A stretch of DNA of 64,000 nt. Source: Nitrospinales bacterium. Its GTDB lineage: Bacteria; Nitrospinota; Nitrospinia; Nitrospinales; VA-1. The position numbers and the translations under genes are program-made. Shown piece after piece: positions 1-64,000 of this stretch. Location of the stretch: contig OZ253496.1 in assembly GCA_965262115.1 (NCBI GenBank), positions 1,835,054 through 1,899,053 of the forward strand, given 5' to 3'. The notes under the pieces were generated by a model that had not been told where the DNA came from, did no database searches, and saw only the letters and a list, made by a program, of their open reading frames with translations. Each line of letters starts with the position of its first letter. Within the stretch, counting starts at the first letter, position 1.

Positions 1-583
<583 letters not shown>

Positions 584-945
584 CTGCGGGGCATGAAGGC
601 TAATGTTGGGGACACCACAAACACCGATGGACAGAGACAAAAGATTCCCTCCCTTCATATGGAGGGACTTAGGGAGGGTTGGATTGACCGCCCGGAGTTT
701 TGTCATCGCGAATCGCGAAGCGGCGTGGCGACCCAGGTTCTTTCATTGGGAATTGAATTAATATTGCAAGGCTGGATTGCCGCGCTCCTTTTACCCCTTT
801 GGGGCATGAAGGCAAATGAAGAATTTCACACAGTCGCTCGCGATGACAGGAGCAGGGGTTGCTAAACCATTTTCCTGACTTCCCTTCGGGGCATGAAAGC
901 TTTGAAGAATATCACAACTACTGGCCCCACGCTTAGTGGGCGGAG
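584..945. repeat. Intergenic cluster of short hairpin repeats (REP-like F1 x3, CCCTCCC hairpin, GTCATCGCGAA... unit, CCAC..GTGG unit)
   Basis: F1 units in reverse orientation lie at 584-599, 792-812 and 881-899 (TACCCCTTYGGGGCATGAAG). CCCTCCCTTCATATGGAGGGACTTAGGGAGGGTTGG (647-682) recurs at 38543-38578. GTCATCGCGAATCGCGAAGCGGCGTGGCGACCCAGGTTCT (about 702-741) recurs at 27019-27062 and, inverted, at 20488-20525. CCCCACGCTTAGTGGG lies at about 925-940. Confidence 0.85.
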
Positions 946-1055
946 AACCTTCGCAGATAACAGGTCACAACTTCCAGAGTAAATCCCGTCATACTCTCAA
1001 TAATCGCCCCCAACCACTCGTCGATCGTGCTGGCTGAATCTGAGTCTATCTGTGT

Positions 1056-2066
1056 CTAATCCCTGTAAGCGACTCCATGGGTTTCACCATCGGTATCGAC
1101 TTTCATCGTGAGGCTGAGGTCACTGGCGGAGACGATGGCCAGTTTATTTTCATCGCGAATGGCGACGTAGACCGTTTTCCCATCTGAGCTAATGGCTATC
1201 ATATCCGGACGTTGGCCCAGTGCCGTGGTTTTTGTGATCTTGCGACTGGCTGTGTCGATCATGGCAATCTGGCCCAGTTTTCGTTGCCCAACGTAGACGG
1301 TTTTCCCGTCCGGACTGTGGACCAGCCCATGCGGTTCCCCCGGCACATCAATGGAAGCTTCTAACGCGCCAGTGCGTGAGTTCAACAATAATAATTTATT
1401 ATCTGCCGGAGCGGTGAGCCAGAACTGACCCCAGTTTTTAGTCGGTTTTATGGCCATAGCACCTTTGGCACCTTGCCGGGTTCCGGTGACTTTTTTGGAT
1501 TTCACATCTACCACCGAAATATTCCCCGCCCCAGCGTTGACCACATACAACGTGTTTCCATCGGGAGAAAATACAGCAGTGATGGCTTTCTTATCCGTCG
1601 CCATGGTGTGAACGGCTTTCTTTGAGGCGACATCGATGAAGGTGATGTTGCCCGCCCCCACGTTGCAGGAGACAGCAGTCTTACCATCGGGGGAAACAGC
1701 GACATCGTGGGCTTTGGTGTCTGTCACGATATCGGCCAAAATCTCTTTCAACACTGCGTCTATCACAGTGATGCTGTTGGTACCCAGGTTAGCGATGTAG
1801 GCCAGCTTGCCATCCGGGCTGAAGGTAACATTGTGTGCCCCGGCACCTGTGGCTATGGTCTTGACGACTTTGTTGGAACTGGTATCTATGATCTGAACAT
1901 TAGCGCCTTTCATATTGGCGACCCACACTTCACCCGCCATTCCCGGCATCGCCACCGAAAGGAACAGAACCGTAAAAATGGCAACCCCTAACCACGACTG
2001 CCGTCTTTGCTGAAACTTACTTTTTAATTTCCTGCCACTAGAATGGATCTTTTTATCTCCGCACAT
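1056..2066 (-). CDS. Secreted beta-propeller repeat protein (YVTN / cytochrome-d1-like propeller family)
   Basis: Repeated ...V.VID....KVV.TI..G....GVA.SPDGK..YV.N... units run across the ORF, behind an N-terminal hydrophobic signal (WLGVAIFTVLFLSVAMPGMAGE). Start moved to the ATG at 2066, which is preceded by GGAGG. Confidence 0.8.
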   Translation of the reverse strand: MCGDKKIHSSGRKLKSKFQQRRQSWLGVAIFTVLFLSVAMPGMAGEVWVANMKGANVQIIDTSSNKVVKTIATGAGAHNVTFSPDGKLAYIANLGTNSITVIDAVLKEILADIVTDTKAHDVAVSPDGKTAVSCNVGAGNITFIDVASKKAVHTMATDKKAITAVFSPDGNTLYVVNAGAGNISVVDVKSKKVTGTRQGAKGAMAIKPTKNWGQFWLTAPADNKLLLLNSRTGALEASIDVPGEPHGLVHSPDGKTVYVGQRKLGQIAMIDTASRKITKTTALGQRPDMIAISSDGKTVYVAIRDENKLAIVSASDLSLTMKVDTDGETHGVAYRD

Positions 2067-2323
2067 ATTTGCCTCCAGAGAAAATAGATGGTGGATGAAT
2101 TGCGTATCGTTTCTGTTGCGCTTAAAACTGTATTGAACACCTTTATAGTTAGAGTTGCAAGGCAAGAAATAGGATTCAAACTCTCTGATAAAGATAGAGG
2201 GGTAAAAGCGTACCCTTATTGAATTTATTGGGGGAAAAGGTTCTTCATGCGCTCAAACCGTGTGGGTGGCTTGACGGGCAATTACCCACTACCACAGCCA
2301 CTTGGCTGCCTGCGGCTCACCGG

Positions 2324-3016
2324 TTAGTGCGTGTTCAGATTCTGGCCGTCTCTTAATTTGTTGAGGACAGCGGTCATATGGTCGTAACCCATCTGATTTT
2401 CGAGGGCGGAGAAGGTCTCGCGGGCGCGGGTATACCAAAGGATGGCTTCGGGAATATTTTCTTCTTTCTTCCAGTAGATGCGCCCCATATTCTCGAACAG
2501 GACTGCCTGAATCTGATGCGGAGGAACATCTTGCACCAGTTCCACGCCTTTTTTATACCAGTCCCCGGCTGGAGCATGCTCGCCACGCTCCATGAACAAG
2601 TCACCAGCACGGTTCATGGCCCGGGCCTCACCCAATGGATTATTGATTTTATGGTGGTAGTTCATGGCGAGGATGTATTGCACCTCGGCTTCCTGAATTC
2701 TTGTGCGAAACTTATACAGATCGCCTAAAGACTCATAAATCTTCGCGGCTTTTTTCAGTTGGTTTTCTTTTTCATAGGCGGTGATGGCCTTGCCATAGTT
2801 CTCGATGGCGTGGTCAAACTCGTGGTAGAAAAAATTTTCCGATGCCTGTTGCAGGTATCGCCCGGCCTCGTCTTTGGCATCTATCGGGGTGGTGATGGAC
2901 ACGGACTCATCTCTTTGCTTTTTCCCGTGCGGCAGGAGCCAAACAGCAAACCCCATCGTCAACGTCACCACAACAATGAGGAAATATTTCAGCGCTGGTT
3001 TGAGGAAAGATTCCAT
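2324..3016 (-). CDS. Membrane-anchored TPR-repeat protein
   Basis: N-terminal TM segment (YFLIVVVTLTMGFAVWLL) followed by TPR-like A..Y..A / G..Y repeats. Confidence 0.65.
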   Translation of the reverse strand: MESFLKPALKYFLIVVVTLTMGFAVWLLPHGKKQRDESVSITTPIDAKDEAGRYLQQASENFFYHEFDHAIENYGKAITAYEKENQLKKAAKIYESLGDLYKFRTRIQEAEVQYILAMNYHHKINNPLGEARAMNRAGDLFMERGEHAPAGDWYKKGVELVQDVPPHQIQAVLFENMGRIYWKKEENIPEAILWYTRARETFSALENQMGYDHMTAVLNKLRDGQNLNTH

Positions 3017-3115
3017 TAAAGATACCTGATGAATGGGGAAGCAAGTTTCATCAGGTTAACATGAAATAGGGCTAGATTGACCCGGGAAGAATATCAGGCC
3101 TGCGAGGGTCCCCTG

Positions 3116-3499
3116 CTAATTCCCTGCTATGGGTTGCAGCAGAACTTCATGAATTTTTTGGTCAAAGGTTTCGGCGTCGAACGGCTTGACCAGATAATGA
3201 CAAATACCCAGTTTCGACGCGTCCTCCATTTTTTCTTTACAATCTTCCATAGTAATCATGATGAAAGGAATGTCTTTCAGGTCTGGGTCGGTCTGCATTC
3301 CACAAAATAATTCCAGTCCGTTCAAATTAGGCATGTACCGGTCAGAAATAATCAGTTGCATTTTGGCTGAACGCAATGTGGCCAGAGCTTGCTCACCGTC
3401 CTCAGCCTCAAAAATATTTTTGACCTCTAACCGCCCTAAATGATGCCGGATGATCCTCCTCGCAAAGGAAAATATTGGTAACGCGATATTTCCAGGGGG
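3116..3499 (-). pseudogene. CheY-like receiver domain, start codon and acidic pocket missing
   Basis: FSFARRIIRHHLGRLEVKNIFEAEDGEQAL...LIISDRYMPNLNGLELF...VKPF aligns to CheY (DDFSTMRRIV...SDWNMPNMDG...KPF). The open frame runs back to a TAG at 3500-3502 with no ATG/GTG/TTG before the TTG at 3376. The expected DD position reads LPI. Confidence 0.55.
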
Positions 3500-3754
3500 C
3501 TAACTGATGATTTGTTAGTGTTTTACATACATTTTTTTATTGTTTTTTTGGACTACTTTTGAGGTTTATTTTGACTATTGGAGATTGCACCGGTTGAGTA
3601 TAGAATACATCCGCCTTTCATCCGGAGTGTTGTTCCGCGCTTTGTTTGGAAACCTCCAGCTTGTTTGGAGGTCATCGCAACCGAAAACAATCGACTCGCT
3701 TTCCTGAAAAATGTCCTGTCCCGAGACAAACTTCATCAGAGGGGAATTAAATTC

Positions 3755-6286
3755 GTGTTGAGTTTATTTGCCAACGTCTATAAGAAATGGGTGATCGAAA
3801 AACCCCTCGCCAGCCTGATATTGGTTTTGCTGGTGGTGGGTTATTTTTCTTATCATATCCCAAACTTCAAGCTCGATGCCTCCGCTGAATCCCTGGTTCT
3901 GGAAAACGATGACTCCCTGCAATATTACCGGACGATCAGCAAATCTTATGGTTCTGATGATTTCCTAATCATCACTTACGCACCTTTCAAGGATTTGATG
4001 TCCGATGCAGTGCTGGCAGATTTAAAATCGATGAGCGATGAGCTTGCCAAACTGGACCGGGTTCACTCTACAGACAACATCCTCAATGTTCCCCTGCTGA
4101 ACAGCCCACGTGTTGAAATATCCAAACTGGCTACCGATATCCGCACTTTGGAAACTGCCGGTGTAGACCGGGAAATGGCCCGCAAAGAATTTCTGGAAAG
4201 TCCCATTTACAAAAACCTATTATTAAGTCCGGATGGGAAGGTCACGATTATCCGTGTCAATTTCGAACGCGACGAAAAATACTTTTCCCTGATGTATCGG
4301 CGCAATGACCTACGCGACAAAAAAAAGGAGTCTGGCCTCGACAAGGAAGAAGAGGCCTTATACATCAAAACCCGTCAAGAGTTCCGCGATTATCACGCCC
4401 AGGTGCTGGACAGTGAAGACCGGCTCATAAGATCCGTTCGGGACATCATGGACCGGCACCGCGATCAGGCAGAGATGTTTCTTGGCGGGATCCCTATGAT
4501 CACTACGGATATGATCGGCTTCATCGAACACGACCTGAAAACTTTCGGTCTGGGTGTCATAGCCTTCCTTATCCTGATGCTCAGCCTGTTTTTTAAGAAA
4601 AAACGATGGGTTGTATTGCCTATGAGTTGTTGCCTCATAGCCATCTTGGTGATGGTAGGCTTTTTGGGATTAATGGATTGGAGGGTCACGGTGATTTCTT
4701 CTAATTTCATTTCTATTCTGCTTATCATCACCATGTCCCTGACCGTACACTTGATCGTGAGGTATCAGGGTTTAAACGATAACAACCCGGGCCAAAGCCA
4801 GAAAGAGCTGGTATGGCAGACGGTTCGTCTCATGGTTCAGCCCTGTTTTTATACTGCCATCACAACCATCGTCGCTTTTTGTTCCCTCCTGGTGAGCGGC
4901 ATTCGCCCGGTGATCGATTTCGGCTGGATCATGACCAGCGGAATTTCACTGGCCTTTATCTTAATTTTTATATTTTTTCCGGCGGCGCTGGTTTTATTGC
5001 CTCCTGAGCCTCCCGGGTCCGGCAAGGACAGAACAAAAAGTTTCACTCTGTCTATTGCGGCATTTTCAAATCGCAACCGCAATGCAATTCTTTTTGGATC
5101 GTTGTTACTGGCAATGGTTAGCGCTATCGGGATTTCCAAACTGGAAGTGGAAAACCGTTTCATCGACCATTTTAAAAGCAACACCGAAATCTATCGGGGA
5201 ATGGAAGTGATCGACCAGCAGTTGGGAGGCACCACGCCGCTCGACATTGTTATGAATCCAGACCAGAAGTATTTTGATTATCTCAAAGAAGCCAATGAGA
5301 AGAATAGAGAGGAAGAAGACATTTTTGATGGTGATCCTTTCGCCGAAGCATCGGAGGAAGTGGAAAACAATTATTGGTTCAACTCCAATATGCTCGACCG
5401 GGTAGAAAAAATTCATGACTACCTGGAAAGCCTGCCGGAGGTGGGCAAAGTCCAATCCATATCCACTCTGGTCAAAGTCTTCACGCAACTGGACAAGGGC
5501 AGGAAGCCAGACGATTATGATCTGGCGCTGATCCGCAAACTCATGCCTGATAATGTTAAGGATTCTCTGGTCAACCCTTACCTGTCTCCAGATGCAAACC
5601 AGATTCATATCAATATGAGGTTGATCGAATCTGACCCCACCCTGAGACGTTCTCAACTGATAGAAAAAATCCGCACCCATCTTGTTGAAGAATTAAAGTT
5701 CGATCCCAAGACCATCCATTTCACAGGGATGGTGGTGCTTTATAACAATATGCTGCAGAGCCTGTATCGGTCACAGATACTCACCATCGGCGTGGTTTTT
5801 TTCGCCATCATGTTCATGTTCATGATTTTGTTCAGAAGTGTGTCATTGGCGTTGATCGGCATCGTTCCCAACCTTCTTGCCGCAGGAACGGTATTGAGCC
5901 TCATGGGCTGGCTGGGCATTCCCCTGGACATGATGACAATTACTATCGCGGCCATCACGTTAGGAATAGCAGTAGACAATACCATTCATTACATCCACCG
6001 GTTTCAAAGGGAATTTAAGGTTGACCAGAATTATCTGGCCGCGATGGACCGGTGCCACGGCAGCATCGGCAAAGCCATGTACTACACCTCCGTGACCATT
6101 ACCCTTGGTTTTTCTATCCTGGCGCTTTCGGAGTTCATGCCCACCATCTATTTCGGCCTGCTGACCGGCACAGCGATGGTGGTGGCCCTGATCGGCGCTC
6201 TCACCCTGCTGCCACTTTTGATTGTTGTCTTCCGCCCCCTCGGCTCCTCGGCGGGAGGGCCAATGAGCATGGGCTCGTTTGTTTAG
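3755..6286 (+). CDS. RND-superfamily (MMPL/HpnN-like, SSD-type) membrane exporter
   Basis: Two blocks of about 6 TM helices each follow a large soluble loop, the typical MMPL/RND topology. Start placed at GTG 3755 (KFVLSLFANVYKKWVIEKP), 10 nt after AGAGGGGA. The ORF is open from 3578. Confidence 0.8.
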   Translation: MLSLFANVYKKWVIEKPLASLILVLLVVGYFSYHIPNFKLDASAESLVLENDDSLQYYRTISKSYGSDDFLIITYAPFKDLMSDAVLADLKSMSDELAKLDRVHSTDNILNVPLLNSPRVEISKLATDIRTLETAGVDREMARKEFLESPIYKNLLLSPDGKVTIIRVNFERDEKYFSLMYRRNDLRDKKKESGLDKEEEALYIKTRQEFRDYHAQVLDSEDRLIRSVRDIMDRHRDQAEMFLGGIPMITTDMIGFIEHDLKTFGLGVIAFLILMLSLFFKKKRWVVLPMSCCLIAILVMVGFLGLMDWRVTVISSNFISILLIITMSLTVHLIVRYQGLNDNNPGQSQKELVWQTVRLMVQPCFYTAITTIVAFCSLLVSGIRPVIDFGWIMTSGISLAFILIFIFFPAALVLLPPEPPGSGKDRTKSFTLSIAAFSNRNRNAILFGSLLLAMVSAIGISKLEVENRFIDHFKSNTEIYRGMEVIDQQLGGTTPLDIVMNPDQKYFDYLKEANEKNREEEDIFDGDPFAEASEEVENNYWFNSNMLDRVEKIHDYLESLPEVGKVQSISTLVKVFTQLDKGRKPDDYDLALIRKLMPDNVKDSLVNPYLSPDANQIHINMRLIESDPTLRRSQLIEKIRTHLVEELKFDPKTIHFTGMVVLYNNMLQSLYRSQILTIGVVFFAIMFMFMILFRSVSLALIGIVPNLLAAGTVLSLMGWLGIPLDMMTITIAAITLGIAVDNTIHYIHRFQREFKVDQNYLAAMDRCHGSIGKAMYYTSVTITLGFSILALSEFMPTIYFGLLTGTAMVVALIGALTLLPLLIVVFRPLGSSAGGPMSMGSFV

Positions 6287-6317
6287 ACGAGATGACTTTT
6301 CTCTAGCTAAACAAAGT

Positions 6318-6535
6318 TATTGCCAGCTACCCCCACGGTTAGTGGCCGGGCGACGCCCGGTGGAAATTAGCAACCGCTAGGCGTGGGGGCTGATCCCCCT
6401 CCAAAAACTTCATGCCTCGGAGGGGTACTTCGTAAAAGGGGGATTCATGGACCCCTCTTTTTTAAAGACTCAAGCCCGATAGTGTGAGGGCTTGATGGCT
6501 GGGGTGATTTACAACCTCTCATGCAATATGTGGGC
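6318..6535. repeat. Intergenic repeat cluster (CCAC..GTGG/CTAGCAA units, F1 unit, other shared hairpins)
   Basis: F1 CTTCATGCCTCGGAGGGGTA (6408-6427) plus TACTTCGTAAAAGGGGGATTCATGGA matches 18080-18125. AAAGACTCAAGCCCGATAGTGTGAGGGCTTGATGGC (about 6466-6499) matches about 19711-19741. GATTTACAACCTCTCATGCAATATGT matches 18373-18402. Confidence 0.8.
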
Positions 6536-6591
6536 TTGCAGAACGCTACATCAGTAGTTGGAAGGGGATCATCCTCAGCTGGGTACTATGT

Positions 6592-7044
6592 TCACGTCTT
6601 TAGCACAATATCCCTAACATCATCGACTGACCAATTAGAAGCTCCCGGTAGCTCTTGGGCAAGTAAAATAAATATCAACATATAAAGATGGCTGCGCAAA
6701 TACTCTCCTTCGTTGTTCCCAAATACTTGAGCCTCTTCAAATAAAATTTTTATATATTCGAGAATTTTTAAGAAATCAAAATTCAGAAATTGATTCGATT
6801 CAATCTCGCTAGAATCAAAGATGGCTTTAGCCTTGTCTTCACAAGACAAACCATATCTTATAGATAAATTATGGAATCTAGTTATACTTTCCGATCCAAG
6901 CTCAGATTCTACAAGTTCTTGACGAATTTCAACGGCATTTCTAAGAGAATGTACCCCTCTTCTAGTTTCCCATGTCTTTTCAAATTCCATCAGATTTTCG
7001 GCAAACCCATCAAATGTCTTATCCAATTTCATAATGTTCTCCAA
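6592..7044 (-). CDS. Hypothetical protein (150 aa), AT-rich cassette gene 2
   Basis: Long ORF lying 12 nt downstream of the 7057-7491 gene on the same strand. No motif recognised. Visibly more AT-rich than the flanks (by eye). Confidence 0.6.
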   Translation of the reverse strand: MENIMKLDKTFDGFAENLMEFEKTWETRRGVHSLRNAVEIRQELVESELGSESITRFHNLSIRYGLSCEDKAKAIFDSSEIESNQFLNFDFLKILEYIKILFEEAQVFGNNEGEYLRSHLYMLIFILLAQELPGASNWSVDDVRDIVLKT

Positions 7045-7056
7045 ATACGGTATCTT

Positions 7057-7491
7057 CTATTCAGCAACTCTTAATTTGTCTGACAAAATCCATTCTTGAT
7101 CATTTGGTCGTTTGATATAGATATCTCTCCATGCATTTCGGCTTGTTCCCGTAACCAAACGGGTAAACTCGCTGGGACTAACTTCCTTCCCATCAAAAAT
7201 AATTTGATTCCCCTGAACTGCAGCATAATACGTCTCCCCTGTATATTTCATGCTCAATAATGTTCCGTTTGGCATGAACACATTTTTCCAATGATAACCT
7301 TTGTCGGCTTGCCTTGGTCTGGCCGGTTCTAGCAACTCTTCCTTCCATGAAGCATTTTGTACCCAATAATCAATAGCAAACTCTATTGCTTCTACTGGAT
7401 CGTACTCACTCTTCTCCTCATGTAAAAATTCGGCTAGATTTAAAAACTGTGACGTTTCAATTGGAATGCTGATAAAGCTTTTTGTATTCAT
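7057..7491 (-). CDS. Hypothetical protein (144 aa) with a DUF4357-like C-terminal SPS...N(A/G)W motif
   Basis: GYHWKNVFMPNGTLL..Y.GETYYAAV.GNQIIFDGKEVSPSEFTRLVTGTSRNAWRDIYIK resembles the small C-terminal module (SPS ... NGW..W) seen on restriction/GIY-YIG-associated proteins. GGGGGA lies 6 nt before the ATG. Confidence 0.6.
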   Translation of the reverse strand: MNTKSFISIPIETSQFLNLAEFLHEEKSEYDPVEAIEFAIDYWVQNASWKEELLEPARPRQADKGYHWKNVFMPNGTLLSMKYTGETYYAAVQGNQIIFDGKEVSPSEFTRLVTGTSRNAWRDIYIKRPNDQEWILSDKLRVAE

Positions 7492-7528
7492 GTGGATCCC
7501 CCATAGCCAAGATTATAGTTCTTTCAAG

Positions 7529-7556
7529 AGTATAACAGTATATTTACGTGTATCAA
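7529..7556 (-). promoter_or_regulatory. Sigma70-like promoter candidate for the 7491-6592 cassette
   Basis: The minus strand reads TTGATA (7556-7551), a 16-nt spacer, then TATACT (7534-7529), about 40 nt upstream of the ATG at 7491. Confidence 0.3.
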
Positions 7557-7639
7557 TGCTAAAAATTAAGTATTTAGACTATTTATTGCTATTTATGTGG
7601 AAGATGTTCCCAAACTGGTACTAAAGTGCGGTATTACCA

Positions 7640-7835
7640 GGTAAGTGAGGCGAGGCCTGCCCCTTCGATGTGACTTGAGGGGGATTTTATTAAAAGCAAC
7701 CCCCCTGGTTACCCCTCCGGAGCACGAAGATTAAGGAAAAATATCACGACCGCTCAGCATGACAATTCAACCCCCCTCAGTCCCCCCTTATCATGGGGGG
7801 AGGCTTTTTTCACTGCGTCCAGCGTCACGCTGGTA
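7640..7835. repeat. Intergenic repeat cluster
   Basis: F1 in reverse orientation (TACCCCTCCGGAGCACGAAG, 7710-7729) with tail TTAAGGAAAAATATCAC. CCCCCCTCAGTCCCCCCTTATCATGGGGGG matches 20528-20566. GTCCAGCGTCACGCTGG (7816-7832) matches 46388-46404. Confidence 0.8.
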
Positions 7836-7903
7836 GCCACATGCCTTATGAGGTGAAAAACAAACTTAACTGATTATCTTTTACCCAAGGGTTAGTGCGG
7901 TTA

Positions 7904-8953
7904 TCAATCCTTTATTCTCTGCACGTAATAGGTTCCGCGTCCTTTGCTTTTAGTTTCGATGAAGCCTGAATCGAGCAGTTTTTCAAAATCCAGTTTGCGG
8001 GAAGCAAGGCTACGAGAGGAAATGACTCCGTATTCGCGTTGCGTGATACTGTCATGCTTGCTGATGTAGTCCAGAATTTGATGATGGTGCGGTTCCAAAC
8101 GCGGCTGGGGGTTCAGGCTTTCGGGCAGTACTTTCCGTACCCGCCGCAATTCATCCAAAATACCGTCTGCAAAATATTCCAGCCACTTGGTAAAATCTAT
8201 CGCCCCCTTTAATTCGTAATAATCGCCCTGAAGCCCGACAGCTTTAAAATAACGCATGATGTTCTGATTATAATAATTTTCAAAACTGAAGACCCCGAAC
8301 AGATCCAGACCCGCCCTGCCCAGGATCGCGGTGGTCAGAAGCCGGGTGGTGCGCCCGTTCCCATCCATAAAGGGATGGATGATGACACTTTGCCGATGAA
8401 ACAACCCGGCCAGAATTACCGGTTCAACCTTGCCAATCTTTTTATTGATAAAATCTATGAGATCAGATGTCAGTTCCCGGACATCTTTTACATCTGGTGG
8501 CATGAAAACAATTTCATCCGGTTTGCGTGGGTTGCGGATGATAACGGGCGTTTTACGCAAATGACCGCAGTCGGCAGGATTATCCATCAAGCCGCTAACG
8601 ACTTGGGCCTGTACTTTTTCAAGTGTTGCAATATTCAATTTGAATGTTTTCGACTTCACCGCCTTGTAGAGCCTTTGCAGAGCCTGATTGTAATTGAGCA
8701 CTTCGCGTTCCGTGTCGCGAATGCGAGTAGTTTTGGCCTTCAGCAGTCGTTTGACATCGGTGAGAGGCAATGGGTTGCCCTCAATACTGGTGGAGGCGTA
8801 AGAAGATAGTTCTCTGGCATTTAGTTCCAACTTGGCCAGTGCTTTGCCCGTGAAGTTGAAGCTTTTGATCTCGCCAATGGCTTCCCCTATCTCGCGGATG
8901 ATGAGCAAAAGCTTGTCGGTAATCGTATATTGCGGTGACCAGACCATAACCAT
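7904..8953 (-). CDS. fic: Fic-family protein (AMPylase type) with N-terminal inhibitory motif and C-terminal wHTH
   Basis: Fic motif HPFMDGNGRTTRLL. (S/T)xxxE(G/N) inhibitory motif STSIEGN near the N-terminus. C-terminal ILDYISKH..ITQREY...SRSLASRKL resembles a winged helix. Confidence 0.9.
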   Translation of the reverse strand: MVMVWSPQYTITDKLLLIIREIGEAIGEIKSFNFTGKALAKLELNARELSSYASTSIEGNPLPLTDVKRLLKAKTTRIRDTEREVLNYNQALQRLYKAVKSKTFKLNIATLEKVQAQVVSGLMDNPADCGHLRKTPVIIRNPRKPDEIVFMPPDVKDVRELTSDLIDFINKKIGKVEPVILAGLFHRQSVIIHPFMDGNGRTTRLLTTAILGRAGLDLFGVFSFENYYNQNIMRYFKAVGLQGDYYELKGAIDFTKWLEYFADGILDELRRVRKVLPESLNPQPRLEPHHHQILDYISKHDSITQREYGVISSRSLASRKLDFEKLLDSGFIETKSKGRGTYYVQRIKD

Positions 8954-8956
8954 AAG

Positions 8957-9040
8957 TTAGCCGTAAATTAGCCAAAAAGCAACGGCTAAAATCACACTTG
9001 GCTAATAAATGACTAGCCGCAATATAGCCATAATTTAGCC
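8957..9040. promoter_or_regulatory. Array of seven TAGCC/GGCTA pentamers, 11-bp phased, upstream of fic
   Basis: TAGCC at 8958, 8969, 9014, 9025 and 9036 (11-bp steps within each group). The inverted form GGCTA lies at 8984-8988 and 9000-9004. The array starts immediately 5' of the fic start (8953, minus strand). Confidence 0.5.
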
Positions 9041-9119
9041 GATTAACCCATCCTCGCGGCAGGGGGGCAACGAGCAATAACCCCCTCAAGCCGAGACAAA
9101 CATTTCTAGCAAATAAAAG

Positions 9120-10127
9120 CTATTGCTCACTGGCCCTCACGTCCAGTGGGCGGGAGACAAAACGGAAGGGAAGCACCTGGTCTCCCCTTGAGGTGAGTGC
9201 TTCTATTATGGATTGTTTTTTAGCCGGAGGCACGAGGAAGGCTATACACCCGCCGCCGCCCGCACCACAAACCTTGCCCACCAACGCTCCCATTTTCAGG
9301 GCAGATCGAATCAGCCGGTCCATCTCGGGAGTGGTGATGTTGGGAGCCAACTGTTTTCGGGCTTTCCATTCCTTTGCAAAAATCGGGGCCAGACTTTTAA
9401 GTTGTCCCCGGCTCAATGCCTGTTCCATTTTCAGAGCGCAATCGCGAATGGACTTCAGGTGACGGATCACTGCCCGGTTCCCATCCACCGCTTTTTTTGT
9501 GACCTCCCAATTATTGATCCCCGAGTTTCGCGGTTTGCCGGTATAACACAGCACAAAATGCCGGGTCAGTTCAGCAGGGCTGATGGCAAACTTTTCGGTC
9601 TCGGTGCCTTGGACTCCGGGAACGACTTTTCGAACTCCTCCATACATTGCCGGAAAATAATCCTGGCATCCTGCGGGAACCTTAATGACCTGGGTTTCGA
9701 TATTTTTGGCTATTTCAATCATCTCGGTCTTACGGTAACGTCGACCGGTAAAACGGTTGAGCGCCCCATGCAGAGCAATGTTCAAAGCGGAAGAACCGCC
9801 AATGCCCGAGCCCTGCGGAGCCTGACAGTCTGTCAATATTTCCAGCCCCGATTTTGGCGCGTAGAACTTCAACGTGCGCACAATAAGTTCTAAAGGGTGA
9901 TTGTCTGGAAGCGCATTCAGCGAGGGAAAATTGTCGCTCAAACCCAAATCGCGTGAGGTCAGAAAAATCCGTTTGTCTTTTCGGAGAATGATTTCAACCG
10001 TGGCATAAAGATCAATCGCCGCGTTGAGGGTAGGGGGATTATCAAAAAGCAGGTGCAAAGGCCAGATATCCAGCGTGCCCCCGGCCAGATCAATGCGGGT
10101 CGGGGCAGAGCTTTTAATGCGGAGCAC
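9120..10127 (-). CDS. GHMP-family sugar kinase
   Basis: APTRIDLAGGTLD, PQGSGIGGSSAL (GHMP motif II) and GKVCGAGGGG (motif III). GTG start. The last 7 codons (..RASEQ stop) lie inside a repeat unit. Confidence 0.85.
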   Translation of the reverse strand: MLRIKSSAPTRIDLAGGTLDIWPLHLLFDNPPTLNAAIDLYATVEIILRKDKRIFLTSRDLGLSDNFPSLNALPDNHPLELIVRTLKFYAPKSGLEILTDCQAPQGSGIGGSSALNIALHGALNRFTGRRYRKTEMIEIAKNIETQVIKVPAGCQDYFPAMYGGVRKVVPGVQGTETEKFAISPAELTRHFVLCYTGKPRNSGINNWEVTKKAVDGNRAVIRHLKSIRDCALKMEQALSRGQLKSLAPIFAKEWKARKQLAPNITTPEMDRLIRSALKMGALVGKVCGAGGGGCIAFLVPPAKKQSIIEALTSRGDQVLPFRFVSRPLDVRASEQ

Positions 10128-10141
10128 CTGACCCAGGTCTC

Positions 10142-10774
10142 TCAGAGGTTTTCTGAATCTGTATTTGTTCTGGATTCAAGTTCGTCGATCTTTTTGCTCA
10201 GTTTACTGACCAGAGCCGCGTAGGATTCGGTACTGATTATTTTGGAGAACTGGGACCTGTAATTTCGAATCAGGCTAACCCCTTCTATCACAAAGTCGTA
10301 GACCAGCCATTCACCATTACTCTTGAGCATTTTATAATCAACATCAATCACCCCATCCTTGCGAACAATCTGGGTTTTGACCAGGGCATATTTCCCCTTA
10401 ACCTGTTCGTCCACATAATTAATGGTCTCATCCCGATAATTCTCAATTTTGCTGGCGTAGGAGTTTTCAAGTAATCTTTTAAAAAGTCCGGTGAACTCTT
10501 TGCGTTCGGCATCGCTCCGGTCGTTATAATTCTTGGCCAGAGAGCGCATCACCATCTGCTTATAATTGAAACGCAAGCCAATCACCTGGTGCAGTTTTTT
10601 CCTTCTTAGGACCGGATCTTTCTGGAGGTTTTCGTCAGCAACAATCTCCAGAACCTGATCGATGGTTCCCTTCACGTCCGCCGTGATTTGTGTTCCCGCA
10701 AACACCTGCCCAAAACCCAAAAGCAAAAAAACCGCAATCAACGAATAAACCCAAGCATATTTTATGTTCATCAA
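10142..10774 (-). CDS. mlaC: MlaC/Ttg2D-family periplasmic lipid-binding protein
   Basis: Signal peptide, then the typical ...VLEIV.D......R...L...I...F.Y..M...SL...Y...S..E+.EF..LF..LL...Y...I..Y layout. Confidence 0.75.
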   Translation of the reverse strand: MMNIKYAWVYSLIAVFLLLGFGQVFAGTQITADVKGTIDQVLEIVADENLQKDPVLRRKKLHQVIGLRFNYKQMVMRSLAKNYNDRSDAERKEFTGLFKRLLENSYASKIENYRDETINYVDEQVKGKYALVKTQIVRKDGVIDVDYKMLKSNGEWLVYDFVIEGVSLIRNYRSQFSKIISTESYAALVSKLSKKIDELESRTNTDSENL

Positions 10775-11092
10775 AAAATCCTCACAGTTAGTTTCACCCC
10801 GCCGTTTTGAACAACTCTAACAAATATGGTATTTCGAATCAAGCATCCAGCCATCCCCACCATTAAGATAATTCCTCACTTATTTTAACCCAGGAAAATG
10901 CCGATAAGTCATAGGGGACTCAGGCCCATTTTCACCCGTCGAAGTGCTAGCGGGGGTGGAAAAACTCCCCGGATCATAACTTATTTAAATTTTAACAAAT
11001 TCTTTAAAATATTGACAAATTTTGCAGGATTTCATATAGTAGATAAATCTCTAAAAGATCAAAAAAACAATAATTTAGAAAGGTATCCCATC

Positions 11093-12052
11093 GTGGGCCA
11101 TTTCCGTATTCCCCCATTTCTGAAACTATCCCTTGTGCTTTTGGGACTCCTGTTTGCCGGGTGTGGCACCGTTGACCTGGAAATTCGCCACGGTAGCACA
11201 AATACAGGCTTGCAACCCCGATCGGTAGCCATTTTGCCCTTCACCCTTGAGGAGCCGACTCATGAAAAAGTTGCTCCTCACGACCTGTTCCGAGACTGTT
11301 TTTACAATTATTTCAGTTTTCTCGGTTATGTTGACCTCCCCCTGGAAACCATTGACCAAAAATTACTGCAGGCAGGCCTGACCGACAATAAAAAGATTTT
11401 AGAGTTGAGCCCTGAAAAGCTTCGGAAAATCCTGGGCGTTGACGCGGTGATTCGGGGCCGTGTTTTATCCGCCAGCAATTTCACCGGCGGCATTCATGCG
11501 GAAACCTCCCTCAAAGCAAAAATTGACATGCTTGATCTGAGAACAGGAGATGTTCTCTGGGAAACGGAACATAAGGAAATGACCTATTCAGGAATCCTTT
11601 CCCCAACGATTATCGAGATCATCCAGAGTCAAATGGACAACGTAAAAGTAAACCAGGCTTACTTCAAAACAGCCGAGATGTTTTCGATCAACATGATGAA
11701 GGAAATTCCCGACCCTGCTGACAGCTGGAAAGAGGAAATTCGCCTGCCGAAGATCATCAGCATTGAAACCAACTTGAAACCGAGCCTGAAACTGAAACCC
11801 GATGACCGGATCTATGTGAACCTGAAAGGCGACCCAGGACTGACCGGGTACTTCGGTATTGGAAGCTGGAAATCAGACATACCTTTAAAAGAAATCGTGC
11901 CCGGACTCTACACCGGAAGCTACACCGTAAAAGCTTCTGATGATGTAAGCAGTTCTTTGATAATCGGCACTCTGAAAAACAAAAACGGCCTCACTGGAAA
12001 AAAGTTCTACAAAGACGGCATGGCCCAGTTTGATCGTTCATCCACACACTAA
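11093..12052 (+). CDS. Lipoprotein, DUF799/LpoB-like N-domain plus C-terminal beta-sandwich-like domain
   Basis: GTG 11093 follows AGAAAGG. Lipobox LLFAGC. VAILPF....E.....LF.....Y....GY.......I...L......LGVDAVIRGRV...........A.IDMLDLRTGDVLWE. Confidence 0.7.
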   Translation: MGHFRIPPFLKLSLVLLGLLFAGCGTVDLEIRHGSTNTGLQPRSVAILPFTLEEPTHEKVAPHDLFRDCFYNYFSFLGYVDLPLETIDQKLLQAGLTDNKKILELSPEKLRKILGVDAVIRGRVLSASNFTGGIHAETSLKAKIDMLDLRTGDVLWETEHKEMTYSGILSPTIIEIIQSQMDNVKVNQAYFKTAEMFSINMMKEIPDPADSWKEEIRLPKIISIETNLKPSLKLKPDDRIYVNLKGDPGLTGYFGIGSWKSDIPLKEIVPGLYTGSYTVKASDDVSSSLIIGTLKNKNGLTGKKFYKDGMAQFDRSSTH

Positions 12053-12054
12053 CT

Positions 12055-13338
12055 ATGATTTTGGCTAAACACATTTCCAGTCTTCGTCGGTCTTTTGCGA
12101 TGTTGCTTTTGGCAACCCTGGTTTCTGCCTGCGCCTCAGACCTGCAAACCAAGGTGTCCGGACATCTTAATGGACTGTCCAAGCATCAGACTGTGGCCAT
12201 CCTGCCTGTTGAAGCAAACAATGCGGGGCAAAAGGAAATGGCAAAAATGTTCCGGCAAGGTTTATATGCCAACCTCAAGCAATCCAAATTCAATTTACTG
12301 GAAAAATATATTGTGGACGGTCTGCTGAAGCAGAACAACTTGAACGATCCCGCAAGCTTTCTCGCTATCAATCCGATGCAGTTTGGTGAAATCCTGGGCG
12401 TAGATGCCATTGTGTTCAGCCGGATCAACAAAGTGGAGCGCAGTTACTTTATTGTGCATTCCTCTATCGAACTCAGCGTCTCCGTGCAGATGGTGGACAC
12501 GCGCACCGGAGAGATTCTCTGGCGAGCTGAACAAACGGAACATGATTTTTCCGGTATCGGCAAAATCCCAACCGGAATCTTCGCCGCCCTGCTCGCTCCC
12601 ATTCAGTTTGTGACCAATAAATTCAACCTGCGCAAGATGACCTCCAAAATGGTCGATAAGCTGACCGCCCTGGTGAAGAAACCCGAAGATGCGGGAAAAG
12701 AGACTCAATTTGAAAAAACGGTGATCGCAAAAAAATCCACCACCGACTTGAATAAAATTGAAGAGATCCAGCAACTCAGAGCTGAATGGAACCAGGCGCT
12801 GGCTCTGGATGAGGAAGTTTTATCAGGTGAAAGCCAAAAAGAAGTAATGGTTCCGATAAAAAGTTCTTTATCGCCAGTAGGAAAAATTCAAAACGAGGTG
12901 CCGCTGAGAGCGGTGGTTCGCAAAGTCGGTGCCACGGATGCAGAAAGGACCCAGCATCCAACTGCTCCTCCTGAAACAAAAAAACAAAAAACTGTAACAC
13001 CCGTTCCCTTGAGCGCGTATAAAGCAACCCCGGCCACATCTCCCCGCATCAATGACCATCTATCTCGCGTAAAAGCTAAATCCGGCAAAAACTTAAATAA
13101 AAGTCCAACACCAGCGTTATATACCGTGCAGGTAGGGGCTTATAAAACTAAAGCCTATGCTCAAAGTCTTTTGAAAAAACTGGTAAAAAAAGGCTACAAC
13201 GCTTTCGTGGTCCATAACAAGATTTACAAAGTGCAGGTGGATAGATTTAAAAATAAAAAGGACGCTCTCAAACTCGCCCAACTCATCCAGAAAAACGAAA
13301 ACCTGAAAAACTTTGTGACCCCCATCCAAACGGGTTAA
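12055..13338 (+). CDS. Lipoprotein, DUF799/LpoB-like N-domain plus C-terminal SPOR domain
   Basis: Lipobox LVSAC. The N-domain is paralogous to the preceding gene (VAILPVE...LGVDAIVFSRI...VQMVDTRTGEILW). A Pro/Lys-rich linker precedes a C-terminal SPOR-like YTVQVGAYKTKAYAQSLLKKLVKKGYNAFVV...YKVQVDRFKNKKDALKL. Confidence 0.75.
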   Translation: MILAKHISSLRRSFAMLLLATLVSACASDLQTKVSGHLNGLSKHQTVAILPVEANNAGQKEMAKMFRQGLYANLKQSKFNLLEKYIVDGLLKQNNLNDPASFLAINPMQFGEILGVDAIVFSRINKVERSYFIVHSSIELSVSVQMVDTRTGEILWRAEQTEHDFSGIGKIPTGIFAALLAPIQFVTNKFNLRKMTSKMVDKLTALVKKPEDAGKETQFEKTVIAKKSTTDLNKIEEIQQLRAEWNQALALDEEVLSGESQKEVMVPIKSSLSPVGKIQNEVPLRAVVRKVGATDAERTQHPTAPPETKKQKTVTPVPLSAYKATPATSPRINDHLSRVKAKSGKNLNKSPTPALYTVQVGAYKTKAYAQSLLKKLVKKGYNAFVVHNKIYKVQVDRFKNKKDALKLAQLIQKNENLKNFVTPIQTG

Positions 13339-13407
13339 ACCTATGGTCAACGAAATTTTTTCTATTAAAGATATCGGCTATTGGTCAGAAATCAAATTCG
13401 GAATTTC

Positions 13408-13824
13408 CTAATAGCCTTTCCAGCCGTCAGAATAAACGATGCTATCAGGCACCACCTTACGTTTAATAATGGGATATAAAGTTGATGACGAAGCATCGGT
13501 AATGACCTTCGTGTAGACCTTGCCACCCCGCTTTAGAAGCCCAAATACCGGGGTTTTACCGGCTGCGCCCCGACCTCTCTTCCCCTTCCGTTTGCCGCCG
13601 AAATAGCTCTCATCTACTTCAATCTCACCACTAAAAACCCTATCCGCTTCTTGCTCAAGTTCATACGCCAGGGTTTCTCGCAAACGGTGAAAATAATAAA
13701 CTGCGGTTTTGGGATTGACTCGGACAAGGGCCGAGGCACAGCGGACTGTCGTTCCCGCTACAAAATGCTCCATCCATCTATCCTGCTTTATCTTACTTAG
13801 TCGGCTCTTCCTCACAACCACCAT
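13408..13824 (-). pseudogene. IS1595-family (ISXO2-like) transposase, C-terminally truncated remnant
   Basis: EIEVDESYFGGKRKGKRGRGAAGKTPVFGLLKRGGKVYTKVI.D.S..TL.P.I...V.PDSIVYSDGWKGY then stop. The usual C-terminal half is absent. Confidence 0.8.
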
Positions 13825-13925
13825 AATAACACCTGAATAGCGTTATCTGGGTCAGCCCCGAAATTAATTCGGAAGATGGTGCAGGAAATTTCATTGAACA
13901 AACTGAAAGCGCTAACAATATTCTG

Positions 13926-14611
13926 GTGAATATGGAAGCAAAAGCCTTTTCATGGATTCAGGAAGGAAAGACTGATCAAGCAAAGAAAGTTTTATTCAAC
14001 AAGGACTATGAAGAGCAGAAACTGATCTTCTCAAAAGGCATACAGGATTTTGTTAAAGAAATTATTTTGGGAAATCAAAAAGAAATCGATGACAACAACA
14101 GTCGCCTGATCGTCTTCACTTTTGCTTCCAGTTTACTTATACTCTCCAGTTGGGTCGCAGGCCTGATTACGTTCCAAAAATATTCTTCCCAGCGCCGGAG
14201 ATCAGAAGATCTTTCAACGAAGTTTAGCCATATTCTGGATGATTCTTTCAATGAAATATATGTGTTTGACAGCAAGAGTCTTAAATTCCATCAGGTCAGC
14301 AACTGCTTCACAAAATAACCACTTTTGGAGATCGTTTAATAGAAAAAGCAGTGAATTTAGACGAGCAGAGCCGAGATTTTATTAAGCGAATGCAAAAGTC
14401 CGCATATAGAATGAAAAAATTTATCGATGACTTGCTTCGTTTTTCAAAGGTTTCAACCGAAAATATTCCTTTCAAAAAAGCTGACCTGGAACATACAGCA
14501 AAAACAGTTGCGGCTTGGCTTTCTGGCATTGAAGGCTTTGGTTACCGTTTTGATGCCACAAATCTATCCAGCAGATCGAAGAATTTGAGGATTTCGTCTT
14601 CGCTGTTATAA
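13926..14611 (+). pseudogene. Sensor histidine kinase remnants (TM + PAS start; partial DHp), internally deleted and truncated
   Basis: ORF 13926-14318 holds a TM segment and the beginning of a PAS domain (FSHILDDSFNEIYVFD). ORF 14351-14611 holds the DHp tail (IKRMQKSAYRMKKFIDDLLRFSKV...PFKKADL). No H-box or HATPase is present, and the 3' end overlaps the convergent aminotransferase gene. Confidence 0.65.
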
Positions 14612-15681
14612 AAATGCGGCGAGAGGCGAACCAGACCGTCACGAACCGTGATTTTGACCTTTTTCTCCAACATCCATTCATAGAGCTGGCCGATATCCTG
14701 ATTCATGACGAAAGCAATATTTCCGGAGCGCTCCTCCGGTCGGGTGGAACTGTAAACTTTTAGTCCGCGCTGGTTGAGTTGTTCGAGAACCTGATCGCCC
14801 AGAGCCATCACCCGCTTCTCGATATTTTCAATTCCTGTTTCCAGTAGCAGGTCCAGTGCCGCACCAAATGCGTGAATGCTCATCGTGTTGGGCGAACCTT
14901 CTTCAAAACGTTGCGCACCCGGCCTGAAGGCAAACTCATAATTCATGAAGTCTGCGGCATTGACCATGTTTCCCCATCCTACCGTTACCGGATAGACCTT
15001 TTCTAGAGCACCCCTGGAAATATAGAATCCGCCAAGCCCCTCGACACTGAGCATCCACTTATGCCCATCTGCAGAGAGAAAATCGATATGATCGCGTTTC
15101 ACATCCATCGGCAGGAGTCCCAGGCTTTGAATGGCATCGACGCAAAACAAGATGCCCTTTTCTTTGCAGAATGCGCCGATGCGGTTGAGATCACAACGGA
15201 ATCCACTATTGCATTCCACCGAACTGATGGAAATGAGTCTGGTCCGGGCATCCACCTGCTTGACCAGATCGTCAAACAACACCCGCCCCTCAACAGCAGG
15301 AACCATGCGGGTTTCAACGCCCAGGCGTTTCAGGTTCCACCAAGGGTAAACATTGGCAGGAAACTCAATGTCGGGGATGACCACATTGTCGCCCGACTTC
15401 CAACCCAGTCCATTGGCAACGATGGAAAGTCCTTCGGAGGTGTTTTTGACGAAAGCCACCTCATCCGTCCCGGCGTTGATGAGCCGGGCAAAACTTTTCC
15501 GGGACTGTTCGATACCCACCATCCAGGTTTCGTAATGGACCGTGCCGTGGCGGGTGGCGTCATCCACAAATGCAGTCACCACTTTACGCACCCGCTCGGG
15601 CAAGGGAGCCACCCTGGCATGGTCAAAAAAAATCAACTCCCCCGTGACGGGAAACTCTTCTTTGATATTTTCAAAATTCAT
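14542..15681 (-). CDS. Class V aminotransferase / cysteine desulfurase-family protein
   Basis: The layout matches class V PLP enzymes, with the lysine region LSADGHKWM. Start moved to the ATG at 15681 (MNFENIKEEFPV). Confidence 0.85.
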   Translation of the reverse strand: MNFENIKEEFPVTGELIFFDHARVAPLPERVRKVVTAFVDDATRHGTVHYETWMVGIEQSRKSFARLINAGTDEVAFVKNTSEGLSIVANGLGWKSGDNVVIPDIEFPANVYPWWNLKRLGVETRMVPAVEGRVLFDDLVKQVDARTRLISISSVECNSGFRCDLNRIGAFCKEKGILFCVDAIQSLGLLPMDVKRDHIDFLSADGHKWMLSVEGLGGFYISRGALEKVYPVTVGWGNMVNAADFMNYEFAFRPGAQRFEEGSPNTMSIHAFGAALDLLLETGIENIEKRVMALGDQVLEQLNQRGLKVYSSTRPEERSGNIAFVMNQDIGQLYEWMLEKKVKITVRDGLVRLSPHFYNSEDEILKFFDLLDRFVASKR

Positions 15682-15688
15682 TTTGGCC

Positions 15689-16867
15689 TTACGCCGAGTA
15701 GCGGCTCGTCCCTCGTAATATGGACTTAAAACCATATTTGTGACGGATGTGGTCGATGCCCTGATACAGACCGTCCCAACATTGCCCCCCTTTACCCTCA
15801 AACAAATCTTCCTGCCGATAAGGGTGTGCGGTCAACGAAGTGAACGCGATACCGATGAGGCGCACCTGCATACGACGCGTAAACAGTTTGCGGAACAATC
15901 CCGCACAGGTTTTAAATAACGTATGGTCTTCCGCTGTTGGCATCTCCAGTGTTTTTGATCGGGTCACTGTCTTAAAATCGGAGTACCGCAGTTTCAACGT
16001 CACCGTACGGGCAAACAATTTGTTTTCCCTGAGCTGGCCCGCCGCTTTTTCGGTCAGGTAACTGAGTGTGGACTCCAGAAATAACGGGTCTGTTGAATCC
16101 GTCTCCAATGTCGTTTCACGGCTGATCGAGCGCGGGTCTTCAGTTTCGCTGATGACCGGACTGTCACTGGTCCCCCTGGCCTTGCGGTAAAGAGATACGC
16201 CCCATTTGCCATAGACCTTTTCAAGAAGTTCAAGCGGCAGGCGGGCCAGGTCGCCCACAGATTTAACGCCCATGCGTTGTAGTTCGGCACCGCCTTTTGG
16301 TCCGATACCCGGAACGCGGCGGATGGGGAGCGGAGCCAGAAACCTTTGTTCCATTCCTGGTGCGATCCACAACATTCCATTTGGCTTGCAATAAGCCGAA
16401 GCGATCTTGGCCAGCAGTTTGTTGGAAGCAATACCGATGGAAGCGTTCAATCTCAATTCCTCACGAATCTCGTTGCGAATCTTTTCCGCTGAAGCCAGCA
16501 CCGGACCGTGCAGTCTTTCGCATCCGGTCAAATCAACAAACGCTTCATCCAGCGACATCGGTTCCACCAGAGGGGAGTAACGTTTTAAAATTTCAAACAC
16601 TCTGGCCGAATACTCGCTGTACCGCCGGTGCGAACCGCGCAGAAAAATCGCGTGCGGACACAACCTCTTCGCTTTCGCAATCGGCATTGCGGAATGAACA
16701 CCATACCGCCTCACCGTATAGGAGGCGGCCGCAACCACCCCTCTCCCTTCAGGGCTACCACCGACTATTACAGGTTTTCCCTTCAGGGATGGGTCGAGCA
16801 CCTCTTCCACCGACACGAAAAACGTGTCCATATCCACATGCAAAATTCTACGCAGATTCGTATTCAT
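15689..16867 (-). CDS. dinB: DNA polymerase IV (Y-family)
   Basis: ILHVDMDTFFVSVE, SLDEAFVDLTG and GIASNKLLAKIAS; the start overlaps the lexA stop by 4 nt. Confidence 0.93.
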   Translation of the reverse strand: MNTNLRRILHVDMDTFFVSVEEVLDPSLKGKPVIVGGSPEGRGVVAAASYTVRRYGVHSAMPIAKAKRLCPHAIFLRGSHRRYSEYSARVFEILKRYSPLVEPMSLDEAFVDLTGCERLHGPVLASAEKIRNEIREELRLNASIGIASNKLLAKIASAYCKPNGMLWIAPGMEQRFLAPLPIRRVPGIGPKGGAELQRMGVKSVGDLARLPLELLEKVYGKWGVSLYRKARGTSDSPVISETEDPRSISRETTLETDSTDPLFLESTLSYLTEKAAGQLRENKLFARTVTLKLRYSDFKTVTRSKTLEMPTAEDHTLFKTCAGLFRKLFTRRMQVRLIGIAFTSLTAHPYRQEDLFEGKGGQCWDGLYQGIDHIRHKYGFKSILRGTSRYSA

Positions 16868-17457
16868 TTATCAAACTTGCGCAACACACCAATGACCACG
16901 CCCTGAATGGCAAAGTCGCCTTCACGGACGATGATCGGTTTCATATCCGGGTGGGCGGGTTGCAGGCGCACCCGGCCCTTTTCCCGGTAAAACCGTTTCA
17001 AGGTAGCCCGATCGTTATCGATCAATGCCACCACCGTTTCCACGTTTTCGGCCGCATCGCGCCGCTCCACGATCACATAATCTCCGTCCTGAATATGGTC
17101 TTCGATCATCGAATTGCCTTTGACCTTGAGGACAAAGATATCCTTGTCTCCGGCATCGGGCAACAGAGCTATCACTTCACGGTGGTCCATCACCTCAATC
17201 GGCTTACCTGCCGCAATATGGCCCAGCACCGGGTATTCCCGCGCGGGCTCTTCCACCACTTCAATGGCGCGGCTCAAATTATGTTGCTTCTTAATCAGCC
17301 CCTTCTTTTCCAAATGGGTCAGGTGCTTGTGCACCGTCGCCGTGGAACTGAGCTGGAAATGTTTGCCAATTTCCACAATGCTCGGCGCATACCCCTTGGA
17401 ATGGATATGCTCCTTGAGGTACTCATAAATCTCCCGCTGACGTTTGGTGAGATACAT
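16864..17457 (-). CDS. lexA: LexA repressor
   Basis: N-terminal wHTH (LTKRQREIYEYLKEHIHSKGYAPSIVEIG), an AG cleavage site (HIAAGKP) and S24 peptidase motifs (VKGNSM ... TLKR). Confidence 0.93.
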   Translation of the reverse strand: MYLTKRQREIYEYLKEHIHSKGYAPSIVEIGKHFQLSSTATVHKHLTHLEKKGLIKKQHNLSRAIEVVEEPAREYPVLGHIAAGKPIEVMDHREVIALLPDAGDKDIFVLKVKGNSMIEDHIQDGDYVIVERRDAAENVETVVALIDNDRATLKRFYREKGRVRLQPAHPDMKPIIVREGDFAIQGVVIGVLRKFDK

Positions 17458-17599
17458 AATTTTAATCTCCTCATTTCCCTATGCATGTCAGGATAAGCGA
17501 AAAAAACACGAAAATAAAGCTCGCAACGCGGACGGGAAATGGGGCAATTTGCCTTCGATCGCTGGCCCCACGCCGAGTGGGGTGGTATCCTTGAACCCT

Positions 17600-18031
17600 A
17601 TGGCAACGAAACTGAAGCTTCTATTTTTGTGTACCGGCAACTCGTGCCGAAGCCAGATGGCCGAGGGCTGGGCGCGGCACTTGAAGAGCGACTCCATCCA
17701 GGCGTTTTCAGCCGGACTCGAGGCACATGGGCTCAACCCCAACGCGGTTCAAGTCATGCAGGAGGTCGGAGTGGACATCACCGATCAGAAATCGCAGAAA
17801 GTGGAGGAAGTGGAAACCATTCCTTTCGATTTTGTGATCACGGTGTGCAGTCACGCCAATGAGAACTGTCCGGTTTTCACCTGCTCCTCCACCGTCGTGC
17901 ATTTCGGATTTGATGATCCACCCAAGCTTGCGCAAAACGCAAACACAGAAGAGGAAGCCCTCGATCATTATCGCAGGGTGCGGGACGAGATCCGCATCTT
18001 CATCGAAACCCTGCCGGAGGTTTTGTGGTAG
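17600..18031 (+). CDS. arsC: Arsenate reductase, LMW-PTP/thioredoxin-coupled type
   Basis: The CTGNSCRS P-loop at the N-terminus, plus VCSHANENCP carrying the second and third cysteines. Start at ATG 17600. Confidence 0.88.
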   Translation: MATKLKLLFLCTGNSCRSQMAEGWARHLKSDSIQAFSAGLEAHGLNPNAVQVMQEVGVDITDQKSQKVEEVETIPFDFVITVCSHANENCPVFTCSSTVVHFGFDDPPKLAQNANTEEEALDHYRRVRDEIRIFIETLPEVLW

Positions 18032-18060
18032 TCGGCAAAAAGACAAATCACCCCAGCCCT

Positions 18061-18402
18061 TGTGATATTTCTTCCTCAACTTTCATGCCCGGTACGGGTA
18101 CTTTGTAAAAGAGGGGTTCATTGAAGCTCCCCCTTCTACGAAGGAGACCTTTGCATAACCCAAGATTCTTCGTTGCAATAGCTCCTCAGAATGACAAAAT
18201 AGCCTTTTATTGTCATGCTGAGCTAGTGATACTCGACCTTTGCCTTCTTGAGCCTGTTATATCCCCTTCCATTAACTTCATGCCCCGGAGGGGTAGGAGG
18301 GGTGTGTCGAAGCATCTCGCTTTTCTGCTTTATAGACTTACGCAAAGGTCTCCTTCGTAGAAGGGGGTTGGGAGGATTTAAAGCTTCTCATGCAATATGT
18401 AC
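18061..18402. repeat. Intergenic repeat cluster containing a MITE
   Basis: A full F1 unit GTGATATTTCTTCCTCAACTTTCATGCCCGGTACGGGTA (18062-18100), MITE-A (18129-18367), and the shared GATTTAAAGCTTCTCATGCAATATGT unit. Confidence 0.85.
18129..18367. mobile_element. MITE-A copy with perfect 26-bp terminal inverted repeats and a nested 84-bp insertion
   Basis: TIR CCCCCTTCTACGAAGGAGACCTTTGC (18129-18154) pairs with GCAAAGGTCTCCTTCGTAGAAGGGGG (18342-18367). The interior is collinear with 39690-39839, except for an extra block of about 84 bp (about 18223-18306) carrying an F1 unit (18276-18295). Confidence 0.85.
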
Positions 18403-18426
18403 ACTAAACAAATTTAGGACATCTCT

Positions 18427-19497
18427 ATGAAATGGTTCGCGGTGAAAATTATTTTTCTCCTTATTCTCGCCCTATTTGTGAACTATTCCCTCAGTGAAGG
18501 TGCACCACGCAAAGCAACGGGCATCCAGAAGGTCATGGCCTCGTTTCCCCAAAACACCACCACGCGCATTGCCATCGTCGGTGACACCGGAACCGGTGAA
18601 CGAGCCTACGCACCGGGATTTTCCGCCGTGCAAAAAGCCATGCGGGATACCAAGCCGGACGCGTTACTGCATCTTGGCGATTTCGTTTACCAGCCGGAAC
18701 CGTTTCCCGACTCCTGCCCGAGCCGATACATAGAAGAAATCAAAAAAACATTGGTGGACCCGTATCCCCTGCGCCTTTTTGTTGCGGGCGATAACGATCT
18801 TCCGGCGCATCGGAAAAAGCCGAAGGCTTCGGGTTACTGGGACAAAATCGATCCGCTCGATTCCGGGTTCGACAACTCTGCCAAAAATGTTGCACGGGAT
18901 TTTGAAGGCACCCGGGTGGTGGGCAACGCCTTGATCGGAATCATCCATAACTATCCCTGGCAGGACCCCACCGAATGGCTGAAACCACGTATTAAAAAAG
19001 CGAGAGAAAAAGGGCTCTGGGTCATTCTTGCCGTCCACGAACCGGCGCTCACCACCGCCTGGTATCTGGACAAACGCAACACGGTTCTCAAACAGTTGAA
19101 TGCCTTAAAACCCGACATGGTGTTCGCCGGCAACCAGCACTCCTACGAACGGTTTCATCCCATGAGCTCGATAGAGGACGGGGCATTCAAGGTGATCAAA
19201 TCTGAATCTGGGAAATACCAAAGCGGGGACGGAACGATGCACATAGTTTCAGGCGGCGGCGGGGCCACCTTCAAACCTTTTGCCGACACTCAGAATAAAA
19301 AGGAGGGCACCGCGCCGAAAGAGGTGTTTGACGCGCTGGCAAAAAGGGCGCTGATGAACCATTTCGTCACTCTGGATATTTCGCGGGATATTTTGAAAGG
19401 AACGGTCTGGCGGGTATGCGTGAACGATGATCCCGATGACCAACAAAACCCGCGCTGGAAATCGCGAAAGAAATTCTGGGACAACATCCCCCTGTAA
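18427..19497 (+). CDS. Secreted calcineurin-like metallophosphoesterase
   Basis: Signal peptide, then VGDTGTG, LHLGDFVY, GDND, GNQHSYER and VSGGGG metal-binding blocks. Confidence 0.85.
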   Translation: MKWFAVKIIFLLILALFVNYSLSEGAPRKATGIQKVMASFPQNTTTRIAIVGDTGTGERAYAPGFSAVQKAMRDTKPDALLHLGDFVYQPEPFPDSCPSRYIEEIKKTLVDPYPLRLFVAGDNDLPAHRKKPKASGYWDKIDPLDSGFDNSAKNVARDFEGTRVVGNALIGIIHNYPWQDPTEWLKPRIKKAREKGLWVILAVHEPALTTAWYLDKRNTVLKQLNALKPDMVFAGNQHSYERFHPMSSIEDGAFKVIKSESGKYQSGDGTMHIVSGGGGATFKPFADTQNKKEGTAPKEVFDALAKRALMNHFVTLDISRDILKGTVWRVCVNDDPDDQQNPRWKSRKKFWDNIPL

Positions 19498-19547
19498 TGC
19501 GACGACAAGCCCCAAGGCGTGACGGTTTATGAAGAATTTGAAATTAA

Positions 19548-19950
19548 CCACTAGGCGTGGGGCCAATGTGCACGTGATATTCTTCCTCAGCCTTCGTGCC
19601 CCGGAGGGGTAATAACTTTTGCTGGCGAGCAATAGTTCATCTTGGCTTGTTATATTTTTCCGTAGGTGGATGTCCTCCTCAACTATTAAGTTCCTCTCCC
19701 CTCCGAGGGACTCAAGCCTGATCGTCTGAAGGCTTGATGGCAAGGCATAGCCGCAGTGAGGGGGGAATTGGACTACCCCCTCTTTCTTAAAGTACCCCTT
19801 CGGGGCACGAAGTTAATGTTGGGGATATCACGTTATACCTGCGGGGCATGATCCTTCGAGAGCCTCAGGATGACCAGACAGACTCAGGATGACAAGTGAA
19901 GAGGATATCACACGCTCACGAAGGCTAAGCAAGAGGCCATCACAGCTACG
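19548..19950. repeat. Intergenic repeat cluster
   Basis: CCACTAGGCGTGGGGCCAATG (19548-19568). F1 forward at 19592-19611 with head GTGATATTCTTCCTCAG. F1 reverse at 19793-19812 with tail TTAATGTTGGGGATATCAC. The GCATGATCCTTCGAGAGCCTCAGGATGAC unit is shared with 20410-20462. Confidence 0.85.
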
Positions 19951-19958
19951 GACAAATA

Positions 19959-20396
19959 TCACGTCTCAGCTTTTATTTTCAAGGCATCGTTCATGGATTC
20001 TAACATGGGCGTGATACTTTTTTCCATTTTCCCCCAGAACAAGGGCACGAGCATTCCACTGAATGCTTCGATGTGAACAAGCCGGGTGCCGGAACCGGTT
20101 TCTTCCAGTTCGAAGATTTTGTCGTTGGTGAATAAAAAACCCGCCATCATGGTCGCGCGCCAACGAAAAAACTTCGGCTCTTCGACGTTGGTGACAATGG
20201 GCGTGTATTTATTGCCTTCTTTACCGTCACCGCAACGCATGGTCATGCTGAGTTTGGACCCTGGGGACGCGACTCCGCTTGCCTGATCGCAGATGGGGTT
20301 CCACTCCTTCCAGTTATCGAAATCGGTGAGGATGCTCCACACTTTTGCTATGGGAGCCGCAATTTCTATTTCGGTTCGAATTTCTCGCATACTCAT
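19959..20396 (-). CDS. SRPBCC (START/polyketide-cyclase-like) family protein
   Basis: 145 aa with the typical I.A....VW..L.DF..W..WNP pattern of SRPBCC proteins. Confidence 0.75.
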   Translation of the reverse strand: MSMREIRTEIEIAAPIAKVWSILTDFDNWKEWNPICDQASGVASPGSKLSMTMRCGDGKEGNKYTPIVTNVEEPKFFRWRATMMAGFLFTNDKIFELEETGSGTRLVHIEAFSGMLVPLFWGKMEKSITPMLESMNDALKIKAET

Positions 20397-20404
20397 CCTT
20401 AATT

Positions 20405-20590
20405 TTATGTCCCGCAGGACATGATCCTTCGAGGGCCTCAGGGTGACAAGTGAAGAGGATAGGAAGAGGCACGAGGGTTAAGCTAATACCTGGATTGCCG
20501 CACCACTTTGTGGTTCGCAATGATGGAACCCCCCTGAATCCCCCCTTATCATGGGGGCCAGTGATCTTTCCCCTGTGAAGGGGAATTGAG
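20405..20590. repeat. Intergenic repeat cluster
   Basis: Units shared with 19838-19905, 27019-27062 (inverted) and 7771-7800, as listed for those regions. Confidence 0.75.
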
Positions 20591-20601
20591 GTGGTTTTCT
20601 T

Positions 20602-21555
20602 TTATTTGGATTGCGCAAGAATTACGTCAATTTCATCGCAGGTTTTTTTCACATCCCGTGCTGAGGCATCGAGAGCGGCTTGCTCTTCATCGGTCATTTT
20701 AAGTTCAATGACTTTTTCGATTCCGTGGATGCCCATCATAACGGGAACGCCGAAGAAAATTCCACTCCAGCCGTATTCGCCTTCCAGGTAAGCGGTGCAG
20801 GGGAGGATGCGGCGTTTGTCCTGCAAGATCGCTTCGATCATTTTTACGACTGATGCGCCGGGCGCGTAGAAAGCGCTGCCGGTTTTTAGCAGTGCGACGA
20901 TTTCCGCCCCGCCTTTTCGTGTGCGTTCCACCACCCGGTCGATCTGTTCCTGAGTCATCAGTTCGGTGATCGAGATGCCCGACACAGAAGTGTAACGGGG
21001 CAATGGGACCATGGAGTCGCCATGCCCGCCAAGGACCATCGCATCCACATCCACCAGTGAGCAGCCCAGCTCCAGCGAAACGAAGGTTCGCAACCGGGCC
21101 GAGTCGAGCACGCCGGCCATGCCGATGATTTTGTTCTTGGGCAGGTTGCCGGTTTTCTTGGCCATGTAGACCATCGCGTCAAGCGGGTTCGACACCACGA
21201 TGACAATCGGGTCGCGGGAATGCTCCATGATCTTCTCGGTCACCGAGTGCACAATTTTAGCGTTGGTGGCGAGAAGGTCTTCGCGGCTCATGCCCGGCTT
21301 GCGCGGCAGCCCTGCCGTGATCACCACGATATCGGAATTGGCCGTGTCTTTATAGTCGTTGGTTCCTGTCACCAGGCTATCGAAAACCTGCAGACAACTT
21401 GACTCCTGCAAGTCCAGCGCTTTTCCCTGCGGGATGCCCTCGACGATATCGATGATCACCACATCGCCGAGGTTTTTATAAGCGGTTAACTGGGCCACCG
21501 TGGACCCAACCTGACCCGCACCCACTACCGTGATTTTTTTCCTTGAGCTTGACAT
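20602..21555 (-). CDS. mdh: Malate dehydrogenase (LDH-like type)
   Basis: [29 protein letters not shown] and GGHGDSMVP. Confidence 0.95.
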
Positions 21556-21619
21556 AGCGTTCCTCTACATGAAGGCAAACCTGAACCCGGTTTGACCTGT
21601 TATTAGCCAGCGGAAGCTC

Positions 21620-23878
<2,259 letters not shown>

Positions 23879-24277
23879 TTAATTATGTTTAATTAATGAA
23901 TAACAAAAACTATCAAATCTCGAATGACAGGGATAACAGGTAAGCGCAACATAAAATGTCTATTAGAATAAAGGTTTAAGATAAATTATTACCCCCTTCT
24001 TGTCAAGCAATTTTGGTCGGGCAATTTCCCACCAAAACACTGAAAAAGGGAGCACAAGGGAACACAAGCAAAACGGTCTAAGGAAGCGTCATATTTAATA
24101 GGACCAAAAACAACAATGCTTAAAATTTGATATAATTGTCTTATTCTTCATCCAATCCCACAAGTGGGTTTTATTGCCCGTGGCTTTGTGCCACGTTTTT
24201 AAAAATAGCACTCTATTAGGATGCCCTGTCCGCTCGCGGCGGGGTTATTCATTGATCTCCCTGCTGATTTTCCCCCT

Positions 24278-26968
24278 ATGGAAAATTCTGAAAAACACCA
24301 CCGACTGGCGATTGATTTCAGCCAGGTGCAGAATATCCCTGCCGATCCCAAGCAGAGACTGCCCTATTTTCAGACCTTTAAACAATTATTGAAGGATGAG
24401 AAGGCCAGGATCAAAAGCTGGCATCGCTCGGGAACCGGCGGACGCGAAATCATCCAGGCCCACACCAGTCTTGTCGATGAGGTCATCCGGCACGTCCTTC
24501 TTTCCATGACACAGCTTGAGGCTTATGCCTACGCCCGCGTTCTGGAAGGGTTCTCCCTCATCGCGGTGGGGGGCTATGGACGGGGAGAACTCAATCCGCT
24601 TTCAGATATCGACCTGTTGTTTCTTCTTGCCGAAAAAACCAAGCCTCTCACAAAAACATTTATTCAGGACGCACTGTCAGTTATTTGGGGGTTCGACATG
24701 GAAATCAGTCACAGCTCCCGCACCATTAAAGACTGTGTAAAACTTTCCCGGGAGGATTTGACCATCAAAACCTCCATGATCGAAACCCGGTTCCTCATTG
24801 GCAATCGAACCACTTATGACAAGTTTCACAACTCCATCTATAAAAATGTTTTGCAAAAACATGTGAAACAGTTTTTGAACTCCAAACTGAAAAAAACATA
24901 CACCCGCTACGGACAGGAGGACGGCGTGGTGTGCCACCCGGAACCGGATATTAAAAACGGGCCGGGAGGATTGCGAGACTACCATAGCGCCCTGTGGGCC
25001 ACCGCCGTGCGCTATGGATGCCATTCGCTTCGCGAAATCAAAGAGACCCATGTGCTTTCCCGGGAAGAAATTGAGTCGCTCTACCATTCTGTCGATTTTT
25101 CATTGCGCGTCCGCAACGAACTGCATTATCTGACCGAAAGAAAAACCGATGTCCTGACCTTCGACGTTCAGAAACAACTGGCCGCGAATCTGGGTTACCG
25201 GTCTTCCACCCACGGGCAACCCGTTGAAGAGTTCATGCGCGACTATTACCTGCACGCCACCAATATCTATAATTTTTCGCAACACCTTTTTGAACATTGC
25301 CGACAAACCAAAAGATCACTCAAAAAAGTAATCTCTTCATCAACTAAAAAGTCCGTAGGGAGTGGGTTCCATATTTCAGATTCCTTCCTGATTTATGAGG
25401 GCGATGCGAAAGAGGACTTCAAAAAAGATAAATCACTTTTATTGCTGGCGTTGGAGCTTTGCAGAAAGCAAAAGGTCGCGCCGGATTACAAGCTCCAGCG
25501 GCAAATGCGGCTGAGCAAAAGTCTCATTAACGCGCAGTTTATGAAAGGGGACGAGACTCGGGATTTCCTGTTCTCCATTCTGAAAGACAAAGGCGCTGAG
25601 AAAATCCTGCGGCTGATGCATGAAACACACATTCTGGAACAGGTCCTGCCGGAATTCGGGCTGGCACACTGCAAGGTGAACCATGATTTCTATCATCACT
25701 ACACCGCCGATGAGCATTCCCTGCGCGTCATCCGCTTTCTCGATGAACTGGCCATTACCGGCATCACCAATCCCACCGACCTGCCCGCCTTGTATCAGGA
25801 TTACTTTCGGAAAGGGATTCTCAAGTTATCAGCCCTTCTGCAATCGGTAGGAGAAATGCGCGAGGGTGAACAGGGCGAATTTTTAAAATCCATGACAGAA
25901 AGACTGAACCTGGAAGAGGCGGATGTGCAAATCCTGCTTTTTCTTCTCGCTAATCCTTACACCCTGATCGAAACGGCCTTGCATCAGGATATCCACCAGC
26001 CTGCGGTGATCCGGAAATTCGCCGAAACCGTGGTGAACCCGGAGAAGCTGAAGGGACTCTATCTCCTCAGTTATGCCGAGTTGCGGGCGGTGGCACCGGG
26101 AACTCTGACCGCCTGGAAAAAAATATTGCTCTCGGAGTTATATGAAAGGACCCTGAAGTATCTGGAAGACCCAGGTTCTCTGGAACAACAGCCCCGGGCC
26201 ACCCGAGTGGGGGTATTCAAAGCCTTGCATCGGGAACTGCCCGCGAACGATATCGAAAAGCACCTTCGCCAGATGCCGGAAGATTATTTGATGACAGTAT
26301 CCTCTGAAGAGGTGGCACTTCATATCCGTCTCATCCGTTCTTTTAAGGATAAACTGTTTGTTCTGCATCACCAGTTCCATGAAGAAGGCAACTACCATAA
26401 CCTGACCCTGTGTTGCCCTATCGGCATTGAATCGTTTAAAAAACTGGTGGGAACCGTCACTGCCAAAAGCCTGAATATTCTCGGTGCACAAATTTATCTC
26501 AAACAGGATGGCATCGTGATTGTCACTATACAGGTCGAAGCAGGTGCCAACGCCACAGCCGATGACCTCGAAATCTGGAAAGATATTAAAAATACCCTGG
26601 GCCAATTGTTTGCCGGGGAAACCAGTTTACAGAAAATGCTGAAATCCCGAACCCGTTACGTCGGCGAGCAGAAAAAGGTGGCGATGGCCCCGAGAGTGCA
26701 TGTTGAAAAAACGGTGGACAATCCGTTCACAGTAATCCGGGTTGAAGCCCGGGACCATATCGGCATGCTCTACAAAGTTGCCACCGTCTTTGCCAATTTT
26801 GGCATTCGCATTCACCGGGCCAAAATTTCCACCCAGGGCGACCGGGCCATCGATGTTTTTTACGTGTCTCTGAAAAGTCCGAATTTCGACCTCAATAAAG
26901 TGATCCTCCGGTTCAAGGAACATATGATCCAGACCTTGATGATCGAAAAACTGGAAGACGTCCGCTAG
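24278..26968 (+). CDS. glnD: [Protein-PII] uridylyltransferase/uridylyl-removing enzyme
   Basis: Nucleotidyltransferase block (AVGGYGRGELNPLSDIDLLFL), an HD domain (HDFYHHYTADEHSL) and two C-terminal ACT-like domains. Start placed at ATG 24278. The stop TAG lies inside a repeat unit. Confidence 0.9.
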   Translation: MENSEKHHRLAIDFSQVQNIPADPKQRLPYFQTFKQLLKDEKARIKSWHRSGTGGREIIQAHTSLVDEVIRHVLLSMTQLEAYAYARVLEGFSLIAVGGYGRGELNPLSDIDLLFLLAEKTKPLTKTFIQDALSVIWGFDMEISHSSRTIKDCVKLSREDLTIKTSMIETRFLIGNRTTYDKFHNSIYKNVLQKHVKQFLNSKLKKTYTRYGQEDGVVCHPEPDIKNGPGGLRDYHSALWATAVRYGCHSLREIKETHVLSREEIESLYHSVDFSLRVRNELHYLTERKTDVLTFDVQKQLAANLGYRSSTHGQPVEEFMRDYYLHATNIYNFSQHLFEHCRQTKRSLKKVISSSTKKSVGSGFHISDSFLIYEGDAKEDFKKDKSLLLLALELCRKQKVAPDYKLQRQMRLSKSLINAQFMKGDETRDFLFSILKDKGAEKILRLMHETHILEQVLPEFGLAHCKVNHDFYHHYTADEHSLRVIRFLDELAITGITNPTDLPALYQDYFRKGILKLSALLQSVGEMREGEQGEFLKSMTERLNLEEADVQILLFLLANPYTLIETALHQDIHQPAVIRKFAETVVNPEKLKGLYLLSYAELRAVAPGTLTAWKKILLSELYERTLKYLEDPGSLEQQPRATRVGVFKALHRELPANDIEKHLRQMPEDYLMTVSSEEVALHIRLIRSFKDKLFVLHHQFHEEGNYHNLTLCCPIGIESFKKLVGTVTAKSLNILGAQIYLKQDGIVIVTIQVEAGANATADDLEIWKDIKNTLGQLFAGETSLQKMLKSRTRYVGEQKKVAMAPRVHVEKTVDNPFTVIRVEARDHIGMLYKVATVFANFGIRIHRAKISTQGDRAIDVFYVSLKSPNFDLNKVILRFKEHMIQTLMIEKLEDVR

Positions 26969-27377
26969 GCGCGAGGCCAATTTATTCCCCCACATTAGTT
27001 GGCTGGGAGACTCCGCGCCATCATCGCGAACCGCAAAGCGGTGTGGCGATCCAGGTTCTGGATGTGGGAGCGGGACATACTTTAATGATCTTCCCCCTGA
27101 CAAGGAGACCTTTGCATACGTCGAAAAAACGTAAAGTCGAGATTACCCGTTCCGGGCACGAAAGCTTAAGTGAAACATCACGTCTTCACTGCGTTCAGAA
27201 TGACAAGAAACGCCAGCTTGTCATCCTTGAGAAGCCAAAGGCGACGAAGACGTGATATTTTTCCTTAACCTTCGTGAGCCTGTGATATTCCCTCCGCTAA
27301 ATTCATGCCCGGAACGGGTAGAAGGGGTATGTGATGTCCTCTTCCTTAACCTTCATGCCCCGAAGGGGTAATCCGGT
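26966..27377. repeat. Intergenic repeat cluster (CTAG hairpin, GTCATCGCGAA unit, three F1 units, long imperfect palindrome)
   Basis: F1 at 27144-27164 (reverse), 27302-27320 and 27351-27370 (forward). Imperfect palindrome CGTCTTCACTGCGTTCAGAATGACAAG...CTTGTCATCCTTGAGAAGCCAAAGGCGACGAAGACG (27181-27251). Confidence 0.85.
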
Positions 27378-27629
27378 TGATCTTCCCCTGAATTGGTGGA
27401 CACATCGAAAAGTGTGGATAATACACTTTTGGAGGTGTTTTTATGGGAACCAAACGCAGGAGTTTCAGTAAAGAATTCAAGTTAGAAGCGGTTCGATTGG
27501 TTATTGAAGTAGGCGATAGCATTGCCCGGGTGTCCCGGGATCTGGGAATCCGTTCTGCCCTTCTGGGTCGCTGGAAACAGGAGTATGAGGAGGATCAGGT
27601 GTTATGTAAAGGTCTCCTTGTCAGGGGGA
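27092..27629. mobile_element. MITE-A-type terminal inverted repeat pair enclosing a 540-bp mosaic
   Basis: TCCCCCTGACAAGGAGACCTTTGCATA (27092-27118) against the reverse complement of TTATGTAAAGGTCTCCTTGTCAGGGGGA (27602-27629) gives 25/27 identity. The interior holds REP units plus an IS3 left-end fragment, not the MITE-A core. Confidence 0.6.
27378..27599 (+). mobile_element. IS3-family left-end fragment (IRL + first 52 codons of orfA)
   Basis: The 222 bp appear identical to 59838-60059 by eye (TGATCTTCCCCTGAATTGGTGGACA...MGTKRRSFSKEFKLEAVRLV...EYEEDQ). Similarity ends abruptly at 27600. Confidence 0.9.
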
Positions 27630-27641
27630 TTGAGGGGGTAC

Positions 27642-28043
27642 GTGAACCAACACTTAAAGAGAGGGAAAGGCCTGACTTTCCTATTACTAGCCTTCATCAG
27701 TTGGACGCCCCATGCGTCGGCAGAGCCTGTCGACTCAGAAACCGGGCGGGACATTTTCTACAAACATTGCAAAGCCTGCCACGGAAATAAAGGCGACGGC
27801 AAAACTTTTGCGGCCAATGTGCTGAATCCACCGCCAAAAAATTTCACCGATGAAGAATCAAAAAAGGAACTGATGGAAAAACGGATGATTGAATCCGTCA
27901 CAAAAGGAAGGAAAGACACCGCCATGATGCCGTGGGAATCGAACCTCACTCGGGAAGAAATCCGCGCCGTCGTGCATTACATCCGCCAAAAACTGATGAA
28001 ACTGGAACCACCGATGGACACAGATGACAACAGATCAAGCTAA
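27642..28043 (+). CDS. Class I c-type cytochrome (mono-haem), secreted
   Basis: CKACH haem-binding motif and a distal Met region (DTAMMPW). Signal peptide LTFLLLAFISWTPHASA. Start placed at GTG 27642, 5 nt after GAGGGGG. The upstream part of the tracked ORF is mobile-element sequence. Confidence 0.8.
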   Translation: MNQHLKRGKGLTFLLLAFISWTPHASAEPVDSETGRDIFYKHCKACHGNKGDGKTFAANVLNPPPKNFTDEESKKELMEKRMIESVTKGRKDTAMMPWESNLTREEIRAVVHYIRQKLMKLEPPMDTDDNRSS

Positions 28044-28584
28044 GTTAAAAAGCTTCGTAGAGAGATGTTGCTGGGCGTATATCACGCACCAACATTACAA
28101 AGAGCTTTTTGAAGGGAGGAAAAGCGATTTAAGACTCTTCGAAAAAGTTTCACACCAATTCTTTGTAGACCTTAACCGCATATTGATTAAATACTTTTAC
28201 ATTCAAATATACAGCCTAACTGACCGTGATAAGTCTTACGGGAAAGAAAATCTAACTATTAACAACTTATTGAAAACCGTTGATTGGCCCAGTGACATTA
28301 AATCCGAACTTGAAAATAAAGTGAATCGATTGATGGACTTTGGAGAAAAAATCGCAATCGCAAGGAACAAACTCATAGCCCACGTTGACCTGAAGGCACA
28401 TTTAGATGAAAAAGTCTTAGGAGGCTTCGAGGAAGGAGAAGATGAAGAATTTTTCCTTATTCTGGAAGAAACCGTAAATGTTATGCATGAGCACTTGATG
28501 GGCGGTCCATACTCCATCCGCGTCAGCAATGCATTTGAGCCGGTGGAGAAGTTTCTGAGAAAACTAAGAACACTTGAAGAATAA
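28024..28584 (+). CDS. HEPN-domain protein (AbiU2/abortive-infection-like)
   Basis: All-helical 186-aa protein with an R-x5-H motif (ARNKLIAHVD) in the RNK..AH context typical of HEPN Abi families. AT-rich by eye. Overlaps the cytochrome c stop by 20 nt. Confidence 0.6.
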   Translation: MTTDQAKLKSFVERCCWAYITHQHYKELFEGRKSDLRLFEKVSHQFFVDLNRILIKYFYIQIYSLTDRDKSYGKENLTINNLLKTVDWPSDIKSELENKVNRLMDFGEKIAIARNKLIAHVDLKAHLDEKVLGGFEEGEDEEFFLILEETVNVMHEHLMGGPYSIRVSNAFEPVEKFLRKLRTLEE

Positions 28585-28682
28585 AAAGCCTGTCACCACA
28601 GTCATAAATCTGTGTTTATTGGTGTCCATCTGTGGCTAAAAAGGTTTTCTTGATAAGACACGGTTGCAAATTACAAGCAGGA

Positions 28683-28988
28683 TTAAACCATGTTCTGCGG
28701 TAGCGGGCGGATATTTTTCTCCATCGTGGGCCAATCATCTCGCCTGGCAAGCTTGAGGTCGTAGCGAGACTGCAAATTCATCCAGAATTCGGCAGTCGTT
28801 TTAAAGTATTTTCCCAGTCGCAAAGCACTATTGGCCGTGATACCGCGTCGGGCATGAACAATATCGTTGATACGTGCTACAGGGACATCAATATCCCTCG
28901 CAAGTTTGTTTTGGCTGATCCCAAAGGGCAACATAAACTCTTCCAGTAGAATTTCTCCCGGCGTGACCGGCGCCAGTTTTTTTCTCAT
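28683..28988 (-). CDS. higA: HigA-family antitoxin (XRE HTH)
   Basis: PGEILLEEFMLPFGISQNKLARDIDVPVARINDIVHARRGITANSALRLGKYF.T..EFWMNLQ is the canonical HigA/VapI pattern. Confidence 0.9.
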   Translation of the reverse strand: MRKKLAPVTPGEILLEEFMLPFGISQNKLARDIDVPVARINDIVHARRGITANSALRLGKYFKTTAEFWMNLQSRYDLKLARRDDWPTMEKNIRPLPQNMV

Positions 28989-29004
28989 AATCTACTCGCT
29001 CTAT

Positions 29005-29283
29005 TTAATGATAATCGACGATTTCCACATCATGGGGATGACCATCTTTCCACTTAAAACAAACCCTCCATCGTTCGTTGATGCGGATACTGTATTGGCC
29101 CTTACGGTTTCCCTTTAAAGCTTCTAATCTGTTGCCCGGTGGTTGCCGCAAATCATTAATCTCTTTGGCGGCTTCGAGCATTTCCAGTTTTCTCCTGGCA
29201 ACCCTTTCGATATTTCGAAAAAGTGGAACCAATTCATCTCGAAACAGGTTTTCCGTGTCTTTGCAGCGGAAACTTTTAATCAT
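29005..29283 (-). CDS. higB: HigB-family toxin (RelE/ParE superfamily, 'killer protein')
   Basis: MIKSF.CKDTE.LF..........I.RVARRKL..L.AA....DLR.PPGNRLE.LKG.R.GQYSIRINE+WR.CF.W. Lies upstream of higA. Confidence 0.9.
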   Translation of the reverse strand: MIKSFRCKDTENLFRDELVPLFRNIERVARRKLEMLEAAKEINDLRQPPGNRLEALKGNRKGQYSIRINERWRVCFKWKDGHPHDVEIVDYH

Positions 29284-29352
29284 TCTTTATAGTATTCCTA
29301 AAAAAGAAACGTGTCAACAGGAATTCGATAACAGAAATATAGGTTTCTTCTC

Positions 29353-29661
29353 CTACTTCTTCACCTCTTTACCCAGTTTCTGTTCGATGGAAGCGATTTT
29401 GGATTCCAGCCTGCCCGATTTGCCCACCCTATAATCGATCTTGATACCGCAGGTGATGCGTTTGCAATCCTTCCTCATGGTCTCGTAACATTGTTTGACC
29501 ACCCCCATAACTTCATCGAACTCGCCTTCCAGCACCGTTCCCATCGGATTCAACCGATACGGCACACCGCTATCGTCAATAATTTTAAGGGAACGGCTGA
29601 CCTGTTCGCTGACGCTCTCCCCTTTATCCATAGGGCTCATGCTGAACTCAAGCAGTACCAT
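29353..29661 (-). CDS. MTH1187/YkoF-family (DUF77) thiamine-binding-like protein
   Basis: MVLLEFSMSPMDKGESVSEQVSRSLKIIDDSGVPYRLNPMGTVLEGEFDEVMGVVKQC. Start chosen at ATG 29661 (GAGGA 7 nt upstream); the ORF is open to 29682. Confidence 0.8.
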   Translation of the reverse strand: MVLLEFSMSPMDKGESVSEQVSRSLKIIDDSGVPYRLNPMGTVLEGEFDEVMGVVKQCYETMRKDCKRITCGIKIDYRVGKSGRLESKIASIEQKLGKEVKK

Positions 29662-29685
29662 ATTCATGTCCTCAAAATTCACTAG

Positions 29686-29797
29686 GCGGAGTACCTCCGC
29701 TGGTAATTTGCAATTTCTTTATTTCGTGGGCAAACGTTTTCTCGGCCCAACGAGTCATTGCGAGTTGGCCCCACGCCGAGTGGGAATTTATTACTTG
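29686..29797. repeat. MITE-B copy (about 110 bp; GGCGGAGTACCTCCGC hairpin at one end, CCCCACGCCGAGTGGG at the other)
   Basis: CACTAGGCGGAGTACCTCCGCTGG...TTGCGAGTTGGCCCCACGCCGAGTGGG is collinear with 45117-45220 and 55965-56073. Confidence 0.75.
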
Positions 29798-29819
29798 CAT
29801 TTTAGGGCTGAAATATGAA

Positions 29820-30959
29820 ATGATCAACCATCCCATTCAAGCAATTGCGGGAAATCCAAGTAAAGGCGGTATTTGTTTTTTGTCCCAGTTAGATGATCTG
29901 CGCCAGCAGATTGACAAAATTGACGACCAGCTGGTAAAGCTGATCAGTCGCCGTGGCCAATTGGCCCAGAAAATCGGCGATGAGAAATCCCGTAAGGGGA
30001 AGACGAACCACTTTCACGTTCCCCAACGCGAAGGGGCGATCCTCGAACGGTTGAGGGAGCTGAACAAAGGCCCTTTCCCAAACTCTTCCATCGAATCCAT
30101 TTTTCGCGAACTGTTCTCCGCCACGCTCGCTCTAGAAAAGCCTTTGAAGATTGCTTTTCTCGGGCCGGAAACCACCTTCAGCCATCAGGCAGCAGTCCGG
30201 CATTTTGGCCATTCCTGCACCTTCAATCCTTGCGGAAATATTGAAACTGTTTTTTCGGAAATCGAGATGGGCAACTCCGATTACGGTGTCGTGCCGGTAG
30301 AAAATTCCATTGAAGGGGTTATCAACCTGACCCTCGACTGCTTTGTCGATTCTCCTCTTAATATTTGCAGTGAGACCCGGCTACCCATCGGGCTTTTTCT
30401 TTTGTCTACGGTCACTGACCGGAAAAAGATCAAGAAAATCTATTCACATCCACAACCTTTTGCGCAGTGCAGAAACTGGCTGAACAGTAACTTGCCGGGT
30501 GTTGAGCAGGTTCCTGCTTCCAGCACGGCCCAGGCGGCAGAACTGGCCGAACAAAATAAAAACACGGCCGCCATCGCTGGGGAACTGGCCGCCGAGGTCT
30601 ATGGCCTAAAAACGGTTGCGAAAAATATTCAGGATTGGGCCGAAAATCACACCCGGTTTCTGGTCATATCCAAAGACAAGGCTAAAAGAGCCAAGAAAAA
30701 CAAAACATCGCTCATGTTTTCCATCGCCGACGAATCCGGGTCGTTGCTCAAAGTCCTGCAGTTGTTTGCCAAAAACAAAATCAGTCTATCGAAAATACAA
30801 TCGCGGCCCCTGCGCAACCGGCCCTGGGAATACTTGTTCTATGTTGATTTTCTTGGCCACATTGAAGACAAGACAGTCGAACGTGTCTTGAAAACATTGG
30901 GCAAGCAAACTCTATTTTTGCAAGTGCTGGGTTCTTATCCCGAACAGGGGCAACCATGA
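29820..30959 (+). CDS. pheA: Bifunctional chorismate mutase / prephenate dehydratase (P-protein)
   Basis: CM domain (LRQQIDKIDDQLVKLISRR), PDT domain (IAFLGPETTFSHQAA...GVVPVENSIEG) and a C-terminal ACT domain. Confidence 0.92.
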   Translation: MINHPIQAIAGNPSKGGICFLSQLDDLRQQIDKIDDQLVKLISRRGQLAQKIGDEKSRKGKTNHFHVPQREGAILERLRELNKGPFPNSSIESIFRELFSATLALEKPLKIAFLGPETTFSHQAAVRHFGHSCTFNPCGNIETVFSEIEMGNSDYGVVPVENSIEGVINLTLDCFVDSPLNICSETRLPIGLFLLSTVTDRKKIKKIYSHPQPFAQCRNWLNSNLPGVEQVPASSTAQAAELAEQNKNTAAIAGELAAEVYGLKTVAKNIQDWAENHTRFLVISKDKAKRAKKNKTSLMFSIADESGSLLKVLQLFAKNKISLSKIQSRPLRNRPWEYLFYVDFLGHIEDKTVERVLKTLGKQTLFLQVLGSYPEQGQP

Positions 30960-31819
30960 AACTGTTTGGGAAAATGACCGTTATTGGAGTAGGCCTGTTG
31001 GGGGCCTCGTTGGCCAAGGCCTGCAAAGAGCGCGGCCTGGTGGAAGAGATTTCGGGATATGGCAGGAACCGTGAGAACCTGGAAAAATCTAAGGATTTAA
31101 AGATCATCGATCACTGCCCCGCTGATTTGGGTGCGGCGGTCAGCGGTGCCGACCTGATCGTGTTGTGCACACCGGTTTCGACCCTTGTTCCCTTGATGCA
31201 AAACCTGGCCTCCGAGGTTCGGCCTGGCACGCTGATCACTGATGTCGGCTCGGTGAAAGAGCCCATCGTCAAGGGCATAAACAAACTGGTTCCCAAAGGC
31301 GTTTTTTTTGTCGGGTCGCACCCGATCGCCGGAGGGGAAAACTCCGGACTGGAAGCTTCCACAGCAGATTTATATCAAGACGCAAAATGCATCGTGACCC
31401 CAACAGACGCCACCGATAAAAAAGCTGTGGAAAAAATCAGCGCACTTTGGCAAGCGGTCGGCATGGAGGTCGTCAGCTTGTCAGCAGAAGAACATGATTT
31501 TATTTTTGGCGCGGTGAGCCATTTGCCTCACATCGTGGCTTACGCCCTGATGAACACTCTTGGCGCCTTGAGAACCCCCAATGGTTGTGAAGTCACCGCC
31601 TATTCAGGGGATGGACTAAGAGACATCACCCGAATTGCTTCCAGCGACCCGGTTATGTGGCGGGATATCTGTCTTTCCAATCGCAACCATTCGCTGGATC
31701 TGATCGACCGGTTCCAGAACAAGCTGGAAGAAATTCGCAGTACCATCGAAAGAGGCGACGGGCAGGAATTAAAAAAAGAATTTATAGCCGCGAACAAATA
31801 CCGGCTGAACGTGATTTGA
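30956..31819 (+). CDS. tyrA: Prephenate dehydrogenase
   Basis: NAD fold VIGVGLLGASLA, plus VGSHPIAG and SHLPH blocks; 4-nt overlap with pheA. Confidence 0.9.
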   Translation: MKLFGKMTVIGVGLLGASLAKACKERGLVEEISGYGRNRENLEKSKDLKIIDHCPADLGAAVSGADLIVLCTPVSTLVPLMQNLASEVRPGTLITDVGSVKEPIVKGINKLVPKGVFFVGSHPIAGGENSGLEASTADLYQDAKCIVTPTDATDKKAVEKISALWQAVGMEVVSLSAEEHDFIFGAVSHLPHIVAYALMNTLGALRTPNGCEVTAYSGDGLRDITRIASSDPVMWRDICLSNRNHSLDLIDRFQNKLEEIRSTIERGDGQELKKEFIAANKYRLNVI

Positions 31820-31823
31820 TCGA

Positions 31824-32480
31824 ATGATTATCGCAATAGACGGGCCCGCAGGCAGTGGCAAAAGCACGGTCGCCAAGCTGGTCGCCAAACGGCTGAACTA
31901 CCGGTACATCGACACCGGCGCCATGTATCGAGCCGTGGCCTGGACCGCCCAGAAAAAGGGTCTGGACCTTACCGACGAATCAGTTATGGCCAAGATCGCC
32001 TTGAGCCTGAATATCGAATTTGTTCCTGACGCTGAAGGGCAATCGGTATTGGTGGAAGGTGAAAATGCCACCGCCCTTTTGAATAATGAAACGGTGGGAA
32101 GGGGAGCCGCAACAGTTGCGGCGCAAAAGTTTGTTCGCGAGGTCCTGGTGGCTCGGCAGCGTCAGATCGGCGCGACCGGCAATGTTGTCATGGATGGACG
32201 CGATATTGGGACGGTTGTATTTCCCCAGGCCGACAAAAAAATTTTTTTCGTTGCCAACGCGGAAGAACGCGGACGACGGAGGTATGAGGAACTGAAATCT
32301 AAAAACCCGGGCTTGGATTTGAAAACCATTGTCGAAGAAATTCGGCAACGCGACCATGAAGACCGCAACCGACAAATTTCTCCACTGGTCAAAGCAGACG
32401 ATGCCCTGGAAGTTGATACCACTCGATTAAGTATTGAAGAAGTCACTGATCACGTTTTTAAAAATATAAATAACCTTTAA
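31824..32480 (+). CDS. cmk: Cytidylate kinase
   Basis: IIAIDGPAGSGKSTVAK, YIDTGAMYRA and MDGRDIGTVVFP. Confidence 0.95.
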   Translation: MIIAIDGPAGSGKSTVAKLVAKRLNYRYIDTGAMYRAVAWTAQKKGLDLTDESVMAKIALSLNIEFVPDAEGQSVLVEGENATALLNNETVGRGAATVAAQKFVREVLVARQRQIGATGNVVMDGRDIGTVVFPQADKKIFFVANAEERGRRRYEELKSKNPGLDLKTIVEEIRQRDHEDRNRQISPLVKADDALEVDTTRLSIEEVTDHVFKNINNL

Positions 32481-32512
32481 ACATCACAAGAGAAAGTGAG
32501 AATCAAGAGGTC

Positions 32513-34216
32513 ATGAAAATATCCAAGGAATTGCTAGAGCAAATGGAAAATGATGACAAGGAGGAGCAGGAAGAGCTAACCGCAACCCAGATCGCCGCCT
32601 ATGAAGAGATGGAGGGCTATTTTAACGAGAGTCTTGGCCGCTTTAAAGCTTCGCAGATCATCATAGGAAAGGTGATCGCCATTTCCAACGGACTGGCCAC
32701 CATCGATGTCGGCTTTAAATCAGAAGGCATGGTCTCGCTTTCCGAATTCCCTGAAAACGGCAAGAACCTGCAGCTTGATGAAGAGGTTGTGGTCTTTCTT
32801 GAAAAGGTTGAAGACAACGATGGCAATGTGGTCTTGTCCAAAGAAAAAGCCAATAAAATTAAAATCTGGGATGATCTGGTGCAAACTTATGAAGCGGATG
32901 AAACCATTCAGGGTACGGTGGTGGCCAAAGCCAAGGGCGGATTAACCGTCGATATCGGACTCAAAGCCTTCCTGCCTGGTTCCCAGATCGACCTTCGCCC
33001 GATTCGCAATCTGGAAAAACTGCTGGGCGAAAAATTCGACATGAAAATCATCAAGATGAATAAAAAACGCGGCAATATTGTCTTGTCGCGAAGAATTCTC
33101 CTTGAAGAACAACGCAAACAGATTCGCGAAGGCACTCTGGAGAAAATGAGTGAAGGCAGCCTCATTGAAGGTATCGTTAAAAATATCACCGAATACGGAG
33201 TGTTCATCGACCTGGGCGGAATTGACGGTCTGCTTCATATCACCGATATGTCATGGGGCCGGGTCAACCATCCTTCCGAAATGTTTTCCATTGGGGACAA
33301 AGCCACGGTCATGGTTCTCAAGTACGATAAAGAAAAAGAACGCGTCTCGCTCGGTCTCAAACAAACCAGTGCCGACCCATGGGTGGATGTCGATTCCAAA
33401 TACCCGGTCAGCACACAAATCAAGGGACGGGTAGTCAGCATCACCGACTATGGCGTGTTTGTAGAACTCGAAAAAGGCATTGAAGGGCTGGTCCACATTT
33501 CTGAAATGAGTTGGAGCCGTCATGTCAAACACCCGAGCAAAATGGTTTCGATCGGGGATGAAGTGGAAGCCATTGTGCTGACCCTCGATAAAGATAAAAA
33601 ACGGATTTCGCTCGGCATGAAACAAATCGAGCCCAACCCGTGGGAAAAAATTGAAGAAAAATATCCCATTGGTTCTGAAGTTGAGGGCACGGTTCGCAAC
33701 CTGACCGACTTTGGCGCCTTCGTGGAACTGGAAGATGGCGTGGATGGACTGATCCATATTTCCGATTTGAGTTGGAAAAAAATCAAACATCCTTCTGAAA
33801 TCCTGAGGAAAAAAGACAGAGTCACATCAGCCGTGCTCAGCATCGACAAGGAAAACTGCCGCATCTCTCTTGGGGTTAAACAGTTGCAACCCGACCCCTG
33901 GGATGATATCGCAGCCAACTATCCTATCGGCACCAAAGTCACCGGCAAGATCATCAAGGTGACAGGATTCGGAGCGTTCGCGGAATTTGGCGACGGATTA
34001 GAAGGCCTGATCCATGTTTCGCAACTCAGTTCTGAAAAGATTACCGATCCTGAATCTGCGGTAAAGGTGGACGATGATATCAAGGCAAAAGTGATCAAAG
34101 TGGATACCTCTAACAAAAAGATCGCTTTAAGCATTAAAGCCCATATGGAAAACCTCGACATTTCGCAGATCGAAAAAGAACAGGTAGACCTGGAAGGCTT
34201 TAAAGAAGAAGAGTAA
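32513..34216 (+). CDS. rpsA: 30S ribosomal protein S1
   Basis: Six S1 repeats (G.V......G..VDIG.K..G.....E etc.), 567 aa. Confidence 0.95.
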   Translation: MKISKELLEQMENDDKEEQEELTATQIAAYEEMEGYFNESLGRFKASQIIIGKVIAISNGLATIDVGFKSEGMVSLSEFPENGKNLQLDEEVVVFLEKVEDNDGNVVLSKEKANKIKIWDDLVQTYEADETIQGTVVAKAKGGLTVDIGLKAFLPGSQIDLRPIRNLEKLLGEKFDMKIIKMNKKRGNIVLSRRILLEEQRKQIREGTLEKMSEGSLIEGIVKNITEYGVFIDLGGIDGLLHITDMSWGRVNHPSEMFSIGDKATVMVLKYDKEKERVSLGLKQTSADPWVDVDSKYPVSTQIKGRVVSITDYGVFVELEKGIEGLVHISEMSWSRHVKHPSKMVSIGDEVEAIVLTLDKDKKRISLGMKQIEPNPWEKIEEKYPIGSEVEGTVRNLTDFGAFVELEDGVDGLIHISDLSWKKIKHPSEILRKKDRVTSAVLSIDKENCRISLGVKQLQPDPWDDIAANYPIGTKVTGKIIKVTGFGAFAEFGDGLEGLIHVSQLSSEKITDPESAVKVDDDIKAKVIKVDTSNKKIALSIKAHMENLDISQIEKEQVDLEGFKEEE

Positions 34217-34227
34217 AACCTGAAAAA

Positions 34228-34251
34228 TTCTGGACCCGAAAGGGTCCAGAA
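34228..34251 (+). terminator. Perfect 10-bp hairpin with GAAA loop after rpsA (terminator/attenuator-like)
   Basis: TTCTGGACCC GAAA GGGTCCAGAA begins 12 nt after the rpsA stop. The trailing T-tract is weak (TCTT). Confidence 0.4.
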
Positions 34252-34259
34252 TCTTGAAC

Positions 34260-35159
34260 ATGGAAACTACAATCCAACCTAAACGATCTTTCTTCAAATC
34301 TTTTATGCGGTTTGCGGTGGGACTTTTTGTCTTGATGATATTGATAAGCATCGGCTCTGCCCTGTTGCCGGATCGTTGGAAATCCCCTTCCGGCGAAATT
34401 GCCCTGATCCACGTTCAGGGAGTGCTGATGAATTCCCGGGACATTGTCCGCCAGCTCTCCGACTATCGCCACAATCCGAAAGTGCGGGGCATCATCCTGC
34501 GCATTGATTCTCCAGGCGGAGCGGTTGCACCGGCACAGGAGATTTACAGCGAAATCATGAAACTCCGGGCCGATCATAAAACGGTTTATGCCTCCATGGG
34601 AACGGTGGCGGCCTCGGGTGGATATTATATTGCCTGCGCGGCCGATTACGTTTTGGCTAATCCCGGTACCCTGACGGGGAGCATATCTGCCGTGATGGCT
34701 TTTAATAACATTGAGGAACTGACTAAAAAAATTGGCATTAAACCCAATATCATTAAGAGCGGTAAGTTCAAAGACATGGGTTCCCCCCTGCGAGCCATGA
34801 GTCCGGAGGAACAAAAACTTTTGCAAAATGTCGTGGACGATGTGCACCAGCAATTTGTGCAGGCTATCGCGAAAGGCCGAAACCTGCCCCTTGCCCAGGT
34901 TCAAAAGATTGCTGATGGAAGGATCATGACTGGCCAACAGGCTCTAAAGCTTAAACTGATTGATGAGATGGGCGGACTTGAAAAAACCATCGAACTGCTG
35001 GCAAAAAAGCTCGGTATCAAAGTAAGGCCTAAAGTCATTGAACAAAAAGAAAAAATTCCTTTCCTCGACTGGCTCCTGCAGAGTTCGCTTTCCAGTGGAC
35101 TGGCCGAAACCTTAATGCCATCCTCCTACCCCCGCTTGCAATATCTCTGGTTTCCATGA
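34260..35159 (+). CDS. sppA: Signal peptide peptidase SppA, 36K type
   Basis: N-terminal TM, IDSPGG, the GTVAASGGYYIA serine block and KSG.FKD. ATG 34260 preferred over TTG 34254. Confidence 0.9.
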   Translation: METTIQPKRSFFKSFMRFAVGLFVLMILISIGSALLPDRWKSPSGEIALIHVQGVLMNSRDIVRQLSDYRHNPKVRGIILRIDSPGGAVAPAQEIYSEIMKLRADHKTVYASMGTVAASGGYYIACAADYVLANPGTLTGSISAVMAFNNIEELTKKIGIKPNIIKSGKFKDMGSPLRAMSPEEQKLLQNVVDDVHQQFVQAIAKGRNLPLAQVQKIADGRIMTGQQALKLKLIDEMGGLEKTIELLAKKLGIKVRPKVIEQKEKIPFLDWLLQSSLSSGLAETLMPSSYPRLQYLWFP

Positions 35160-35316
35160 AAAAAAAATGGGTTATGGCGCCTTGTGCCACACAGAAAAAC
35201 TAATACACCCTCCCCCAATCAGGTCATGCGACCTCGTTAATCCAGACTCCTGAAAGGGACTTTTCAAGCGCAAAAGCGGAGCCTTAAAACCGGGTAAACC
35301 CATTAAAATATTGGGC

Positions 35317-35344
35317 TTGACTTAATTCCACCTAATGCTATACT
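35317..35344 (+). promoter_or_regulatory. Sigma70-like promoter candidate upstream of ihfB
   Basis: TTGACT (35317-35322), a 16-nt spacer, then TATACT (35339-35344), 59 nt before the ATG at 35403. Confidence 0.35.
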
Positions 35345-35402
35345 TCCGCTAATTCTGATTTCAAAAGCATTTAAAATGTTTACCGGTGGGGGAGACTTTT
35401 TA

Positions 35403-35705
35403 ATGACTAAAGCAGAGCTTGTTGAAAGAGTGGCCAACCAGATCAACCTGACGAAGAAACAGACCGAGGTCGTGGTGAATACTGTTTTTTCTAGCATTAC
35501 TGGATCGCTGGCAGAAGGGAAAAAAGTCGAATTGAGAGGGTTTGGAAGTTTCCGAATCCGGCAAAGAAATGCTAGGGTGGGACGCAATCCCAAGTCTGGA
35601 CAAAAAGTGGAGGTCCCCTCTAAAAAAGTGCCTTTTTTCAAGGCCGGAAAAGAGTTGAGGGAACTGGTGGACAAGCACGAAAAAGCTCAAGAGGTAGAGC
35701 CCTAA
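35403..35705 (+). CDS. ihfB: HU/IHF-family DNA-binding protein, IHF-beta-like
   Basis: MTKAELVERVA...RGFGSFRIRQRNARVGRNPKSGQKVEVPSKKVPFFKAGKELR. GGTGGGGGAG lies upstream. The cmk-rpsA-...-ihfB synteny supports the call. Confidence 0.85.
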   Translation: MTKAELVERVANQINLTKKQTEVVVNTVFSSITGSLAEGKKVELRGFGSFRIRQRNARVGRNPKSGQKVEVPSKKVPFFKAGKELRELVDKHEKAQEVEP

Positions 35706-35907
35706 AAGGGATTTTAAAGCTAAATCCCCCACCTCATTCGTAAAAAACTGGGGCCACTGGATCCATTGGTGCCCACACCGCACCCCTTCCCCAGCTGAAA
35801 ACAATTAGTCTTTAGTTTTCAATAACTTCATTTCAAGAATACGCGAGTGAATGTTCTGTTACCCGGTCGGGTTTCAACAGAAAGAGTTACATTCGACCTA
35901 TAAATTT

Positions 35908-36978
35908 ATGTCTGGAAGCACGTTCGGAAAACTTTTTAAAATTACCACCTGGGGCGAGTCTCATGGTGATGGCGTCGGGGTTGTCGTGGAGGGTTGCCCG
36001 GCCGGATTGCCCCTCAAGGAATCTGATATCCAAAAAGATCTGGACCGACGACGAACCGGACAAAGTAAAGTCACCACCACCCGCAAGGAAGGTGACAAAA
36101 TCCAAATCATGTCCGGTGTCTTTAAGGGCAAAACCACCGGCACGCCTATTTCCATGCGCGTCGACAACAAAGATGCCGATTCCTCAAAATATGAATTGAT
36201 CAAACACCTGTACCGTCCCGGTCACGCGGACTACACCTATGATGCAAAATACGGCTTTCGCGATTACCGGGGTGGAGGACGGTCCAGCGCCCGGGAAACT
36301 GTAGGCAGAGTGGCCGCCGGGGCCATCGCTAAAAAACTTTTGGCCCGCGATAAAATCACCATCACCGGGTTCACCCGACAAATCGGGCACCACACAGCAT
36401 CAACCGTAAACTTCAAGGAAATAGAAAAAAATATCGTGCGTTGTCCAGATGCAAAAACCGCCGAAAAAATGGTGGACGCTATCATGCAGGCGCGAAAAAA
36501 CGGCGACTCGTTGGGAGGCATCGTCGAAGTGGTTGCCCAGGGAGTGCCAGCCGGACTGGGAGAACCTGTCTTCGACAGGCTGGATGCCGACTTGGCCAAG
36601 GCGGTCATGAGCATCCCTGCGGTAAAAGGAATGGAAATTGGCGCAGGATTCCAAACCGCCACCATGACCGGTTCAGAGTGCAATGATGTTTTTGTCACGA
36701 AAAACAAAAAGGTGATGACCAAAACCAATAACGCCGGGGGGATTCTCGGTGGCATTTCCAATGGCATGGATATCGTTGTCAAATTGGTGGTGAAACCGAC
36801 TTCATCCATCAACAAGACGCAAGAAACCGTTACCCAAAAAGGAAAAAAATCTGAAATCCGCGTTGAAGGCCGACACGATCCCTGCGTCGCTCCAAGAGCC
36901 GTTCCTATTGCCGAGGCCATGGTCGCCCTGACCCTGATTGACCATCTGCTGAGAAACAAGACTTCCCGGCTGACCTGA
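35908..36978 (+). CDS. aroC: Chorismate synthase
   Basis: [34 protein letters not shown] and RHDPCV. Confidence 0.95.
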
Positions 36979-36989
36979 CCCGAACCCCT

Positions 36990-37781
36990 ATGAGAGTTGG
37001 ATTCGTTCAAAACAAACCTATTTTTGCAGGGGTTCAGGAAAATCTTGACAGGATTGAAGAACTTCTTAAAGGTCAGAGTGCTGACCTGTTTGTCCTGCCC
37101 GAACTTTTTGCCACCGGCTACCAGTTCAAAGATATGGAAGAGTCGCGTAGCCTGGCGGAACTAGTTCCAGGAGGACTCACCAGCAGCACGCTGACCGCCA
37201 TCGCCAAAAAAACCAATGCCACCATCATCGCCGGCCTTGCGGAGATCGAAGACGACCAAATCTACAATTCCGCCGTTATCACGGGACCGGATGGATATAT
37301 CGGAAAGTATCGCAAGCTCCATCTCTTTGATACGGAAAAGGACTGCTTCCATCAGGGCAACCTGCCGCTTAAGGTTTTTGATATCGCCGGTGCAAAAGTG
37401 GGGGTCATGATTTGTTTCGACTGGCGCTTTCCCGAAACCGCCCGAACTCTGGCACTTCTGGGAGCGGACCTGATCGCACATCCCTCCAATATGGTGCTGA
37501 CCCACTGTCCGCAGGCCATGATCACCCGTTGTCTGGAGAACCGTGTCTTTGCTGTCACCGCCGATCGAGTGGGAATGGAAGACCGTTTAGATGAAGGACC
37601 TCTTAACTTCATGGGCCAGAGTCAGGTGATAGACCCCAATGGCAATATTTTGGTCCGGGCCTCGATGACCGATGAAGAGGTACATGTGGTCCAGTTAGAC
37701 CTCAGTTTGGCCCGCGACAAATTCCTCAACCCCCGCAACCACATTTTCAACGACCGCCGCACAGACCTCTACCCCCCTTAA
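36990..37781 (+). CDS. Carbon-nitrogen hydrolase (nitrilase superfamily)
   Basis: Catalytic E (LPELF), K (YRKLHLF) and C (VMICFDWRFPE) blocks. Confidence 0.88.
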   Translation: MRVGFVQNKPIFAGVQENLDRIEELLKGQSADLFVLPELFATGYQFKDMEESRSLAELVPGGLTSSTLTAIAKKTNATIIAGLAEIEDDQIYNSAVITGPDGYIGKYRKLHLFDTEKDCFHQGNLPLKVFDIAGAKVGVMICFDWRFPETARTLALLGADLIAHPSNMVLTHCPQAMITRCLENRVFAVTADRVGMEDRLDEGPLNFMGQSQVIDPNGNILVRASMTDEEVHVVQLDLSLARDKFLNPRNHIFNDRRTDLYPP

Positions 37782-37907
37782 CAGATAACAATGGCCCCGT
37801 TTTGAAATAACCTCACCATAGGTTAAAATAGGGCTACAGTTTAATTGAAAAATATTACACATCATTCATCAGCATTCACTGCTTGCTGATTATTTGAGAG
37901 GAATAGA

Positions 37908-38339
37908 ATGGGTAACGAAAAATCACGGTTTTTGAAAAGAGATGATGGAACTATTTACGATTCTCTGACCAGCGTCACCTGGATGGCCAACGACTCACGG
38001 TTGGATCTGGAAAAAGAGGTCTCTTACTCGGAAACGGAAGAATATGTAAAATCAATGAACGAAAAAAAAGTGGGCGGCTATGCGGACTGGCGTCTCCCTT
38101 CCATCCATGAAGCATCCTCCATTTTTGACAAGGAAAAGTTGAACAAAGATTTCAAGGGCGCCGACATACATCTCGACTCTGTGTTTCCTGCCGGTGCGGG
38201 CAACTGCACATGGACTTCAGCCACTCGCGGCAAGGAAGCACAAATCATGTTTTACATGAACGGCTGTGCCTACTGGTACAGAAAGGACGACCAAACCATT
38301 TCCCACGGGGCACGCCTCGTCCGCCGCGACAACAACTAG
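37908..38339 (+). CDS. DUF1566 (Lcl C-terminal domain-like) protein
   Basis: The LTSVTWMAND...GGYADWRLPSIHEASSIF pattern. The stop TAG lies inside a CTAG hairpin repeat. Confidence 0.7.
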   Translation: MGNEKSRFLKRDDGTIYDSLTSVTWMANDSRLDLEKEVSYSETEEYVKSMNEKKVGGYADWRLPSIHEASSIFDKEKLNKDFKGADIHLDSVFPAGAGNCTWTSATRGKEAQIMFYMNGCAYWYRKDDQTISHGARLVRRDNN

Positions 38340-38578
38340 GCGTTGGGCCAACTAGCAATAAGGTGTTTGACCGACAAACTTCTTCTCGGCTTGAACAGGT
38401 TTAACTCCCTCTTTCTAAAAGAGGGCTGGGGTGATTGACCACCAGAGGGTGTCATGCTGAGCCTGTCGAAGCATCTATTTGTGATATTTGACCAGTGCCT
38501 TCATGCCCCCGTAGAAGTATAACGAGCTCTTACTATTTACATCCCTCCCTTCATAGGGAGGGACTGAGGGAGGGTTGG
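38333..38578. repeat. Intergenic repeat cluster, including the CCCTCCC/GGGAGGG hairpin next to the following start codon
   Basis: CAACTAGGCGTTGGGCCAACTAGCAATAAGG; TTCTCGGCTTGAA; GTCATGCTGAGCCTGTCGAAGCATC; a degenerate F1 (38499-38519); CCCTCCCTTCATAGGGAGGGACTGAGGGAGGGTTGG (38543-38578). Confidence 0.85.
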
Positions 38579-38584
38579 CTTTTT

Positions 38585-39646
38585 ATGACCCGTAAAAAGA
38601 AAAAAAGGTTCTTTCTATGTTTCTTGGCAGTTTTGATACTTCTAAACTGCACCAGCCGCGATAGCCTGGCAAAATGCCCCACAAGAATGGGTTCTATTTT
38701 TACCCCGGACCATTTTTCCGTGATCACGCGCAGGGGCTCGGTCACCAAATTCCCAGAAAATACTATTCCAGCTTTTCAGGAGGCGTTGAACGTGGATGGC
38801 GCCAACTCTCTCGAAGTCGATCTGTCTCTGACCAAGGATAGAAAAATTGTTCTCTGGCACGATTGGGATCCGAACAGTCCAATGGCGCTGATCAGGCAGG
38901 AGAAGAGCGAGTCAGTTGAAAAACTCAAGCCTTCCGGTCCCTCGTTAGGGGAGTCAAGATGGAGAAAAAAAGTCAGCAAACTTACTTTGGTCGAATTTAT
39001 AGAACACTACGGATATGAGGATAAAATCACCAACACCAAATCGGATGTTAAGATTCCAACCCTGCAAGCTTTTATGGAATGGGCCACACAGCAGGATAAA
39101 CTCAAGCTGGTGTTATTGAAATTAAAAATTCCAGCGAACGAAAGCCATTTAGCCCCGATCATGCTCAAAAAAATAAGGCTGGTTATTGGCAGCATTTATC
39201 CAGCCCCAAAATTTCAATTCATATTGTCAACGCCGCATAAAGAAGTTTTAAACCTGATCAGAAATCGATTTGATGAATTTTTATTTTCTTATGACCGGGA
39301 AATCCCCCCTGTTGGGATCATAAATTATCATGGCTTCACATCTGTCCCCACTGCCATGGATTTTAAAAACAGCTATGCGGGTATCGGGCTCCCCATCCAT
39401 GCTGGCCTTCCTGACTCCTCAACCCCGGACCCATGGCTGACCTACAAATATGTCTTAACTCTGGACTTTAAAATTCGTGATGGCTACAAAAAAAGTACTT
39501 CCAATTATATTAAAATTATCAGCCGGACCTTTAATGACGAGAAAAAAATGAGATGCCTGATCAATCTGGGGGTCGATGGAATTGTGACGGACAAGCCTAA
39601 AATGCTACGCAGAATCGCATTGGATATGGGAAAAATTTTAGATTGA
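38585..39646 (+). CDS. GDPD-superfamily (PLC-like phosphodiesterase; PLD/SMaseD-like) lipoprotein
   Basis: A Lys-rich N-terminus and a hydrophobic segment ending ..LLNC. FPENTIPAFQEALNVDGANSLEVDLSLTKDRKIVLWHDWDP matches the GDPD core, but the HRG histidine position reads RRG. Confidence 0.7.
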   Translation: MTRKKKKRFFLCFLAVLILLNCTSRDSLAKCPTRMGSIFTPDHFSVITRRGSVTKFPENTIPAFQEALNVDGANSLEVDLSLTKDRKIVLWHDWDPNSPMALIRQEKSESVEKLKPSGPSLGESRWRKKVSKLTLVEFIEHYGYEDKITNTKSDVKIPTLQAFMEWATQQDKLKLVLLKLKIPANESHLAPIMLKKIRLVIGSIYPAPKFQFILSTPHKEVLNLIRNRFDEFLFSYDREIPPVGIINYHGFTSVPTAMDFKNSYAGIGLPIHAGLPDSSTPDPWLTYKYVLTLDFKIRDGYKKSTSNYIKIISRTFNDEKKMRCLINLGVDGIVTDKPKMLRRIALDMGKILD

Positions 39647-39687
39647 TACATGTTTAAAATCAGAAGCCTTAATGATTGGCTTTGGGA

Positions 39688-40412
39688 TCACTCTTCGAGG
39701 GAGAGCTTTGCATAACCCAAGATTCTTCGTTGCAATAGCTCCTCAGAATGACAAAATAGCCTTTTATTGTCATGCTGAGCTTGTCGAAGCATCTCGCTTT
39801 TCTGCTTTATAGACTTACGCAAAGGTCTCGCTTCGAGGGTCATGTACTTTGGATTGTCGAACATAAGTCCGAAGGCGGGGACTTTTTTGGGCTGGCGGGT
39901 CAGGTTGCGGTATATCTCGTGAAATGATTCAGTATCCAACGAATCATCCATCAACCCGACCAGTTGCTGCGGGGTGATGGCATTCATCGAATTTTCCGAA
40001 AACAGCGAGGTTCCAATTCCGGACCAATGCGAAGAGACAAAACCCTGACGCACCAAATGGGTAGTGCCGAGCGAGTTTCTCCGGCTTTGGCAAGGATGTG
40101 CCGGGCAATGTAGGCGGGGACGCAACGGCCAATGGCTACTATCCGCGATGGATTCTCCGCCGGGTAAACAAAAAGTCCCACCACCGTGTTGCCCATCTCA
40201 GCAAATTCTTTGCGGATGTTTTTTAAATCTTTTTCATAGCGTTTCGAGACCCAGGCTTCCAGTTTTACCGGCTTATGGGAAATGGAAACACAGTTTTTTT
40301 CTGCATACAAGATACCCGGAGTAACCGTCAATTCTATTAAAATTAGAAAAATACTAATTCGGCGAGCCACCGTTAGCAGATGGCAAGAACTCGTTATACC
40401 CCTCCCGGGCAT
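39688..40412 (-). pseudogene. Frameshifted paralog of the 40530-41102 gene, 3' end fused to MITE-A
   Basis: ORF 39984-40412 matches the N-half of the neighbour (KLEAWVSKRYEK...IVAIGRCVPAYIARHI). ORF 39688-40125, in another frame, matches the C-half (HWSGIGTSLF...FHEIYRNL...PAFGLMF) and then reads on into MITE sequence. Confidence 0.8.
39690..39839. mobile_element. MITE-A copy (about 150 bp, uninterrupted)
   Basis: ...GAGAGCTTTGCATAACCCAAGATTCTTCGTTGCAATAGCTCCTCAGAATGACAAAATAGCCTTTTATTGTCATGCTGAGCTTGTCGAAGCATCTCGCTTTTCTGCTTTATAGACTTACGCAAAGGTCTCGCTTCGAGGG is collinear with 18129-18367. Confidence 0.85.
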
Positions 40413-40529
40413 GAAAGCTGAGGAAAGATTATCACAAGCCGAAATTACGTTTGCCTGCCGGACATGATATTTATTCCTTAGCCTTCGTGCCCCGAAGGGG
40501 TAAAAAGCTATTGCTAGTTGGCCTCACGG
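40397..40529. repeat. Intergenic repeat cluster between the two paralogs
   Basis: F1 reverse at 40397-40417 with its tail running to ATCAC. F1 forward at 40483-40502. GCTATTGCTAGTTGGCCTCACGGCTAGTGGGCGG holds the stop of the 40530 gene. Confidence 0.8.
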
Positions 40530-41102
40530 CTAGTGGGCGGTTTTGACATTGGGAACCTGCAAACCAAAATAGGGTGTCAACTTATTGGGCACCGACAATT
40601 TTCGGTACAGGACATGGAATTCTTCATCCGAAATATCCTGTTTCAATAGTTGTTGAACCTGCTCGGCAGAAACGATCTGTTGTGAAGGTTCATCAAACAT
40701 AGTGACGCCAACACCTACCCAATGGGTATGGACGAACTGCTGTTGCACCAGACTCTCGACACCGGTGCTGTATTCCATGGATTTTTTGATAATGTGCTGG
40801 GCAATATAGGCTGGCACGCATCGCCCCACCGCAATCACTTTTGAGGTCTCGCCCATGGGATACACCCTCAAGGCCACGCGTGTGGAACCTATCTCACCAA
40901 ATTCCTTGAAGACCTGTTTTCTTTGCTTGCGATAAGATTTGGAAATATAGCCCTCAATTTTGATACGTTTTTGATCGACGGGTTCACATTTTTCCTCGGC
41001 AAACACCGGAGCCACCATCCCTAAAACCATCAAAACAGGTAATGCCTGCATTCGGAACCGCTGCCATAACTCACTGAATTGCTGCTTTTTTAATTGCATC
41101 AT
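40530..41102 (-). CDS. Secreted protein of unknown function (intact paralog)
   Basis: Signal peptide (ALPVLMVLGMVAPVFAEE). The conserved GRCVPAYIAQHI block is shared with the adjacent pseudogene. Confidence 0.7.
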   Translation of the reverse strand: MMQLKKQQFSELWQRFRMQALPVLMVLGMVAPVFAEEKCEPVDQKRIKIEGYISKSYRKQRKQVFKEFGEIGSTRVALRVYPMGETSKVIAVGRCVPAYIAQHIIKKSMEYSTGVESLVQQQFVHTHWVGVGVTMFDEPSQQIVSAEQVQQLLKQDISDEEFHVLYRKLSVPNKLTPYFGLQVPNVKTAH

Positions 41103-41174
41103 GAATTTTCCTGTTTATCCGGTTTGAGACAAATCCTCTGTTATAATAGTTCGACTCCATTGACCTTGCTCCAC

Positions 41175-41408
41175 CTATGGGGTCTTATTAATGAATTCTT
41201 CAGCGCTTTGTTCGCTTGAAAAATAATATTCCTTGCCGTTGATGGTTTTTTTGATCGCCTCAGATTTCGGGATATAGACCCCATTATTGGGGTCCATGAC
41301 CATTTCTGTAGGTTCCTGTTCCGCGGATGAACTTTTTGAGGGAAAAATCGCGCGTGCAATAAGAATCAGCAGAACTACGGCAATTCCAAATAGTGCTAAA
41401 CGGACCAT
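41175..41408 (-). CDS. Small membrane-anchored protein with a cysteine-less YHS/TRASH-like C-terminus
   Basis: N-terminal TM (LALFGIAVVLLILIA), then DPNNGVYIPKSEAIKKTINGKEYYFSSEQSAEEF. This resembles DP.CGM.V......G..YYFCS..C...F with every Cys replaced. Confidence 0.55.
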   Translation of the reverse strand: MVRLALFGIAVVLLILIARAIFPSKSSSAEQEPTEMVMDPNNGVYIPKSEAIKKTINGKEYYFSSEQSAEEFINKTP

Positions 41409-41492
41409 AGGGTCATTTTAAAGTTTTGCCGCACGAAATACAACCCGGCAGAAATTAGCAAGAACAGGCATCATTGAATTATAGCTCTGACT

Positions 41493-42410
41493 ATGACCGA
41501 CAAAACAACCACAGACAAACCGGATAAATCCCGATTGCCGGCGGTTCGGACCAAAGGTTCGCTGGTCCCGCTCGACCCTTATTCGGCTTATCTTCAGGAA
41601 GTCCGTAAATACCCACTGCTGACGGAAGAGGAGGAGAAAGAGCTGGCCATCCGTTACAAAGAAACCGGTGATCTTGAGGCTGCCTATAAACTGACCACCG
41701 CCAACCTGATGCTGGTCATTAAAATCGCCATGACCTTCAAGCGCGAGTGGCAGAACCTGATGGACTTGATTCAGGAAGGCAATGTTGGACTGATGAAAGC
41801 GGTTAAAAATTTTGACCCCTTTCGCGGAGTGCGTCTTTCTGCCTATGCCACCTGGTGGATCAAGTCATATATCCTGAAACATATTCTCGATAACTGGCGG
41901 TTGGTGCGGGTGGGCACCACCAACGCACGGCGAAAACTATTGTTCAACCTGAAAAGGGAAAAGGAAAAGCTCGAACAAGAGGGGTTTGACCCCACCACCA
42001 AGTTACTGGCCGAACGGTTTGGGGTTGATGAAGGAGAGATCATAGACGTCTCGGCCAGCATTGGTGCGATGGATATTTCCATCGACACCCCCTCCCACCC
42101 CGACAGTACGATGACTCCAGCGCAAACTCTTACAGACGGGAAATCTGTTGAAGCTAATGTGGAACTCAACCAGTTCCGGGAAATTCTCAATAAAAATATT
42201 GAAAGCTTTAAAACCGATTTGAACGCCAACGAAATAGAAATTCTCAACCAGCGCGTTCTTTCTGAAGACCCTTTATCGCTGCAGGAAATCGGTGACCAAA
42301 GAGGGGTAACGCGAGAAGCGGTGCGCCAGGCCGAGCAAAGATTATTAAAAAAATTTAAAACTTTTATCGAAGAAAAAATGCCGGAAGCGGCAGACTATTT
42401 TAAAACCTGA
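41493..42410 (+). CDS. rpoH: RNA polymerase sigma factor, RpoH (sigma-32)-like
   Basis: Regions 2-4 are present ([29 protein letters not shown]), plus an RpoH-box-like [14 protein letters not shown]. Confidence 0.85.
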
Positions 42411-42421
42411 GGAGGAGCATT

Positions 42422-43810
42422 ATGAGTACCCGGACCGAAACCGACAGCATGGGAGAGATCGATGTCCCGGCCAGCAGTTACTATGGAGCTCAAACCGCGC
42501 GATCATTGATCCACTTTGATATTGGCACCGAGACCATGCCACGCGAAATTCTCCGGGGAATGGGCATCCTGAAAAAGGCTTCTGCCATGGTCAATGCCGA
42601 GTTAGGGCTCATGCCTGAAAATTTCAAAGACCTGATCTGCCAAGCCGCCGATGAAGTGATCGAAGGGACACTGGATGAACATTTTCCTCTCAGGGTTTGG
42701 CAAACCGGTAGCGGAACCCAGTCCAACATGAACACCAACGAAGTCATCGCCAACCGGGCTATTGAAATAGTGGGCGGGACCATCGGCTCCAAGGACCCGG
42801 TGCACCCCAACGATCATGTTAATATGGGCCAGTCTTCCAACGACACCTTTCCCACCGCCATGCATATTGCAGCGGTGGAGCGCATTCGTGACACGCTCAT
42901 CCCCTCTATATCGACTTTAGCCGGATCATTCCGTAAAAAAACCGACGAGTTTCAAGACATCATAAAAATCGGCCGCACTCATCTGATGGATGCCACCCCG
43001 CTCACTCTGGGCCAGGAGTTCAGCGGATACACGACTCAGTTGGAATATGCACTCGACCGCATTAACAATTGCATGCCCAGAATGTATCAAATCGCGCTGG
43101 GTGGAACCGCAGTGGGAACCGGCCTGAACTCGCACAAGGATTTCGCCGTGAAAGTTGCAAAACAAATTGCCGATCTCACCGGCTGTCCCTTTGTCACCGC
43201 GCCCAATAAATTTGAGTCCCTCGCGGCGCACGATGCCATTGTCGAGACTAGCGGCGTTTTAAAAACCATCGCCTGTTCACTCATGAAAATCGCCAACGAT
43301 ATTCGCTGGCTCGGGTCCGGTCCGCGATGCGGAATCGGGGAAATCGTTTTACCGGCCAATGAACCGGGAAGCTCGATCATGCCGGGCAAAGTCAACCCGA
43401 CCCAGTCTGAAGCAATGACCATGGTTGCGGCGCAAGTGATCGGCAATGACACCACCATCAATGTCGGGGGATCCTCCGGAAATTTCGAACTCAATGTTTT
43501 CAAACCGGTGATGATTTACAATCTTCTGCAGTCCATTCGCCTGCTTGCCGATTCCTGCCGGTCTTTCAACGACCATTGCGTGGTGGGCATTGAGCCTAAT
43601 AAAATACAGATCGAAAAACATCTTAATGGCTCGTTCATGCTGGTCACAGCCCTCAATCCGCATATCGGCTATGACAACGCGGCGAAGGTGGCCAAGAAGG
43701 CCTATCAGGATAACAGCACTTTGAAAGAAGCGGCGGCGGCTTTGAACCTGCTCACGCCGGAGGAGTTTGACGAAAAAGTGCGACCTGAAAAAATGACCGG
43801 CCCAAAATAA
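42422..43810 (+). CDS. fumC: Class II fumarate hydratase
   Basis: [16 protein letters not shown] and the signature [16 protein letters not shown]. Confidence 0.96.
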
Positions 43811-43817
43811 AGGATTG

Positions 43818-43845
43818 CTTGAGATTTATAACTTGAGATTTATAA
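43818..43845 (+). repeat. Perfect tandem duplication, 2 x 14 bp (CTTGAGATTTATAA)
   Basis: 43818-43831 and 43832-43845 are identical. The pair sits between the fumC stop and the dioxygenase start (43862). Confidence 0.9.
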
Positions 43846-43861
43846 ATTGTGAGGTCCCAAA

Positions 43862-44521
43862 ATGAAAAATGTCCTCAGTCCATCCCGAAGAAATTTTCTA
43901 AAAAGTTCCGTGGCACTGGGAAGCCTGCTCGGCGCTGAATTCCTGAACCCGCTCCCCGCCTTTCCGGCTTGCATCCCAACCCCATGGGAAACTCCGGGTC
44001 CCTTTTATCCCAGGACATTTCCACTGGACTACGATAATGATCTTACTTTTTTGAAAAGCAAAGCAGACAAAGCTCAGGGAGATATTATTTTTATCGAAGG
44101 AGTGGTTCGGGATGAGAAATGCCGACCTGTTCCCGGAGCATCAGTAGAAATCTGGCAAGCATGTGCTACGGGAAAATATAATCACCCGGAAGATCGAAAC
44201 TCCGCAGAACTCGACCCGCATTTCCAATATTTGGGGAAGGCCATTTCCAATGATAAAGGTGAATATGGCTTTAAAACTATAAAGCCTGGTTCTTATCCTG
44301 TCAGTTGGTTCTGGACGCGCCCACCGCATATTCACTTTGCGGTTCACTCCCGCAATTTTCATCCTTTTACCACCCAAATGTACTTTTTGGGAGAACCGTT
44401 AAATAAAAAGGACCGCCTTCTGGGGAACCACCCCAAGGAAGAACAGGAGCGATACATTGTTCCCTTTCAGGAAATCCACGACATTCGATTGGGAAAATTG
44501 GACCTGACCCTGAAAAAATGA
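43862..44521 (+). CDS. Intradiol ring-cleavage dioxygenase-family protein with Tat signal
   Basis: Twin-arginine signal SRRNFLKSSVALGSLLGA. G..V.I.G.V.D....PV.GA.VEIWQA...G.Y and the RPPHIHF block. Confidence 0.8.
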   Translation: MKNVLSPSRRNFLKSSVALGSLLGAEFLNPLPAFPACIPTPWETPGPFYPRTFPLDYDNDLTFLKSKADKAQGDIIFIEGVVRDEKCRPVPGASVEIWQACATGKYNHPEDRNSAELDPHFQYLGKAISNDKGEYGFKTIKPGSYPVSWFWTRPPHIHFAVHSRNFHPFTTQMYFLGEPLNKKDRLLGNHPKEEQERYIVPFQEIHDIRLGKLDLTLKK

Positions 44522-44549
44522 CCGTCCCCAAGGGATAAAGGAGGAAGAT

Positions 44550-44633
44550 ATGTTTCAAAACTGGGAAAATTTTATAGGAATTATTGTCGTGCTCGCCATC
44601 CTGCTTCCCATTATTCTGAAGAAAATGTATTGA
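44550..44633 (+). CDS. Small hydrophobic peptide (27 aa), not in the ORF track
   Basis: AAGGAGG lies 6 nt before the ATG. Translation is MFQNWENFIGIIVVLAILLPIILKKMY, a single TM-like helix, directly downstream of the dioxygenase gene. Confidence 0.45.
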   Translation: MFQNWENFIGIIVVLAILLPIILKKMY

Positions 44634-44643
44634 AAGGGATTCC

Positions 44644-45045
44644 TCACAAAGAGGAAGGCTGACTGTTTAAATTGCTCGAAGAAACTACTCCGAGAAACAC
44701 CCCATTCTGGTTGGTCACCGCCATAAAATCCACATCATTTTCCGCCATGATTTCTGCCGCTTGGCCCTCAGATTCACTGTCCTTAATCGTCAGCAGAGGC
44801 TCCATATATTCGCGGATTGTAGAACCCGACATATCCTCCGACTTGTAATTTTCCAGTAACTGACTCACCGCGATAATGCCTGCCATTTTATCTTCATGCT
44901 GAACGAACTGTCGATAAACCCGCTGGGTAAAACTGTTAAGAATGGTTGAACCGAGACCTCCACTGCCTCCGATCATTGAGTCGCCCTCCACCAAAAGGAT
45001 GTTTAAAATTGGGCTATTCCATGCCCTATACATCCTTAACGGCAT
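44644..45045 (-). CDS. CBS-domain protein
   Basis: The C-terminal region (MEPLLTIKDSESEGQAAEIMAENDVDFMAVTNQNGVFLGVVS) fits a CBS module. Confidence 0.5.
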   Translation of the reverse strand: MPLRMYRAWNSPILNILLVEGDSMIGGSGGLGSTILNSFTQRVYRQFVQHEDKMAGIIAVSQLLENYKSEDMSGSTIREYMEPLLTIKDSESEGQAAEIMAENDVDFMAVTNQNGVFLGVVSSSNLNSQPSSL

Positions 45046-45116
45046 CCGCGAAAAAGGCCGTAAGCTTTTATTTGAAAAGGGTTATAGCAATCGCTAAATC
45101 AATGACTTTCCCACCC

Positions 45117-45220
45117 CCTAGGCGGAGTACCTCCGCTGGGTAGTGGCAATGGCTTTTTACCGCTAGCAACAATTCTCTTTGCCTAACGGGTTCCTGCTAG
45201 TTGGCTCCACGCCTAGTGGT
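45117..45220. repeat. MITE-B copy overlapping the nadA stop codon
   Basis: CTAGGCGGAGTACCTCCGCTGGGTAGTGGCAATGG...CTGCTAGTTGGCTCCACGCCTAGTGG. CTAG is present at both ends (45117-45120 and 45213-45216). On the minus strand nadA ends ..CAC TAG within it. Confidence 0.8.
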
Positions 45221-46223
45221 AATGGAACATCTGGTTGACGCATTGGAGGGCGCGCTGCTGGGTTTCCGGGTCGAGGGTGATGGTGTTTTCTGGACCGGGG
45301 TTTTCGAGGACGTTGAGTATACCTTCCAAAGAATTGGACTTCATATATTTGCAGAGTGTACAACTTCCGGCAAAGGTTTTTTGCGGGAACTCGGATTGCA
45401 GAACACCGGTCAACCCGCACTCCGTCACCAGAAAAAAGGAGTCGCCGCTGGATTCTCTTACATGGTTGAGCATCTGGCTAGTGCTTCCCACATAATCGGC
45501 CTTACCCACCACCGAAGAACTGCATTCGGGGTGAACGAGAATTTCCACACCCTCAAAGTTTCTCCGCACCTGGTCTATACTTTCCGGCTGATATTCTTCA
45601 TGAACGTAGCAGGTGCCATCCCAGAGCTGGATATCCTTATTCAGACCCTTGGATTTGAAATGGTTGATCACATTTTCACCCATGAGCCGGTCGGGCAGAA
45701 AATAAATCTTGTTATTGGGAATTTTTTCAATAATAGAGTAAACATTCGAAGAGGTGACGCACACATCACACTGGGCTTTCACCTCGGCGGTCGTGTTGAT
45801 GTAGCAAACGAAGGTGTGATCGGAAAACTCTTTGCGGAGCCTTATGACATCTTCTGCCGTTATGCCGTCGGCCAGGGAGCAACCGCCATTGGGATTGGGA
45901 TCAAGCACAGTTTTTTGAGGATTGAGAATCTTGGCGGTCTCAGCCATAAAGCGCACCGCCGCAAAAACGATGACATCGGCATTGGATTCCTTAGCTTTTT
46001 TCGACAGGCCATAAGAGTCGCCGGTGTGATCGGCAACACTGTAATAAATTTGCGGCGCGACATAATTATGCGCGAGGATGATGGCATTTTTTTCGCACTT
46101 GAGGTATTCAATCTTTCTGATGGTGGGTAGCAACAACTCGCAATTTTCCTGAGTGAACTTGCAAATAGGATTGCCCACCTGAATATCTTTAAGCTTTTCG
46201 TATAATTGTTCTGCGGTAACCAT
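45213..46223 (-). CDS. nadA: Quinolinate synthase
   Basis: ILAHNYV..QI....AD..GDS..LS, VFAAVRFMAETAK and CxxC..M blocks (GSCTLCKYMK). Confidence 0.93.
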   Translation of the reverse strand: MVTAEQLYEKLKDIQVGNPICKFTQENCELLLPTIRKIEYLKCEKNAIILAHNYVAPQIYYSVADHTGDSYGLSKKAKESNADVIVFAAVRFMAETAKILNPQKTVLDPNPNGGCSLADGITAEDVIRLRKEFSDHTFVCYINTTAEVKAQCDVCVTSSNVYSIIEKIPNNKIYFLPDRLMGENVINHFKSKGLNKDIQLWDGTCYVHEEYQPESIDQVRRNFEGVEILVHPECSSSVVGKADYVGSTSQMLNHVRESSGDSFFLVTECGLTGVLQSEFPQKTFAGSCTLCKYMKSNSLEGILNVLENPGPENTITLDPETQQRALQCVNQMFHYH

Positions 46224-46411
46224 AAGTTTTCCTTACCGGCATGGGCGGCGAACCGCCGCTGGCAACTAGCAATATCTTTTATCTTGCCTCAAACGGTTTC
46301 TCGGCTTAAGGACAAGCAGTCAAACAATGGCTCTTTAAGCCGAGACAACTCTTTGCCAGCCAAACAAAGCTATTGCTCATCATGGTCCAGCGTCACGCTG
46401 GCGCCAAGTGG
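46224..46411. repeat. MITE-B-like palindromic element filling the nadA / HIT intergenic gap
   Basis: GGCGGCGAACCGCCGC hairpin, TGGCAACTAGCAATA, TTCTCGGCTTAAGG...CTTTAAGCCGAGA inverted pair, AGCTATTGCTCATCATGG and CCAGCGTCACGCTGG hairpin. Confidence 0.75.
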
Positions 46412-46756
46412 CTAACCCGGCGGCCAGTTCATGGCGCGACCGCCTAAAAGATGATAATGAATATGATACACCGACTGCCCGGCCCCGGCACCACAATTGA
46501 CCACCAACCGAAACCCTGATTTATCGAGGCCCCTTTCCTTCGCCAGTTGGTTTGCCACACTGATCACCGAACCCATCAACGTATGATCCTTCTCCTCGAC
46601 ATCCAGCAAGGTAGCCTGATGGATTCGAGGGATGATCAGGATATGCGTAGGAGCTTGCGGGTTAATATCATTGATCGCGAACAAGGCGTCCGATTCATAA
46701 ACCTTATCTGAAGAGATGGTCCCCTCGCTGATTTTGCAGAACAGGCAATCACTCAT
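46412..46756 (-). CDS. HIT-family (histidine triad) nucleotide hydrolase
   Basis: CLFCKI and the triad HIHYHLLGG. The start overlaps the pafA stop by 8 nt. Confidence 0.92.
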   Translation of the reverse strand: MSDCLFCKISEGTISSDKVYESDALFAINDINPQAPTHILIIPRIHQATLLDVEEKDHTLMGSVISVANQLAKERGLDKSGFRLVVNCGAGAGQSVYHIHYHLLGGRAMNWPPG

Positions 46757-48251
46757 AAGGTTTTTTTCCGCGTCGCTCCGGGTTTCCTATATCCTGTTTA
46801 TTTTCCTGGTGGGGCAGAGAATCAAACTGCTCAAGATGCTCTATAATTTCTTCTTTATAGGAGATAAATGGATCGAGCATCAGAAACGGTTCGTCAGTTT
46901 TACTCAGGCGAAATCCGATCCAGTCTATGAGATAACCCATGTGGGAATGCTGGTTCATGAGCCTTTTAACAAGCTCTCCCCGGCCATGCGCACGGGTTCC
47001 TCTTGGAGGATTGACTTTTGAGAAGTCGACAGCCTCATCGGTAGTTTTGCGGTAACCATCGCCACTGGCTTCCAATCCCCAGAACAAACCGGTTTCCTTA
47101 TTCAGGTTATGGTATTCCAGATCCAGGCTTTTGAGCCAGGGGTCATGCCATTCCAGGTTTTCTTCGTTTCTAAACTCGTTGAGCATCCAATACTTGCTGG
47201 CCCAGTCCACTCGGCCGATCACCGCTTCCGGTCCTTTAGGTAAATCGGCCAAGACCGATTCCCAGCCCTCCAGAATCCAGCCGGTCTCCCGATTTGTCCC
47301 GGCCAGATGTTCCTTACAGGTATTTAAAATATCCCATTGCAGCTCCAGAGCGGTGGAAGATTTTCCCGAAGCCAGCTTCACCTCCCATTTAAAATCCGGA
47401 TCGCGGGAAATGGAACGCATGGCAAAAACCGAGTCCGCAAGAATCCATTCCCGTTTGGCGACGCCCAACTGCATGATTTCCAGCATGAGGGTTGTGGTTC
47501 CCATTTTCATGGCGGTGGCAAACTCACTCATCGTCGAGTCACCAACCAAAAGATGAATGCGCCGGTATTTGCTCGGGTCCGACAATGGCTCGTCGCGGGT
47601 ATTGACAATCGCCCGGTTATATTGCACCCACCGGTAAAATTCATTGGGAATATGGTCAGCCCTTTGTGACAGCTGAAAGTTCACCTCATCGCCCTGGTTT
47701 TCATAAGGCGTGATGCCATCCCAATCCCGAAACGGGTGGGGATCGCAGGAACCGATGCGGCCCGCACCGCAATAAATCAGTCGAGTGGTTAAAAAGGAAG
47801 AAAGCAGTTTCAGGTTGTCGCGCTCATCGAAAGGGAATCCTCTACTGACCAGATAATTCTCGTGGCAGCCGAACGTCGCGCTGGTTTCAAGATCCACATT
47901 GTTCTTGATGAACGAAACATGATCGGCCCAGCCCAACTCCTCTACCGCTTCCTGAATCAGCGTGTCGCCGGCGCGGTCAAAAGTCACCAGGTCAACAAGA
48001 TTGGAACATTCCGGAGAGGCGTATTCCAAATGCCCCATGTCGAGATACAAGCGCCCACCGTTAAGCAGAAACCCGCCGTTACCGGGGGGCTCATCGTTAG
48101 CGCGGTAGTGAAGGTCCAGCACACCATGATTTTTTGAGAAAACATGGTTCTTGACCTTGTTGGCCACTTCCATGGAATCGAGAGGGAACTCTGTATCATT
48201 TTTGATCAGCAGGCCGTATTCCGTTTCGATACCGTAGATGCGCTTTTTCAT
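46749..48251 (-). CDS. pafA: Pup/UBact ligase PafA homolog
   Basis: IYGIETEYGL and NGGRLYLDMGHLEYASPE match the PafA pattern GIETEFG / NGARLYLDVGSHPEYATAE (from memory) better than the Dop pattern. Confidence 0.85.
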   Translation of the reverse strand: MKKRIYGIETEYGLLIKNDTEFPLDSMEVANKVKNHVFSKNHGVLDLHYRANDEPPGNGGFLLNGGRLYLDMGHLEYASPECSNLVDLVTFDRAGDTLIQEAVEELGWADHVSFIKNNVDLETSATFGCHENYLVSRGFPFDERDNLKLLSSFLTTRLIYCGAGRIGSCDPHPFRDWDGITPYENQGDEVNFQLSQRADHIPNEFYRWVQYNRAIVNTRDEPLSDPSKYRRIHLLVGDSTMSEFATAMKMGTTTLMLEIMQLGVAKREWILADSVFAMRSISRDPDFKWEVKLASGKSSTALELQWDILNTCKEHLAGTNRETGWILEGWESVLADLPKGPEAVIGRVDWASKYWMLNEFRNEENLEWHDPWLKSLDLEYHNLNKETGLFWGLEASGDGYRKTTDEAVDFSKVNPPRGTRAHGRGELVKRLMNQHSHMGYLIDWIGFRLSKTDEPFLMLDPFISYKEEIIEHLEQFDSLPHQENKQDIGNPERRGKKPYE

Positions 48252-48270
48252 TTCAGGGTGCCTTTTATAT

Positions 48271-49071
48271 TTAACCTCTCTTAAGAGAGGATTTACATAG
48301 TTTCGCCAGATCCTTATCGTTCAAAAACTGGTACCCCGCCTCGGTGACCAATGCCACGGTAGGAAAAATTTCATCTTCCGGACGGGCTTTGCCGGTTGCA
48401 GAATCAAACTGTGCCGCAGTCTGCAAAAGCCGGATGGCCAAGGTGACCGCATCGCTTTCCGACCTTTCTACCAGAGGCTTTTCTCCCCAGAGGTCTTCAT
48501 GTTCCAGAATTCCCCGAATGGTCGGCGAACCAGAGCCGGTCGCGGTATGGGTGCTGATCCTGAAATCGGCTCCCAACATATCGTAAAAATGTATCGCCGC
48601 CTTTTTAGATTTCAAATCATAAGTGGCAAATATAGGACTCACCGCGCCCAACCCCTGCACCGCCATCCCGACATTCTCTTTCAGCAGTTTTGATAAGGCG
48701 CGGATTTTCCCTTCCACACTCATGGTCTGCATCTGCGACCGCCGGTAGTATTCAAAATTATGCGTGAGAACCCGTGCCATCTCGAAAGCCGTAGCAGGAA
48801 CCCCGGCAATCGCCATGAGCGTATAATCGTCGATGGGAATGACCTTGTCGCAACGTTCATACATGATACTGTTGCCCGCCGTGGCCCGTCGGTCCCCGGC
48901 AACAATCACGCCATTCCTAAAGTGGAAGGCGAGAACCGTGGTGCCCTGCGTTACTGCAATGCCGCTTGGCGCCTGCGAAGAATCAATGCGGGTATGCCAG
49001 CGATAGCCGGATTTTTCCAGTAGCTCGAAAAAATCTCCGGGCGAAGTATGAGGATCTGTTTGAAAACTCAT
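48271..49071 (-). CDS. prcB: Proteasome beta subunit with propeptide
   Basis: A propeptide is followed by ..TQG/TTVLAFHF (Thr1 after Gly), then GDRRAT.G and IAGVPA. The start ATG overlaps the stop of the small upstream ORF (ATGA). Confidence 0.9.
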   Translation of the reverse strand: MSFQTDPHTSPGDFFELLEKSGYRWHTRIDSSQAPSGIAVTQGTTVLAFHFRNGVIVAGDRRATAGNSIMYERCDKVIPIDDYTLMAIAGVPATAFEMARVLTHNFEYYRRSQMQTMSVEGKIRALSKLLKENVGMAVQGLGAVSPIFATYDLKSKKAAIHFYDMLGADFRISTHTATGSGSPTIRGILEHEDLWGEKPLVERSESDAVTLAIRLLQTAAQFDSATGKARPEDEIFPTVALVTEAGYQFLNDKDLAKLCKSSLKRG

Positions 49072-49244
49072 TGACCGGTTCTCTGTTTGTATTTTTCAGA
49101 TTGTTTCGGGTCCACCTTTTTCATCCGCTTCAAAAGATTATCCTTTCCCGGCCGTGAAGGTTCCGGGCTGGAAGGGCCGGAATCATCGCGATCTGGACTG
49201 GTTTCTTTTTTTTCTTCCCTTCTCAGGGGATCATTCATTTCCAT
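49068..49244 (-). CDS. Pup-like prokaryotic ubiquitin-like modifier (UBact-type), 58 aa, absent from the ORF track
   Basis: My translation of the minus strand is MEMNDPLRREEKKETSPDRDDSGPSSPEPSRPGKDNLLKRMKKVDPKQSEKYKQRTGQ. AAAGGAG lies 8 nt upstream. It ends in Gly-Gln like Pup (..YVQKGGQ) and shares the D.LL..h..V...Y.Q..GQ pattern. It sits between prcA and prcB, with its stop overlapping the prcB start. Confidence 0.8.
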   Translation of the reverse strand: MEMNDPLRREEKKETSPDRDDSGPSSPEPSRPGKDNLLKRMKKVDPKQSEKYKQRTGQ

Positions 49245-49294
49245 GGGATCAACTCCTTTTGTTGCCAGGCCGTTTCTGCCTCTTCACCCGAGCA

Positions 49295-50029
49295 TTAACC
49301 GACCGATGATTTTAACTTACCAATATCTTCTTTCGTAAGCGCTCTGTAAATGGCTCTTCGCTCCACCTTTCCCGATAACACGGCGGCCTCAAGATACCAT
49401 TGATCAAAAGCCTCTTTCAAAGTCTTGGGCATATTTTCATCGTCTTCTTCCTGCTTTCTACTTTCATCCCAAAGGTGGCAGGTTTCCTTTAAAGCTTTAT
49501 TCAGCGGAAACGTCGCAAAGGGGGTATCCTGAATTTTTTTCTGCACCTCCTCCATGACTTTTTCATTACCGGCGATAACGGTTCCATTTTTAAATGTTTC
49601 CCAATGTCCATCATAGTTCACACGAAAAAAGTGAGGATGGCCATCACCGTCCAGTTCAGCAAGAAGAAGGCGAATGATATAAGGAGCCCGTTGGATTTCC
49701 TCAAAATTCTGTTTGAGTGCGGGAGCGATGCCAAACTGCAGCAACCTTGCCAATGTCACATCTTGAGCCGAACGGTTGAATCCTTCCAGATGCGCCATAT
49801 CCAAAAGCGTCATGCGCAGCCGTTCCACATCAGCAGGGTGACCCACGCCGCCCAGGGCGATGCGGTCATAGACTTCGAATATTTTTCCCGGCTGGGGAGC
49901 AAACCCCATAATCAGCACCCCTTCATTGAAAGGAACCGACAATACCGGCTGACCCATTTTCAGCTTTTCCTGAACATAACTGTGGCGGGTGGAAACCGCT
50001 TCCATCCAGCGATACGGCTCTTCAAACAT
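49295..50029 (-). CDS. prcA: Proteasome alpha subunit
   Basis: The Ntn-fold layout lacks a Thr1 site. KIFEVYDRIALGGVG and FFRVNYDGHW parallel actinobacterial PrcA (ISELYDRVGFAAAG, LYRITYDGS). Confidence 0.85.
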   Translation of the reverse strand: MFEEPYRWMEAVSTRHSYVQEKLKMGQPVLSVPFNEGVLIMGFAPQPGKIFEVYDRIALGGVGHPADVERLRMTLLDMAHLEGFNRSAQDVTLARLLQFGIAPALKQNFEEIQRAPYIIRLLLAELDGDGHPHFFRVNYDGHWETFKNGTVIAGNEKVMEEVQKKIQDTPFATFPLNKALKETCHLWDESRKQEEDDENMPKTLKEAFDQWYLEAAVLSGKVERRAIYRALTKEDIGKLKSSVG

Positions 50030-50113
50030 TTTTAACTGTCCCCTCTAGTCCCATAGCGAGTTTTCCCTTAAAATGAGGATACTTAAAAACCCCTTCACTC
50101 TTCCTCTGTTGTG

Positions 50114-51574
50114 CTAAACCAGTTGTTTGCTGGAGTTGAGAATCTCTTCAACCTCTTCGGAGCCAATGACTCCGGTCAAATCGAGAATCTCTCCGTTCAT
50201 AAACTCAACTCCGGTCCAATGAATGCTTTTTATTTTCTCCGCTCCTTGAGCCACCGCCTGCCCTCTTATCTGGGCACGGGTTCCTGTTGGAGGCGACTCA
50301 ACAGCCCGGGCGATTTCTTCTTCACTGAGCAGGGAATAAACATCCCCCTCCTGCTGCAATCCCAGATACAATCCGCGATCAGGGTCCAGATTATGGTATT
50401 CCAAATCCAGGCTCTTGAGCAAGGGGTCCTCCCAGCCAATGCCCTCGGACTGCATGAACCCGGTAAATAGTTTTTCCTTGATCGCCCAGTCGATGCGATC
50501 CGAAAGTTTTTCCGGACTGTGCCGAAGTTCATCCAGTGTCTTTTTCCATTCCGCAAGAATCCAGTCCCACTCGCGATCCTTTCCGGCAAAGGCTTTTTCT
50601 ACCGCCTCTAAATACGCTTCCTGAATCTCAAGAGCCGTGATAGTACCACTAGTCTTGCGACGTAAAACTGCAGTTTTGTCGAGAGACACTCTTAACACAT
50701 CGGCCACTGGGTCCGCCAATTCCAAATGGAGAAGTTTCTCCTCACGGGCGATCAGATTGAGAACCAGCGATGTACTCCCCACCTTCAGGGCCGTGGCATA
50801 AGCGGACATATTGGCATCGCCGAGAATTAAATGCAAACGCCGATACCGACTGCTCACCGCATGCGGTTCGTCCCGGGTATTGATGAGGGGACGCTTCGTC
50901 ATGGTCTCGATGCTTAAAACTGTCTCGATAAAGTCGGACCGCTGGGCCAACTGCAACCCCTGAAAATCACTAGCGTTTTCTGATCCCACTTTTCCTGCCC
51001 CGGCATACAACTGGCGCGTCACCAGAAAAGGAGCCAGCCCTTTTACCACATCTTCGAAGGGAGTTTCTCTGGGGATGAGATAGTTATCATGAGTTCCATA
51101 ACTATGGCCGCTGTAATCGGTATTATTTTTGAACACCTGAAGCGGTTTGCCCTCCAGCTCGCGGTTGCGAATGGCCACGCATTCGGCGACAATCCGCTCG
51201 CCCGCCACATCGTGCGCAACCAGAGATAACACCGACCGGCATTCCGGGGTGCTGTATTCTGGATGAGTATGATCATTATAAAACCGGGCACCATTTGTCA
51301 AAACCCGGTCGCACTTCATATCTAAATAAGAATAAGGCCTTTTACGATCTTCGGCGCAAAAGGCATCTTCTTCTTCATCCTGAGCCAAAGACCCCACCCG
51401 AAACCCACGCATATCCAGATGCGAGTTCTCCTGCGAGTAGGCCCATTTGCCAAACACGCTTTTGCGTTCGCAGGCCTTTAAAAGTTTCATGGACTCTTCA
51501 ACCGGGTCGGAATTTTCCATATCTTCCCGGACTATCCCATACTCGGTCTCCATACCCAGGAGAGAAACACTCAT
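50114..51574 (-). CDS. dop: Pup/UBact deamidase-depupylase Dop homolog
   Basis: LLGMETEYGI and VLTNGARFYNDHTHPEYSTPE match the Dop pattern ([21 protein letters not shown], from memory). It sits next to mpa as in actinobacteria, and its start overlaps the mpa stop. Confidence 0.85.
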   Translation of the reverse strand: MSVSLLGMETEYGIVREDMENSDPVEESMKLLKACERKSVFGKWAYSQENSHLDMRGFRVGSLAQDEEEDAFCAEDRKRPYSYLDMKCDRVLTNGARFYNDHTHPEYSTPECRSVLSLVAHDVAGERIVAECVAIRNRELEGKPLQVFKNNTDYSGHSYGTHDNYLIPRETPFEDVVKGLAPFLVTRQLYAGAGKVGSENASDFQGLQLAQRSDFIETVLSIETMTKRPLINTRDEPHAVSSRYRRLHLILGDANMSAYATALKVGSTSLVLNLIAREEKLLHLELADPVADVLRVSLDKTAVLRRKTSGTITALEIQEAYLEAVEKAFAGKDREWDWILAEWKKTLDELRHSPEKLSDRIDWAIKEKLFTGFMQSEGIGWEDPLLKSLDLEYHNLDPDRGLYLGLQQEGDVYSLLSEEEIARAVESPPTGTRAQIRGQAVAQGAEKIKSIHWTGVEFMNGEILDLTGVIGSEEVEEILNSSKQLV

Positions 51575-53187
51575 ATGATAGACCTGCGAATCGTGTTTTC
51601 GGTGGCCCTATCCGATTCTCTGGGCTTTCTCACCCGCACAACATTTTTTGATTCCATATCCAAAAGCTGAAGCCAGTCTTCCATATTGGATTCCGCAGGA
51701 AGCAGGTTGCCTTCCTCAAATTCAGCCTCCAGTGAAACAATAAGATCGTCCACTGTCATACACAGCGTTTCACCCTGAATCGCCCGTTCAATGGATCTCT
51801 CTTTAGCGCGTTTCATGATTCCCTCAATAACCGCACCGGAAATGAAATCGTTCCAGTACAGTTTTTTGGTGCCGCCGCTTCTTAAAGTCAACACCAGCAC
51901 TTCCTGTTCCGAACTGCGGTCAAACAGGCGATCCAGAAATGGTTCGGCCATGGCGTCAAAATCTTCATGTTCACGGGGCAATCCGTCTTTCAGGTAAACA
52001 CGCAGGATAGCTTTAGACTCTTCACGGTTGGGGCGCGACACTTTGATCTTTCTGTCAATTCTGCCGGGCCGGATGACAGCCGGGTCGATCAGGTCGGGCC
52101 GGTTGGTCGCCAGAATCACTACCGTTTCGCGAAGGGATTGGATGCCATCCATCTCCGCGCAAAACATGGGGACCACCGTGTTGCTGATGTTCGATCCGCG
52201 CCACGCCTGCCGGGTTCCCAGAATGGATTCCGCTTCATCTATAAATATGAAAGGAATCTGACCTTTTTCTTTATAGTCCCGGGCTTTCTTAAAAATTTCA
52301 CGGATTTTACGTTCCGATTCCCCCAGCCACATATTGAGGATCTCCGGTCCTTTGACATGAATAAACCGGCCCTGCAGTTCGGAATTTTCCTGCTCGGAAA
52401 GTTTGCGGATCACTTCGGTGAGAATCGCTTTTCCTATGAGAGTTTTTCCGCAACCCGGAGGACCATAAAACAAAAACCCTTTGGGCACCTGATATTCCAT
52501 CTGGCTCAGAATTTCTTTGTGCAGGAGCGGATATTCGAGGACTTTGCGCACCTCTTCTTTTACTTTTTCCTGTCCGCCCACCTGTGACCATTCCACATGT
52601 TCATAATCATCTTCGACCAGAGTGCGGGACTCGCGTTTAGAAAGTTTTCCTAAAATAACCCTTTGGTTACTGTCGAGAAAAATTTCTTCCCCCTCTTTCA
52701 GCCCGGTTTCATCCAGACCCTCTCGGACCAAAACAATCGTCTCGGTATTGCCGGTCGCCGCCTGCACCAGCCATTGCCCACCGGCAAGCTTTCCGGAAAT
52801 TTTTGCTAGTGCCCCCTGAGTGGGAAAAGGTAGTAGGGCAATCACCACAAATCCTTCATTGAGCGCGACCTGATCACCGGTTTTCAATCCCTCATTTTCC
52901 GTAAGTTCCGGGACGACCGCAGCCTGGTATTCCGTGCCTCCGGAAACCAGACGCACCAGACCGTCCTCCCCCTGACCAAGAATCGTGCCGATGCGATGGG
53001 CGGGAGACTTTAACTTTTCAATGGCTTCCTCCAAGGTCTTGATTTTCAACGCATACTGCTGGGCAGACTGCTGGGCCTGAAACATGGCATCCCTGAGATC
53101 AAGAATTTTTTCCTGCAATTGGGGTCGATCCTGGGTTTCATTTAAAACCTGGTCGATCAACTCTACAATATGGGTCGGGTCTCCCAT
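51571..53187 (-). CDS. mpa: Proteasome-associated AAA+ ATPase (ARC/Mpa family)
   Basis: N-terminal coiled coil, OB-like region, Walker A GPPGCGKT, Walker B FIFIDEAE, and the second region of homology. The C-terminus reads ...TIRRSII, with no Tyr-containing HbYX/GQYL tail. Confidence 0.9.
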   Translation of the reverse strand: MGDPTHIVELIDQVLNETQDRPQLQEKILDLRDAMFQAQQSAQQYALKIKTLEEAIEKLKSPAHRIGTILGQGEDGLVRLVSGGTEYQAAVVPELTENEGLKTGDQVALNEGFVVIALLPFPTQGALAKISGKLAGGQWLVQAATGNTETIVLVREGLDETGLKEGEEIFLDSNQRVILGKLSKRESRTLVEDDYEHVEWSQVGGQEKVKEEVRKVLEYPLLHKEILSQMEYQVPKGFLFYGPPGCGKTLIGKAILTEVIRKLSEQENSELQGRFIHVKGPEILNMWLGESERKIREIFKKARDYKEKGQIPFIFIDEAESILGTRQAWRGSNISNTVVPMFCAEMDGIQSLRETVVILATNRPDLIDPAVIRPGRIDRKIKVSRPNREESKAILRVYLKDGLPREHEDFDAMAEPFLDRLFDRSSEQEVLVLTLRSGGTKKLYWNDFISGAVIEGIMKRAKERSIERAIQGETLCMTVDDLIVSLEAEFEEGNLLPAESNMEDWLQLLDMESKNVVRVRKPRESDRATENTIRRSII

Positions 53188-53436
53188 GAATAAGTCCTTT
53201 ATTTTGGTTGTGAACTCAATTGTATGAACAAAAAATTTTATAAATCAAGTCAATTTTCTCAAAGGTTTAGTAGAGAAAACCTTGTCATTATATTAGGATG
53301 GAAGCTTCTATTGATTATTGTCCTGAAAAACTTTCGCTCAAATTTTTCGTATTCCCACAGAGCCCGGCATAATCCCAAGTGGCACCAAGACCACCTTTAA
53401 CACGAAAGTGATTTCTGACAACAAGTTTTTGATTCT

Positions 53437-54747
53437 ATGACCTTTGCGAACAACAAAACCCCTATCGAAAAATGCATCATCAGTTTCAGCCATAACAAAT
53501 ATTCCACCCGTAAAGAAGCCGATGCGGTGAGCCTTGCCAAGGCAGAACGTGAAATTGCCGCTGGGAAAAATGGCATCAGCCATCTTCTTCTAAGAGCTGA
53601 GGATGACGACATTGATCGACTGAAATTTCTTTTTTTGATCCGGGGAATTCCTATCATGTGTTACGCGCTGGGGAACCTAATGAACTCCGGCTTGCGCGAA
53701 ATCGTGGTCGTCGGCTCTGAGGAAGTCAAAAAAGTTATGGACCGCTTCCTCGACATTGTTGGCACCTGCGGAAAAACCATCCGGTTTGTCCGGGAAGATA
53801 CCCAACACCTCAATCTGGTCCACACCATGAATCTGGGCCGGGAGTTGCTCTCTCCTTCACCCGATGAACTGGTTCTGTTCCAACCCGGCGACCTGCCTTT
53901 CCTGTACGATTTGGAAAAAGTATTGTGCTTGCCCGACAACAAAAAATATAACCTGGTGCTCTGGTTGAACTCCCGACAAACGATGTTCCCGGATTTTGCA
54001 AAGAATCCGGACAGTGAATTTGTCAAACGCAATTACCATTACCGCTCTTTCAGCGAAAATGAAGCCAGCCTGCTGGATCTTAAAGAACCTAACTTATATC
54101 CCATTAACTTTGCAATGATGGATTCGGATATCATTGACCGCCTGCACTCTTCCCGCAAGGACGGACAAATAATTCACGCGGGCATCCAAATCGCTTTGCA
54201 AAAACCCTTACGCTTACTCAAAGTTCTGCCTTATGTCATGGACCATCTGTTGACGTTCCGAATAAATGTAAACCGTATCAGACCCGGCGACCGGTATCAT
54301 TTCGGCATGTCCCGAAAAAATTTCCATAAAGGTATCTCCCGCTTGCTCAATACTCCCCTGACCACCACGTTGCACGACGACCCGGCTTTCGTTTCCGATG
54401 TCGATGCATTGGAAGATTGGGAAGATTTTGAGTCTCTCACCCATCATGCGGAAAAAACCCATGGCCAGGAGGGACTGGAGACCATCCACCCGTTTGGACA
54501 ATCCCTGACCCGGTTTCGTGAAAAGGGCATGCCTCAGTTGAAAACAGAGATTCCCATGTATCGGGATTTTCCTTCCTACCTCAACTCTATTTATGAAACG
54601 CTCAAGATGGGTTATGTGCCCTTTGACAGGGACAACCAATACATCTCGCCCAACGCGAACTTGAAAGAAGTGGGGTTCGCATACCACTGGTATAAACAAA
54701 AATGTGCACGTCTGAAACAAACTCATGAGAACCGACAACAGGCCTGA
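53437..54747 (+). CDS. Hypothetical protein with an N-terminal MobA-like nucleotidyltransferase-fold region
   Basis: IRGIPIMCYALGNLMNSGLREIVVVGSEEV...LFQPGDLPFL resembles NTP_transf_3/MobA-like proteins, but the G-rich LAGG..R loop reads LLLRAEDDDIDR. The C-terminal 250 aa are unassigned. Confidence 0.5.
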   Translation: MTFANNKTPIEKCIISFSHNKYSTRKEADAVSLAKAEREIAAGKNGISHLLLRAEDDDIDRLKFLFLIRGIPIMCYALGNLMNSGLREIVVVGSEEVKKVMDRFLDIVGTCGKTIRFVREDTQHLNLVHTMNLGRELLSPSPDELVLFQPGDLPFLYDLEKVLCLPDNKKYNLVLWLNSRQTMFPDFAKNPDSEFVKRNYHYRSFSENEASLLDLKEPNLYPINFAMMDSDIIDRLHSSRKDGQIIHAGIQIALQKPLRLLKVLPYVMDHLLTFRINVNRIRPGDRYHFGMSRKNFHKGISRLLNTPLTTTLHDDPAFVSDVDALEDWEDFESLTHHAEKTHGQEGLETIHPFGQSLTRFREKGMPQLKTEIPMYRDFPSYLNSIYETLKMGYVPFDRDNQYISPNANLKEVGFAYHWYKQKCARLKQTHENRQQA

Positions 54748-54864
54748 CCGGAAAAATCACTGGCGTTATGCCGAGACCCGCTTTCTGCAAACCGAAAATA
54801 ACGCTATAATACAGACTATAATTTTGCAGGGTAAAATTTAAGCACGCGGACAAACGAGCCAAAA

Positions 54865-55821
54865 ATGCCAAAATCGTGGCAGGGCAATAGTTTATTGAAC
54901 CTAACCCGATTATCCGGGTTTATCCTTTTATCGGTGGGCATTCACATAACATCGGTGATCGCCTACATGGTGATCCCCGTCGCGAAAGAAGAAGTAAAGG
55001 GACCTCCCCCTATCCGGATAAAATATATCGAACCGGAGAAACCCCTGGCCGCCAAAGGTGGCCGAATCATCGATACGCCGACGCCACCCAAAAAAATCGA
55101 GAAGCCCAAAAACAAAGATCTGCTGGCAAAATTTGACAGCCGAGCCCATTTCAATATCAAAAAGAAAACTGCAAAAACCTATCAGCGCAAAAAAACCGTG
55201 GTGCCGAAATCGAAAGGGTCGGTGGGCAAAACAGGTGCCGCGCCCGTTCGAGAAAAGAAAGTCGCACGCAAACCGCAAAAACGTGCCGCGATTGAGCCGG
55301 GAAGAAAACTCCTGCCGGAATCAGATATTGGAAAATATAAATCCGTTACCCGGGAAAAACCCAAACCCACGATGTCCTCCGCCAATCCCAAGGCAGGCAC
55401 AGGTAGCGCCTTGGCTCTTCTGGACGGGTTTGACCCCGAACCCTTCGCATCGCTCAGCACAGAGGATCTCGAAAACATCGATGATGACGAACCGGTTTCC
55501 CTCGATACAACAGAAGTCAAATACGCTTCTTATTTCGCTAGGATCAAGCACCAGATTGAACGGGTATGGATTTATCCCACCGAAGCGGCGCAACGCGGCA
55601 TCAGCGGGGATATCACTTTGACATTCAGAATTTCCAAGGACGGCAACCTTCTGGGAGTGCGGCTGTTGGATCAATCAGGCTATGAAATTCTGGATGTGGC
55701 CGCGCTCAAAGCCGTGAAGGAAGCGGCCCCCTTTTATCCCTTCCCGGCAACCATTGACCGGGAGAGGTTATCCATCCAAGCCAATTTCGTTTACACCCCC
55801 CAATTCGAACCTGCCCACTAA
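54865..55821 (+). CDS. tonB: TonB-family energy transducer
   Basis: N-terminal TM, a Pro/Lys-rich spacer and a TonB_C domain (YPTEAAQRGISGDITLTFRISKDGNLLGVRLLDQSGYEILDVAALKAV). The stop TAA lies inside a repeat. Confidence 0.85.
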   Translation: MPKSWQGNSLLNLTRLSGFILLSVGIHITSVIAYMVIPVAKEEVKGPPPIRIKYIEPEKPLAAKGGRIIDTPTPPKKIEKPKNKDLLAKFDSRAHFNIKKKTAKTYQRKKTVVPKSKGSVGKTGAAPVREKKVARKPQKRAAIEPGRKLLPESDIGKYKSVTREKPKPTMSSANPKAGTGSALALLDGFDPEPFASLSTEDLENIDDDEPVSLDTTEVKYASYFARIKHQIERVWIYPTEAAQRGISGDITLTFRISKDGNLLGVRLLDQSGYEILDVAALKAVKEAAPFYPFPATIDRERLSIQANFVYTPQFEPAH

Positions 55822-56073
55822 CCGGGCAACGCCCGGTGGTAACTAGCAATATCTCTTAAGTGCTAGCAACCGTTAACTCGGCTTAAAAAGGGACGCCATC
55901 GAACGGCACTTTAAGCCGAGAAGAAGTTTGTTTTTCAGATAGGGCTATTGCCCATCTCCACCGGGCGGAGTACCTCCGCGGGCAGGTTGCAATGTGTTTA
56001 TCTTGCGGGCAATCGTACTGGCGGCCCAACAAGTTATTGCTCGCTGGCCCCACGCCTAGTGGGGAAGAAATCT
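55819..56073. repeat. Composite palindromic repeat block (MITE-B units) spanning the convergent tonB and dinG stops
   Basis: CCACTAACCGGGCAACGCCCGGTGGTAACTAGCAATA...AACTCGGCTTAAA...TTTAAGCCGAGAAG...GGCGGAGTACCTCCGC...TTATTGCTCGCTGGCCCCACGCCTAGTGGGG. Confidence 0.8.
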
Positions 56074-58031
56074 CGGACTTCGTCTAAGTGAGTTGTTACC
56101 GGACAAGGAGGTAGTGATGCGATGAACTGTTTTCCATACCCACGCCGCCTCATGCGGGAATCAAGAATTGAAACCACACCGGTGTCGGTCTTCTTGCGGA
56201 TCAACCGGCCAAACCCCTGCTTCAATTGAAGGATCGCCCGGGGAATCTGGTAGTGCCTGAACGGGTCGATATGTTGCCGACGCAGTTCTTCAATGCGGGC
56301 TTCTGTCAACGGTTCTTTGGGAACGTCAAAGGGAAGTTTGGTAATGATGACACTTTGCAACGCGTCACCGGGTATGTCCACTCCCTGCCAGAAGGAGTTG
56401 GTTCCGAAAATCACTGAGGGTTCCTGCTTGAACTTTTTGATCATTTGGACGGTGGGCATTTCTCCCTGACGGATGAGCTGGAACTGAAGCTCGTCCAGTC
56501 TTTCATAAACCTGATTGAGAAGCGCATAACTTGTAAACAGGATAAATGTTTTACCGTCGGAAGCCTCTACCAGTTCCCGGCACCGGTTAGCAATACCCTC
56601 TACATAAACTCCTGTTTCATCCCCCGGTTCGGGGAGATCATCGGGAACATAGAGCAGGGCTTGGCGGGGGTAATCGAAAGGTGCCTCCAAAGACAACTCC
56701 TCATCCGGCTGGTAACCAATACGCTCTTTAATAAAATCGAATCCTTTGGCAGTGGTCAATGTCGCCGAGGTCATGACCACCCGGTCAATTTTATCGAATA
56801 CCTGCGCGTGCAGTTCTTCCGCAACATGAATGGGAACCCCGCGCAAGACCACACGGGCAAAACGTTTTCTGGGCGTGATTTCTAACCAGTAAACATACCC
56901 GCGCATATGCTGGTTGAGAATGGCAGATAGAGCGTTATTGAACTCAAAACAACGCTCGGCGGCGGATGAAACATCAACCCGGTCTTCCTCCGAATGCAGA
57001 CCCCCTTCCAAAGATTTCAAGGCCTCCCGCAGGGCTTCGAGCGGAGCATACACACCGTTATCCAACACGGGCGGTTTGTAGAACCGTAAGACCCGGTCGT
57101 TTTTTCCATACTCTTCCAGAAGTTGATTGAAAAAAACATCGGCCGCCTGACGTGCGGACATCACCAACTTGCGAAGATGCGGCACCGAGTCGTGATCGAT
57201 GCGAGTCAACAACCCTCGTTTGGTGCGTGGGTTATGCAACCGGTCGAGAAAATAGATCAAACTGGAATTTGAAATTTCAAGCCCCAGAAACTGGGTGGCC
57301 GCTTCTTCCAGATTCTGAGCCTCGTCAAAAACCACCGCATCGAAAGCCGGTAGCACCGCACCGGCGTTGGCAACGTTGGCAAAAAACAAATGATGGTTGA
57401 CGATTAATAGATGGGCTCCGAACCATTTCTTGCGGGCTTTGAAATAAAAGCAGGACGAATGCGTTTCGCAATTTTTCCCCAGACACAGGTCTTTCTGCCG
57501 CCCCACCTCTTCCCACACCTGGGGAAGCACTTCAAAAGGCAGGTCACTGCGAAACCCGGTCTCCGTCTCTCCGGCCCAGTTGAAAATTCCTTCCCATTGG
57601 TTTTCCTCATCGGGCTGGGTGAACAACCCCGCCTGCGCCGACCGTTTCAACCGCCTGAGCGACAGGTAGTTTTCGTTGCCCATGCACAAGGCATAACGAA
57701 AGGCTATTCCCAATTTGTCGCGCAGCAGGGGGATGTCGTGATTGAGGATCTGATGTTGGAGCGTCTTGGTATAAGTGGAGATAACCACCTTCTTGTTATT
57801 TTCCACAGCCCATAAAATGGCAGGGATGAGGTAAGCCAGACTTTTACCCGTTCCGGTACCCGCCTCGACGATCAGGTGCCGGGCATTGCCGAATGCTTCC
57901 TCCACCGCCTCCGCCATATCCATTTGTTGGCGACGGAATTCGAATCCCTCCAACCGTGAAGACAGAATGCCCTCTTTACCGAGATAGTTTTCTACCCGAT
58001 TTGCTGTCATGACCGTGCATGGTACGGGCAC
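56034..58031 (-). CDS. dinG: DinG/Rad3-family ATP-dependent DNA helicase (Fe-S type)
   Basis: EAGTGTGKSLAYLIPA, DEAQNL, and a Cys cluster (CLGKNCETHSSCFYF). The start is ambiguous (GTG 58031 or ATG 58010). The last 7 codons (RRGASEQ) are repeat-encoded. Confidence 0.88.
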   Translation of the reverse strand: MPVPCTVMTANRVENYLGKEGILSSRLEGFEFRRQQMDMAEAVEEAFGNARHLIVEAGTGTGKSLAYLIPAILWAVENNKKVVISTYTKTLQHQILNHDIPLLRDKLGIAFRYALCMGNENYLSLRRLKRSAQAGLFTQPDEENQWEGIFNWAGETETGFRSDLPFEVLPQVWEEVGRQKDLCLGKNCETHSSCFYFKARKKWFGAHLLIVNHHLFFANVANAGAVLPAFDAVVFDEAQNLEEAATQFLGLEISNSSLIYFLDRLHNPRTKRGLLTRIDHDSVPHLRKLVMSARQAADVFFNQLLEEYGKNDRVLRFYKPPVLDNGVYAPLEALREALKSLEGGLHSEEDRVDVSSAAERCFEFNNALSAILNQHMRGYVYWLEITPRKRFARVVLRGVPIHVAEELHAQVFDKIDRVVMTSATLTTAKGFDFIKERIGYQPDEELSLEAPFDYPRQALLYVPDDLPEPGDETGVYVEGIANRCRELVEASDGKTFILFTSYALLNQVYERLDELQFQLIRQGEMPTVQMIKKFKQEPSVIFGTNSFWQGVDIPGDALQSVIITKLPFDVPKEPLTEARIEELRRQHIDPFRHYQIPRAILQLKQGFGRLIRKKTDTGVVSILDSRMRRRGYGKQFIASLPPCPVTTHLDEVRDFFPTRRGASEQ

Positions 58032-58159
58032 AATTTAAAAAGCGCAAAATTATATTTGCACGCCAGCAATAAAGACGTCGATTATCTCTGGTTCAACGAG
58101 GTTGAATTATGTGGCGGACTTCCTTTATAGTAGATACAGATAACTTAACTGGAGCCAGC

Positions 58160-58859
58160 ATGAAAACCCTTAGTATCATCCGCACACTCTTTTTTACATC
58201 CACTACTTGGGCTCAGGATGGCGATGGCGCCCAGCAGCGAAAACTGCTGCGAACCGGACAACTGGTTCTGGAAGAAATTCAGAATTCCCCCGACCAGAAA
58301 ATTCCCACCGGGTTGATCGCCAAGGCCAAGGCCATTATTGTCTTTCCCACTATGTTGAAAGCGGGATTTTTTGTCGGCGCACGATACGGCAAAGGGTTTG
58401 CCTCGGTACGCGCCAAGGAATCTGGTGAATGGGGCGCTCCGGCTTTTCTTTATACCGTCGGCGGCAGTTTCGGTTTTCAATTTGGTGCAGAAGCGGTAGA
58501 CCTGATCCTGCTCGTTATGACGCAAAGGGGATTGGAAGGACTGCTCAGCGAAAAGTTCACGTTGGGCGGAGACATCGCCCTGGTGGTGGGACCCGTGGGC
58601 CGCCATGCAGAAGCGGCGGTAGATGTCTTCATGCAGGGAGAAATCTATTCCTATTCCAGAGCCAAGGGCATTTTTGGGGGGGATTTCCGTGAAAGGCACC
58701 GTCATCACCTCAGACGTCGATGCCAACCAAGCTTATTATGGAAAACCCCTAACCGCAGAGAACATTCTGCTTTCCAATCAGGCCGGGGAAATTCCTGAAT
58801 CTGGAAAACAATTCATAAAAATATTCAACCATCTGGCTCCCTACAAAAAAGGAAAGTAG
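58160..58859 (+). pseudogene. SYLF/Ysc84 (DUF500) lipid-binding domain protein, frameshifted in a G7 run
   Basis: ORF 58109-58798 carries ...GGSFGFQFGAE...LGGDIALVVGPVGR...YSYSRAKGIFGG. The frame then breaks at GGGGGGG (58676-58682). ORF 58623-58859 continues with ISVKGTVITSDVDANQAYYG. Removing one G restores ..GIFGGISVKG... Confidence 0.8.
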
Positions 58860-58895
58860 CAGTGCTACACTCCATCTGATTCCGGCGAACCAAAA

Positions 58896-59108
58896 CTACA
58901 GAAGTTTTTTGAACTCGGCCAAGGTCAGTCCCGCTTGGCGAACGATTGCCCTCAGGGTGCCTTTTGCCATTTCTTTATGATTAGGGATGGTTAACCTTCG
59001 GTGAGGCGGATCGGGTTTTCTCAGGATAAGATGGTGATCCAGCACATAACCCAGTTTCTGGAAAGCCTTACAGGCTTCTTTTCCGGAAAGAACGGGAAAT
59101 TGACTCAA
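58896..59108 (-). CDS. hicA: HicA-family toxin
   Basis: LSGKEACKAFQKLGYVLDHHLILRK.....RLTIPNHKEMAKGTLRAIVRQAGL. The usual ..kGSH.. loop looks shortened. Confidence 0.75.
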   Translation of the reverse strand: MSQFPVLSGKEACKAFQKLGYVLDHHLILRKPDPPHRRLTIPNHKEMAKGTLRAIVRQAGLTLAEFKKLL

Positions 59109-59326
59109 ATGGGAATCTCAACAATTTCTTCTTCAATAGACGGGGGAATCGGTTCATCGTGTTGCTTTAAACTTTCCAGATAACCCTTGACGGCATCCTG
59201 AATGTTTTCTAAGGCCTTGGAACGGGTCACTCCCTGCGAAACACAACCCGGCAAAGACGGGCATTCCGCTACAAACACACCCTCTTCATCTTTTTCGATT
59301 AGAATTCTGAACTTCATGACGACCAA
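59105..59326 (-). CDS. hicB: HicB-family antitoxin (UPF0150 fold)
   Basis: KFRILIEKDEEGVFVAECPSLPGCVSQGVTRSKALENIQDAVKGYLE; 4-nt overlap with hicA. Confidence 0.8.
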   Translation of the reverse strand: MVVMKFRILIEKDEEGVFVAECPSLPGCVSQGVTRSKALENIQDAVKGYLESLKQHDEPIPPSIEEEIVEIPI

Positions 59327-59365
59327 TATTTAAAAAGGGATCGCTAAACTATAGGTAAATTCTAA

Positions 59366-59533
59366 TCAACCAGTCCTTTAAAATCAACTGCAACCTTTGT
59401 CGCTATCTCCCGAAACACGGTCGACTGCATCATCGCCGCGATCTGCATCGAAAACAAACAGACGCTTCTACACCACGATAACGATTTTGACAAGATAGAA
59501 CCCTGCACGGCTTTGAAGTGTTTTCAGGGGTGA
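59366..59533 (+). pseudogene. PIN-domain (VapC-like) toxin, C-terminal remnant
   Basis: My translation is ...VDCIIAAICIENKQTLLHHDNDFDKIEPCTALKCFQG stop, which matches the D.LIAA.A.....LL..D.DF..I end of PIN toxins. There is no start codon, and a stop lies immediately upstream. Confidence 0.6.
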
Positions 59534-59571
59534 TCCCTGCTAGAGACCAACTTACCCCATATCGAATTACA

Positions 59572-59837
59572 CTAAAAATTATTTGTTTTTTTATTAAGCA
59601 AGTCAGAGAAACCATATTTACAAATAAAAGCCGACAACAGTTTACGCTCCTGAAATAACAATTCTTGCTTACTTATATCTTTAACGGGAAATGCGCTTAC
59701 ATAAAGGTCTTCTCTTGAATCTCCATACTTTTCCTTATACGACTTCCCCCCAATATGGTTCCCACTATAACTATAACCGGGCTTTTGCTGAAAAGCCGCA
59801 CGGTCAAAATTCCCCCATCTTCGCTTTAGATACGAAG
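59572..59837 (-). pseudogene. Unknown gene, 5'-truncated by the IS3 insertion
   Basis: The N-terminal 48 codons of tracked ORF 59572-59982 are the antisense of the IS3 left end. Only the last 88 codons are host sequence (..RRWGNFDRAAFQQKPGYSYSG...). AT-rich. Confidence 0.5.
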
Positions 59838-59902
59838 TGATCTTCCCCTGAATTGGTGGACACATCGAAAAGTGTGGATAATACACTTTTGGAGGTGTTT
59901 TT

Positions 59903-60179
59903 ATGGGAACCAAACGCAGGAGTTTCAGTAAAGAATTCAAGTTAGAAGCGGTTCGATTGGTTATTGAAGTAGGCGATAGCATTGCCCGGGTGTCCCGGGA
60001 TCTGGGAATCCGTTCTGCCCTTCTGGGTCGCTGGAAACAGGAGTATGAGGAGGATCAGGGGAATGCGTTTCCCGGCAAAGGACAGCTTAAGCCGGGAGAT
60101 GAGTTGCAGCAGTTGCGGCGAGAAAACGCTCGCCTTCGTATGGAGCGGGACATATTAAAAAAGGCGGCAGTTATCTTTG
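59903..60179 (+). pseudogene. IS3 orfA (HTH), 3' end displaced by the insertion
   Basis: MGTKRRSFSKEFKLEAVRLV...LRRENARLRMERDILKKAAVIF, then foreign sequence. The native end (..AKGSQ stop) resumes at 61430. Confidence 0.85.
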
Positions 60180-60248
60180 TGATGGCCTCTTCATTAATCT
60201 TTATGCCCGGCACGGGTACTTCATGCCCCGAAGCAACTGTGTTAAATG

Positions 60249-61420
<1,172 letters not shown>

Positions 61421-61429
61421 AGGGGTACT

Positions 61430-62306
61430 CGAAGGGTTCCCAATGAGATATCGGTTTATACGGGATCATCGAGAAGCATTTCCGGTAAGCCCGATGTGCC
61501 GGGTTCTGGAAGTGGGACGAAGTGGGTTCTATGCCTGGCTGAGCCGCCCCGAGAGCCTGAGGAGCCGTGAGAAGCAGCGATGGGTTGATGAGATCAAAAC
61601 CGTTTATAAGAAGAGTCGCCAGACTTATGGCAGTCCCAGAATTCATGAGGACTTGAAAGACAAGGGATATGCCATTGGCAGGCATCGTATTGCCTGTCTT
61701 ATGCGCGAGCATGGAATCGTTGCCAAGCACAAAAGAAAGTTCAGGGTGACAACCGATTCCAAACATAATCACCCGGTGGCAAAAAACAAACTGCAACGGC
61801 GGTTTAATGTTGCTGAGCCCGGTCAATGCTGGGTTTCGGATATCACCTATATCCCGACTCAAGAGGGCTGGTTATACCTTGTGGTGACGCTGGATTTATT
61901 CCACCGTAAAGTTATTGGTTGGGCCATGGATCGTTGGATAACCCGTTGGTTGGTAATGAGAGCTTTAAATATGGCAATGAAGAACGGCGGCATGAAACCG
62001 GGATTGATTCACCATTCTGACCGGGGGGTTCAATATGCCTGCAACGATTTTCAAGCCTTGCTCAATGTTCATGGGATAGAGTGCAGTATGAGCCGGAAGG
62101 GCGATTGCTGGGATAACGCCGTGGCGGAGAGTTTTTTCCATACTCTCAAAGTGGAACTCATTCATAACCGGAACTACAAAACCCGTCAGCAAGCAAAGAA
62201 GGATATTTTTGAATATATCGAAGTGTTTTATAATCGGCAACGCCGTCACTAATATCTCGGCTATCTCAGCCCTGCCGAATTCGAGAAACAGGCCTATGCC
62301 TCTTAA
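61430..62306 (+). pseudogene. IS3 orfB (DDE integrase) with a premature stop 17 codons before the native end
   Basis: [23 protein letters not shown]...WVSDITYI...HSDRGVQY...[12 protein letters not shown] at 62250-62252 interrupts ..NRQRRH*YLGYLSPAEFE. Confidence 0.85.
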
Positions 62307-62364
62307 CTAACTGTCCACTAAAACAGGGGAAGTTCAGAGTTTAGGTTTCGGCGGTCGCGTGCGT

Positions 62365-62403
62365 GTGATATTCCCAACATTAACTTCATGCCCTGAAAGG
62401 GTA
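62365..62403 (+). repeat. Full F1 REP unit abutting the IS3 right end
   Basis: GTGATATTCCCAACATTAA-CTTCATGCCCTGAAAGGGTA. Confidence 0.85.
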
Positions 62404-62447
62404 TCTCCGCCCCATTGCCACCGCCGCGCTGGCCCTGCGCCGAGCAG

Positions 62448-64000
62448 TTAGACCATGCCGATGGCGGTGTGTTGCATTTGCTGGCGTTGTTCTTCGGTGA
62501 CTTCTAACTGAGGAAGGTGGTTGGACCCGTATTTATCGATATACAGGAAGATGTATTCACGGACACAGGTTCTTAGATCCCATTTCGTGTTGTGCTTGCG
62601 CTCGAACTCATCGAACACATTCAGCGCATCTTGAATGCTGAGTCCATCTTTGGTGGTGAAGTAGTAGTCGAGTGCCAGATCCCATTCTGGATTTTTGTAA
62701 AAAGTGATACCGTATTTTTCCGGCTCAAACGCGACAGGACTGTATTTACCCAGCACGAAGGTCATGAATCCGAGTGAGTGGATGTGGGCCGAGTTTTTCT
62801 CGACGAAGGCTTTACTGTCGTCGGCTTCTTTTTCGGTTTCACCGGGAAAACCGAAGAATCCCATCAAATGATTCCAGATTCCCGCTTCGGACGACATACG
62901 GAGATTAGTTTCGATGGCATCGAGCTTGGTCGCTTTATCCATGAGTTTAAGGACTCGTTGATTGCCCGACTCGTAACCGAAATGCAGATATTTGCAACCC
63001 GATTCGGCGACATCCTGCCAGACTTGTTCATCCAATAGGGATTCTTCAAAGCGCATATGCGTGGTCCAGGCAATATCGAGTTTATCGTCGATCAAGCGGC
63101 GCGAAAGTTTCTGGAACAGTGCCGGGGGATAGGACTCATCGGTGAAATGGAAAAACCGGGTGCCGTATTTTTCTTTGAGGTGCTTGATTTCATCGGTGAT
63201 CTGGTCGACCTGCTTGGTGCGGAACCCTTCAACGTAACCTTGAAAATGGTCGCAGAAAGTGCAACGCCCCCAATAACACCCCCTTGTCGCGAGGTAGGGC
63301 AGGATGAGATGCGGCACGAAATATTTTCCCAGCGGTAAACCATCAAAGTCCGGGGGCGGCAACTCGGCCAAGTTTTCGGCACAGACTTCTTTGTTCGTGT
63401 GAATGCCACTATCGTCTTTGTAGATCAGGTTGGGGAGCTGGGAAAAATCGCCGCTCTCTTTCACCGTTTCGGTCAGTTTCAGATAAGCCGACTCGCCTTC
63501 ATAAACCACCGCCGTGTCGAACCATTCCCATAGCCCTTGCATTTCCGGCAGGGTGTCGCGGATGCGGGTGATGATGTTTCCGCCCAGGGTGATATGCGTT
63601 CCGGGAAACTCTTCCTTGATCATTTTACAGAAGGTGAAGGTGGCGATGAGTTGTTTCTGTTGCACCACTGAGATGCCGACCATTGCCGGACGCTCGCGTT
63701 CCATCACCGGACGGACCAGCATGCGATAAACGTCACGGTAAATATTGATCTGGTCGTCATCAATCGCTTCCAGAATTTCTGAGGACATGAACGGTTTGTA
63801 AACGATGTCGGTCTCGATGGGTGGAAAACAGATTTGCGCCGGATAATAACCGAGCGAAACCACTGCCATAACCTGATGCAGGCAATTCGTCGCCCACTCC
63901 AACTGGTCGATATCGTAAAACGCTTTGCCGCGCAGGATTCCCTTGGCCCTTTCGACATCCGTGGAAAATTGTTGAAACAGTTCCGGGGTGCAGGTGATGA
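62448..64000 (-). CDS. B12-binding-domain radical SAM protein (5' end beyond the window)
   Basis: N-terminal cobalamin-binding-like region and a radical SAM core with RGCYWGRCTFCDH. The frame stays open upstream of the tracked TTG (63902) to the window edge (..TCTPELFQQFSTDVERAKGILRGKAFYDIDQLEW). Confidence 0.85.
   Translation of the reverse strand, partial: ITCTPELFQQFSTDVERAKGILRGKAFYDIDQLEWATNCLHQVMAVVSLGYYPAQICFPPIETDIVYKPFMSSEILEAIDDDQINIYRDVYRMLVRPVMERERPAMVGISVVQQKQLIATFTFCKMIKEEFPGTHITLGGNIITRIRDTLPEMQGLWEWFDTAVVYEGESAYLKLTETVKESGDFSQLPNLIYKDDSGIHTNKEVCAENLAELPPPDFDGLPLGKYFVPHLILPYLATRGCYWGRCTFCDHFQGYVEGFRTKQVDQITDEIKHLKEKYGTRFFHFTDESYPPALFQKLSRRLIDDKLDIAWTTHMRFEESLLDEQVWQDVAESGCKYLHFGYESGNQRVLKLMDKATKLDAIETNLRMSSEAGIWNHLMGFFGFPGETEKEADDSKAFVEKNSAHIHSLGFMTFVLGKYSPVAFEPEKYGITFYKNPEWDLALDYYFTTKDGLSIQDALNVFDEFERKHNTKWDLRTCVREYIFLYIDKYGSNHLPQLEVTEEQRQQMQHTAIGMV

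Follow-up and report, generated by a model that had tools for sequence, protein, structure and literature searches.

The window, the whole stretch of 64,000 nucleotides analysed here, carries copies of a short hairpin repeat, of which 22 module ends are in contact with 13 gene ends. Pfam identified, among the products of these genes, GlnD, Lcl_C/DUF1566, NadA, TonB, TPR, HIT, a DinG-like helicase and a GHMP kinase, in agreement with a sequence-only reading of this DNA, and every hairpin/stop junction quoted in that reading is present in the sequence. Its central claim, that a dispersed hairpin-ended repeat supplies stop codons and C-terminal residues, holds more strongly than first put, and four more genes are of the same kind (MMPL, dinB, the 62448-63902 ORF and the Metallophos gene in its old frame). 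The gene ends carrying a module are:

2250..2330, minus strand: TPR gene end, long-form element reading ..CAC TAA CCGGTGAGCCGCAGG..; stop 2324-2326 is the tag; junction CAC TAA CCGGTGAGCC.
6244..6286, plus strand: MMPL gene end, the ORF continues through module variant CTCC TCGGC(G) GGAG + GGCCAATGAGC, which encodes its last ~14 residues; stop 6284-6286.
9055..9149, minus strand: GHMP kinase gene end, family-A element; stop 9120-9122; the ORF reads CCACTGGACGTGAGGGCCAGTGAGCAA TAG.
15689..15705, minus strand: dinB end, solo degenerate module CGC TAC TCG GCG TAA GGCC, 3 nt upstream of the next gene's ATG; dinB ends in CTAC TCG GCG TAA GGCC (15689-15701).
19548..19615, plus strand: Metallophos gene, module CCACTAGGCGTGG + family-C body; the ancestral frame ends AAC CAC TAG inside the module (19548-19560), and the present ORF has an earlier stop (19495-19497).
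26962..27010, plus strand: glnD end, short element GTC CGC TAG GCGCGAGGCCAATTT..GTTGGCT; junction at 26966, CGC TAG GCGCGAGGCC.
38333..38395, plus strand: DUF1566 end, half element CAAC TAG GC GTTG GGCCAACTAGCAATA.. with a compensated stem; junction at 38337, AAC TAG GCGTTGGGCC.
40505..40536, minus strand: end of ORF 40530-41102, module + T motif (CCACTAGCCGTGAGGCCAACTAGCAATAGC); junction CAC TAG CCGTGAGGCC; a family-C unit (40471-40506) comes next.
45115..45219, unstranded: nadA end, 105-nt inverted dimer whose right-hand module supplies the last codon and stop (TAC CAC TAG, stop 45213-45215; minus-strand junction CAC TAG GCGTGGAGCC), and the left-hand, long-form module, CCCC TAG GCGGAGTACCTCCGC TGG, lies towards the next gene's start.
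46224..46411, minus strand: HIT end, 188-nt long-hairpin element directly 3' of the HIT stop, GGT TAG followed by CCACTTGGCG CCAGCGTGACGCTGG ..., upstream of the nadA ribosome-binding site.
55815..55955, plus strand: tonB end, ~140-nt long-hairpin element GCC CAC TAA CCGGGCAACGCCCGG TGGTAACTAGCAATA..; junction CAC TAA CCGGGCAACGCCCGGTGG.
55955..56062, minus strand: dinG end, 105-nt dimer; stop 56034-56036; the ORF reads CC ACT AGG CGT GGG GCC AGC GAG CAA TAA.
62435..62447, minus strand: end of ORF 62448-63902, module variant CTGC TCGGC GCAG directly adjoining the TAA; two of its pairs are compensated.

The remaining copies in the window are:

927..954, minus strand: short module CCACTAAGCGTGG (gene sense) capping a family-C repeat and adjoining a GGCGGAGAACCTTCGC hairpin; the nearest stop is 119 nt away, so this is not a gene-end copy.
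6300..6386, unstranded: composite of an element end ..ATTGCCAGCTACCC-CCACGGTTAGTGG, a CCGGGCGACGCCCGG palindrome, TGGAAATTAGCAAC and a second module, CCGCTAGGCGTGG.
17568..17580, minus strand: short module between divergent genes, not located at a stop; L084 has a module near the counterpart of this site in opposite orientation.
29679..29783, unstranded: inverted dimer of 105 nt, its tags pointing outward, TCAC TAG GCGGAGTACCTCCGC TGG ... GGCC CCACGCCGAGTGG, between two gene starts and not at a stop.

The unit common to these copies is a 13-nt hairpin module, CCAC-T(A/C)GGC-GTGG, which caps several repeat families of 50-190 nt. A closing stem of 3-4 bp (CCAC/GTGG) encloses the tag T(A/C)G, followed inside the stem either by GC alone (short form) or by a 6-bp G+C palindrome inserted 3' of the TAG/TAA (long form); TCG takes the place of TAG in half of the modules (58 of 123). 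At least five unrelated bodies of 50-170 nt share the cap (families A, A2, B, C and D). Module-capped repeats also form tandem arrays with a 97-nt period, and two inverted caps yield hairpin-forming units of 105-190 nt, the longer copies already described as having a hairpin at both ends. A genome scan with GGCYCCACGCYKAGTGG gave matches mostly in Nitrospina/Nitrospinaceae MAGs. The repeat family lies on the stop codons of about one fifth of the genes in this Nitrospina-type genome, where it is often the source of the stop and of the last amino acids: the His-stop endings derive from the CCAC arm, as had been proposed, and the tails ..TRRGASEQ of DinG and ..DVRASEQ of the GHMP kinase both come from the module + GAGCAATAA/TAG.

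Placement at stop codons is highly non-random. Of the 22 curated module ends in the window, seven to eight have a stop precisely at offset -3 or +4, where chance would give ~0.1 (mean 0.095, maximum 3 exact matches, in 20 000 random placements across non-coding space and the final 30 nt of every gene). A wider sample, 80 Nitrospinaceae loci and the window, gave 124 modules, whose offsets are unbiased by locus choice because the loci were picked by module sequence and not by gene context. A long-ORF stop lies at -3, abutting the module, in 18 of them (the HIT and 62448 ORF class) and at +4, where it is the loop TAG, in 22, together 40 of the 124; in a further 13 the stop is at -5..-9, and in 11 the ORF reads through to +19..+48. 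The earlier picture of a stop sitting in the hairpin loop thus describes one main class, the 22 loci at +4, but the stop is equally often 0 nt from the module. The triplet at -3 of modules was TAG in 11 cases, TAA in 11 and TGA in 2, while TGA makes up one third of stops overall. No TAR was found ahead of modules located away from stops, so a rule of insertion 3' of TAR fails for some copies. Short spacers alone might be thought to force any intergenic repeat near a stop without any preference, given a coding fraction of ~84% and several empty spacers of only 5-30 nt. Such packing is already contradicted by the offsets and the random placements, and we give it next to no credence: offsets are quantised, 40 of the 64 modules whose stop falls in -9..+48 having it at -3 or +4, and the insert still begins at the stop in spacers of 30-50 nt.

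Comparison of filled and empty sites revealed that module insertions supply stops or C-terminal residues. With HIT and glnD, insertion occurred right behind an unchanged stop. The HIT-nadA gap holds the 188-nt insert in the window, beginning immediately after TAG, versus 5 nt without element in four relatives (L203, L205, L207 and L208), and glnD in relatives ends GTA CGC TAA TTCAAG with an identical C-terminus, synteny with them being lost at 26967. In nadA, tonB, proteasome beta, the 40530 ORF and dinG, on the other hand, the last 1-3 residues are replaced. Without the repeat NadA ends ..HYSSQ or ..EYAD, versus ..HYH; TonB ..EPITR (native, L205) versus ..EPAH; proteasome beta ..KRG versus ..KRH; the 40530 product ..TAQPE (L209) versus ..TAH; and DinG ..DFFT or ..DFFAYK versus ..DFFPTRRGASEQ. 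C-termini of repeat-free orthologs are therefore mostly different, contrary to what had been named as grounds for abandoning the proposal. The repeat is absent from DUF1566 in L209 (GAT AAT TAA), and the proteasome beta site is empty in the window and L198, filled by the short form in L205 and by the long form in L203; here CGG GGA TAA became CGC CAC TAG at the same length. Further filled/empty pairs were L083 versus L108, L074 versus L060, and the IDH end in L198 versus the window, and dinB belongs to the same set of comparisons. In the +4 class the CCAC arm thus replaces native codons at constant length, a change that simple insertion leaves unexplained. Copies of the gene's own end, 6-13 nt long, flank some inserts, a pattern that fits neither REP nor IS200-type transposition.

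Turnover at these sites is rapid. The tonB palindrome is CCGGGC-AAC-GCCCGG in the window versus CCAGCG-TGA-CGCTGG in L197 (TAC TAG CCAGCGTGACGCTGG at the same place), with flanks ~90% identical. At the nadA end the window, L208 and L207 each have an element of their own and L209 has none; the TPR ortholog in L087 ends TGA followed by CCACTCGATGATGG, another copy. DinG tails are hypervariable among near-identical orthologs, with at least 25 distinct tails after ..DFF among 43 orthologs with at least 86% identity.

The sequence-only reading had suggested a MITE with a CTAG target duplication. An element of the IS630/Tc1 type (or IS481 type) inserting into CTAG and duplicating TA (or NCTAGN) would leave CTAG at the flanks of every copy and would strike stop codons because they contain TAG, and the CTAG/TA target specificity of IS630 is established. 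CTAG is indeed rare in the window (46 copies) and 24-fold denser within repeats, 18 of the 46 lying inside 1.6 kb; it stands at both borders of 45115-45219, and the HIT insert can be read with a TA on either side. The CTAGs of that dimer (45117-45220 as first delimited) belong, however, as tags to two terminal modules in inverted orientation, of which one is long-form, and are paired into the CCAC/GTGG hairpin. Sister dimers show CTAG/CGAG (29679-29783) and CCGG/CTAG (55955-56062), CTAG follows the distal GCGGAG..CTCCGC hairpin in only two of seven copies, and half of the modules have TCG. Empty sites in relatives read ATAG, GTAG, TAA or TGA, not CTAG, with no clean TA/CTAG duplication, and the window contains IS110-type and IS3-type but no IS630/IS481 transposase. 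We consider this origin quite improbable.

Stem pairing is conserved: in a covariation sample hand-picked among recognised copies, 89% of cells were paired versus 81% in shuffles and nine cells had two-sided changes versus 2.0 expected, with none of 500 shuffles reaching either value. Changes on both sides produced CAAC/GTTG (DUF1566), CTGC/GCAG (62447) and CCGC/GCGG (L070). The long elements fold better than shuffles (z -2.7 and -3.8), the 105-nt units were not more stable than shuffles (z -0.8 to -1.3), and the short-form stem has 4 bp only. A stem kept despite two-sided changes is what would be seen if host-level selection, rather than transposase targeting, retained the hairpin at stops, as an RNA 3'-end structure (stabilising mRNA, blocking exonucleases or modulating termination or ribosome release) or as a protein-binding site. 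Also consistent with such a function are the sense-specific orientation, tag towards the ORF; the dinB-end module, which persists in two lineages ~70% identical (in L012 as CGC CAC TAG GCGTGGGGCC + a 160-nt family-D body); the L198 DinG stop, within an unrelated hairpin, ACTCCTTAGTGAAGGAG; and REPs reported as RNA elements downstream of ORFs (PMC3733652). Against it stand the turnover, with close relatives carrying different elements at one site, the many copies between divergent gene starts (29679-29783, 17568), altered C-termini of conserved enzymes, which look costly, and empty orthologous sites that appear functional. The hairpins lack a T-run behind them, terminator-like sites show no enrichment (22 versus 17.4 expected), and scanning 109 gene ends for hairpins of any kind gave no sharp peak at the stop. 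Retention for function is the less improbable of these alternatives, though still unlikely.

We think it reasonably probable that the copies form a family of small, non-autonomous elements spread across the Nitrospinaceae and akin to REP/REPINs or hairpin-ended MITEs. Such elements would be gained, lost and exchanged fast, and nearly all would land, or survive, a few nucleotides at most from a TAG/TAA stop. Landing just 3' of the stop would leave the protein intact; landing a few nucleotides 5' would let the element's own stops take over, the loop TAG and then CTAG or AATAG/AATAA within the next 30 nt, so that the ORF would end after 1, 7-9 or ~15 new residues. They may be moved by a single-strand DNA enzyme that recognises hairpins (a RAYT/IS200-type HUH transposase) or by some comparable activity, and precision at stops probably reflects insertion preference together with purifying selection elsewhere in a densely packed genome. 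No RAYT, IS200-type or IS630-type transposase turned up in crude scans for HUH/Tyr motifs over ~630 kb of Nitrospinaceae loci, and module-flanked ORFs are ordinary genes.

Among known systems, IS200/IS605-derived PATEs likewise have different hairpins at their two ends and no fixed-length target duplication, and in several filled/empty pairs here the insert lies directly 3' of a short TA-containing motif (TAG/TAA). They differ in that copies here away from stops have no preceding motif, bodies have long inverted repeats with the hairpin at the very tip rather than subterminal, and neither TnpA nor TnpB was seen. ERIC/RU-1, YPAL/RU-2 and Correia-type MITEs belong to enterobacteria and Neisseria and, unlike the copies here, are bounded by defined terminal inverted repeats and duplicate TA; no two-position quantised offset to the stop is known for them. 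They too are small repeats that form hairpins, lie in 3' regions and at times enter ORFs, adding residues or stops (PMC2759123). Tagged REP/REPIN elements are the closest known kind. RAYT tyrosine (HUH) transposases mobilise GTAG-tagged REPs and REPINs, the inverted REP dimers. Like the copies here, REPs are abundant, short palindromes outside genes in which a conserved tetranucleotide tag adjoins a 6-bp stem rich in G+C; a single family can contain alternative complementary stem sequences, and the inverted dimers, tags outward, form 100-nt hairpins (PMC3733652). As here, they associate with other repeats, lie mostly <20 nt downstream of ORFs and have termini reported to provide TAG stops, some copies being read as protein (PMC3733652). 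The tag here is instead C-T-(A/C)-G or CTAA and lies within the closing CCA(C)/(G)TGG stem, not unpaired at the tip as in REP; the commonest form is 13 nt only, with the palindrome lost; and the scans above found no RAYT gene. The host phylum, Nitrospinota, is absent from the text of the 2013 REP survey ('Nitrospi', 0 matches). The repeats described here are a lineage-specific variant of a phenomenon already described for bacterial REP elements.

The repeats share a 13-nt hairpin module. On the coding strand of the neighbouring gene it reads CCAC-T(A/C)GGC-GTGG, and GGCC usually comes next. Because the flank on the CCAC side differs immediately from copy to copy, the module marks where the repeat truly ends. 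In a long form, a G+C palindrome of 6 bp separates the tag from TGG (for example CCAC-TAG-GCGGAG-TAC-CTCCGC-TGG); alternative palindromes, again with 6-bp stems and 3-nt loops, are CCGGGC-AAC-GCCCGG, CCAGCG-TGA-CGCTGG and GCGGCG-AAC-CGCCGC. The short form, in which the 4-bp closing stem alone is retained, looks like the long form minus its palindrome. At least five distinct bodies are capped by the module, and tandem arrays of the repeat have a 97-nt period. Family C is a second abundant repeat of the window and is often module-capped.

Body A: GGCCAaTgAGCAATAGC..
Body A2: ..GTGCCGTCGC..
Body B: ..ACTGCATTGCCCG..
Body C: ..GTGATATTCTTCC..GGGGTA; also GTGATATTCTTCC..TTCATGCCCCGAAGGGGTA
Body D: ..AATAGGTC..
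6387-6427: family C unit
18069-18104: family C unit
18255-18295: family C unit
19571-19615: family C unit
27280-27370: family C unit
40471-40506: family C unit
60178-60222: family C unit
62363-62403: family C unit

Units of 105 nt (29679-29783, 45115-45219 and 55955-56062) are bounded by two inverted modules with their tags outward, and fold no better than shuffled sequence (z -0.8 to -1.3). The 140-190-nt units at 55815-55955 (z -3.8) and 46224-46411 (z -2.7) form long hairpins that beat shuffles. The 4-bp stem is changed on both sides but stays paired in several copies (CAAC/GTTG, CTGC/GCAG, CCGC/GCGG, GCAC/GTGC). Among 25 distinct variants, hand-picked from recognisable copies, 89% of cells were paired compared with 81% in shuffles, and 9 cells were changed on both stem sides compared with 2.0 expected; neither value was reached in any of 500 shuffles. 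Slid stem controls gave 22-52% pairing wherever all four pairs could still be counted. Complementary arms could arise from templated repair of quasi-palindromes, for which selection is not needed. Rfam 15 gave no match at gathering score in the window and none at E<=1 in 55700-56200, and a tRNA scan gave no match.

The window, with a G+C content of ~0.49, comes from a Nitrospina-type bacterium. The nearest homologs of its DinG and NadA, 89-95% identical, carry the label Nitrospina or Nitrospinae, and a scan with GGCYCCACGCYKAGTGG over one genome per species matched mostly Nitrospina, Nitrospinaceae and Nitrospinota MAGs. The 17-mer GGC(C/T)CCACGCCGAGTGG was also found in loci L004, L005, L008, L016, L033, L038, L072 and L112 of Desulfomonilaceae and 'delta proteobacterium' MAGs, where it belongs to another repeat, with conservation on either side of it; Nitrospinota are therefore not the only group to carry the motif.

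The sequence-only reading had proposed that a CTAG hairpin repeat provides the stop codon or last residues of at least nine genes. All nine junctions that it quoted are correct in the sequence, Pfam bears out its gene names, and four further genes of this kind were found, so that modules touch 13 of ~58 genes. The MMPL gene reads through a CTCC..GGAG module variant, dinB ends in a degenerate module, and the TAA of ORF 62448-63902 directly adjoins a CTGC..GCAG module. The fourth is an old Metallophos frame: gene 18427-19497 has a premature TAA (19495-19497) where the ortholog in L198, a locus of a relative, has Glu, and the old frame continues for 17 more codons to end AAC CAC TAG in a module, ~17 residues shorter than in L198. 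At 7-8 of the 22 module ends in the window, the stop lies exactly at -3 (abutting the module) or at +4 (the module's loop TAG). Random placement in non-coding space and gene tails gave a mean of 0.095 and a maximum of 3 in 20,000 trials. This null, together with the quantised offsets described below, excludes a pure packing artefact, in which short spacers would bring modules close to stops. CTAG was also found to be over-represented in the repeats: the tetranucleotide is rare, with 46 copies in the whole window, and 18 of them fall in 1.6 kb of repeats, a 24-fold excess. No sharp peak appeared when perfect hairpins of any kind were profiled around 109 annotated stops; the stop signal is therefore specific to this repeat family rather than to hairpins generally.

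Offsets were then scored for 124 short modules from 80 Nitrospinaceae loci and the window, a stop being counted if its frame had at least 100 codons; a few of the scored ORFs are spurious (one was identified, in L203). Since the loci were picked by module sequence and not by gene context, the offsets are unbiased. Stops fell at -3 for 18 of the 124 modules, at +4 for 22 and at -5 to -9 for 13. Another 11 had stops at +19, +20, +26, +42 or +48, the frame running on into the body and its CTAG and AATAG/AATAA, and 33 had no such ORF nearby. The triplet at -3 was TAG in 11 cases, TAA in 11 and TGA in 2, whereas TGA makes up a third of long-ORF stops (P about 0.005, hand binomial estimate). A stop triplet precedes 24 of 123 modules; away from stops, no TAA or TAG (TAR) stands in front. 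Gene ends called independently by database pipelines in relatives show the same junctions: TAA followed directly by CCGGCGCCGGCGAGCCGCCGG, CCACTCGGCG or GGCAGAGAGCCGAG, and TAG by CCAGCGTGACGCTGG.

Close relatives, obtained through look-ups of DinG and NadA homologs, provided filled and empty sites. Between HIT and nadA, the empty site (L203, L205, L207 and L208) reads ..GGG TAG AGGAA ATG, a gap of 5 nt; the filled site in the window reads ..GGT TAG, CCACTTGGCG..(188 nt)..AGGAAAACTT, ATG, and the protein is unchanged. At the glnD end, GTA CGC TAA TTCAAG in L198 corresponds to GTC CGC TAG GCGCGAGGCC in the window, again with an unchanged protein. Inserts likewise begin directly after the stop in the L083/L108 and L074/L060 pairs and at the IDH end (L198 versus the window). 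Some inserts come with a 6-13-nt duplicate of the gene end (ATGAGCAATATGT in L074, GCGGGG in L203), and the HIT insert is possibly flanked by such a duplicate as well (CCGGGTTAG/CCGGTAAG). The sequence-only reading had also suggested a MITE with a CTAG target duplication. Such an element, of IS630/Tc1 type with a TA (CTAG) duplication at both ends of every copy, is not supported: the CTAGs belong to the inverted modules, half of all modules carry the tag TCG, copy borders vary (CGAG, CCGG or none), and empty sites lack CTAG. Transposase genes in the window are of IS110 and IS3 type only.

At other genes the C-terminus itself has changed. The proteasome beta subunit ends ..K R G * (CGG GGA TAA) in the window and L198; in L205 it ends ..K R H * (CGC CAC TAG ACGTGGGGCC..), the CCAC arm taking the place of native codons with no change in length, and in L203 a long form is read through. 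Both filled genomes retain the old GAGGT(T)AAATAT, now downstream of the insert. NadA ends ..HYH* in the window versus ..HYSSQ*, ..HYSAC* or ..EYAD* in relatives. A look-up of the exact window NadA protein returned no record, and a metagenome scan with NadA recovered only distant homologs (<=57% identity), none with modules; these homologs indicate that the C-terminal length of NadA is native. TonB ends ..EPAH* versus ..EPITR* in L205, the 40530 ORF (40530-41102) ..TAH* versus ..TAQPE* in L209, and the DUF1566 protein ..RRDNN* versus ..RRDN* in L209. In 43 DinG orthologs (>=86% identity) the conserved part stops at ..EVRDFF and is followed by at least 25 different tails, such as T, TP, V, AYK, RARKPK, DSNEASR, ..NEQ and PTRRGASEQ; RARKPK*, in L197, is encoded by a family C repeat. 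Comparison with orthologs therefore upheld altered C-termini for NadA, TonB, the 40530 ORF, DUF1566, DinG and proteasome beta, but not for HIT and glnD. In L198, which lacks the repeat at this site, the DinG stop (11940-11980) lies inside an unrelated hairpin, ACTCCTTAGTGAAGGAG, that occupies the 20-nt gap to a convergent gene.

Element turnover is fast. The TonB palindromes of the window and L197 differ, each fully complementary, in flanks of ~90% identity, being swapped like cassettes, and the nadA end has three different states among three relatives. The dinB module is present in two ~70%-identical lineages, with a 160-nt body in one that is absent from the other. It is possible that the hairpin has a selected 3′-end function as RNA or DNA, as its sense orientation to the gene, its conserved stem and its persistence at dinB would suggest. 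Rapid turnover, copies at gene starts and the lack of a general hairpin peak at stops argue against such a function. No T-run follows the modules, which thus fall outside the definition of an intrinsic (Rho-independent) terminator, a G+C-rich hairpin plus T-run; terminator-like sites were not enriched in a scan of the stretch from 44 to 58 kb (22 versus 17.4 expected), and only one lay in an element apex.

Modules also mark rearrangement breakpoints. Synteny with L198, L203 and L205 ends exactly at the glnD stop (26967) and at the dinG module (56063). In L198 a Ysc84 gene and dinG come straight after glnD; in the window a 47.0-58.9 kb block is inverted and ~20 kb (roughly 27-47 kb) intervenes. 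The gene 3′ of dinG varies in relatives (tonB, CDP-alcohol phosphatidyltransferase, squalene-hopene cyclase or PCP_red). Other repeats and genes were observed in the window:

18135-18352 and 39692-39829: repeat pair, 93 nt (96%) plus 48 nt (100%), motif GTCATGCTGAGC..GTCGAAGCATC
19838-19896 and 20411-20450: related CCTTCGAG..CTCAGGATGAC units
27378-27599 and 59838-60059: exact 222-nt direct repeat holding the start of an IS3-type orfA (HTH_Tnp_1)
27522-28043: cytochrome c ORF, into which the first 222-nt copy extends
28024-28584: HEPN AbiU2-domain ORF (abortive-infection type), directly after the cytochrome c ORF; region missing from the glnD neighbourhood of relatives
60395-61189, minus strand: 264-aa IS110-family transposase gene (DEDD_Tnp_IS110 + Transposase_20), flanked by family C units 60178-60222 and 62363-62403

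REP-like repeats are known targets of IS110/IS1111 elements.

These elements are best described as a REP/REPIN-like (hairpin-tag), non-autonomous repeat family colonising gene 3′ ends. Three observations argue that the elements insert preferentially around the stop: the offsets are quantised, TAR is favoured, and within 30-50-nt spacers the inserts start at the stop. A copy landing after a stop would be silent. Within 30 nt of its tip an element has stops in two reading frames, so that a copy in the last codons would close the ORF after 1 or 7-9 new residues (~15 in the third frame). Purifying selection would then sharpen placement in a genome that is 84% coding. From element anatomy only, we infer that a single-strand, hairpin-recognising HUH transposase (RAYT or IS200-type) moves the elements. 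In a REPtron the repeats flank a cognate RAYT gene. The HUH..Y (HUH/RAYT) motif had no match in six-frame translations of the window and the 80 loci (~630 kb), and ORFs flanked by inverted modules encode housekeeping proteins (NuoB, HisI, a CBS protein, cytochrome c and others), not transposases. Modules without TAR, length-neutral codon replacement, 6-13-nt duplicates and cassette-like palindromes do not fit a simple insertion rule. It seems unlikely that elements are actively aimed at stops as safe sites, the GTGG arm possibly pairing with last codons, or that the stop-in-loop hairpin is a selected termination or mRNA-fate signal. In aimed insertion, the machinery would recognise the TAG/TAA region at ORF ends and rebuild the stop within the hairpin loop. 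Either mechanism, if true, would be undescribed for REPs or MITEs, and would explain the -3/+4 quantisation, the exchange of last codons at constant length and the arm-codon complementarity at DUF1566 and glnD. Guide pairing, which needs a CCAC-TAG-type target, was rejected as a general rule because the native last codons of orthologs are not CAC.

The sequence-only observation was thus confirmed and extended, and its interpretation partly supported. In these nitrite-oxidising marine bacteria, a mobile repeat writes the 3′ ends of about a fifth of genes, often together with the last residues. As a result, NadA, DinG, TonB, the proteasome beta subunit and other conserved enzymes have strain-specific C-terminal tails. 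This has consequences for calling genes and comparing orthologs in Nitrospinota MAGs. Filled and empty sites occur naturally at high density here and bear on why REP-like elements hug stops, by targeting or by selection; the quantised offsets are the point worth pursuing. A dedicated stop-codon-targeting activity, if it exists, would represent a new type of safe-site selection.

REPs reportedly lie within 15 nt of stops, a finding ascribed to Liang and Deutscher. In the literature library searched, we found no paper linking Nitrospina with REPs or MITEs. GTAG- and CGTC-tagged REPs, known from >80 species, have 6-13-bp stems with alternative complementary residues, form dimers with outside tags, associate with other repeats and lie mostly <20 bp from ORF 3′ ends; a REP terminus supplying TAG also has precedent (Di Nocera et al. 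2013, PMC3733652). Like REPs and REPINs, the Nitrospina elements are abundant, short, extragenic imperfect palindromes (6-bp stems in the long form), form inverted dimers with tags outward, fold as long hairpins at 46224-46411 and 55815-55955, and lie just downstream of ORFs, where their terminus can give TAG. Their TMG polymorphism resembles the GTMG variants of REPs (PMC3733652). In contrast to the conserved, unpaired GTAG (GYAG/GTRG/GTMG) of REPs, however, their tag is CTAG, CTCG or CTAA, and its first base, C, belongs to the CCAC arm, which pairs with GTGG; we therefore set them outside the GTAG family. The comparison with IS200/IS605-derived PATEs, which insert 3′ of one fixed tetra- or pentanucleotide with no duplication, is mixed: the insert follows TAR at HIT, glnD, L083, L074 and the L198 IDH end, but a stop triplet stands before only 24 of 123 modules and 6-13-nt flanking duplicates occur. 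The supply of stops by REP elements is already reported, and the family described here is a variant of such elements with another tag and architecture.

Follow-up and report, generated by a model that had tools for sequence, protein, structure and literature searches.

The seven-gene cluster on the minus strand of the window (the whole 64,000-nucleotide stretch of DNA that was analysed) was read as a UBact-type conjugation-proteasome operon of Nitrospinaceae (Nitrospinota), with a lineage-specific gene order and a HIT gene that is a mere neighbour. We assign this joint reading a probability of about 0.8. The kind of system is already known, and the window is another instance of it, from a marine Nitrospina-like bacterium. 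Lehmann, Udasin, Livneh and Ciechanover reportedly described UBact conjugation-proteasome loci of Gram-negative phyla in BBRC in 2017.

All seven ORFs, their order and their three start/stop overlaps were read in the sequence as a preliminary description of this DNA had given them. Each of the seven gene identities was backed by Pfam and NCBIfam profile matches, which bore out the description of a complete modifier-ligase-deamidase-ATPase-20S operon. The features of the region are:

53219..53262, minus strand: candidate operon promoter, two overlapping sigma-70-like matches, 30-75 nt 5' of the ATPase start
51571..53187, minus strand: UBact-type proteasomal AAA ATPase (Mpa/ARC homologue), 538 aa; PF17758, PF16450, PF00004; TIGR03689
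51574..51621, minus strand: ATPase C-terminal tail (RESDRATENTIRRSII), last pair Ile-Ile, proposed 20S-docking motif from tail comparison among UBact-type ATPases
50114..51574, minus strand: Dop-like deamidase/de-conjugase, 486 aa; PF03136 508 bits; TIGR03688
49295..50029, minus strand: divergent 20S proteasome alpha subunit (prcA), 244 aa; PF00227 31.8 bits; TIGR03691; aligns to Rhodococcus and Mtb alpha
49068..49244, minus strand: UBact modifier, 58 aa, C-terminus KQRTGQ; PF20513 and NF033388, both above cutoff
48271..49071, minus strand: 20S proteasome beta subunit (prcB), 266 aa; PF00227 102 bits; TIGR03690
46749..48251, minus strand: PafA-like UBact ligase, 500 aa; PF03136 420 bits; TIGR03686
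46412..46756, minus strand: HinT-like HIT hydrolase, 114 aa; PF01230 83.5 bits; NF007965 below cutoff
45213..46223, minus strand: nadA (quinolinate synthase), outside the system; NF006878 336 bits, cutoff 294

The mpa/dop and modifier/prcB overlaps both read ATGA, a 4-nt form that is commonplace in bacterial operons, and the pafA/HIT overlap is 8 nt long (ATGAGTGA). Gaps of 84 nt, 50 nt and 19 nt separate dop from prcA, prcA from the modifier gene, and prcB from pafA, respectively. The two promoter matches 5' of the ATPase gene (TTGAGA-16-TAAAAT, 10/12, and TTGATT-18-TACAAT, 9/12) are consensus matches only, and the number of sigma-70-like sites in the region (12 vs 7.5 ± 3.2 in shuffles) showed no significant excess.

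The preliminary description had assigned the cluster to the Pup type. The 58-aa modifier showed no match to a Pup model, and the UBact models PF20513 (71.8 bits, cutoff 27.8) and NF033388 (73.8 bits, cutoff 35) were its sole Pfam and NCBIfam matches at E ≤ 0.01, which places it in the already described UBact system instead. Its C-terminus has the R-[TS]-G-[QE] form. In 46 related loci, the UBact ORF had the same ending. The cluster also contained two Pup-ligase-family paralogues, genes for both 20S subunits (alpha and beta) and, linked to these, an AAA ATPase with proteasomal OB domains. Scores for these components were below the NCBIfam equivalog cutoffs throughout: 383 of 504.75 bits for TIGR03689, 428 of 492.3 for TIGR03688, 318.5 of 551.3 for TIGR03686, 59 of 139.05 for the alpha model TIGR03691 and 162.6 of 191.9 for the beta model TIGR03690. 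The best relatives of the window PafA were all from Nitrospinota.

The ATPase showed an N-terminal coiled-coil-like region, two OB domains and an AAA module with Walker A (GPPGCGKT at 242), pore loop (WLG at 287) and Walker B (FIFIDE at 313) motifs, and its residues 19-521 aligned to Mtb Mpa 54-586. The first ligase-family paralogue scored 428 bits against the Dop model and 352 against the PafA model. It alone carried a Dop-loop-sized insertion, of 30 residues in the Dop-loop region, with a distance from ETEYG to HxEYxxPEC of 95 residues vs 65 in the PafA-like paralogue. The second paralogue was a near tie (318.5 bits for the PafA model vs 303 for the Dop model). The beta subunit showed a 43-residue propeptide and a G/TT processing site, with GTT at residue 43 and Thr44 becoming Thr1. 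The PafA-like protein was 500 aa long in the window vs 485-487 aa in canonical-order relatives, and a K/R/E-rich, poorly conserved C-terminal extension, present in the subclade of the window only, reached into the start of HIT. A fused UBact fragment was rejected as the source of this extension, with no significant similarity in the window, L005, L006 or L007. The pafA gene of locus L003 contained an exact 30-nt copy of the UBact 5' region (local score 87 vs 33 ± 6 in shuffles); as L003 has many N's, this copy may be a misassembly.

By homology to the actinobacterial Pup-proteasome, UBact would be produced with Gln as its last residue and is expected to need deamidation ahead of ligation. The Dop-like enzyme would convert this Gln to Glu and also remove conjugates, and the PafA-like ligase would phosphorylate the UBact Glu with ATP and then attach it to lysines of the substrate. 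Acting as a hexamer, the AAA ATPase would capture UBact, unfold the substrate and feed it into an alpha7-beta7-beta7-alpha7 20S core. In the literature searched (full text), UBact was mentioned only in passing, and no experiment demonstrating UBact conjugates, the activity of the ligase or a proteasome of the UBact type was found, so the whole proposed mechanism rests on homology; the PDB contained no UBact-type component.

The gene order had been described as departing from the actinobacterial arrangement. This was upheld for the alpha gene preceding the modifier gene, in a small subclade only, but pafA inside the operon proved to be normal for UBact loci. The canonical UBact order, mpa-dop-UBact-prcB-prcA-pafA, was shared by Nitrospina watsonii and some 30 loci from six phyla, and as a rule pafA adjoined the 20S genes in UBact loci from Nitrospinota, Nitrospirota, Latescibacterota, Poribacteria, Armatimonadota and Bipolaricaulia. 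The alpha-first order (prcA before UBact) was restricted to the window, L003, L005, L006, L007 and L036. An assembly or sequencing artefact behind this order or behind the ATPase end is barely credible. Although the relatives are mainly metagenome-assembled genomes, and L003 has its N's and the suspicious UBact repeat inside pafA, the order recurs in all six independent assemblies, and the ATPase ORFs are full-length with C-termini conserved across 36 loci.

A second beta gene, prcB', was located between dop and prcA in L006, L007 and L036, giving the order dop-prcB'-prcA-UBact-prcB-pafA. It retained the GTT site and showed 50-56% identity to Nitrospinaceae PrcB. The dop-prcA gap of L005 contained a prcB' remnant (tblastn 59% over 34 aa, E 6e-12; blastn 80% over 70 nt), and no remnant was found in the 84-nt gap of the window. 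The sister genomes with prcB' and the L005 remnant together make a duplication-and-loss rearrangement look likely. The prcA-UBact-prcB order would be derived within one Nitrospinaceae subclade, with duplication of the 20S module and subsequent loss as the probable route, backed by a remnant for L005 only among the prcB'-lacking loci checked, including the window. The relatives with prcB' have two beta genes alongside a single alpha gene, in contrast to a review that describes this combination as known from Rhodococcus erythropolis only (PMC13022661).

The HIT protein showed the histidine triad HxHxHxx as HIHYHLL at residue 98 and exceeded the PF01230 cutoff of 21.5 bits. Its best NCBIfam model, the purine nucleoside phosphoramidase NF007965, gave 107.7 bits, below the cutoff of 206. 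HIT had been described as coupled to pafA and proposed as a partner in PafA/Dop chemistry, and only the coupling was borne out. The 8-nt overlap was present in all five complete subclade loci (window, L003, L005, L006 and L007) and nowhere else, and the window HIT has no obvious Shine-Dalgarno sequence, so that it may depend on pafA translation. All 10 Nitrospinaceae loci had HIT 3' of pafA, and the arrangement of HIT and nadA after pafA was confined to this family of Nitrospinota. HIT was absent within 10 kb of 42/42 UBact-type loci outside Nitrospinaceae, and none was seen beside pafA in the Pup-type loci examined. No gene downstream of pafA was conserved across phyla in 52 loci.

In canonical-order Nitrospinaceae, HIT was 157-228 nt from pafA but only 2-5 nt from nadA. 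The pafA-HIT spacer of N. watsonii contained a terminator-like hairpin and a promoter-like site; with the simple scanner used, L004 gave no signal and L009 an opposite-strand promoter-like match only. Within the subclade, the distance between HIT and nadA was 1-23 nt in L003, L005 and L006, so by spacing nadA would be equally 'coupled', and 188 nt in the window. This 188-nt spacer was mildly structured (z -2.28) and had no plasmid match. An NAD+ riboswitch or other RNA in it was considered and rejected, the local match being at chance level only, and Rfam gave no match at the gathering score in the whole window. The only further HIT gene, at L049, lay in the opposite orientation some 2.6 kb upstream of mpa.

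The substrates of HinT-type HIT enzymes are conjugates of nucleoside monophosphates, and the reaction requires a nucleoside 5'-monophosphate as leaving-group partner. The PafA intermediate, in contrast, is an acyl phosphate (gamma-glutamyl phosphate) and contains no nucleotide, so the proposed chemical link is weak. A function of HIT as a ligase accessory in this lineage, for example in proofreading or recycling a nucleotide-linked PafA/Dop by-product, would account for the retained overlap, the missing Shine-Dalgarno sequence and the constant position after pafA in 10/10 Nitrospinaceae loci. Given the absence of HIT at UBact-type and Pup-type loci elsewhere, the wide and signal-bearing canonical spacer, the tighter spacing to nadA and the HinT chemistry, we regard this as highly improbable, and the comparative data largely refute it. 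HIT and nadA would rather be a housekeeping pair abutting the operon in Nitrospinaceae, and collapse of the pafA-HIT spacer in the window subclade would have coupled HIT translationally to pafA, with no functional link implied. HIT is probably co-transcribed in the window as a syntenic housekeeping neighbour outside the system. The overlap kept in five loci argues that co-expression in the subclade is real, and it could have gained a function. The comparison removes a tempting but unsupported link between a HIT hydrolase and a Pup-type ligase.

The ATPase had also been described as a tail-less Mpa. The window protein ends ...TENTIRRSII with a non-aromatic penultimate Ile and does lack the aromatic residue of GQYL or HbYX ends, but a tail is present, with about 17 residues beyond the last Mtb Mpa-aligned position vs 23 in Mtb Mpa. 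Position and length of UBact-type tails were comparable with those of the Mpa tail. Nor was the C-terminus an oddity of this genome, as another motif was conserved in its place: 35 of 36 UBact-type ATPases, compared across more than eight phyla, ended in [IV][IV] and the remaining one in T-I, whereas all 13 Pup-type ATPases ended in [QH]Y[LF]. The last two residues of UBact-type ATPases were conserved and the linker before them was variable.

Cryo-EM and mutagenesis in Mtb showed that alpha residues R26, K52, E119, D144 and S146 act in GQYL binding (PMC9599533; PMC11953334). With Mtb numbering checked against PDB 3h6f_A, the window alpha pocket has K49 (= K52), M25 (= R26), I118 (= E119) and R120 (= E121). 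Column analysis showed K52 and D144 to be invariant in 62/62 alphas, including 40/40 of the UBact type. Glu119 was replaced by Ile, Leu or Val in all 40 UBact-type alphas, and the R26 position was variable among them with no consistent substitute. Paired by locus, Pup-type systems combined E at alpha 119 with a penultimate Y in the ATPase (13/13), and UBact-type systems combined I/L/V at 119 with a penultimate I/V (one T; 33/33). Pup-type loci of Nitrospira retained GHYL and E119, and inside the UBact clade no pattern of covariation between alpha 119 and the penultimate residue was seen.

The conserved aliphatic pair suggests, on these comparisons of sequence, an alternative 20S-docking motif of UBact-type ATPases. 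The terminal carboxylate of the tail would contact the conserved alpha-pocket lysine, and the aliphatic penultimate side chain would enter a pocket whose Glu119 and Arg26 positions have turned hydrophobic or variable. We give tail docking by this predicted carboxylate-lysine contact and remodelled pocket a little under an even chance. That UBact-type ATPases both dock to and open the 20S core by [IV][IV]-COOH, with Glu119 exchanged for Ile/Leu/Val and the Lys kept, is put forward a shade more tentatively. The tail/pocket correlation separates two clades and so represents about one evolutionary event, and it also fits drift after loss of tail docking.

The aliphatic end may instead be conserved for another reason, with the 20S core bound by other surfaces, such as the beta-grasp hairpin and H0 helix, or with the ATPase acting as a stand-alone unfoldase. 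The contacts of the Mtb beta-grasp hairpin with alpha H0 helices are functionally important (PMC8755798; PMC9599533), the missing Tyr, described in the literature as the chief binding determinant of proteasomal ATPases, could signal loss of that docking mode, and R26 is not consistently replaced. We consider this unlikely, since across phyla the ATPase gene shares an operon with the conjugation and 20S genes and is translationally coupled with them, and the last two residues of the ATPase are conserved despite a variable linker. Invariant Lys52 and Asp144 with an always aliphatic residue at 119 are as expected of a remodelled, still-used pocket.

The literature searched contained no description of the aliphatic end of the ATPase or of the substitutions in the alpha pocket; the primary 2017 UBact paper, which lay outside that search, might mention the C-terminus. 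Recent reviews in that literature still treat bacterial proteasomes as a feature of Actinomycetales and Nitrospirales with GQYL docking. Our comparison of 50-odd loci shows a widespread second lineage in which the aromatic residue used for docking has been systematically swapped, together with its partners in the pocket. Tail docking, if true, would be a second solution, orthogonal to the HbYX/GQYL rule, and would widen the rules by which AAA unfoldases engage 20S cores. It could also prevent cross-talk where UBact-type and Pup-type systems both occur, as they do in Nitrospira when counted across species representatives, not per genome.

Compared with known systems, the locus is closest to the UBact loci of Gram-negative phyla, with which it shares the RTG[QE] modifier end and the clustering of genes for Dop-like and PafA-like enzymes, a double-OB AAA ATPase and both 20S subunits, alpha and beta. 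It differs from them in the position of prcA before UBact and in the pafA extension overlapping HIT, both features of its subclade, and three sister genomes have the second beta gene. The actinobacterial Pup-proteasome (Mpa/ARC, Dop, Pup, PrcB, PrcA, PafA) has the same enzyme families, ATPase architecture, 20S core, deamidation-then-ligation logic and alpha-pocket Lys52 and Asp144. However, the window modifier is UBact, all components score below the equivalog cutoffs, and the UBact type has an [IV][IV] end instead of GQYL, an aliphatic residue for Glu119 and a variable Arg26. The HIT protein resembles HinT-type nucleoside phosphoramidases in its domain, HIHYHLL motif, length of about 114 aa and best model match, and differs in its score below the equivalog cutoff and in the overlap with pafA peculiar to the subclade. 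HbYX activators (PAN, Rpt2/3/5, archaeal Cdc48, Blm10/PA200, and Bpa/PafE with GQYL) are likewise ring-shaped and bear a flexible tail at the C-terminus, and the alpha-pocket lysine that binds their carboxylate is conserved in the UBact type; their penultimate residue is Tyr, whereas that of UBact-type ATPases is aliphatic. The C-terminus of HslU, which activates HslV, is aliphatic-ended (..SRFIL), and the resemblance of the UBact-type tail to it is a lead only.

We gathered diverse PafA-family representatives, 30 of which were aligned (alignment A1), and this alignment was used to fetch 80 loci, each with 10 kb on either side, from one genome per GTDB species; five more loci were added from exact-protein look-ups. 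All ORFs of the loci were annotated by phmmer with the eight proteins of the window. The phyla and groups covered were Nitrospinota, Nitrospirota, Latescibacterota, Poribacteria, Verrucomicrobiota, Armatimonadota, Abditibacteriota, Bipolaricaulia, Methylomirabilota and Actinomycetota.

Reading of the ORFs confirmed the seven minus-strand genes of the preliminary description with their coordinates, their overlaps and the ending of the ATPase (...TENTIRRSII). The genes, with nadA following HIT on the same strand, were:

51571-53187, minus strand, AAA ATPase (mpa), 538 aa
50114-51574, minus strand, Dop-like protein, 486 aa
49295-50029, minus strand, 20S alpha subunit (prcA), 244 aa
49068-49244, minus strand, modifier (UBact), 58 aa
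48271-49071, minus strand, 20S beta subunit (prcB), 266 aa
46749-48251, minus strand, PafA-like protein, 500 aa
46412-46756, minus strand, HIT protein, 114 aa
45213-46223, minus strand, nadA

The mpa/dop and modifier/prcB overlaps were both ATGA, and pafA overlapped HIT by ATGAGTGA. Overlaps of four nucleotides are frequent in operons and have no particular significance. Promoter-like hexamers were found 30-75 nt upstream of the ATPase start, and no terminator-like site was found between the operon genes of the window. On the plus strand, a divergently transcribed 436-aa protein (53437-54747) showed weak nucleotidyl-transferase similarity (PF12804, 19.9 bits, below the cutoff) and was followed by a 318-aa ORF (54865-55821). 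Judged from ORF positions and lengths, both appear conserved upstream of the ATPase gene, and the counterpart of the 318-aa ORF carries TonB_C/TonB_2 domains in Nitrospina watsonii and in a second Nitrospinaceae locus (L004).

The system had been described as Pup-proteasome type, but Pfam and NCBIfam searches showed that the modifier is UBact (PF20513, 71.8 bits; NF033388, 73.8 bits; both above the curated cutoffs), with no match to Pup. Both ligase-family paralogues matched PF03136: the first scored best on the Dop model and has a 30-residue insertion at the place of the Dop loop, and the second scored marginally higher on the PafA model. The ATPase combines two proteasomal OB domains with an AAA module whose Walker A, Walker B and pore-loop motifs are intact; its residues 19-521 aligned to residues 54-586 of Mycobacterium tuberculosis (Mtb) Mpa. 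The beta subunit has the G|TT processing site, and the alpha subunit is very divergent (PF00227, 31.8 bits) but colinear with the Rhodococcus and Mtb alpha subunits. All five core proteins scored below the NCBIfam actinobacterial equivalog cutoffs. The nearest PafA relatives were all from Nitrospinota (Nitrospina sp., 81% identity). These relatives and the family matches identify the locus, as judged from sequence, as the UBact conjugation-proteasome operon of a Nitrospinaceae bacterium. The UBact system was reportedly described in 2017 for several Gram-negative phyla. The UBact ORFs of the window and 46 related loci differed in their last residue, which was Gln in Nitrospinaceae and Verrucomicrobiota as well as a few others, and Glu in the majority of Nitrospirota, Poribacteria and Armatimonadota. 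Both groups nonetheless had a Dop-like gene.

The order mpa-dop-UBact-prcB-prcA-pafA occurred in about 30 UBact loci from six phyla, including N. watsonii (L001) and the other Nitrospinaceae loci L004, L008 and L009, so pafA within the operon is the norm for UBact loci. The non-actinobacterial order previously noted is real, but its internal pafA is ordinary. The order prcA-UBact-prcB was found only in the window and in L003, L005, L006, L007 and L036 (PafA 81-89% identical), and an assembly artefact was ruled out because the order is present in six independent assemblies. Three members of this subclade carried a second beta gene, prcB', between dop and prcA (L006, 7441-8193; L007, 7348-8148; L036, 7347-8147), each with an intact GTT/Thr1 site; these loci have two beta genes for a single alpha gene. 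The prcB' product shared 50-56% identity with every Nitrospinaceae PrcB and about 40% with Nitrospirota PrcB. According to a 2026 review (PMC13022661), Rhodococcus erythropolis is apparently alone among bacteria in having multiple alpha/beta types. L005 lacked prcB', but its dop-prcA gap (3322-3529) still held a 5'-end remnant of the gene (tblastn 59% over 34 aa, E 6e-12; blastn 80% over 70 nt against L007), which demonstrates loss of prcB' by deletion in that lineage. No remnant was found in the 84-nt dop-prcA gap of the window. In the simplest reading of the subclade order, the 20S module would have been duplicated first, giving dop-prcB'-prcA-UBact-prcB-pafA, and differential loss would have followed, with prcB' deleted in some lineages; for the window itself, this deletion is one that we infer. 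The locus is a known UBact system with a minor rearrangement.

The system was split in several Verrucomicrobiota (Chthoniobacterales, Udaeobacter; L025-L033, L048, L066, L068, L071 and L080), where pafA stood alone or had UBact-prcB-prcA 1-2 kb downstream, with mpa-dop on other contigs.

HIT followed pafA only in the ten Nitrospinaceae loci, always with nadA next; none of 42 UBact-type loci from other families had a HIT gene in its 10-kb flanks. Clustering of all ORFs found no gene shared across phyla within 3 kb downstream of pafA. The coupling of HIT to pafA claimed in the preliminary description stands as an 8-nt overlap, but the linkage is lineage-specific. The pafA-HIT spacer was 157-228 nt and the HIT-nadA gap 2-5 nt in Nitrospinaceae with the canonical order. 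In the N. watsonii spacer a terminator-like hairpin directly follows pafA, and a promoter-like site precedes HIT; no such signals were found in the L004 spacer, and that of L009 has only an opposite-strand promoter-like match. In the window's subclade, PafA ends in a K/R/E-rich, poorly conserved stretch of 15-20 extra residues (more in L003), which reaches the HIT start and so produces the overlap, which was identical in all five complete subclade loci. By spacing alone, nadA would be just as "coupled" to HIT in L003, L005 and L006, where the gap is 1-23 nt. The HIT protein is generic and HinT-like (HIHYHLL; PF01230), with a score under the HinT equivalog cutoff. HinT enzymes process nucleoside-monophosphate conjugates via a His-NMP intermediate; in PafA/Dop chemistry the activated species is a gamma-glutamyl phosphate and contains no nucleotide. 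HIT is most economically explained as a lineage-specific neighbour, one of a housekeeping HIT-nadA pair adjoining the operon; collapse of the spacer would have drawn the pair into the transcription unit.

Unlike its close relatives, the window has a 188-nt HIT-nadA spacer (46224-46411), which forms a long, imperfect hairpin when folded (-66 kcal/mol, z -2.28) and matched nothing in Rfam or among plasmids. In L003, 30 nt from the 5' coding region of UBact recur exactly in the pafA 3' extension, where they read PLIREEKKESSPD in frame (pafA 3' end, ~11460-11490; UBact 5' end, 9035-9065). This repeat may be a micro-duplication or a misassembly, because the contig has many N's; the window has no such copy.

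The ATPase alignment stopped at residue 521 of 538 in the window and 586 of 609 in Mtb Mpa, so the unaligned tails are of similar length, and a truncated ATPase was rejected. Comparison of the C-termini across phyla showed that the ATPase, previously called tail-less, has a conserved alternative tail. Ile or Val was the last residue in all 36 non-redundant UBact-type ATPases (L066 and L080 were counted, although UBact is encoded at another site in those genomes), and 35 ended in an aliphatic pair (SII, SVI, QII, QIV, PVI, NII, GVV, RVI, SVV, AII or GVI; one GTI). The linker residues ahead of the last two were variable, which places the selection at the extreme C-terminus. The 13 Pup-type ATPases, from Actinomycetota and the second system type of some Nitrospira, all ended in QYL, HYL or HYF. 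Species representatives of Nitrospira/Nitrospiraceae had either a UBact-type or a Pup-type locus (L061, L063, L065, L075 and L083 versus L010-L024, L047 and L053); the Pup-type ATPases there ended in GHYL/GHYF with alpha E119, and each ATPase/alpha pair kept its own motif.

Cryo-EM and mutagenesis of the Mtb complex showed that Tyr608 of GQYL hydrogen-bonds PrcA Arg26 or Glu119, that the Leu609 carboxylate pairs with Lys52, and that Gly606 contacts Asp144 and Ser146 (PMC9599533, PMC11953334). We read these pocket columns from an alignment of 62 alpha subunits from the loci, after checking the Mtb numbering against PDB 3h6f_A (248/248 identical).

Alpha-pocket positions (Mtb numbering)
Lys52: invariant in UBact-type and Pup-type; window K49
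Asp144: invariant in UBact-type and Pup-type
Glu119: Ile/Leu/Val in 40/40 UBact-type, Glu in 21/22 Pup-type; window I118
Arg26: variable in UBact-type, Arg/Lys in 21/22 Pup-type; window M25
Glu121: Lys/Arg in 37/40 UBact-type, Glu in 21/22 Pup-type; window R120

The sole Pup-type exception at positions 26, 119 and 121 was L034, in fact a UBact-type locus interrupted by the end of its contig. Taken one locus at a time, the partition was perfect, with E119 and a penultimate Tyr in 13/13 Pup-type loci and I/L/V119 and a penultimate Ile/Val (one Thr) in 33/33 UBact-type loci, but the two states separate two clades, so the correlation amounts to about one evolutionary event. No UBact-type ATPase or alpha subunit was found in the PDB, and no mention of the aliphatic terminus or the pocket changes was found in the accessible reviews. 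The aliphatic terminus and the correlated pocket changes, which are the part of interest and are family-wide rather than specific to the window, suggest a docking rule other than HbYX. Compared with the Mtb complex, we read the UBact-type alpha pocket as one that may have been remodelled and stayed in use, with the carboxylate anchoring kept and the partners of the tyrosine hydroxyl replaced by a hydrophobic surface.

Follow-up and report, generated by a model that had tools for sequence, protein, structure and literature searches.

The locus analyzed here raises the question of whether the spacer between prcA and prcB, the two 20S proteasome subunit genes of a Nitrospinales bacterium, encodes a protein of its own and, if so, whether this protein is a modifier of the kind known from actinobacterial Pup. 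The window, by which we mean the whole stretch of DNA that was analyzed (64,000 nucleotides), had been given a sequence-only reading, which placed in this spacer a minus-strand open reading frame (ORF) of 58 amino acids, preceded by AAAGGAG and 8 nt and running into prcB through an ATGA overlap, and which took its product for a Pup-like modifier of the UBact type, encoded between proteasome subunits and near a Dop homolog. The ORF and its signals are found in the sequence exactly as stated, and the assignments of the product and of the neighboring genes are borne out by the comparisons reported below, while the likeness to Pup itself stands in part.

A gene in the prcA-prcB spacer

The ORF belongs to a run of six genes on the same (minus) strand, 46749..53187, which code for an Mpa-like ATPase, a Dop homolog, PrcA, UBact, PrcB, and a presumed PafA and show ATGA overlaps (Table 1). 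Its product is MEMNDPLRREEKKETSPDRDDSGPSSPEPSRPGKDNLLKRMKKVDPKQSEKYKQRTGQ (58 aa), and the 8 nt separating its ATG from the Shine-Dalgarno sequence read TTGATCCC. Among 10 related loci, the AGGAG core, the 8-nt distance, and the ATG show no variation, whereas the remainder of the 50-nt spacer drifts, and the invariance of these elements fixes the start codon. At its other end, the overlap with prcB, which recurs in many Nitrospinota loci (the end of UBact being the start of PrcB), likely leads to translational coupling. Scanning for promoters and terminators returned consensus-level matches only, with the best promoter-like site at 53262..53235, 5' of the ATPase gene, and nothing convincing directly before UBact.

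Table 1. Features of the proteasome gene cluster, in window coordinates.
Feature	Coordinates	Strand	Basis or remark
Mpa/ARC-type proteasomal AAA ATPase, 538 aa	51571..53187	minus	AAA, Prot_ATP_ID_OB_N/C; N-terminal coiled coil, two OB domains
Dop-type deamidase/depupylase homolog, 486 aa	50114..51574	minus	Dop scores, Dop-loop, Dop-specific motifs
20S proteasome alpha subunit PrcA, divergent, 244 aa	49295..50029	minus	PF00227, 31.8 bits
Shine-Dalgarno sequence AAAGGAG	49253..49259	minus	8 nt 5' of the UBact ATG
UBact gene	49068..49244	minus	ATG start; 58 aa + stop; PF20513 and NF033388 matches, purifying selection
ATGA stop/start overlap, UBact TGA (49070..49068) with prcB ATG	49068..49071	minus	
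20S proteasome beta subunit PrcB, 266 aa	48271..49071	minus	PF00227, 102 bits; TIGR03690, 162.6 bits
Second Pup-ligase-family paralog, presumed PafA-type ligase, 500 aa	46749..48251	minus	PF03136, 419.6 bits; no Dop-loop

Both curated models of the UBact family match the product above cut-off. PF20513 (UBact) scores 71.8 bits (cut-off, 27.8), with residues 17 to 58 aligned to profile positions 2 to 43 of 43, and NF033388 (ubiquitin-like protein UBact; NCBIfam equivalog) scores 73.8 bits (cut-off, 35), with residues 9 to 58 aligned to positions 5 to 54 of 54. A conservation check, which the sequence-only reading had suggested, shows that the 58-codon frame is kept in 26 Nitrospinota loci, with pN/pS values between 0.00 and 0.35 and pS of up to 0.6 to 0.98 (near-saturated); across these loci the C-terminal half is more constrained (pN/pS = 0.10) than the N-terminal half (pN/pS = 0.21). 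When the window UBact is compared to the loci L007 and L008, all of the 13 nucleotide differences are synonymous, with flanks that are ~88% identical. It might be held that the ORF is an untranslated chance frame in the prcA-prcB spacer, given that it falls below the 60-aa default of ORF lists and that its exact sequence is named "hypothetical protein" in some sources. We consider the probability of this to be negligible in view of the above-cut-off HMM matches, the substitution pattern at near-saturated synonymous sites, the invariant Shine-Dalgarno sequence and start, and the presence of relatives in at least 555 species-level genomes; a spurious ORF is ruled out by the HMM scores, the purifying selection, and the conserved Shine-Dalgarno sequence. 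The ORF is thus a true gene under purifying selection and a member of the UBact family, one that is missed by default ORF lists and yet was found and named from sequence alone.

The UBact family and its partner proteins

Gene calls on at least 21 public contigs give the identical UBact protein; among these contigs are one of 2.86 Mb and LFLA01000021.1 of Nitrospina sp. LS_NOB, the nearest genome. Its 90% identity cluster has 72 members, several of them named "ubiquitin-like protein UBact" from Nitrospinota or Nitrospinaceae, and PF20513 is present in all 173 of the word-index homologs, of which those that carry a name are UBact from Nitrospinota. The 80 best genome loci are nearly all from Nitrospinota or Nitrospirota, two being unclassified "uncultured bacterium" records, and when 1.84 billion representatives were scanned in full with HMMER, 104 relatives were recovered at E <= 0.001. 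This is therefore an already described, database-annotated family (Pfam, NCBIfam, and NCBI annotation), and the gene is not a new finding. The Pup-like UBact system occurs in Nitrospinota, Nitrospirota, and further Gram-negative phyla, in line with the sequence-only reading. UBact was reportedly described on bioinformatic grounds by Lehmann, Udasin, Livneh, and Ciechanover in 2017 (BBRC 483:946). That description is cited in PMC12751074 and PMC5751360.

Conservation in the family is strong over the C-terminal 25 to 30 residues, with the consensus ...GP..P.V..P....LLKRMRKVDP.QA.RYRQRTGQ, and Y52, Q54, R55, and G57 are invariant in an alignment of 43 diverse members. The family end is Y.QR[TS]G[QE], and the window protein closes with KYKQRTGQ followed directly by the stop codon. 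G[QE] closes 92 of the 104 representatives. Counted by last residue, 63 of the 104 have Gln and 32 have Glu, and near relatives show a stronger preference for Gln (128 Gln, 6 Glu). The window protein shares with the family the GP..P..(S/K)(R/K)P segment, the D.LLKRM+KVDP.Q helix, the Y.QR[TS]G[QE] end, and the typical size. It is a typical member, since its only departure from the family consensus is KYKQ in place of RYRQ, and Lys for Arg is itself typical of Nitrospinota.

With respect to structure, AlphaFold2 (43-sequence alignment) leaves residues 1 to 33 without secondary structure (pLDDT ~50) and places helices at residues 34 to 44 and 46 to 56, with a break at Asp-Pro and a pLDDT of 72 to 91 in the C-terminal half. 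The N-terminal part (residues 1 to 33) is rich in Pro, Ser, and acidic residues, both C-terminal helices are basic, and the C terminus is R-T-G-Q. UBact is thus predicted to consist of a disordered N-terminal half and two C-terminal helices, as the sequence-only reading had anticipated in describing a low-complexity N-half and a helix in the C-half. This prediction agrees with the disorder-to-helix behavior of Pup (PMC6466877). Single-sequence and profile searches of the PDB found no solved structure of UBact or of a relative.

The same six-gene set accompanies UBact in 57 of the 80 genome loci, these being the loci long enough to show all six. All five partner proteins of the window score below the NCBIfam equivalog cut-offs, which are actinobacterial, and this is expected, since the system is divergent. 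The ATPase reaches 383 bits with TIGR03689 (cut-off, 504.75), and its residues 19 to 521 align to Mpa of Mycobacterium tuberculosis (7px9). It ends in a conserved ...RRSII; the tail is of the RSII/GQII type and is without the actinobacterial GxYx docking tail. For the proteasome subunits, the sequence-only reading had named both neighbors of UBact correctly. PrcA, although its score with TIGR03691 (59 bits) is below cut-off, has as its best PDB matches the Rhodococcus alpha-1 subunit and M. tuberculosis PrcA, and PrcB, recognized by PF00227 and TIGR03690, has a propeptide and the G-TTVLAF motif with the catalytic Thr (Thr1).

Two paralogs of the Pup ligase family are encoded in the cluster. 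The longer-looped one, located two genes upstream of UBact and already named a Dop homolog in the earlier reading, scores 428 bits with the Dop model TIGR03688 (below the 492.3 equivalog cut-off) versus 352 bits with PafA, and against solved structures it scores 318 bits with Dop versus 243 bits with PafA. It has ~30 extra residues at the site of the Dop-loop (80 residues between ETEYG and NGARFY versus 50 in its paralog) and carries NDHT..EYSTPE motifs, that is, the Dop-specific His and Ser-Thr-Pro. These correspond to the Dop-specific residues by the catalytic Asp (D-H and S-[AT]-P) given in Table 1 of PMC7947786, and by its sequence features this protein is clearly Dop-like. The assignment of the paralog at the end of the cluster is less sharp, with PafA (TIGR03686) at 318.5 bits versus Dop at 303 bits, a slight margin between two scores that are both below cut-off. 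In the PDB it scores 237 bits with Dop versus 221 bits with PafA, but its alignment is full-length only to PafA (4b0t), that to Dop breaking at the Dop-loop. Its L-D-M-G (where Dop has D-H; the Gly is at the position of PafA Gly59) and E-Y-A are PafA-like, whereas the third-position Pro is Dop-like, and in the alpha-loop only the His is common with the PafA motif H.WEG.SSA..RS; the other PafA-type residues used in this comparison are L-D-x-G-S and A-T-A.

Relation to Pup and proposed function

Direct comparisons lend no statistical support to homology with Pup. The Pfam Pup model (PF05639), which that reading had named as a check, gives no match to the window UBact at E <= 1, BLASTP of UBact against Pup gives no alignment at E <= 100, and no Pup chain is retrieved from the PDB with the UBact profile. 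Aligning the UBact and Pup profiles with hhalign gives a nonsignificant result (E = 0.17; probability, 0.4%), with a best path that is colinear to both C termini and has a 4-residue gap (RPGKDNLLKRMKKVDPKQSE----KYKQRTGQ versus TEETDDLLDEIDDVLEENAEDFVRAYVQKGGQ). Direct homology to Pup was rejected as a candidate on these nonsignificant BLASTP, Pfam, and hhalign results, and at the level of the sequences the homology of UBact and Pup is not statistically demonstrable. The Mycobacterium Pup sequence that the earlier reading had given is accurate (98 to 100% identical to database Pup), and the sub-motifs D.LL..h..V and Y.Q..GQ that it recognized are indeed common to the two proteins. The shared spacing that it had read into them, D.LL..h..V........Y.Q..GQ, is not, since 11 residues lead from V to Y in Mycobacterium Pup and 7 in UBact.

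Beyond these sub-motifs, Pup and UBact are both small, disordered proteins whose C-terminal half forms helices and whose chain ends in Gly-Gln/Glu; both alternate between Q and E at the last residue, and both are encoded beside Dop, PafA, Mpa/ARC, and PrcBA. They differ in the terminus, which is GG[QE] in all 113 Pup matches (105 GGQ, 8 GGE) and [TS]G[QE] in UBact (TGQ here), and in the net charge, which is -6 to -9 in Pup (last 28 residues, 113 sequences) and +3 to +7 in UBact (last 25 residues, 92 representatives; +6 here). The basic helix and the TG in place of GG, both pointed out before, are thus confirmed for this protein, and the inverted charge, like the altered terminus, is shared across the family. 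Furthermore, a Pro breaks the helix of UBact at VDP, unlike in Pup. Given the opposite charge of the helices, the binding of UBact cannot be a simple copy of the Pup-PafA or Pup-Mpa contacts. We inspected the N-terminal 70 residues of the ATPase by eye and see no clear acidic excess in its predicted coil that would complement the basic tag.

The possibility that a different, bona fide Pup gene is present, which the sequence-only reading had allowed for, was addressed within the 64-kb window. M. tuberculosis Pup was searched with phmmer against all 1884 six-frame segments that are 20 aa or longer, and no match was better than E = 2; of the 14 window segments that end in G[QE], the UBact ORF alone is similar to Pup or UBact. 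This six-frame search and the scan of G[QE] ends rule out that the window holds a separate, canonical Pup gene.

By analogy with actinobacteria, UBact is very probably a Pup-like protein modifier that would be deamidated by Dop, ligated to lysine by PafA, and delivered to the ATPase-proteasome. In the actinobacterial cycle, Dop deamidates Pup, PafA ligates the gamma-carboxylate of the resulting Glu to lysine via an acyl-phosphate, the coiled coil of the ATPase recognizes the tag, whose disordered N terminus is threaded, and Dop removes the tag (PMC3511204; PMC6466877); the Q/E alternation of Pup is explained by Dop deamidation and ligation via the terminal Glu (PMC3511204). Conjugation is experimental for Pup, which has been co-expressed with PafA in E. 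coli (PMC7947786), whereas for UBact we infer it, along with deamidation, lysine ligation, ATPase recognition, and degradation, from actinobacterial Pup. What argues for a Pup-like cycle is that the terminal Gly-Gln/Glu is exact, that Q and E alternate, and that a Dop-like and a loop-less paralog are always present.

In the cycle that we propose, UBact would be synthesized with a C-terminal Gln, which the Dop homolog would convert to Glu. The PafA-type paralog would then phosphorylate the gamma-carboxylate of this terminal Glu and join it to the epsilon-amino group of target lysines. The basic helices (residues 34 to 56) may fold when they bind the groove of the ligase or deamidase and the coiled coil of the Mpa-like ATPase, and the disordered N-terminal half, on entering the pore of the ATPase, would initiate unfolding into the 20S core formed by PrcA and PrcB. 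Removal of the UBact tag would also fall to Dop.

Two other readings of the protein have to be weighed against this one. UBact could be a proteasome accessory peptide that is never conjugated, acting as an assembly factor, as a regulator of the gate or the ATPase, or as an adaptor whose basic helices dock onto acidic surfaces, in which case its coupling to prcB would reflect stoichiometric co-assembly and not tagging. The ATGA overlap conserved in many loci, the Pup homology that goes undetected by sequence searches, and the charge opposite to that of Pup would all suit such a peptide, and so would the literature searched, in which we found citations of the 2017 bioinformatic description only and no experimental conjugation of UBact. 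We nevertheless regard this reading as unlikely, because the R-[TS]-G-[QE] end is (nearly) invariant and the chain always stops precisely at this point, with a free terminal Gln or Glu, which is what a gamma-glutamyl ligase or an amidase acts on. In addition, the alternation of Q and E mirrors that of Pup, and the two ligase-family paralogs, of which one has Dop features and the other lacks the Dop-loop, are always present and would otherwise be left without a substrate.

According to the other reading, the protein is a true but divergent member of the Pup family (PF05639) in a locus acquired by horizontal transfer, and "UBact" is a matter of naming. Horizontal transfer of the Pup pathway to Nitrospirae and Nitrospinae has been proposed (PMC7947786; PMC3511204), and the identical set of enzymes and locus composition, the colinear hhalign path that reaches both C termini, and the two common sub-motifs are in keeping with it. 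Against it stand the failure of PF05639, BLASTP, and hhalign to connect the two proteins, the TG[QE] instead of GG[QE] end, the 4-residue difference in length between the motifs, and the inverted charge, as well as the fact that Pfam and NCBIfam keep separate models, and we hold membership in the Pup family to be very improbable.

The reading of UBact as a Pup-like modifier bears on more than this locus. Nitrospina and Nitrospira are key nitrite oxidizers, and a demonstrated UBact conjugation would reveal a regulation of protein turnover in both, and the basic tag could be used to label proteins orthogonally to Pup. The gene fits the family described in 2017 and the locus itself raises no new question; whether UBact is conjugated and what the charge inversion means are questions for the whole family and not for this locus.

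Gene order in Nitrospinaceae

The only local peculiarity is the gene order. The window and its close relatives share the order Mpa-Dop-PrcA-UBact-PrcB-PafA, with UBact between prcA and prcB, whereas 49 other loci, among them all Nitrospirota and the more distant Nitrospinota, show Mpa-Dop-UBact-PrcB-PrcA-PafA, with UBact between dop and prcB; in this Nitrospinaceae clade, prcA has come to lie upstream of UBact. This rearrangement is observed, as are the inverted charge and the different tail of the ATPase. UBact might be a charge-inverted counterpart of Pup whose basic two-helix C terminus is read by co-evolved, orthogonal surfaces on PafA, Dop, and the ATPase, with docking of the ATPase on the 20S core through a non-GxYx tail (RSII/GQII) and with a locus reshaped in this clade by tandem duplication and losses; we rate this possibility as somewhat doubtful, and both its orthogonality and its pathway of duplication are conjectural.

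A third arrangement, Mpa-Dop-PrcB'-PrcA-UBact-PrcB-PafA, is seen in three related genomes (L013, L015, and L039). These gene orders fit a plausible, if conjectural, scheme in which UBact-PrcB-PrcA was duplicated in tandem and genes were then lost step by step. PrcB', a second beta subunit, is intact, with Thr1, the GDRR motif, and Lys33 retained, and is 50 to 56% identical to PrcB.

Terminal residue of UBact

The 58-aa Pup-like tag protein UBact ends in Glu instead of Gln in 6 of the 134 near-identical Nitrospinota sequences. Since five of these six Glu-ending sequences otherwise match the last 25 residues of the window protein, with only the final residue excepted, the Q/E state switches between very close relatives through a single CAA/GAA change.

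Gene order, beta-subunit paralogues and operon extent

The locus comparison shows the order Mpa-Dop-UBact-PrcB-PrcA-PafA in all Nitrospirota loci and in the other Nitrospinota, and a rearranged order, Mpa-Dop-PrcA-UBact-PrcB-PafA, in the Nitrospinaceae clade to which the window belongs, with prcA placed upstream of UBact (window 48271..50029; related loci L009-L039). Some sister genomes carry in addition a second beta-subunit paralogue, PrcB', which is 50-56% identical to PrcB and retains the catalytic Thr1, Asp17 and Lys33 motifs. The presence of this extra intact gene between dop and prcA suggests that UBact-prcB-prcA was duplicated in tandem and that losses came afterwards; the organisms carrying it possibly form mixed beta rings. 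With respect to transcription and translation, the overlaps at the Mpa/Dop, UBact/PrcB and PafA/HIT junctions suggest that the cluster is a single translationally coupled operon that extends into the HIT hydrolase gene.

Features of the proteasome cluster, its flanks and related loci
Feature	Location	Strand	Remark
PrcB'	L015:5363-6103; L039:5402-6160; L013:2-277		between dop and prcA; extra intact beta-subunit paralogue
Mpa/Dop overlap	window 51571..51574		ATGA
UBact/PrcB overlap	window 49068..49071		ATGA
Presumed PafA gene	window 46749..48251		
PafA/HIT-family gene overlap	window 46749..46756		8 nt
HIT hydrolase gene	window 46412..46756		adjoins and overlaps PafA gene
436-aa ORF	window 53437..54747	+	divergent from ATPase gene
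Mpa-like ATPase C-terminus	window 51571..51600		tail ...RRSII

Presumed ligase, divergent neighbour and ATPase tail

The presumed PafA obtains nearly equal model scores for PafA (318.5 bits) and Dop (303 bits), and against solved structures it scores slightly higher with Dop (237 bits) than with PafA (221 bits). It does not have the Dop-loop, and its alpha-loop region has only the His in common with PafA. We infer that the product is a ligase.

The divergent 436-aa ORF has no Pfam match on record, and its nucleotidyltransferase-domain matches are sub-threshold only (NTP_transf_3, 19.9 bits, cut-off 27); it is kept as a neighbour in loci L001-L007. The C-terminal tail of the Mpa-like ATPase is conserved across about 60 loci, where Nitrospinota have RS[IVM]I and Nitrospirota have [GN]QII; it is unlike the GxYx docking motif given for actinobacterial Mpa (PMC6466877, Table 1).
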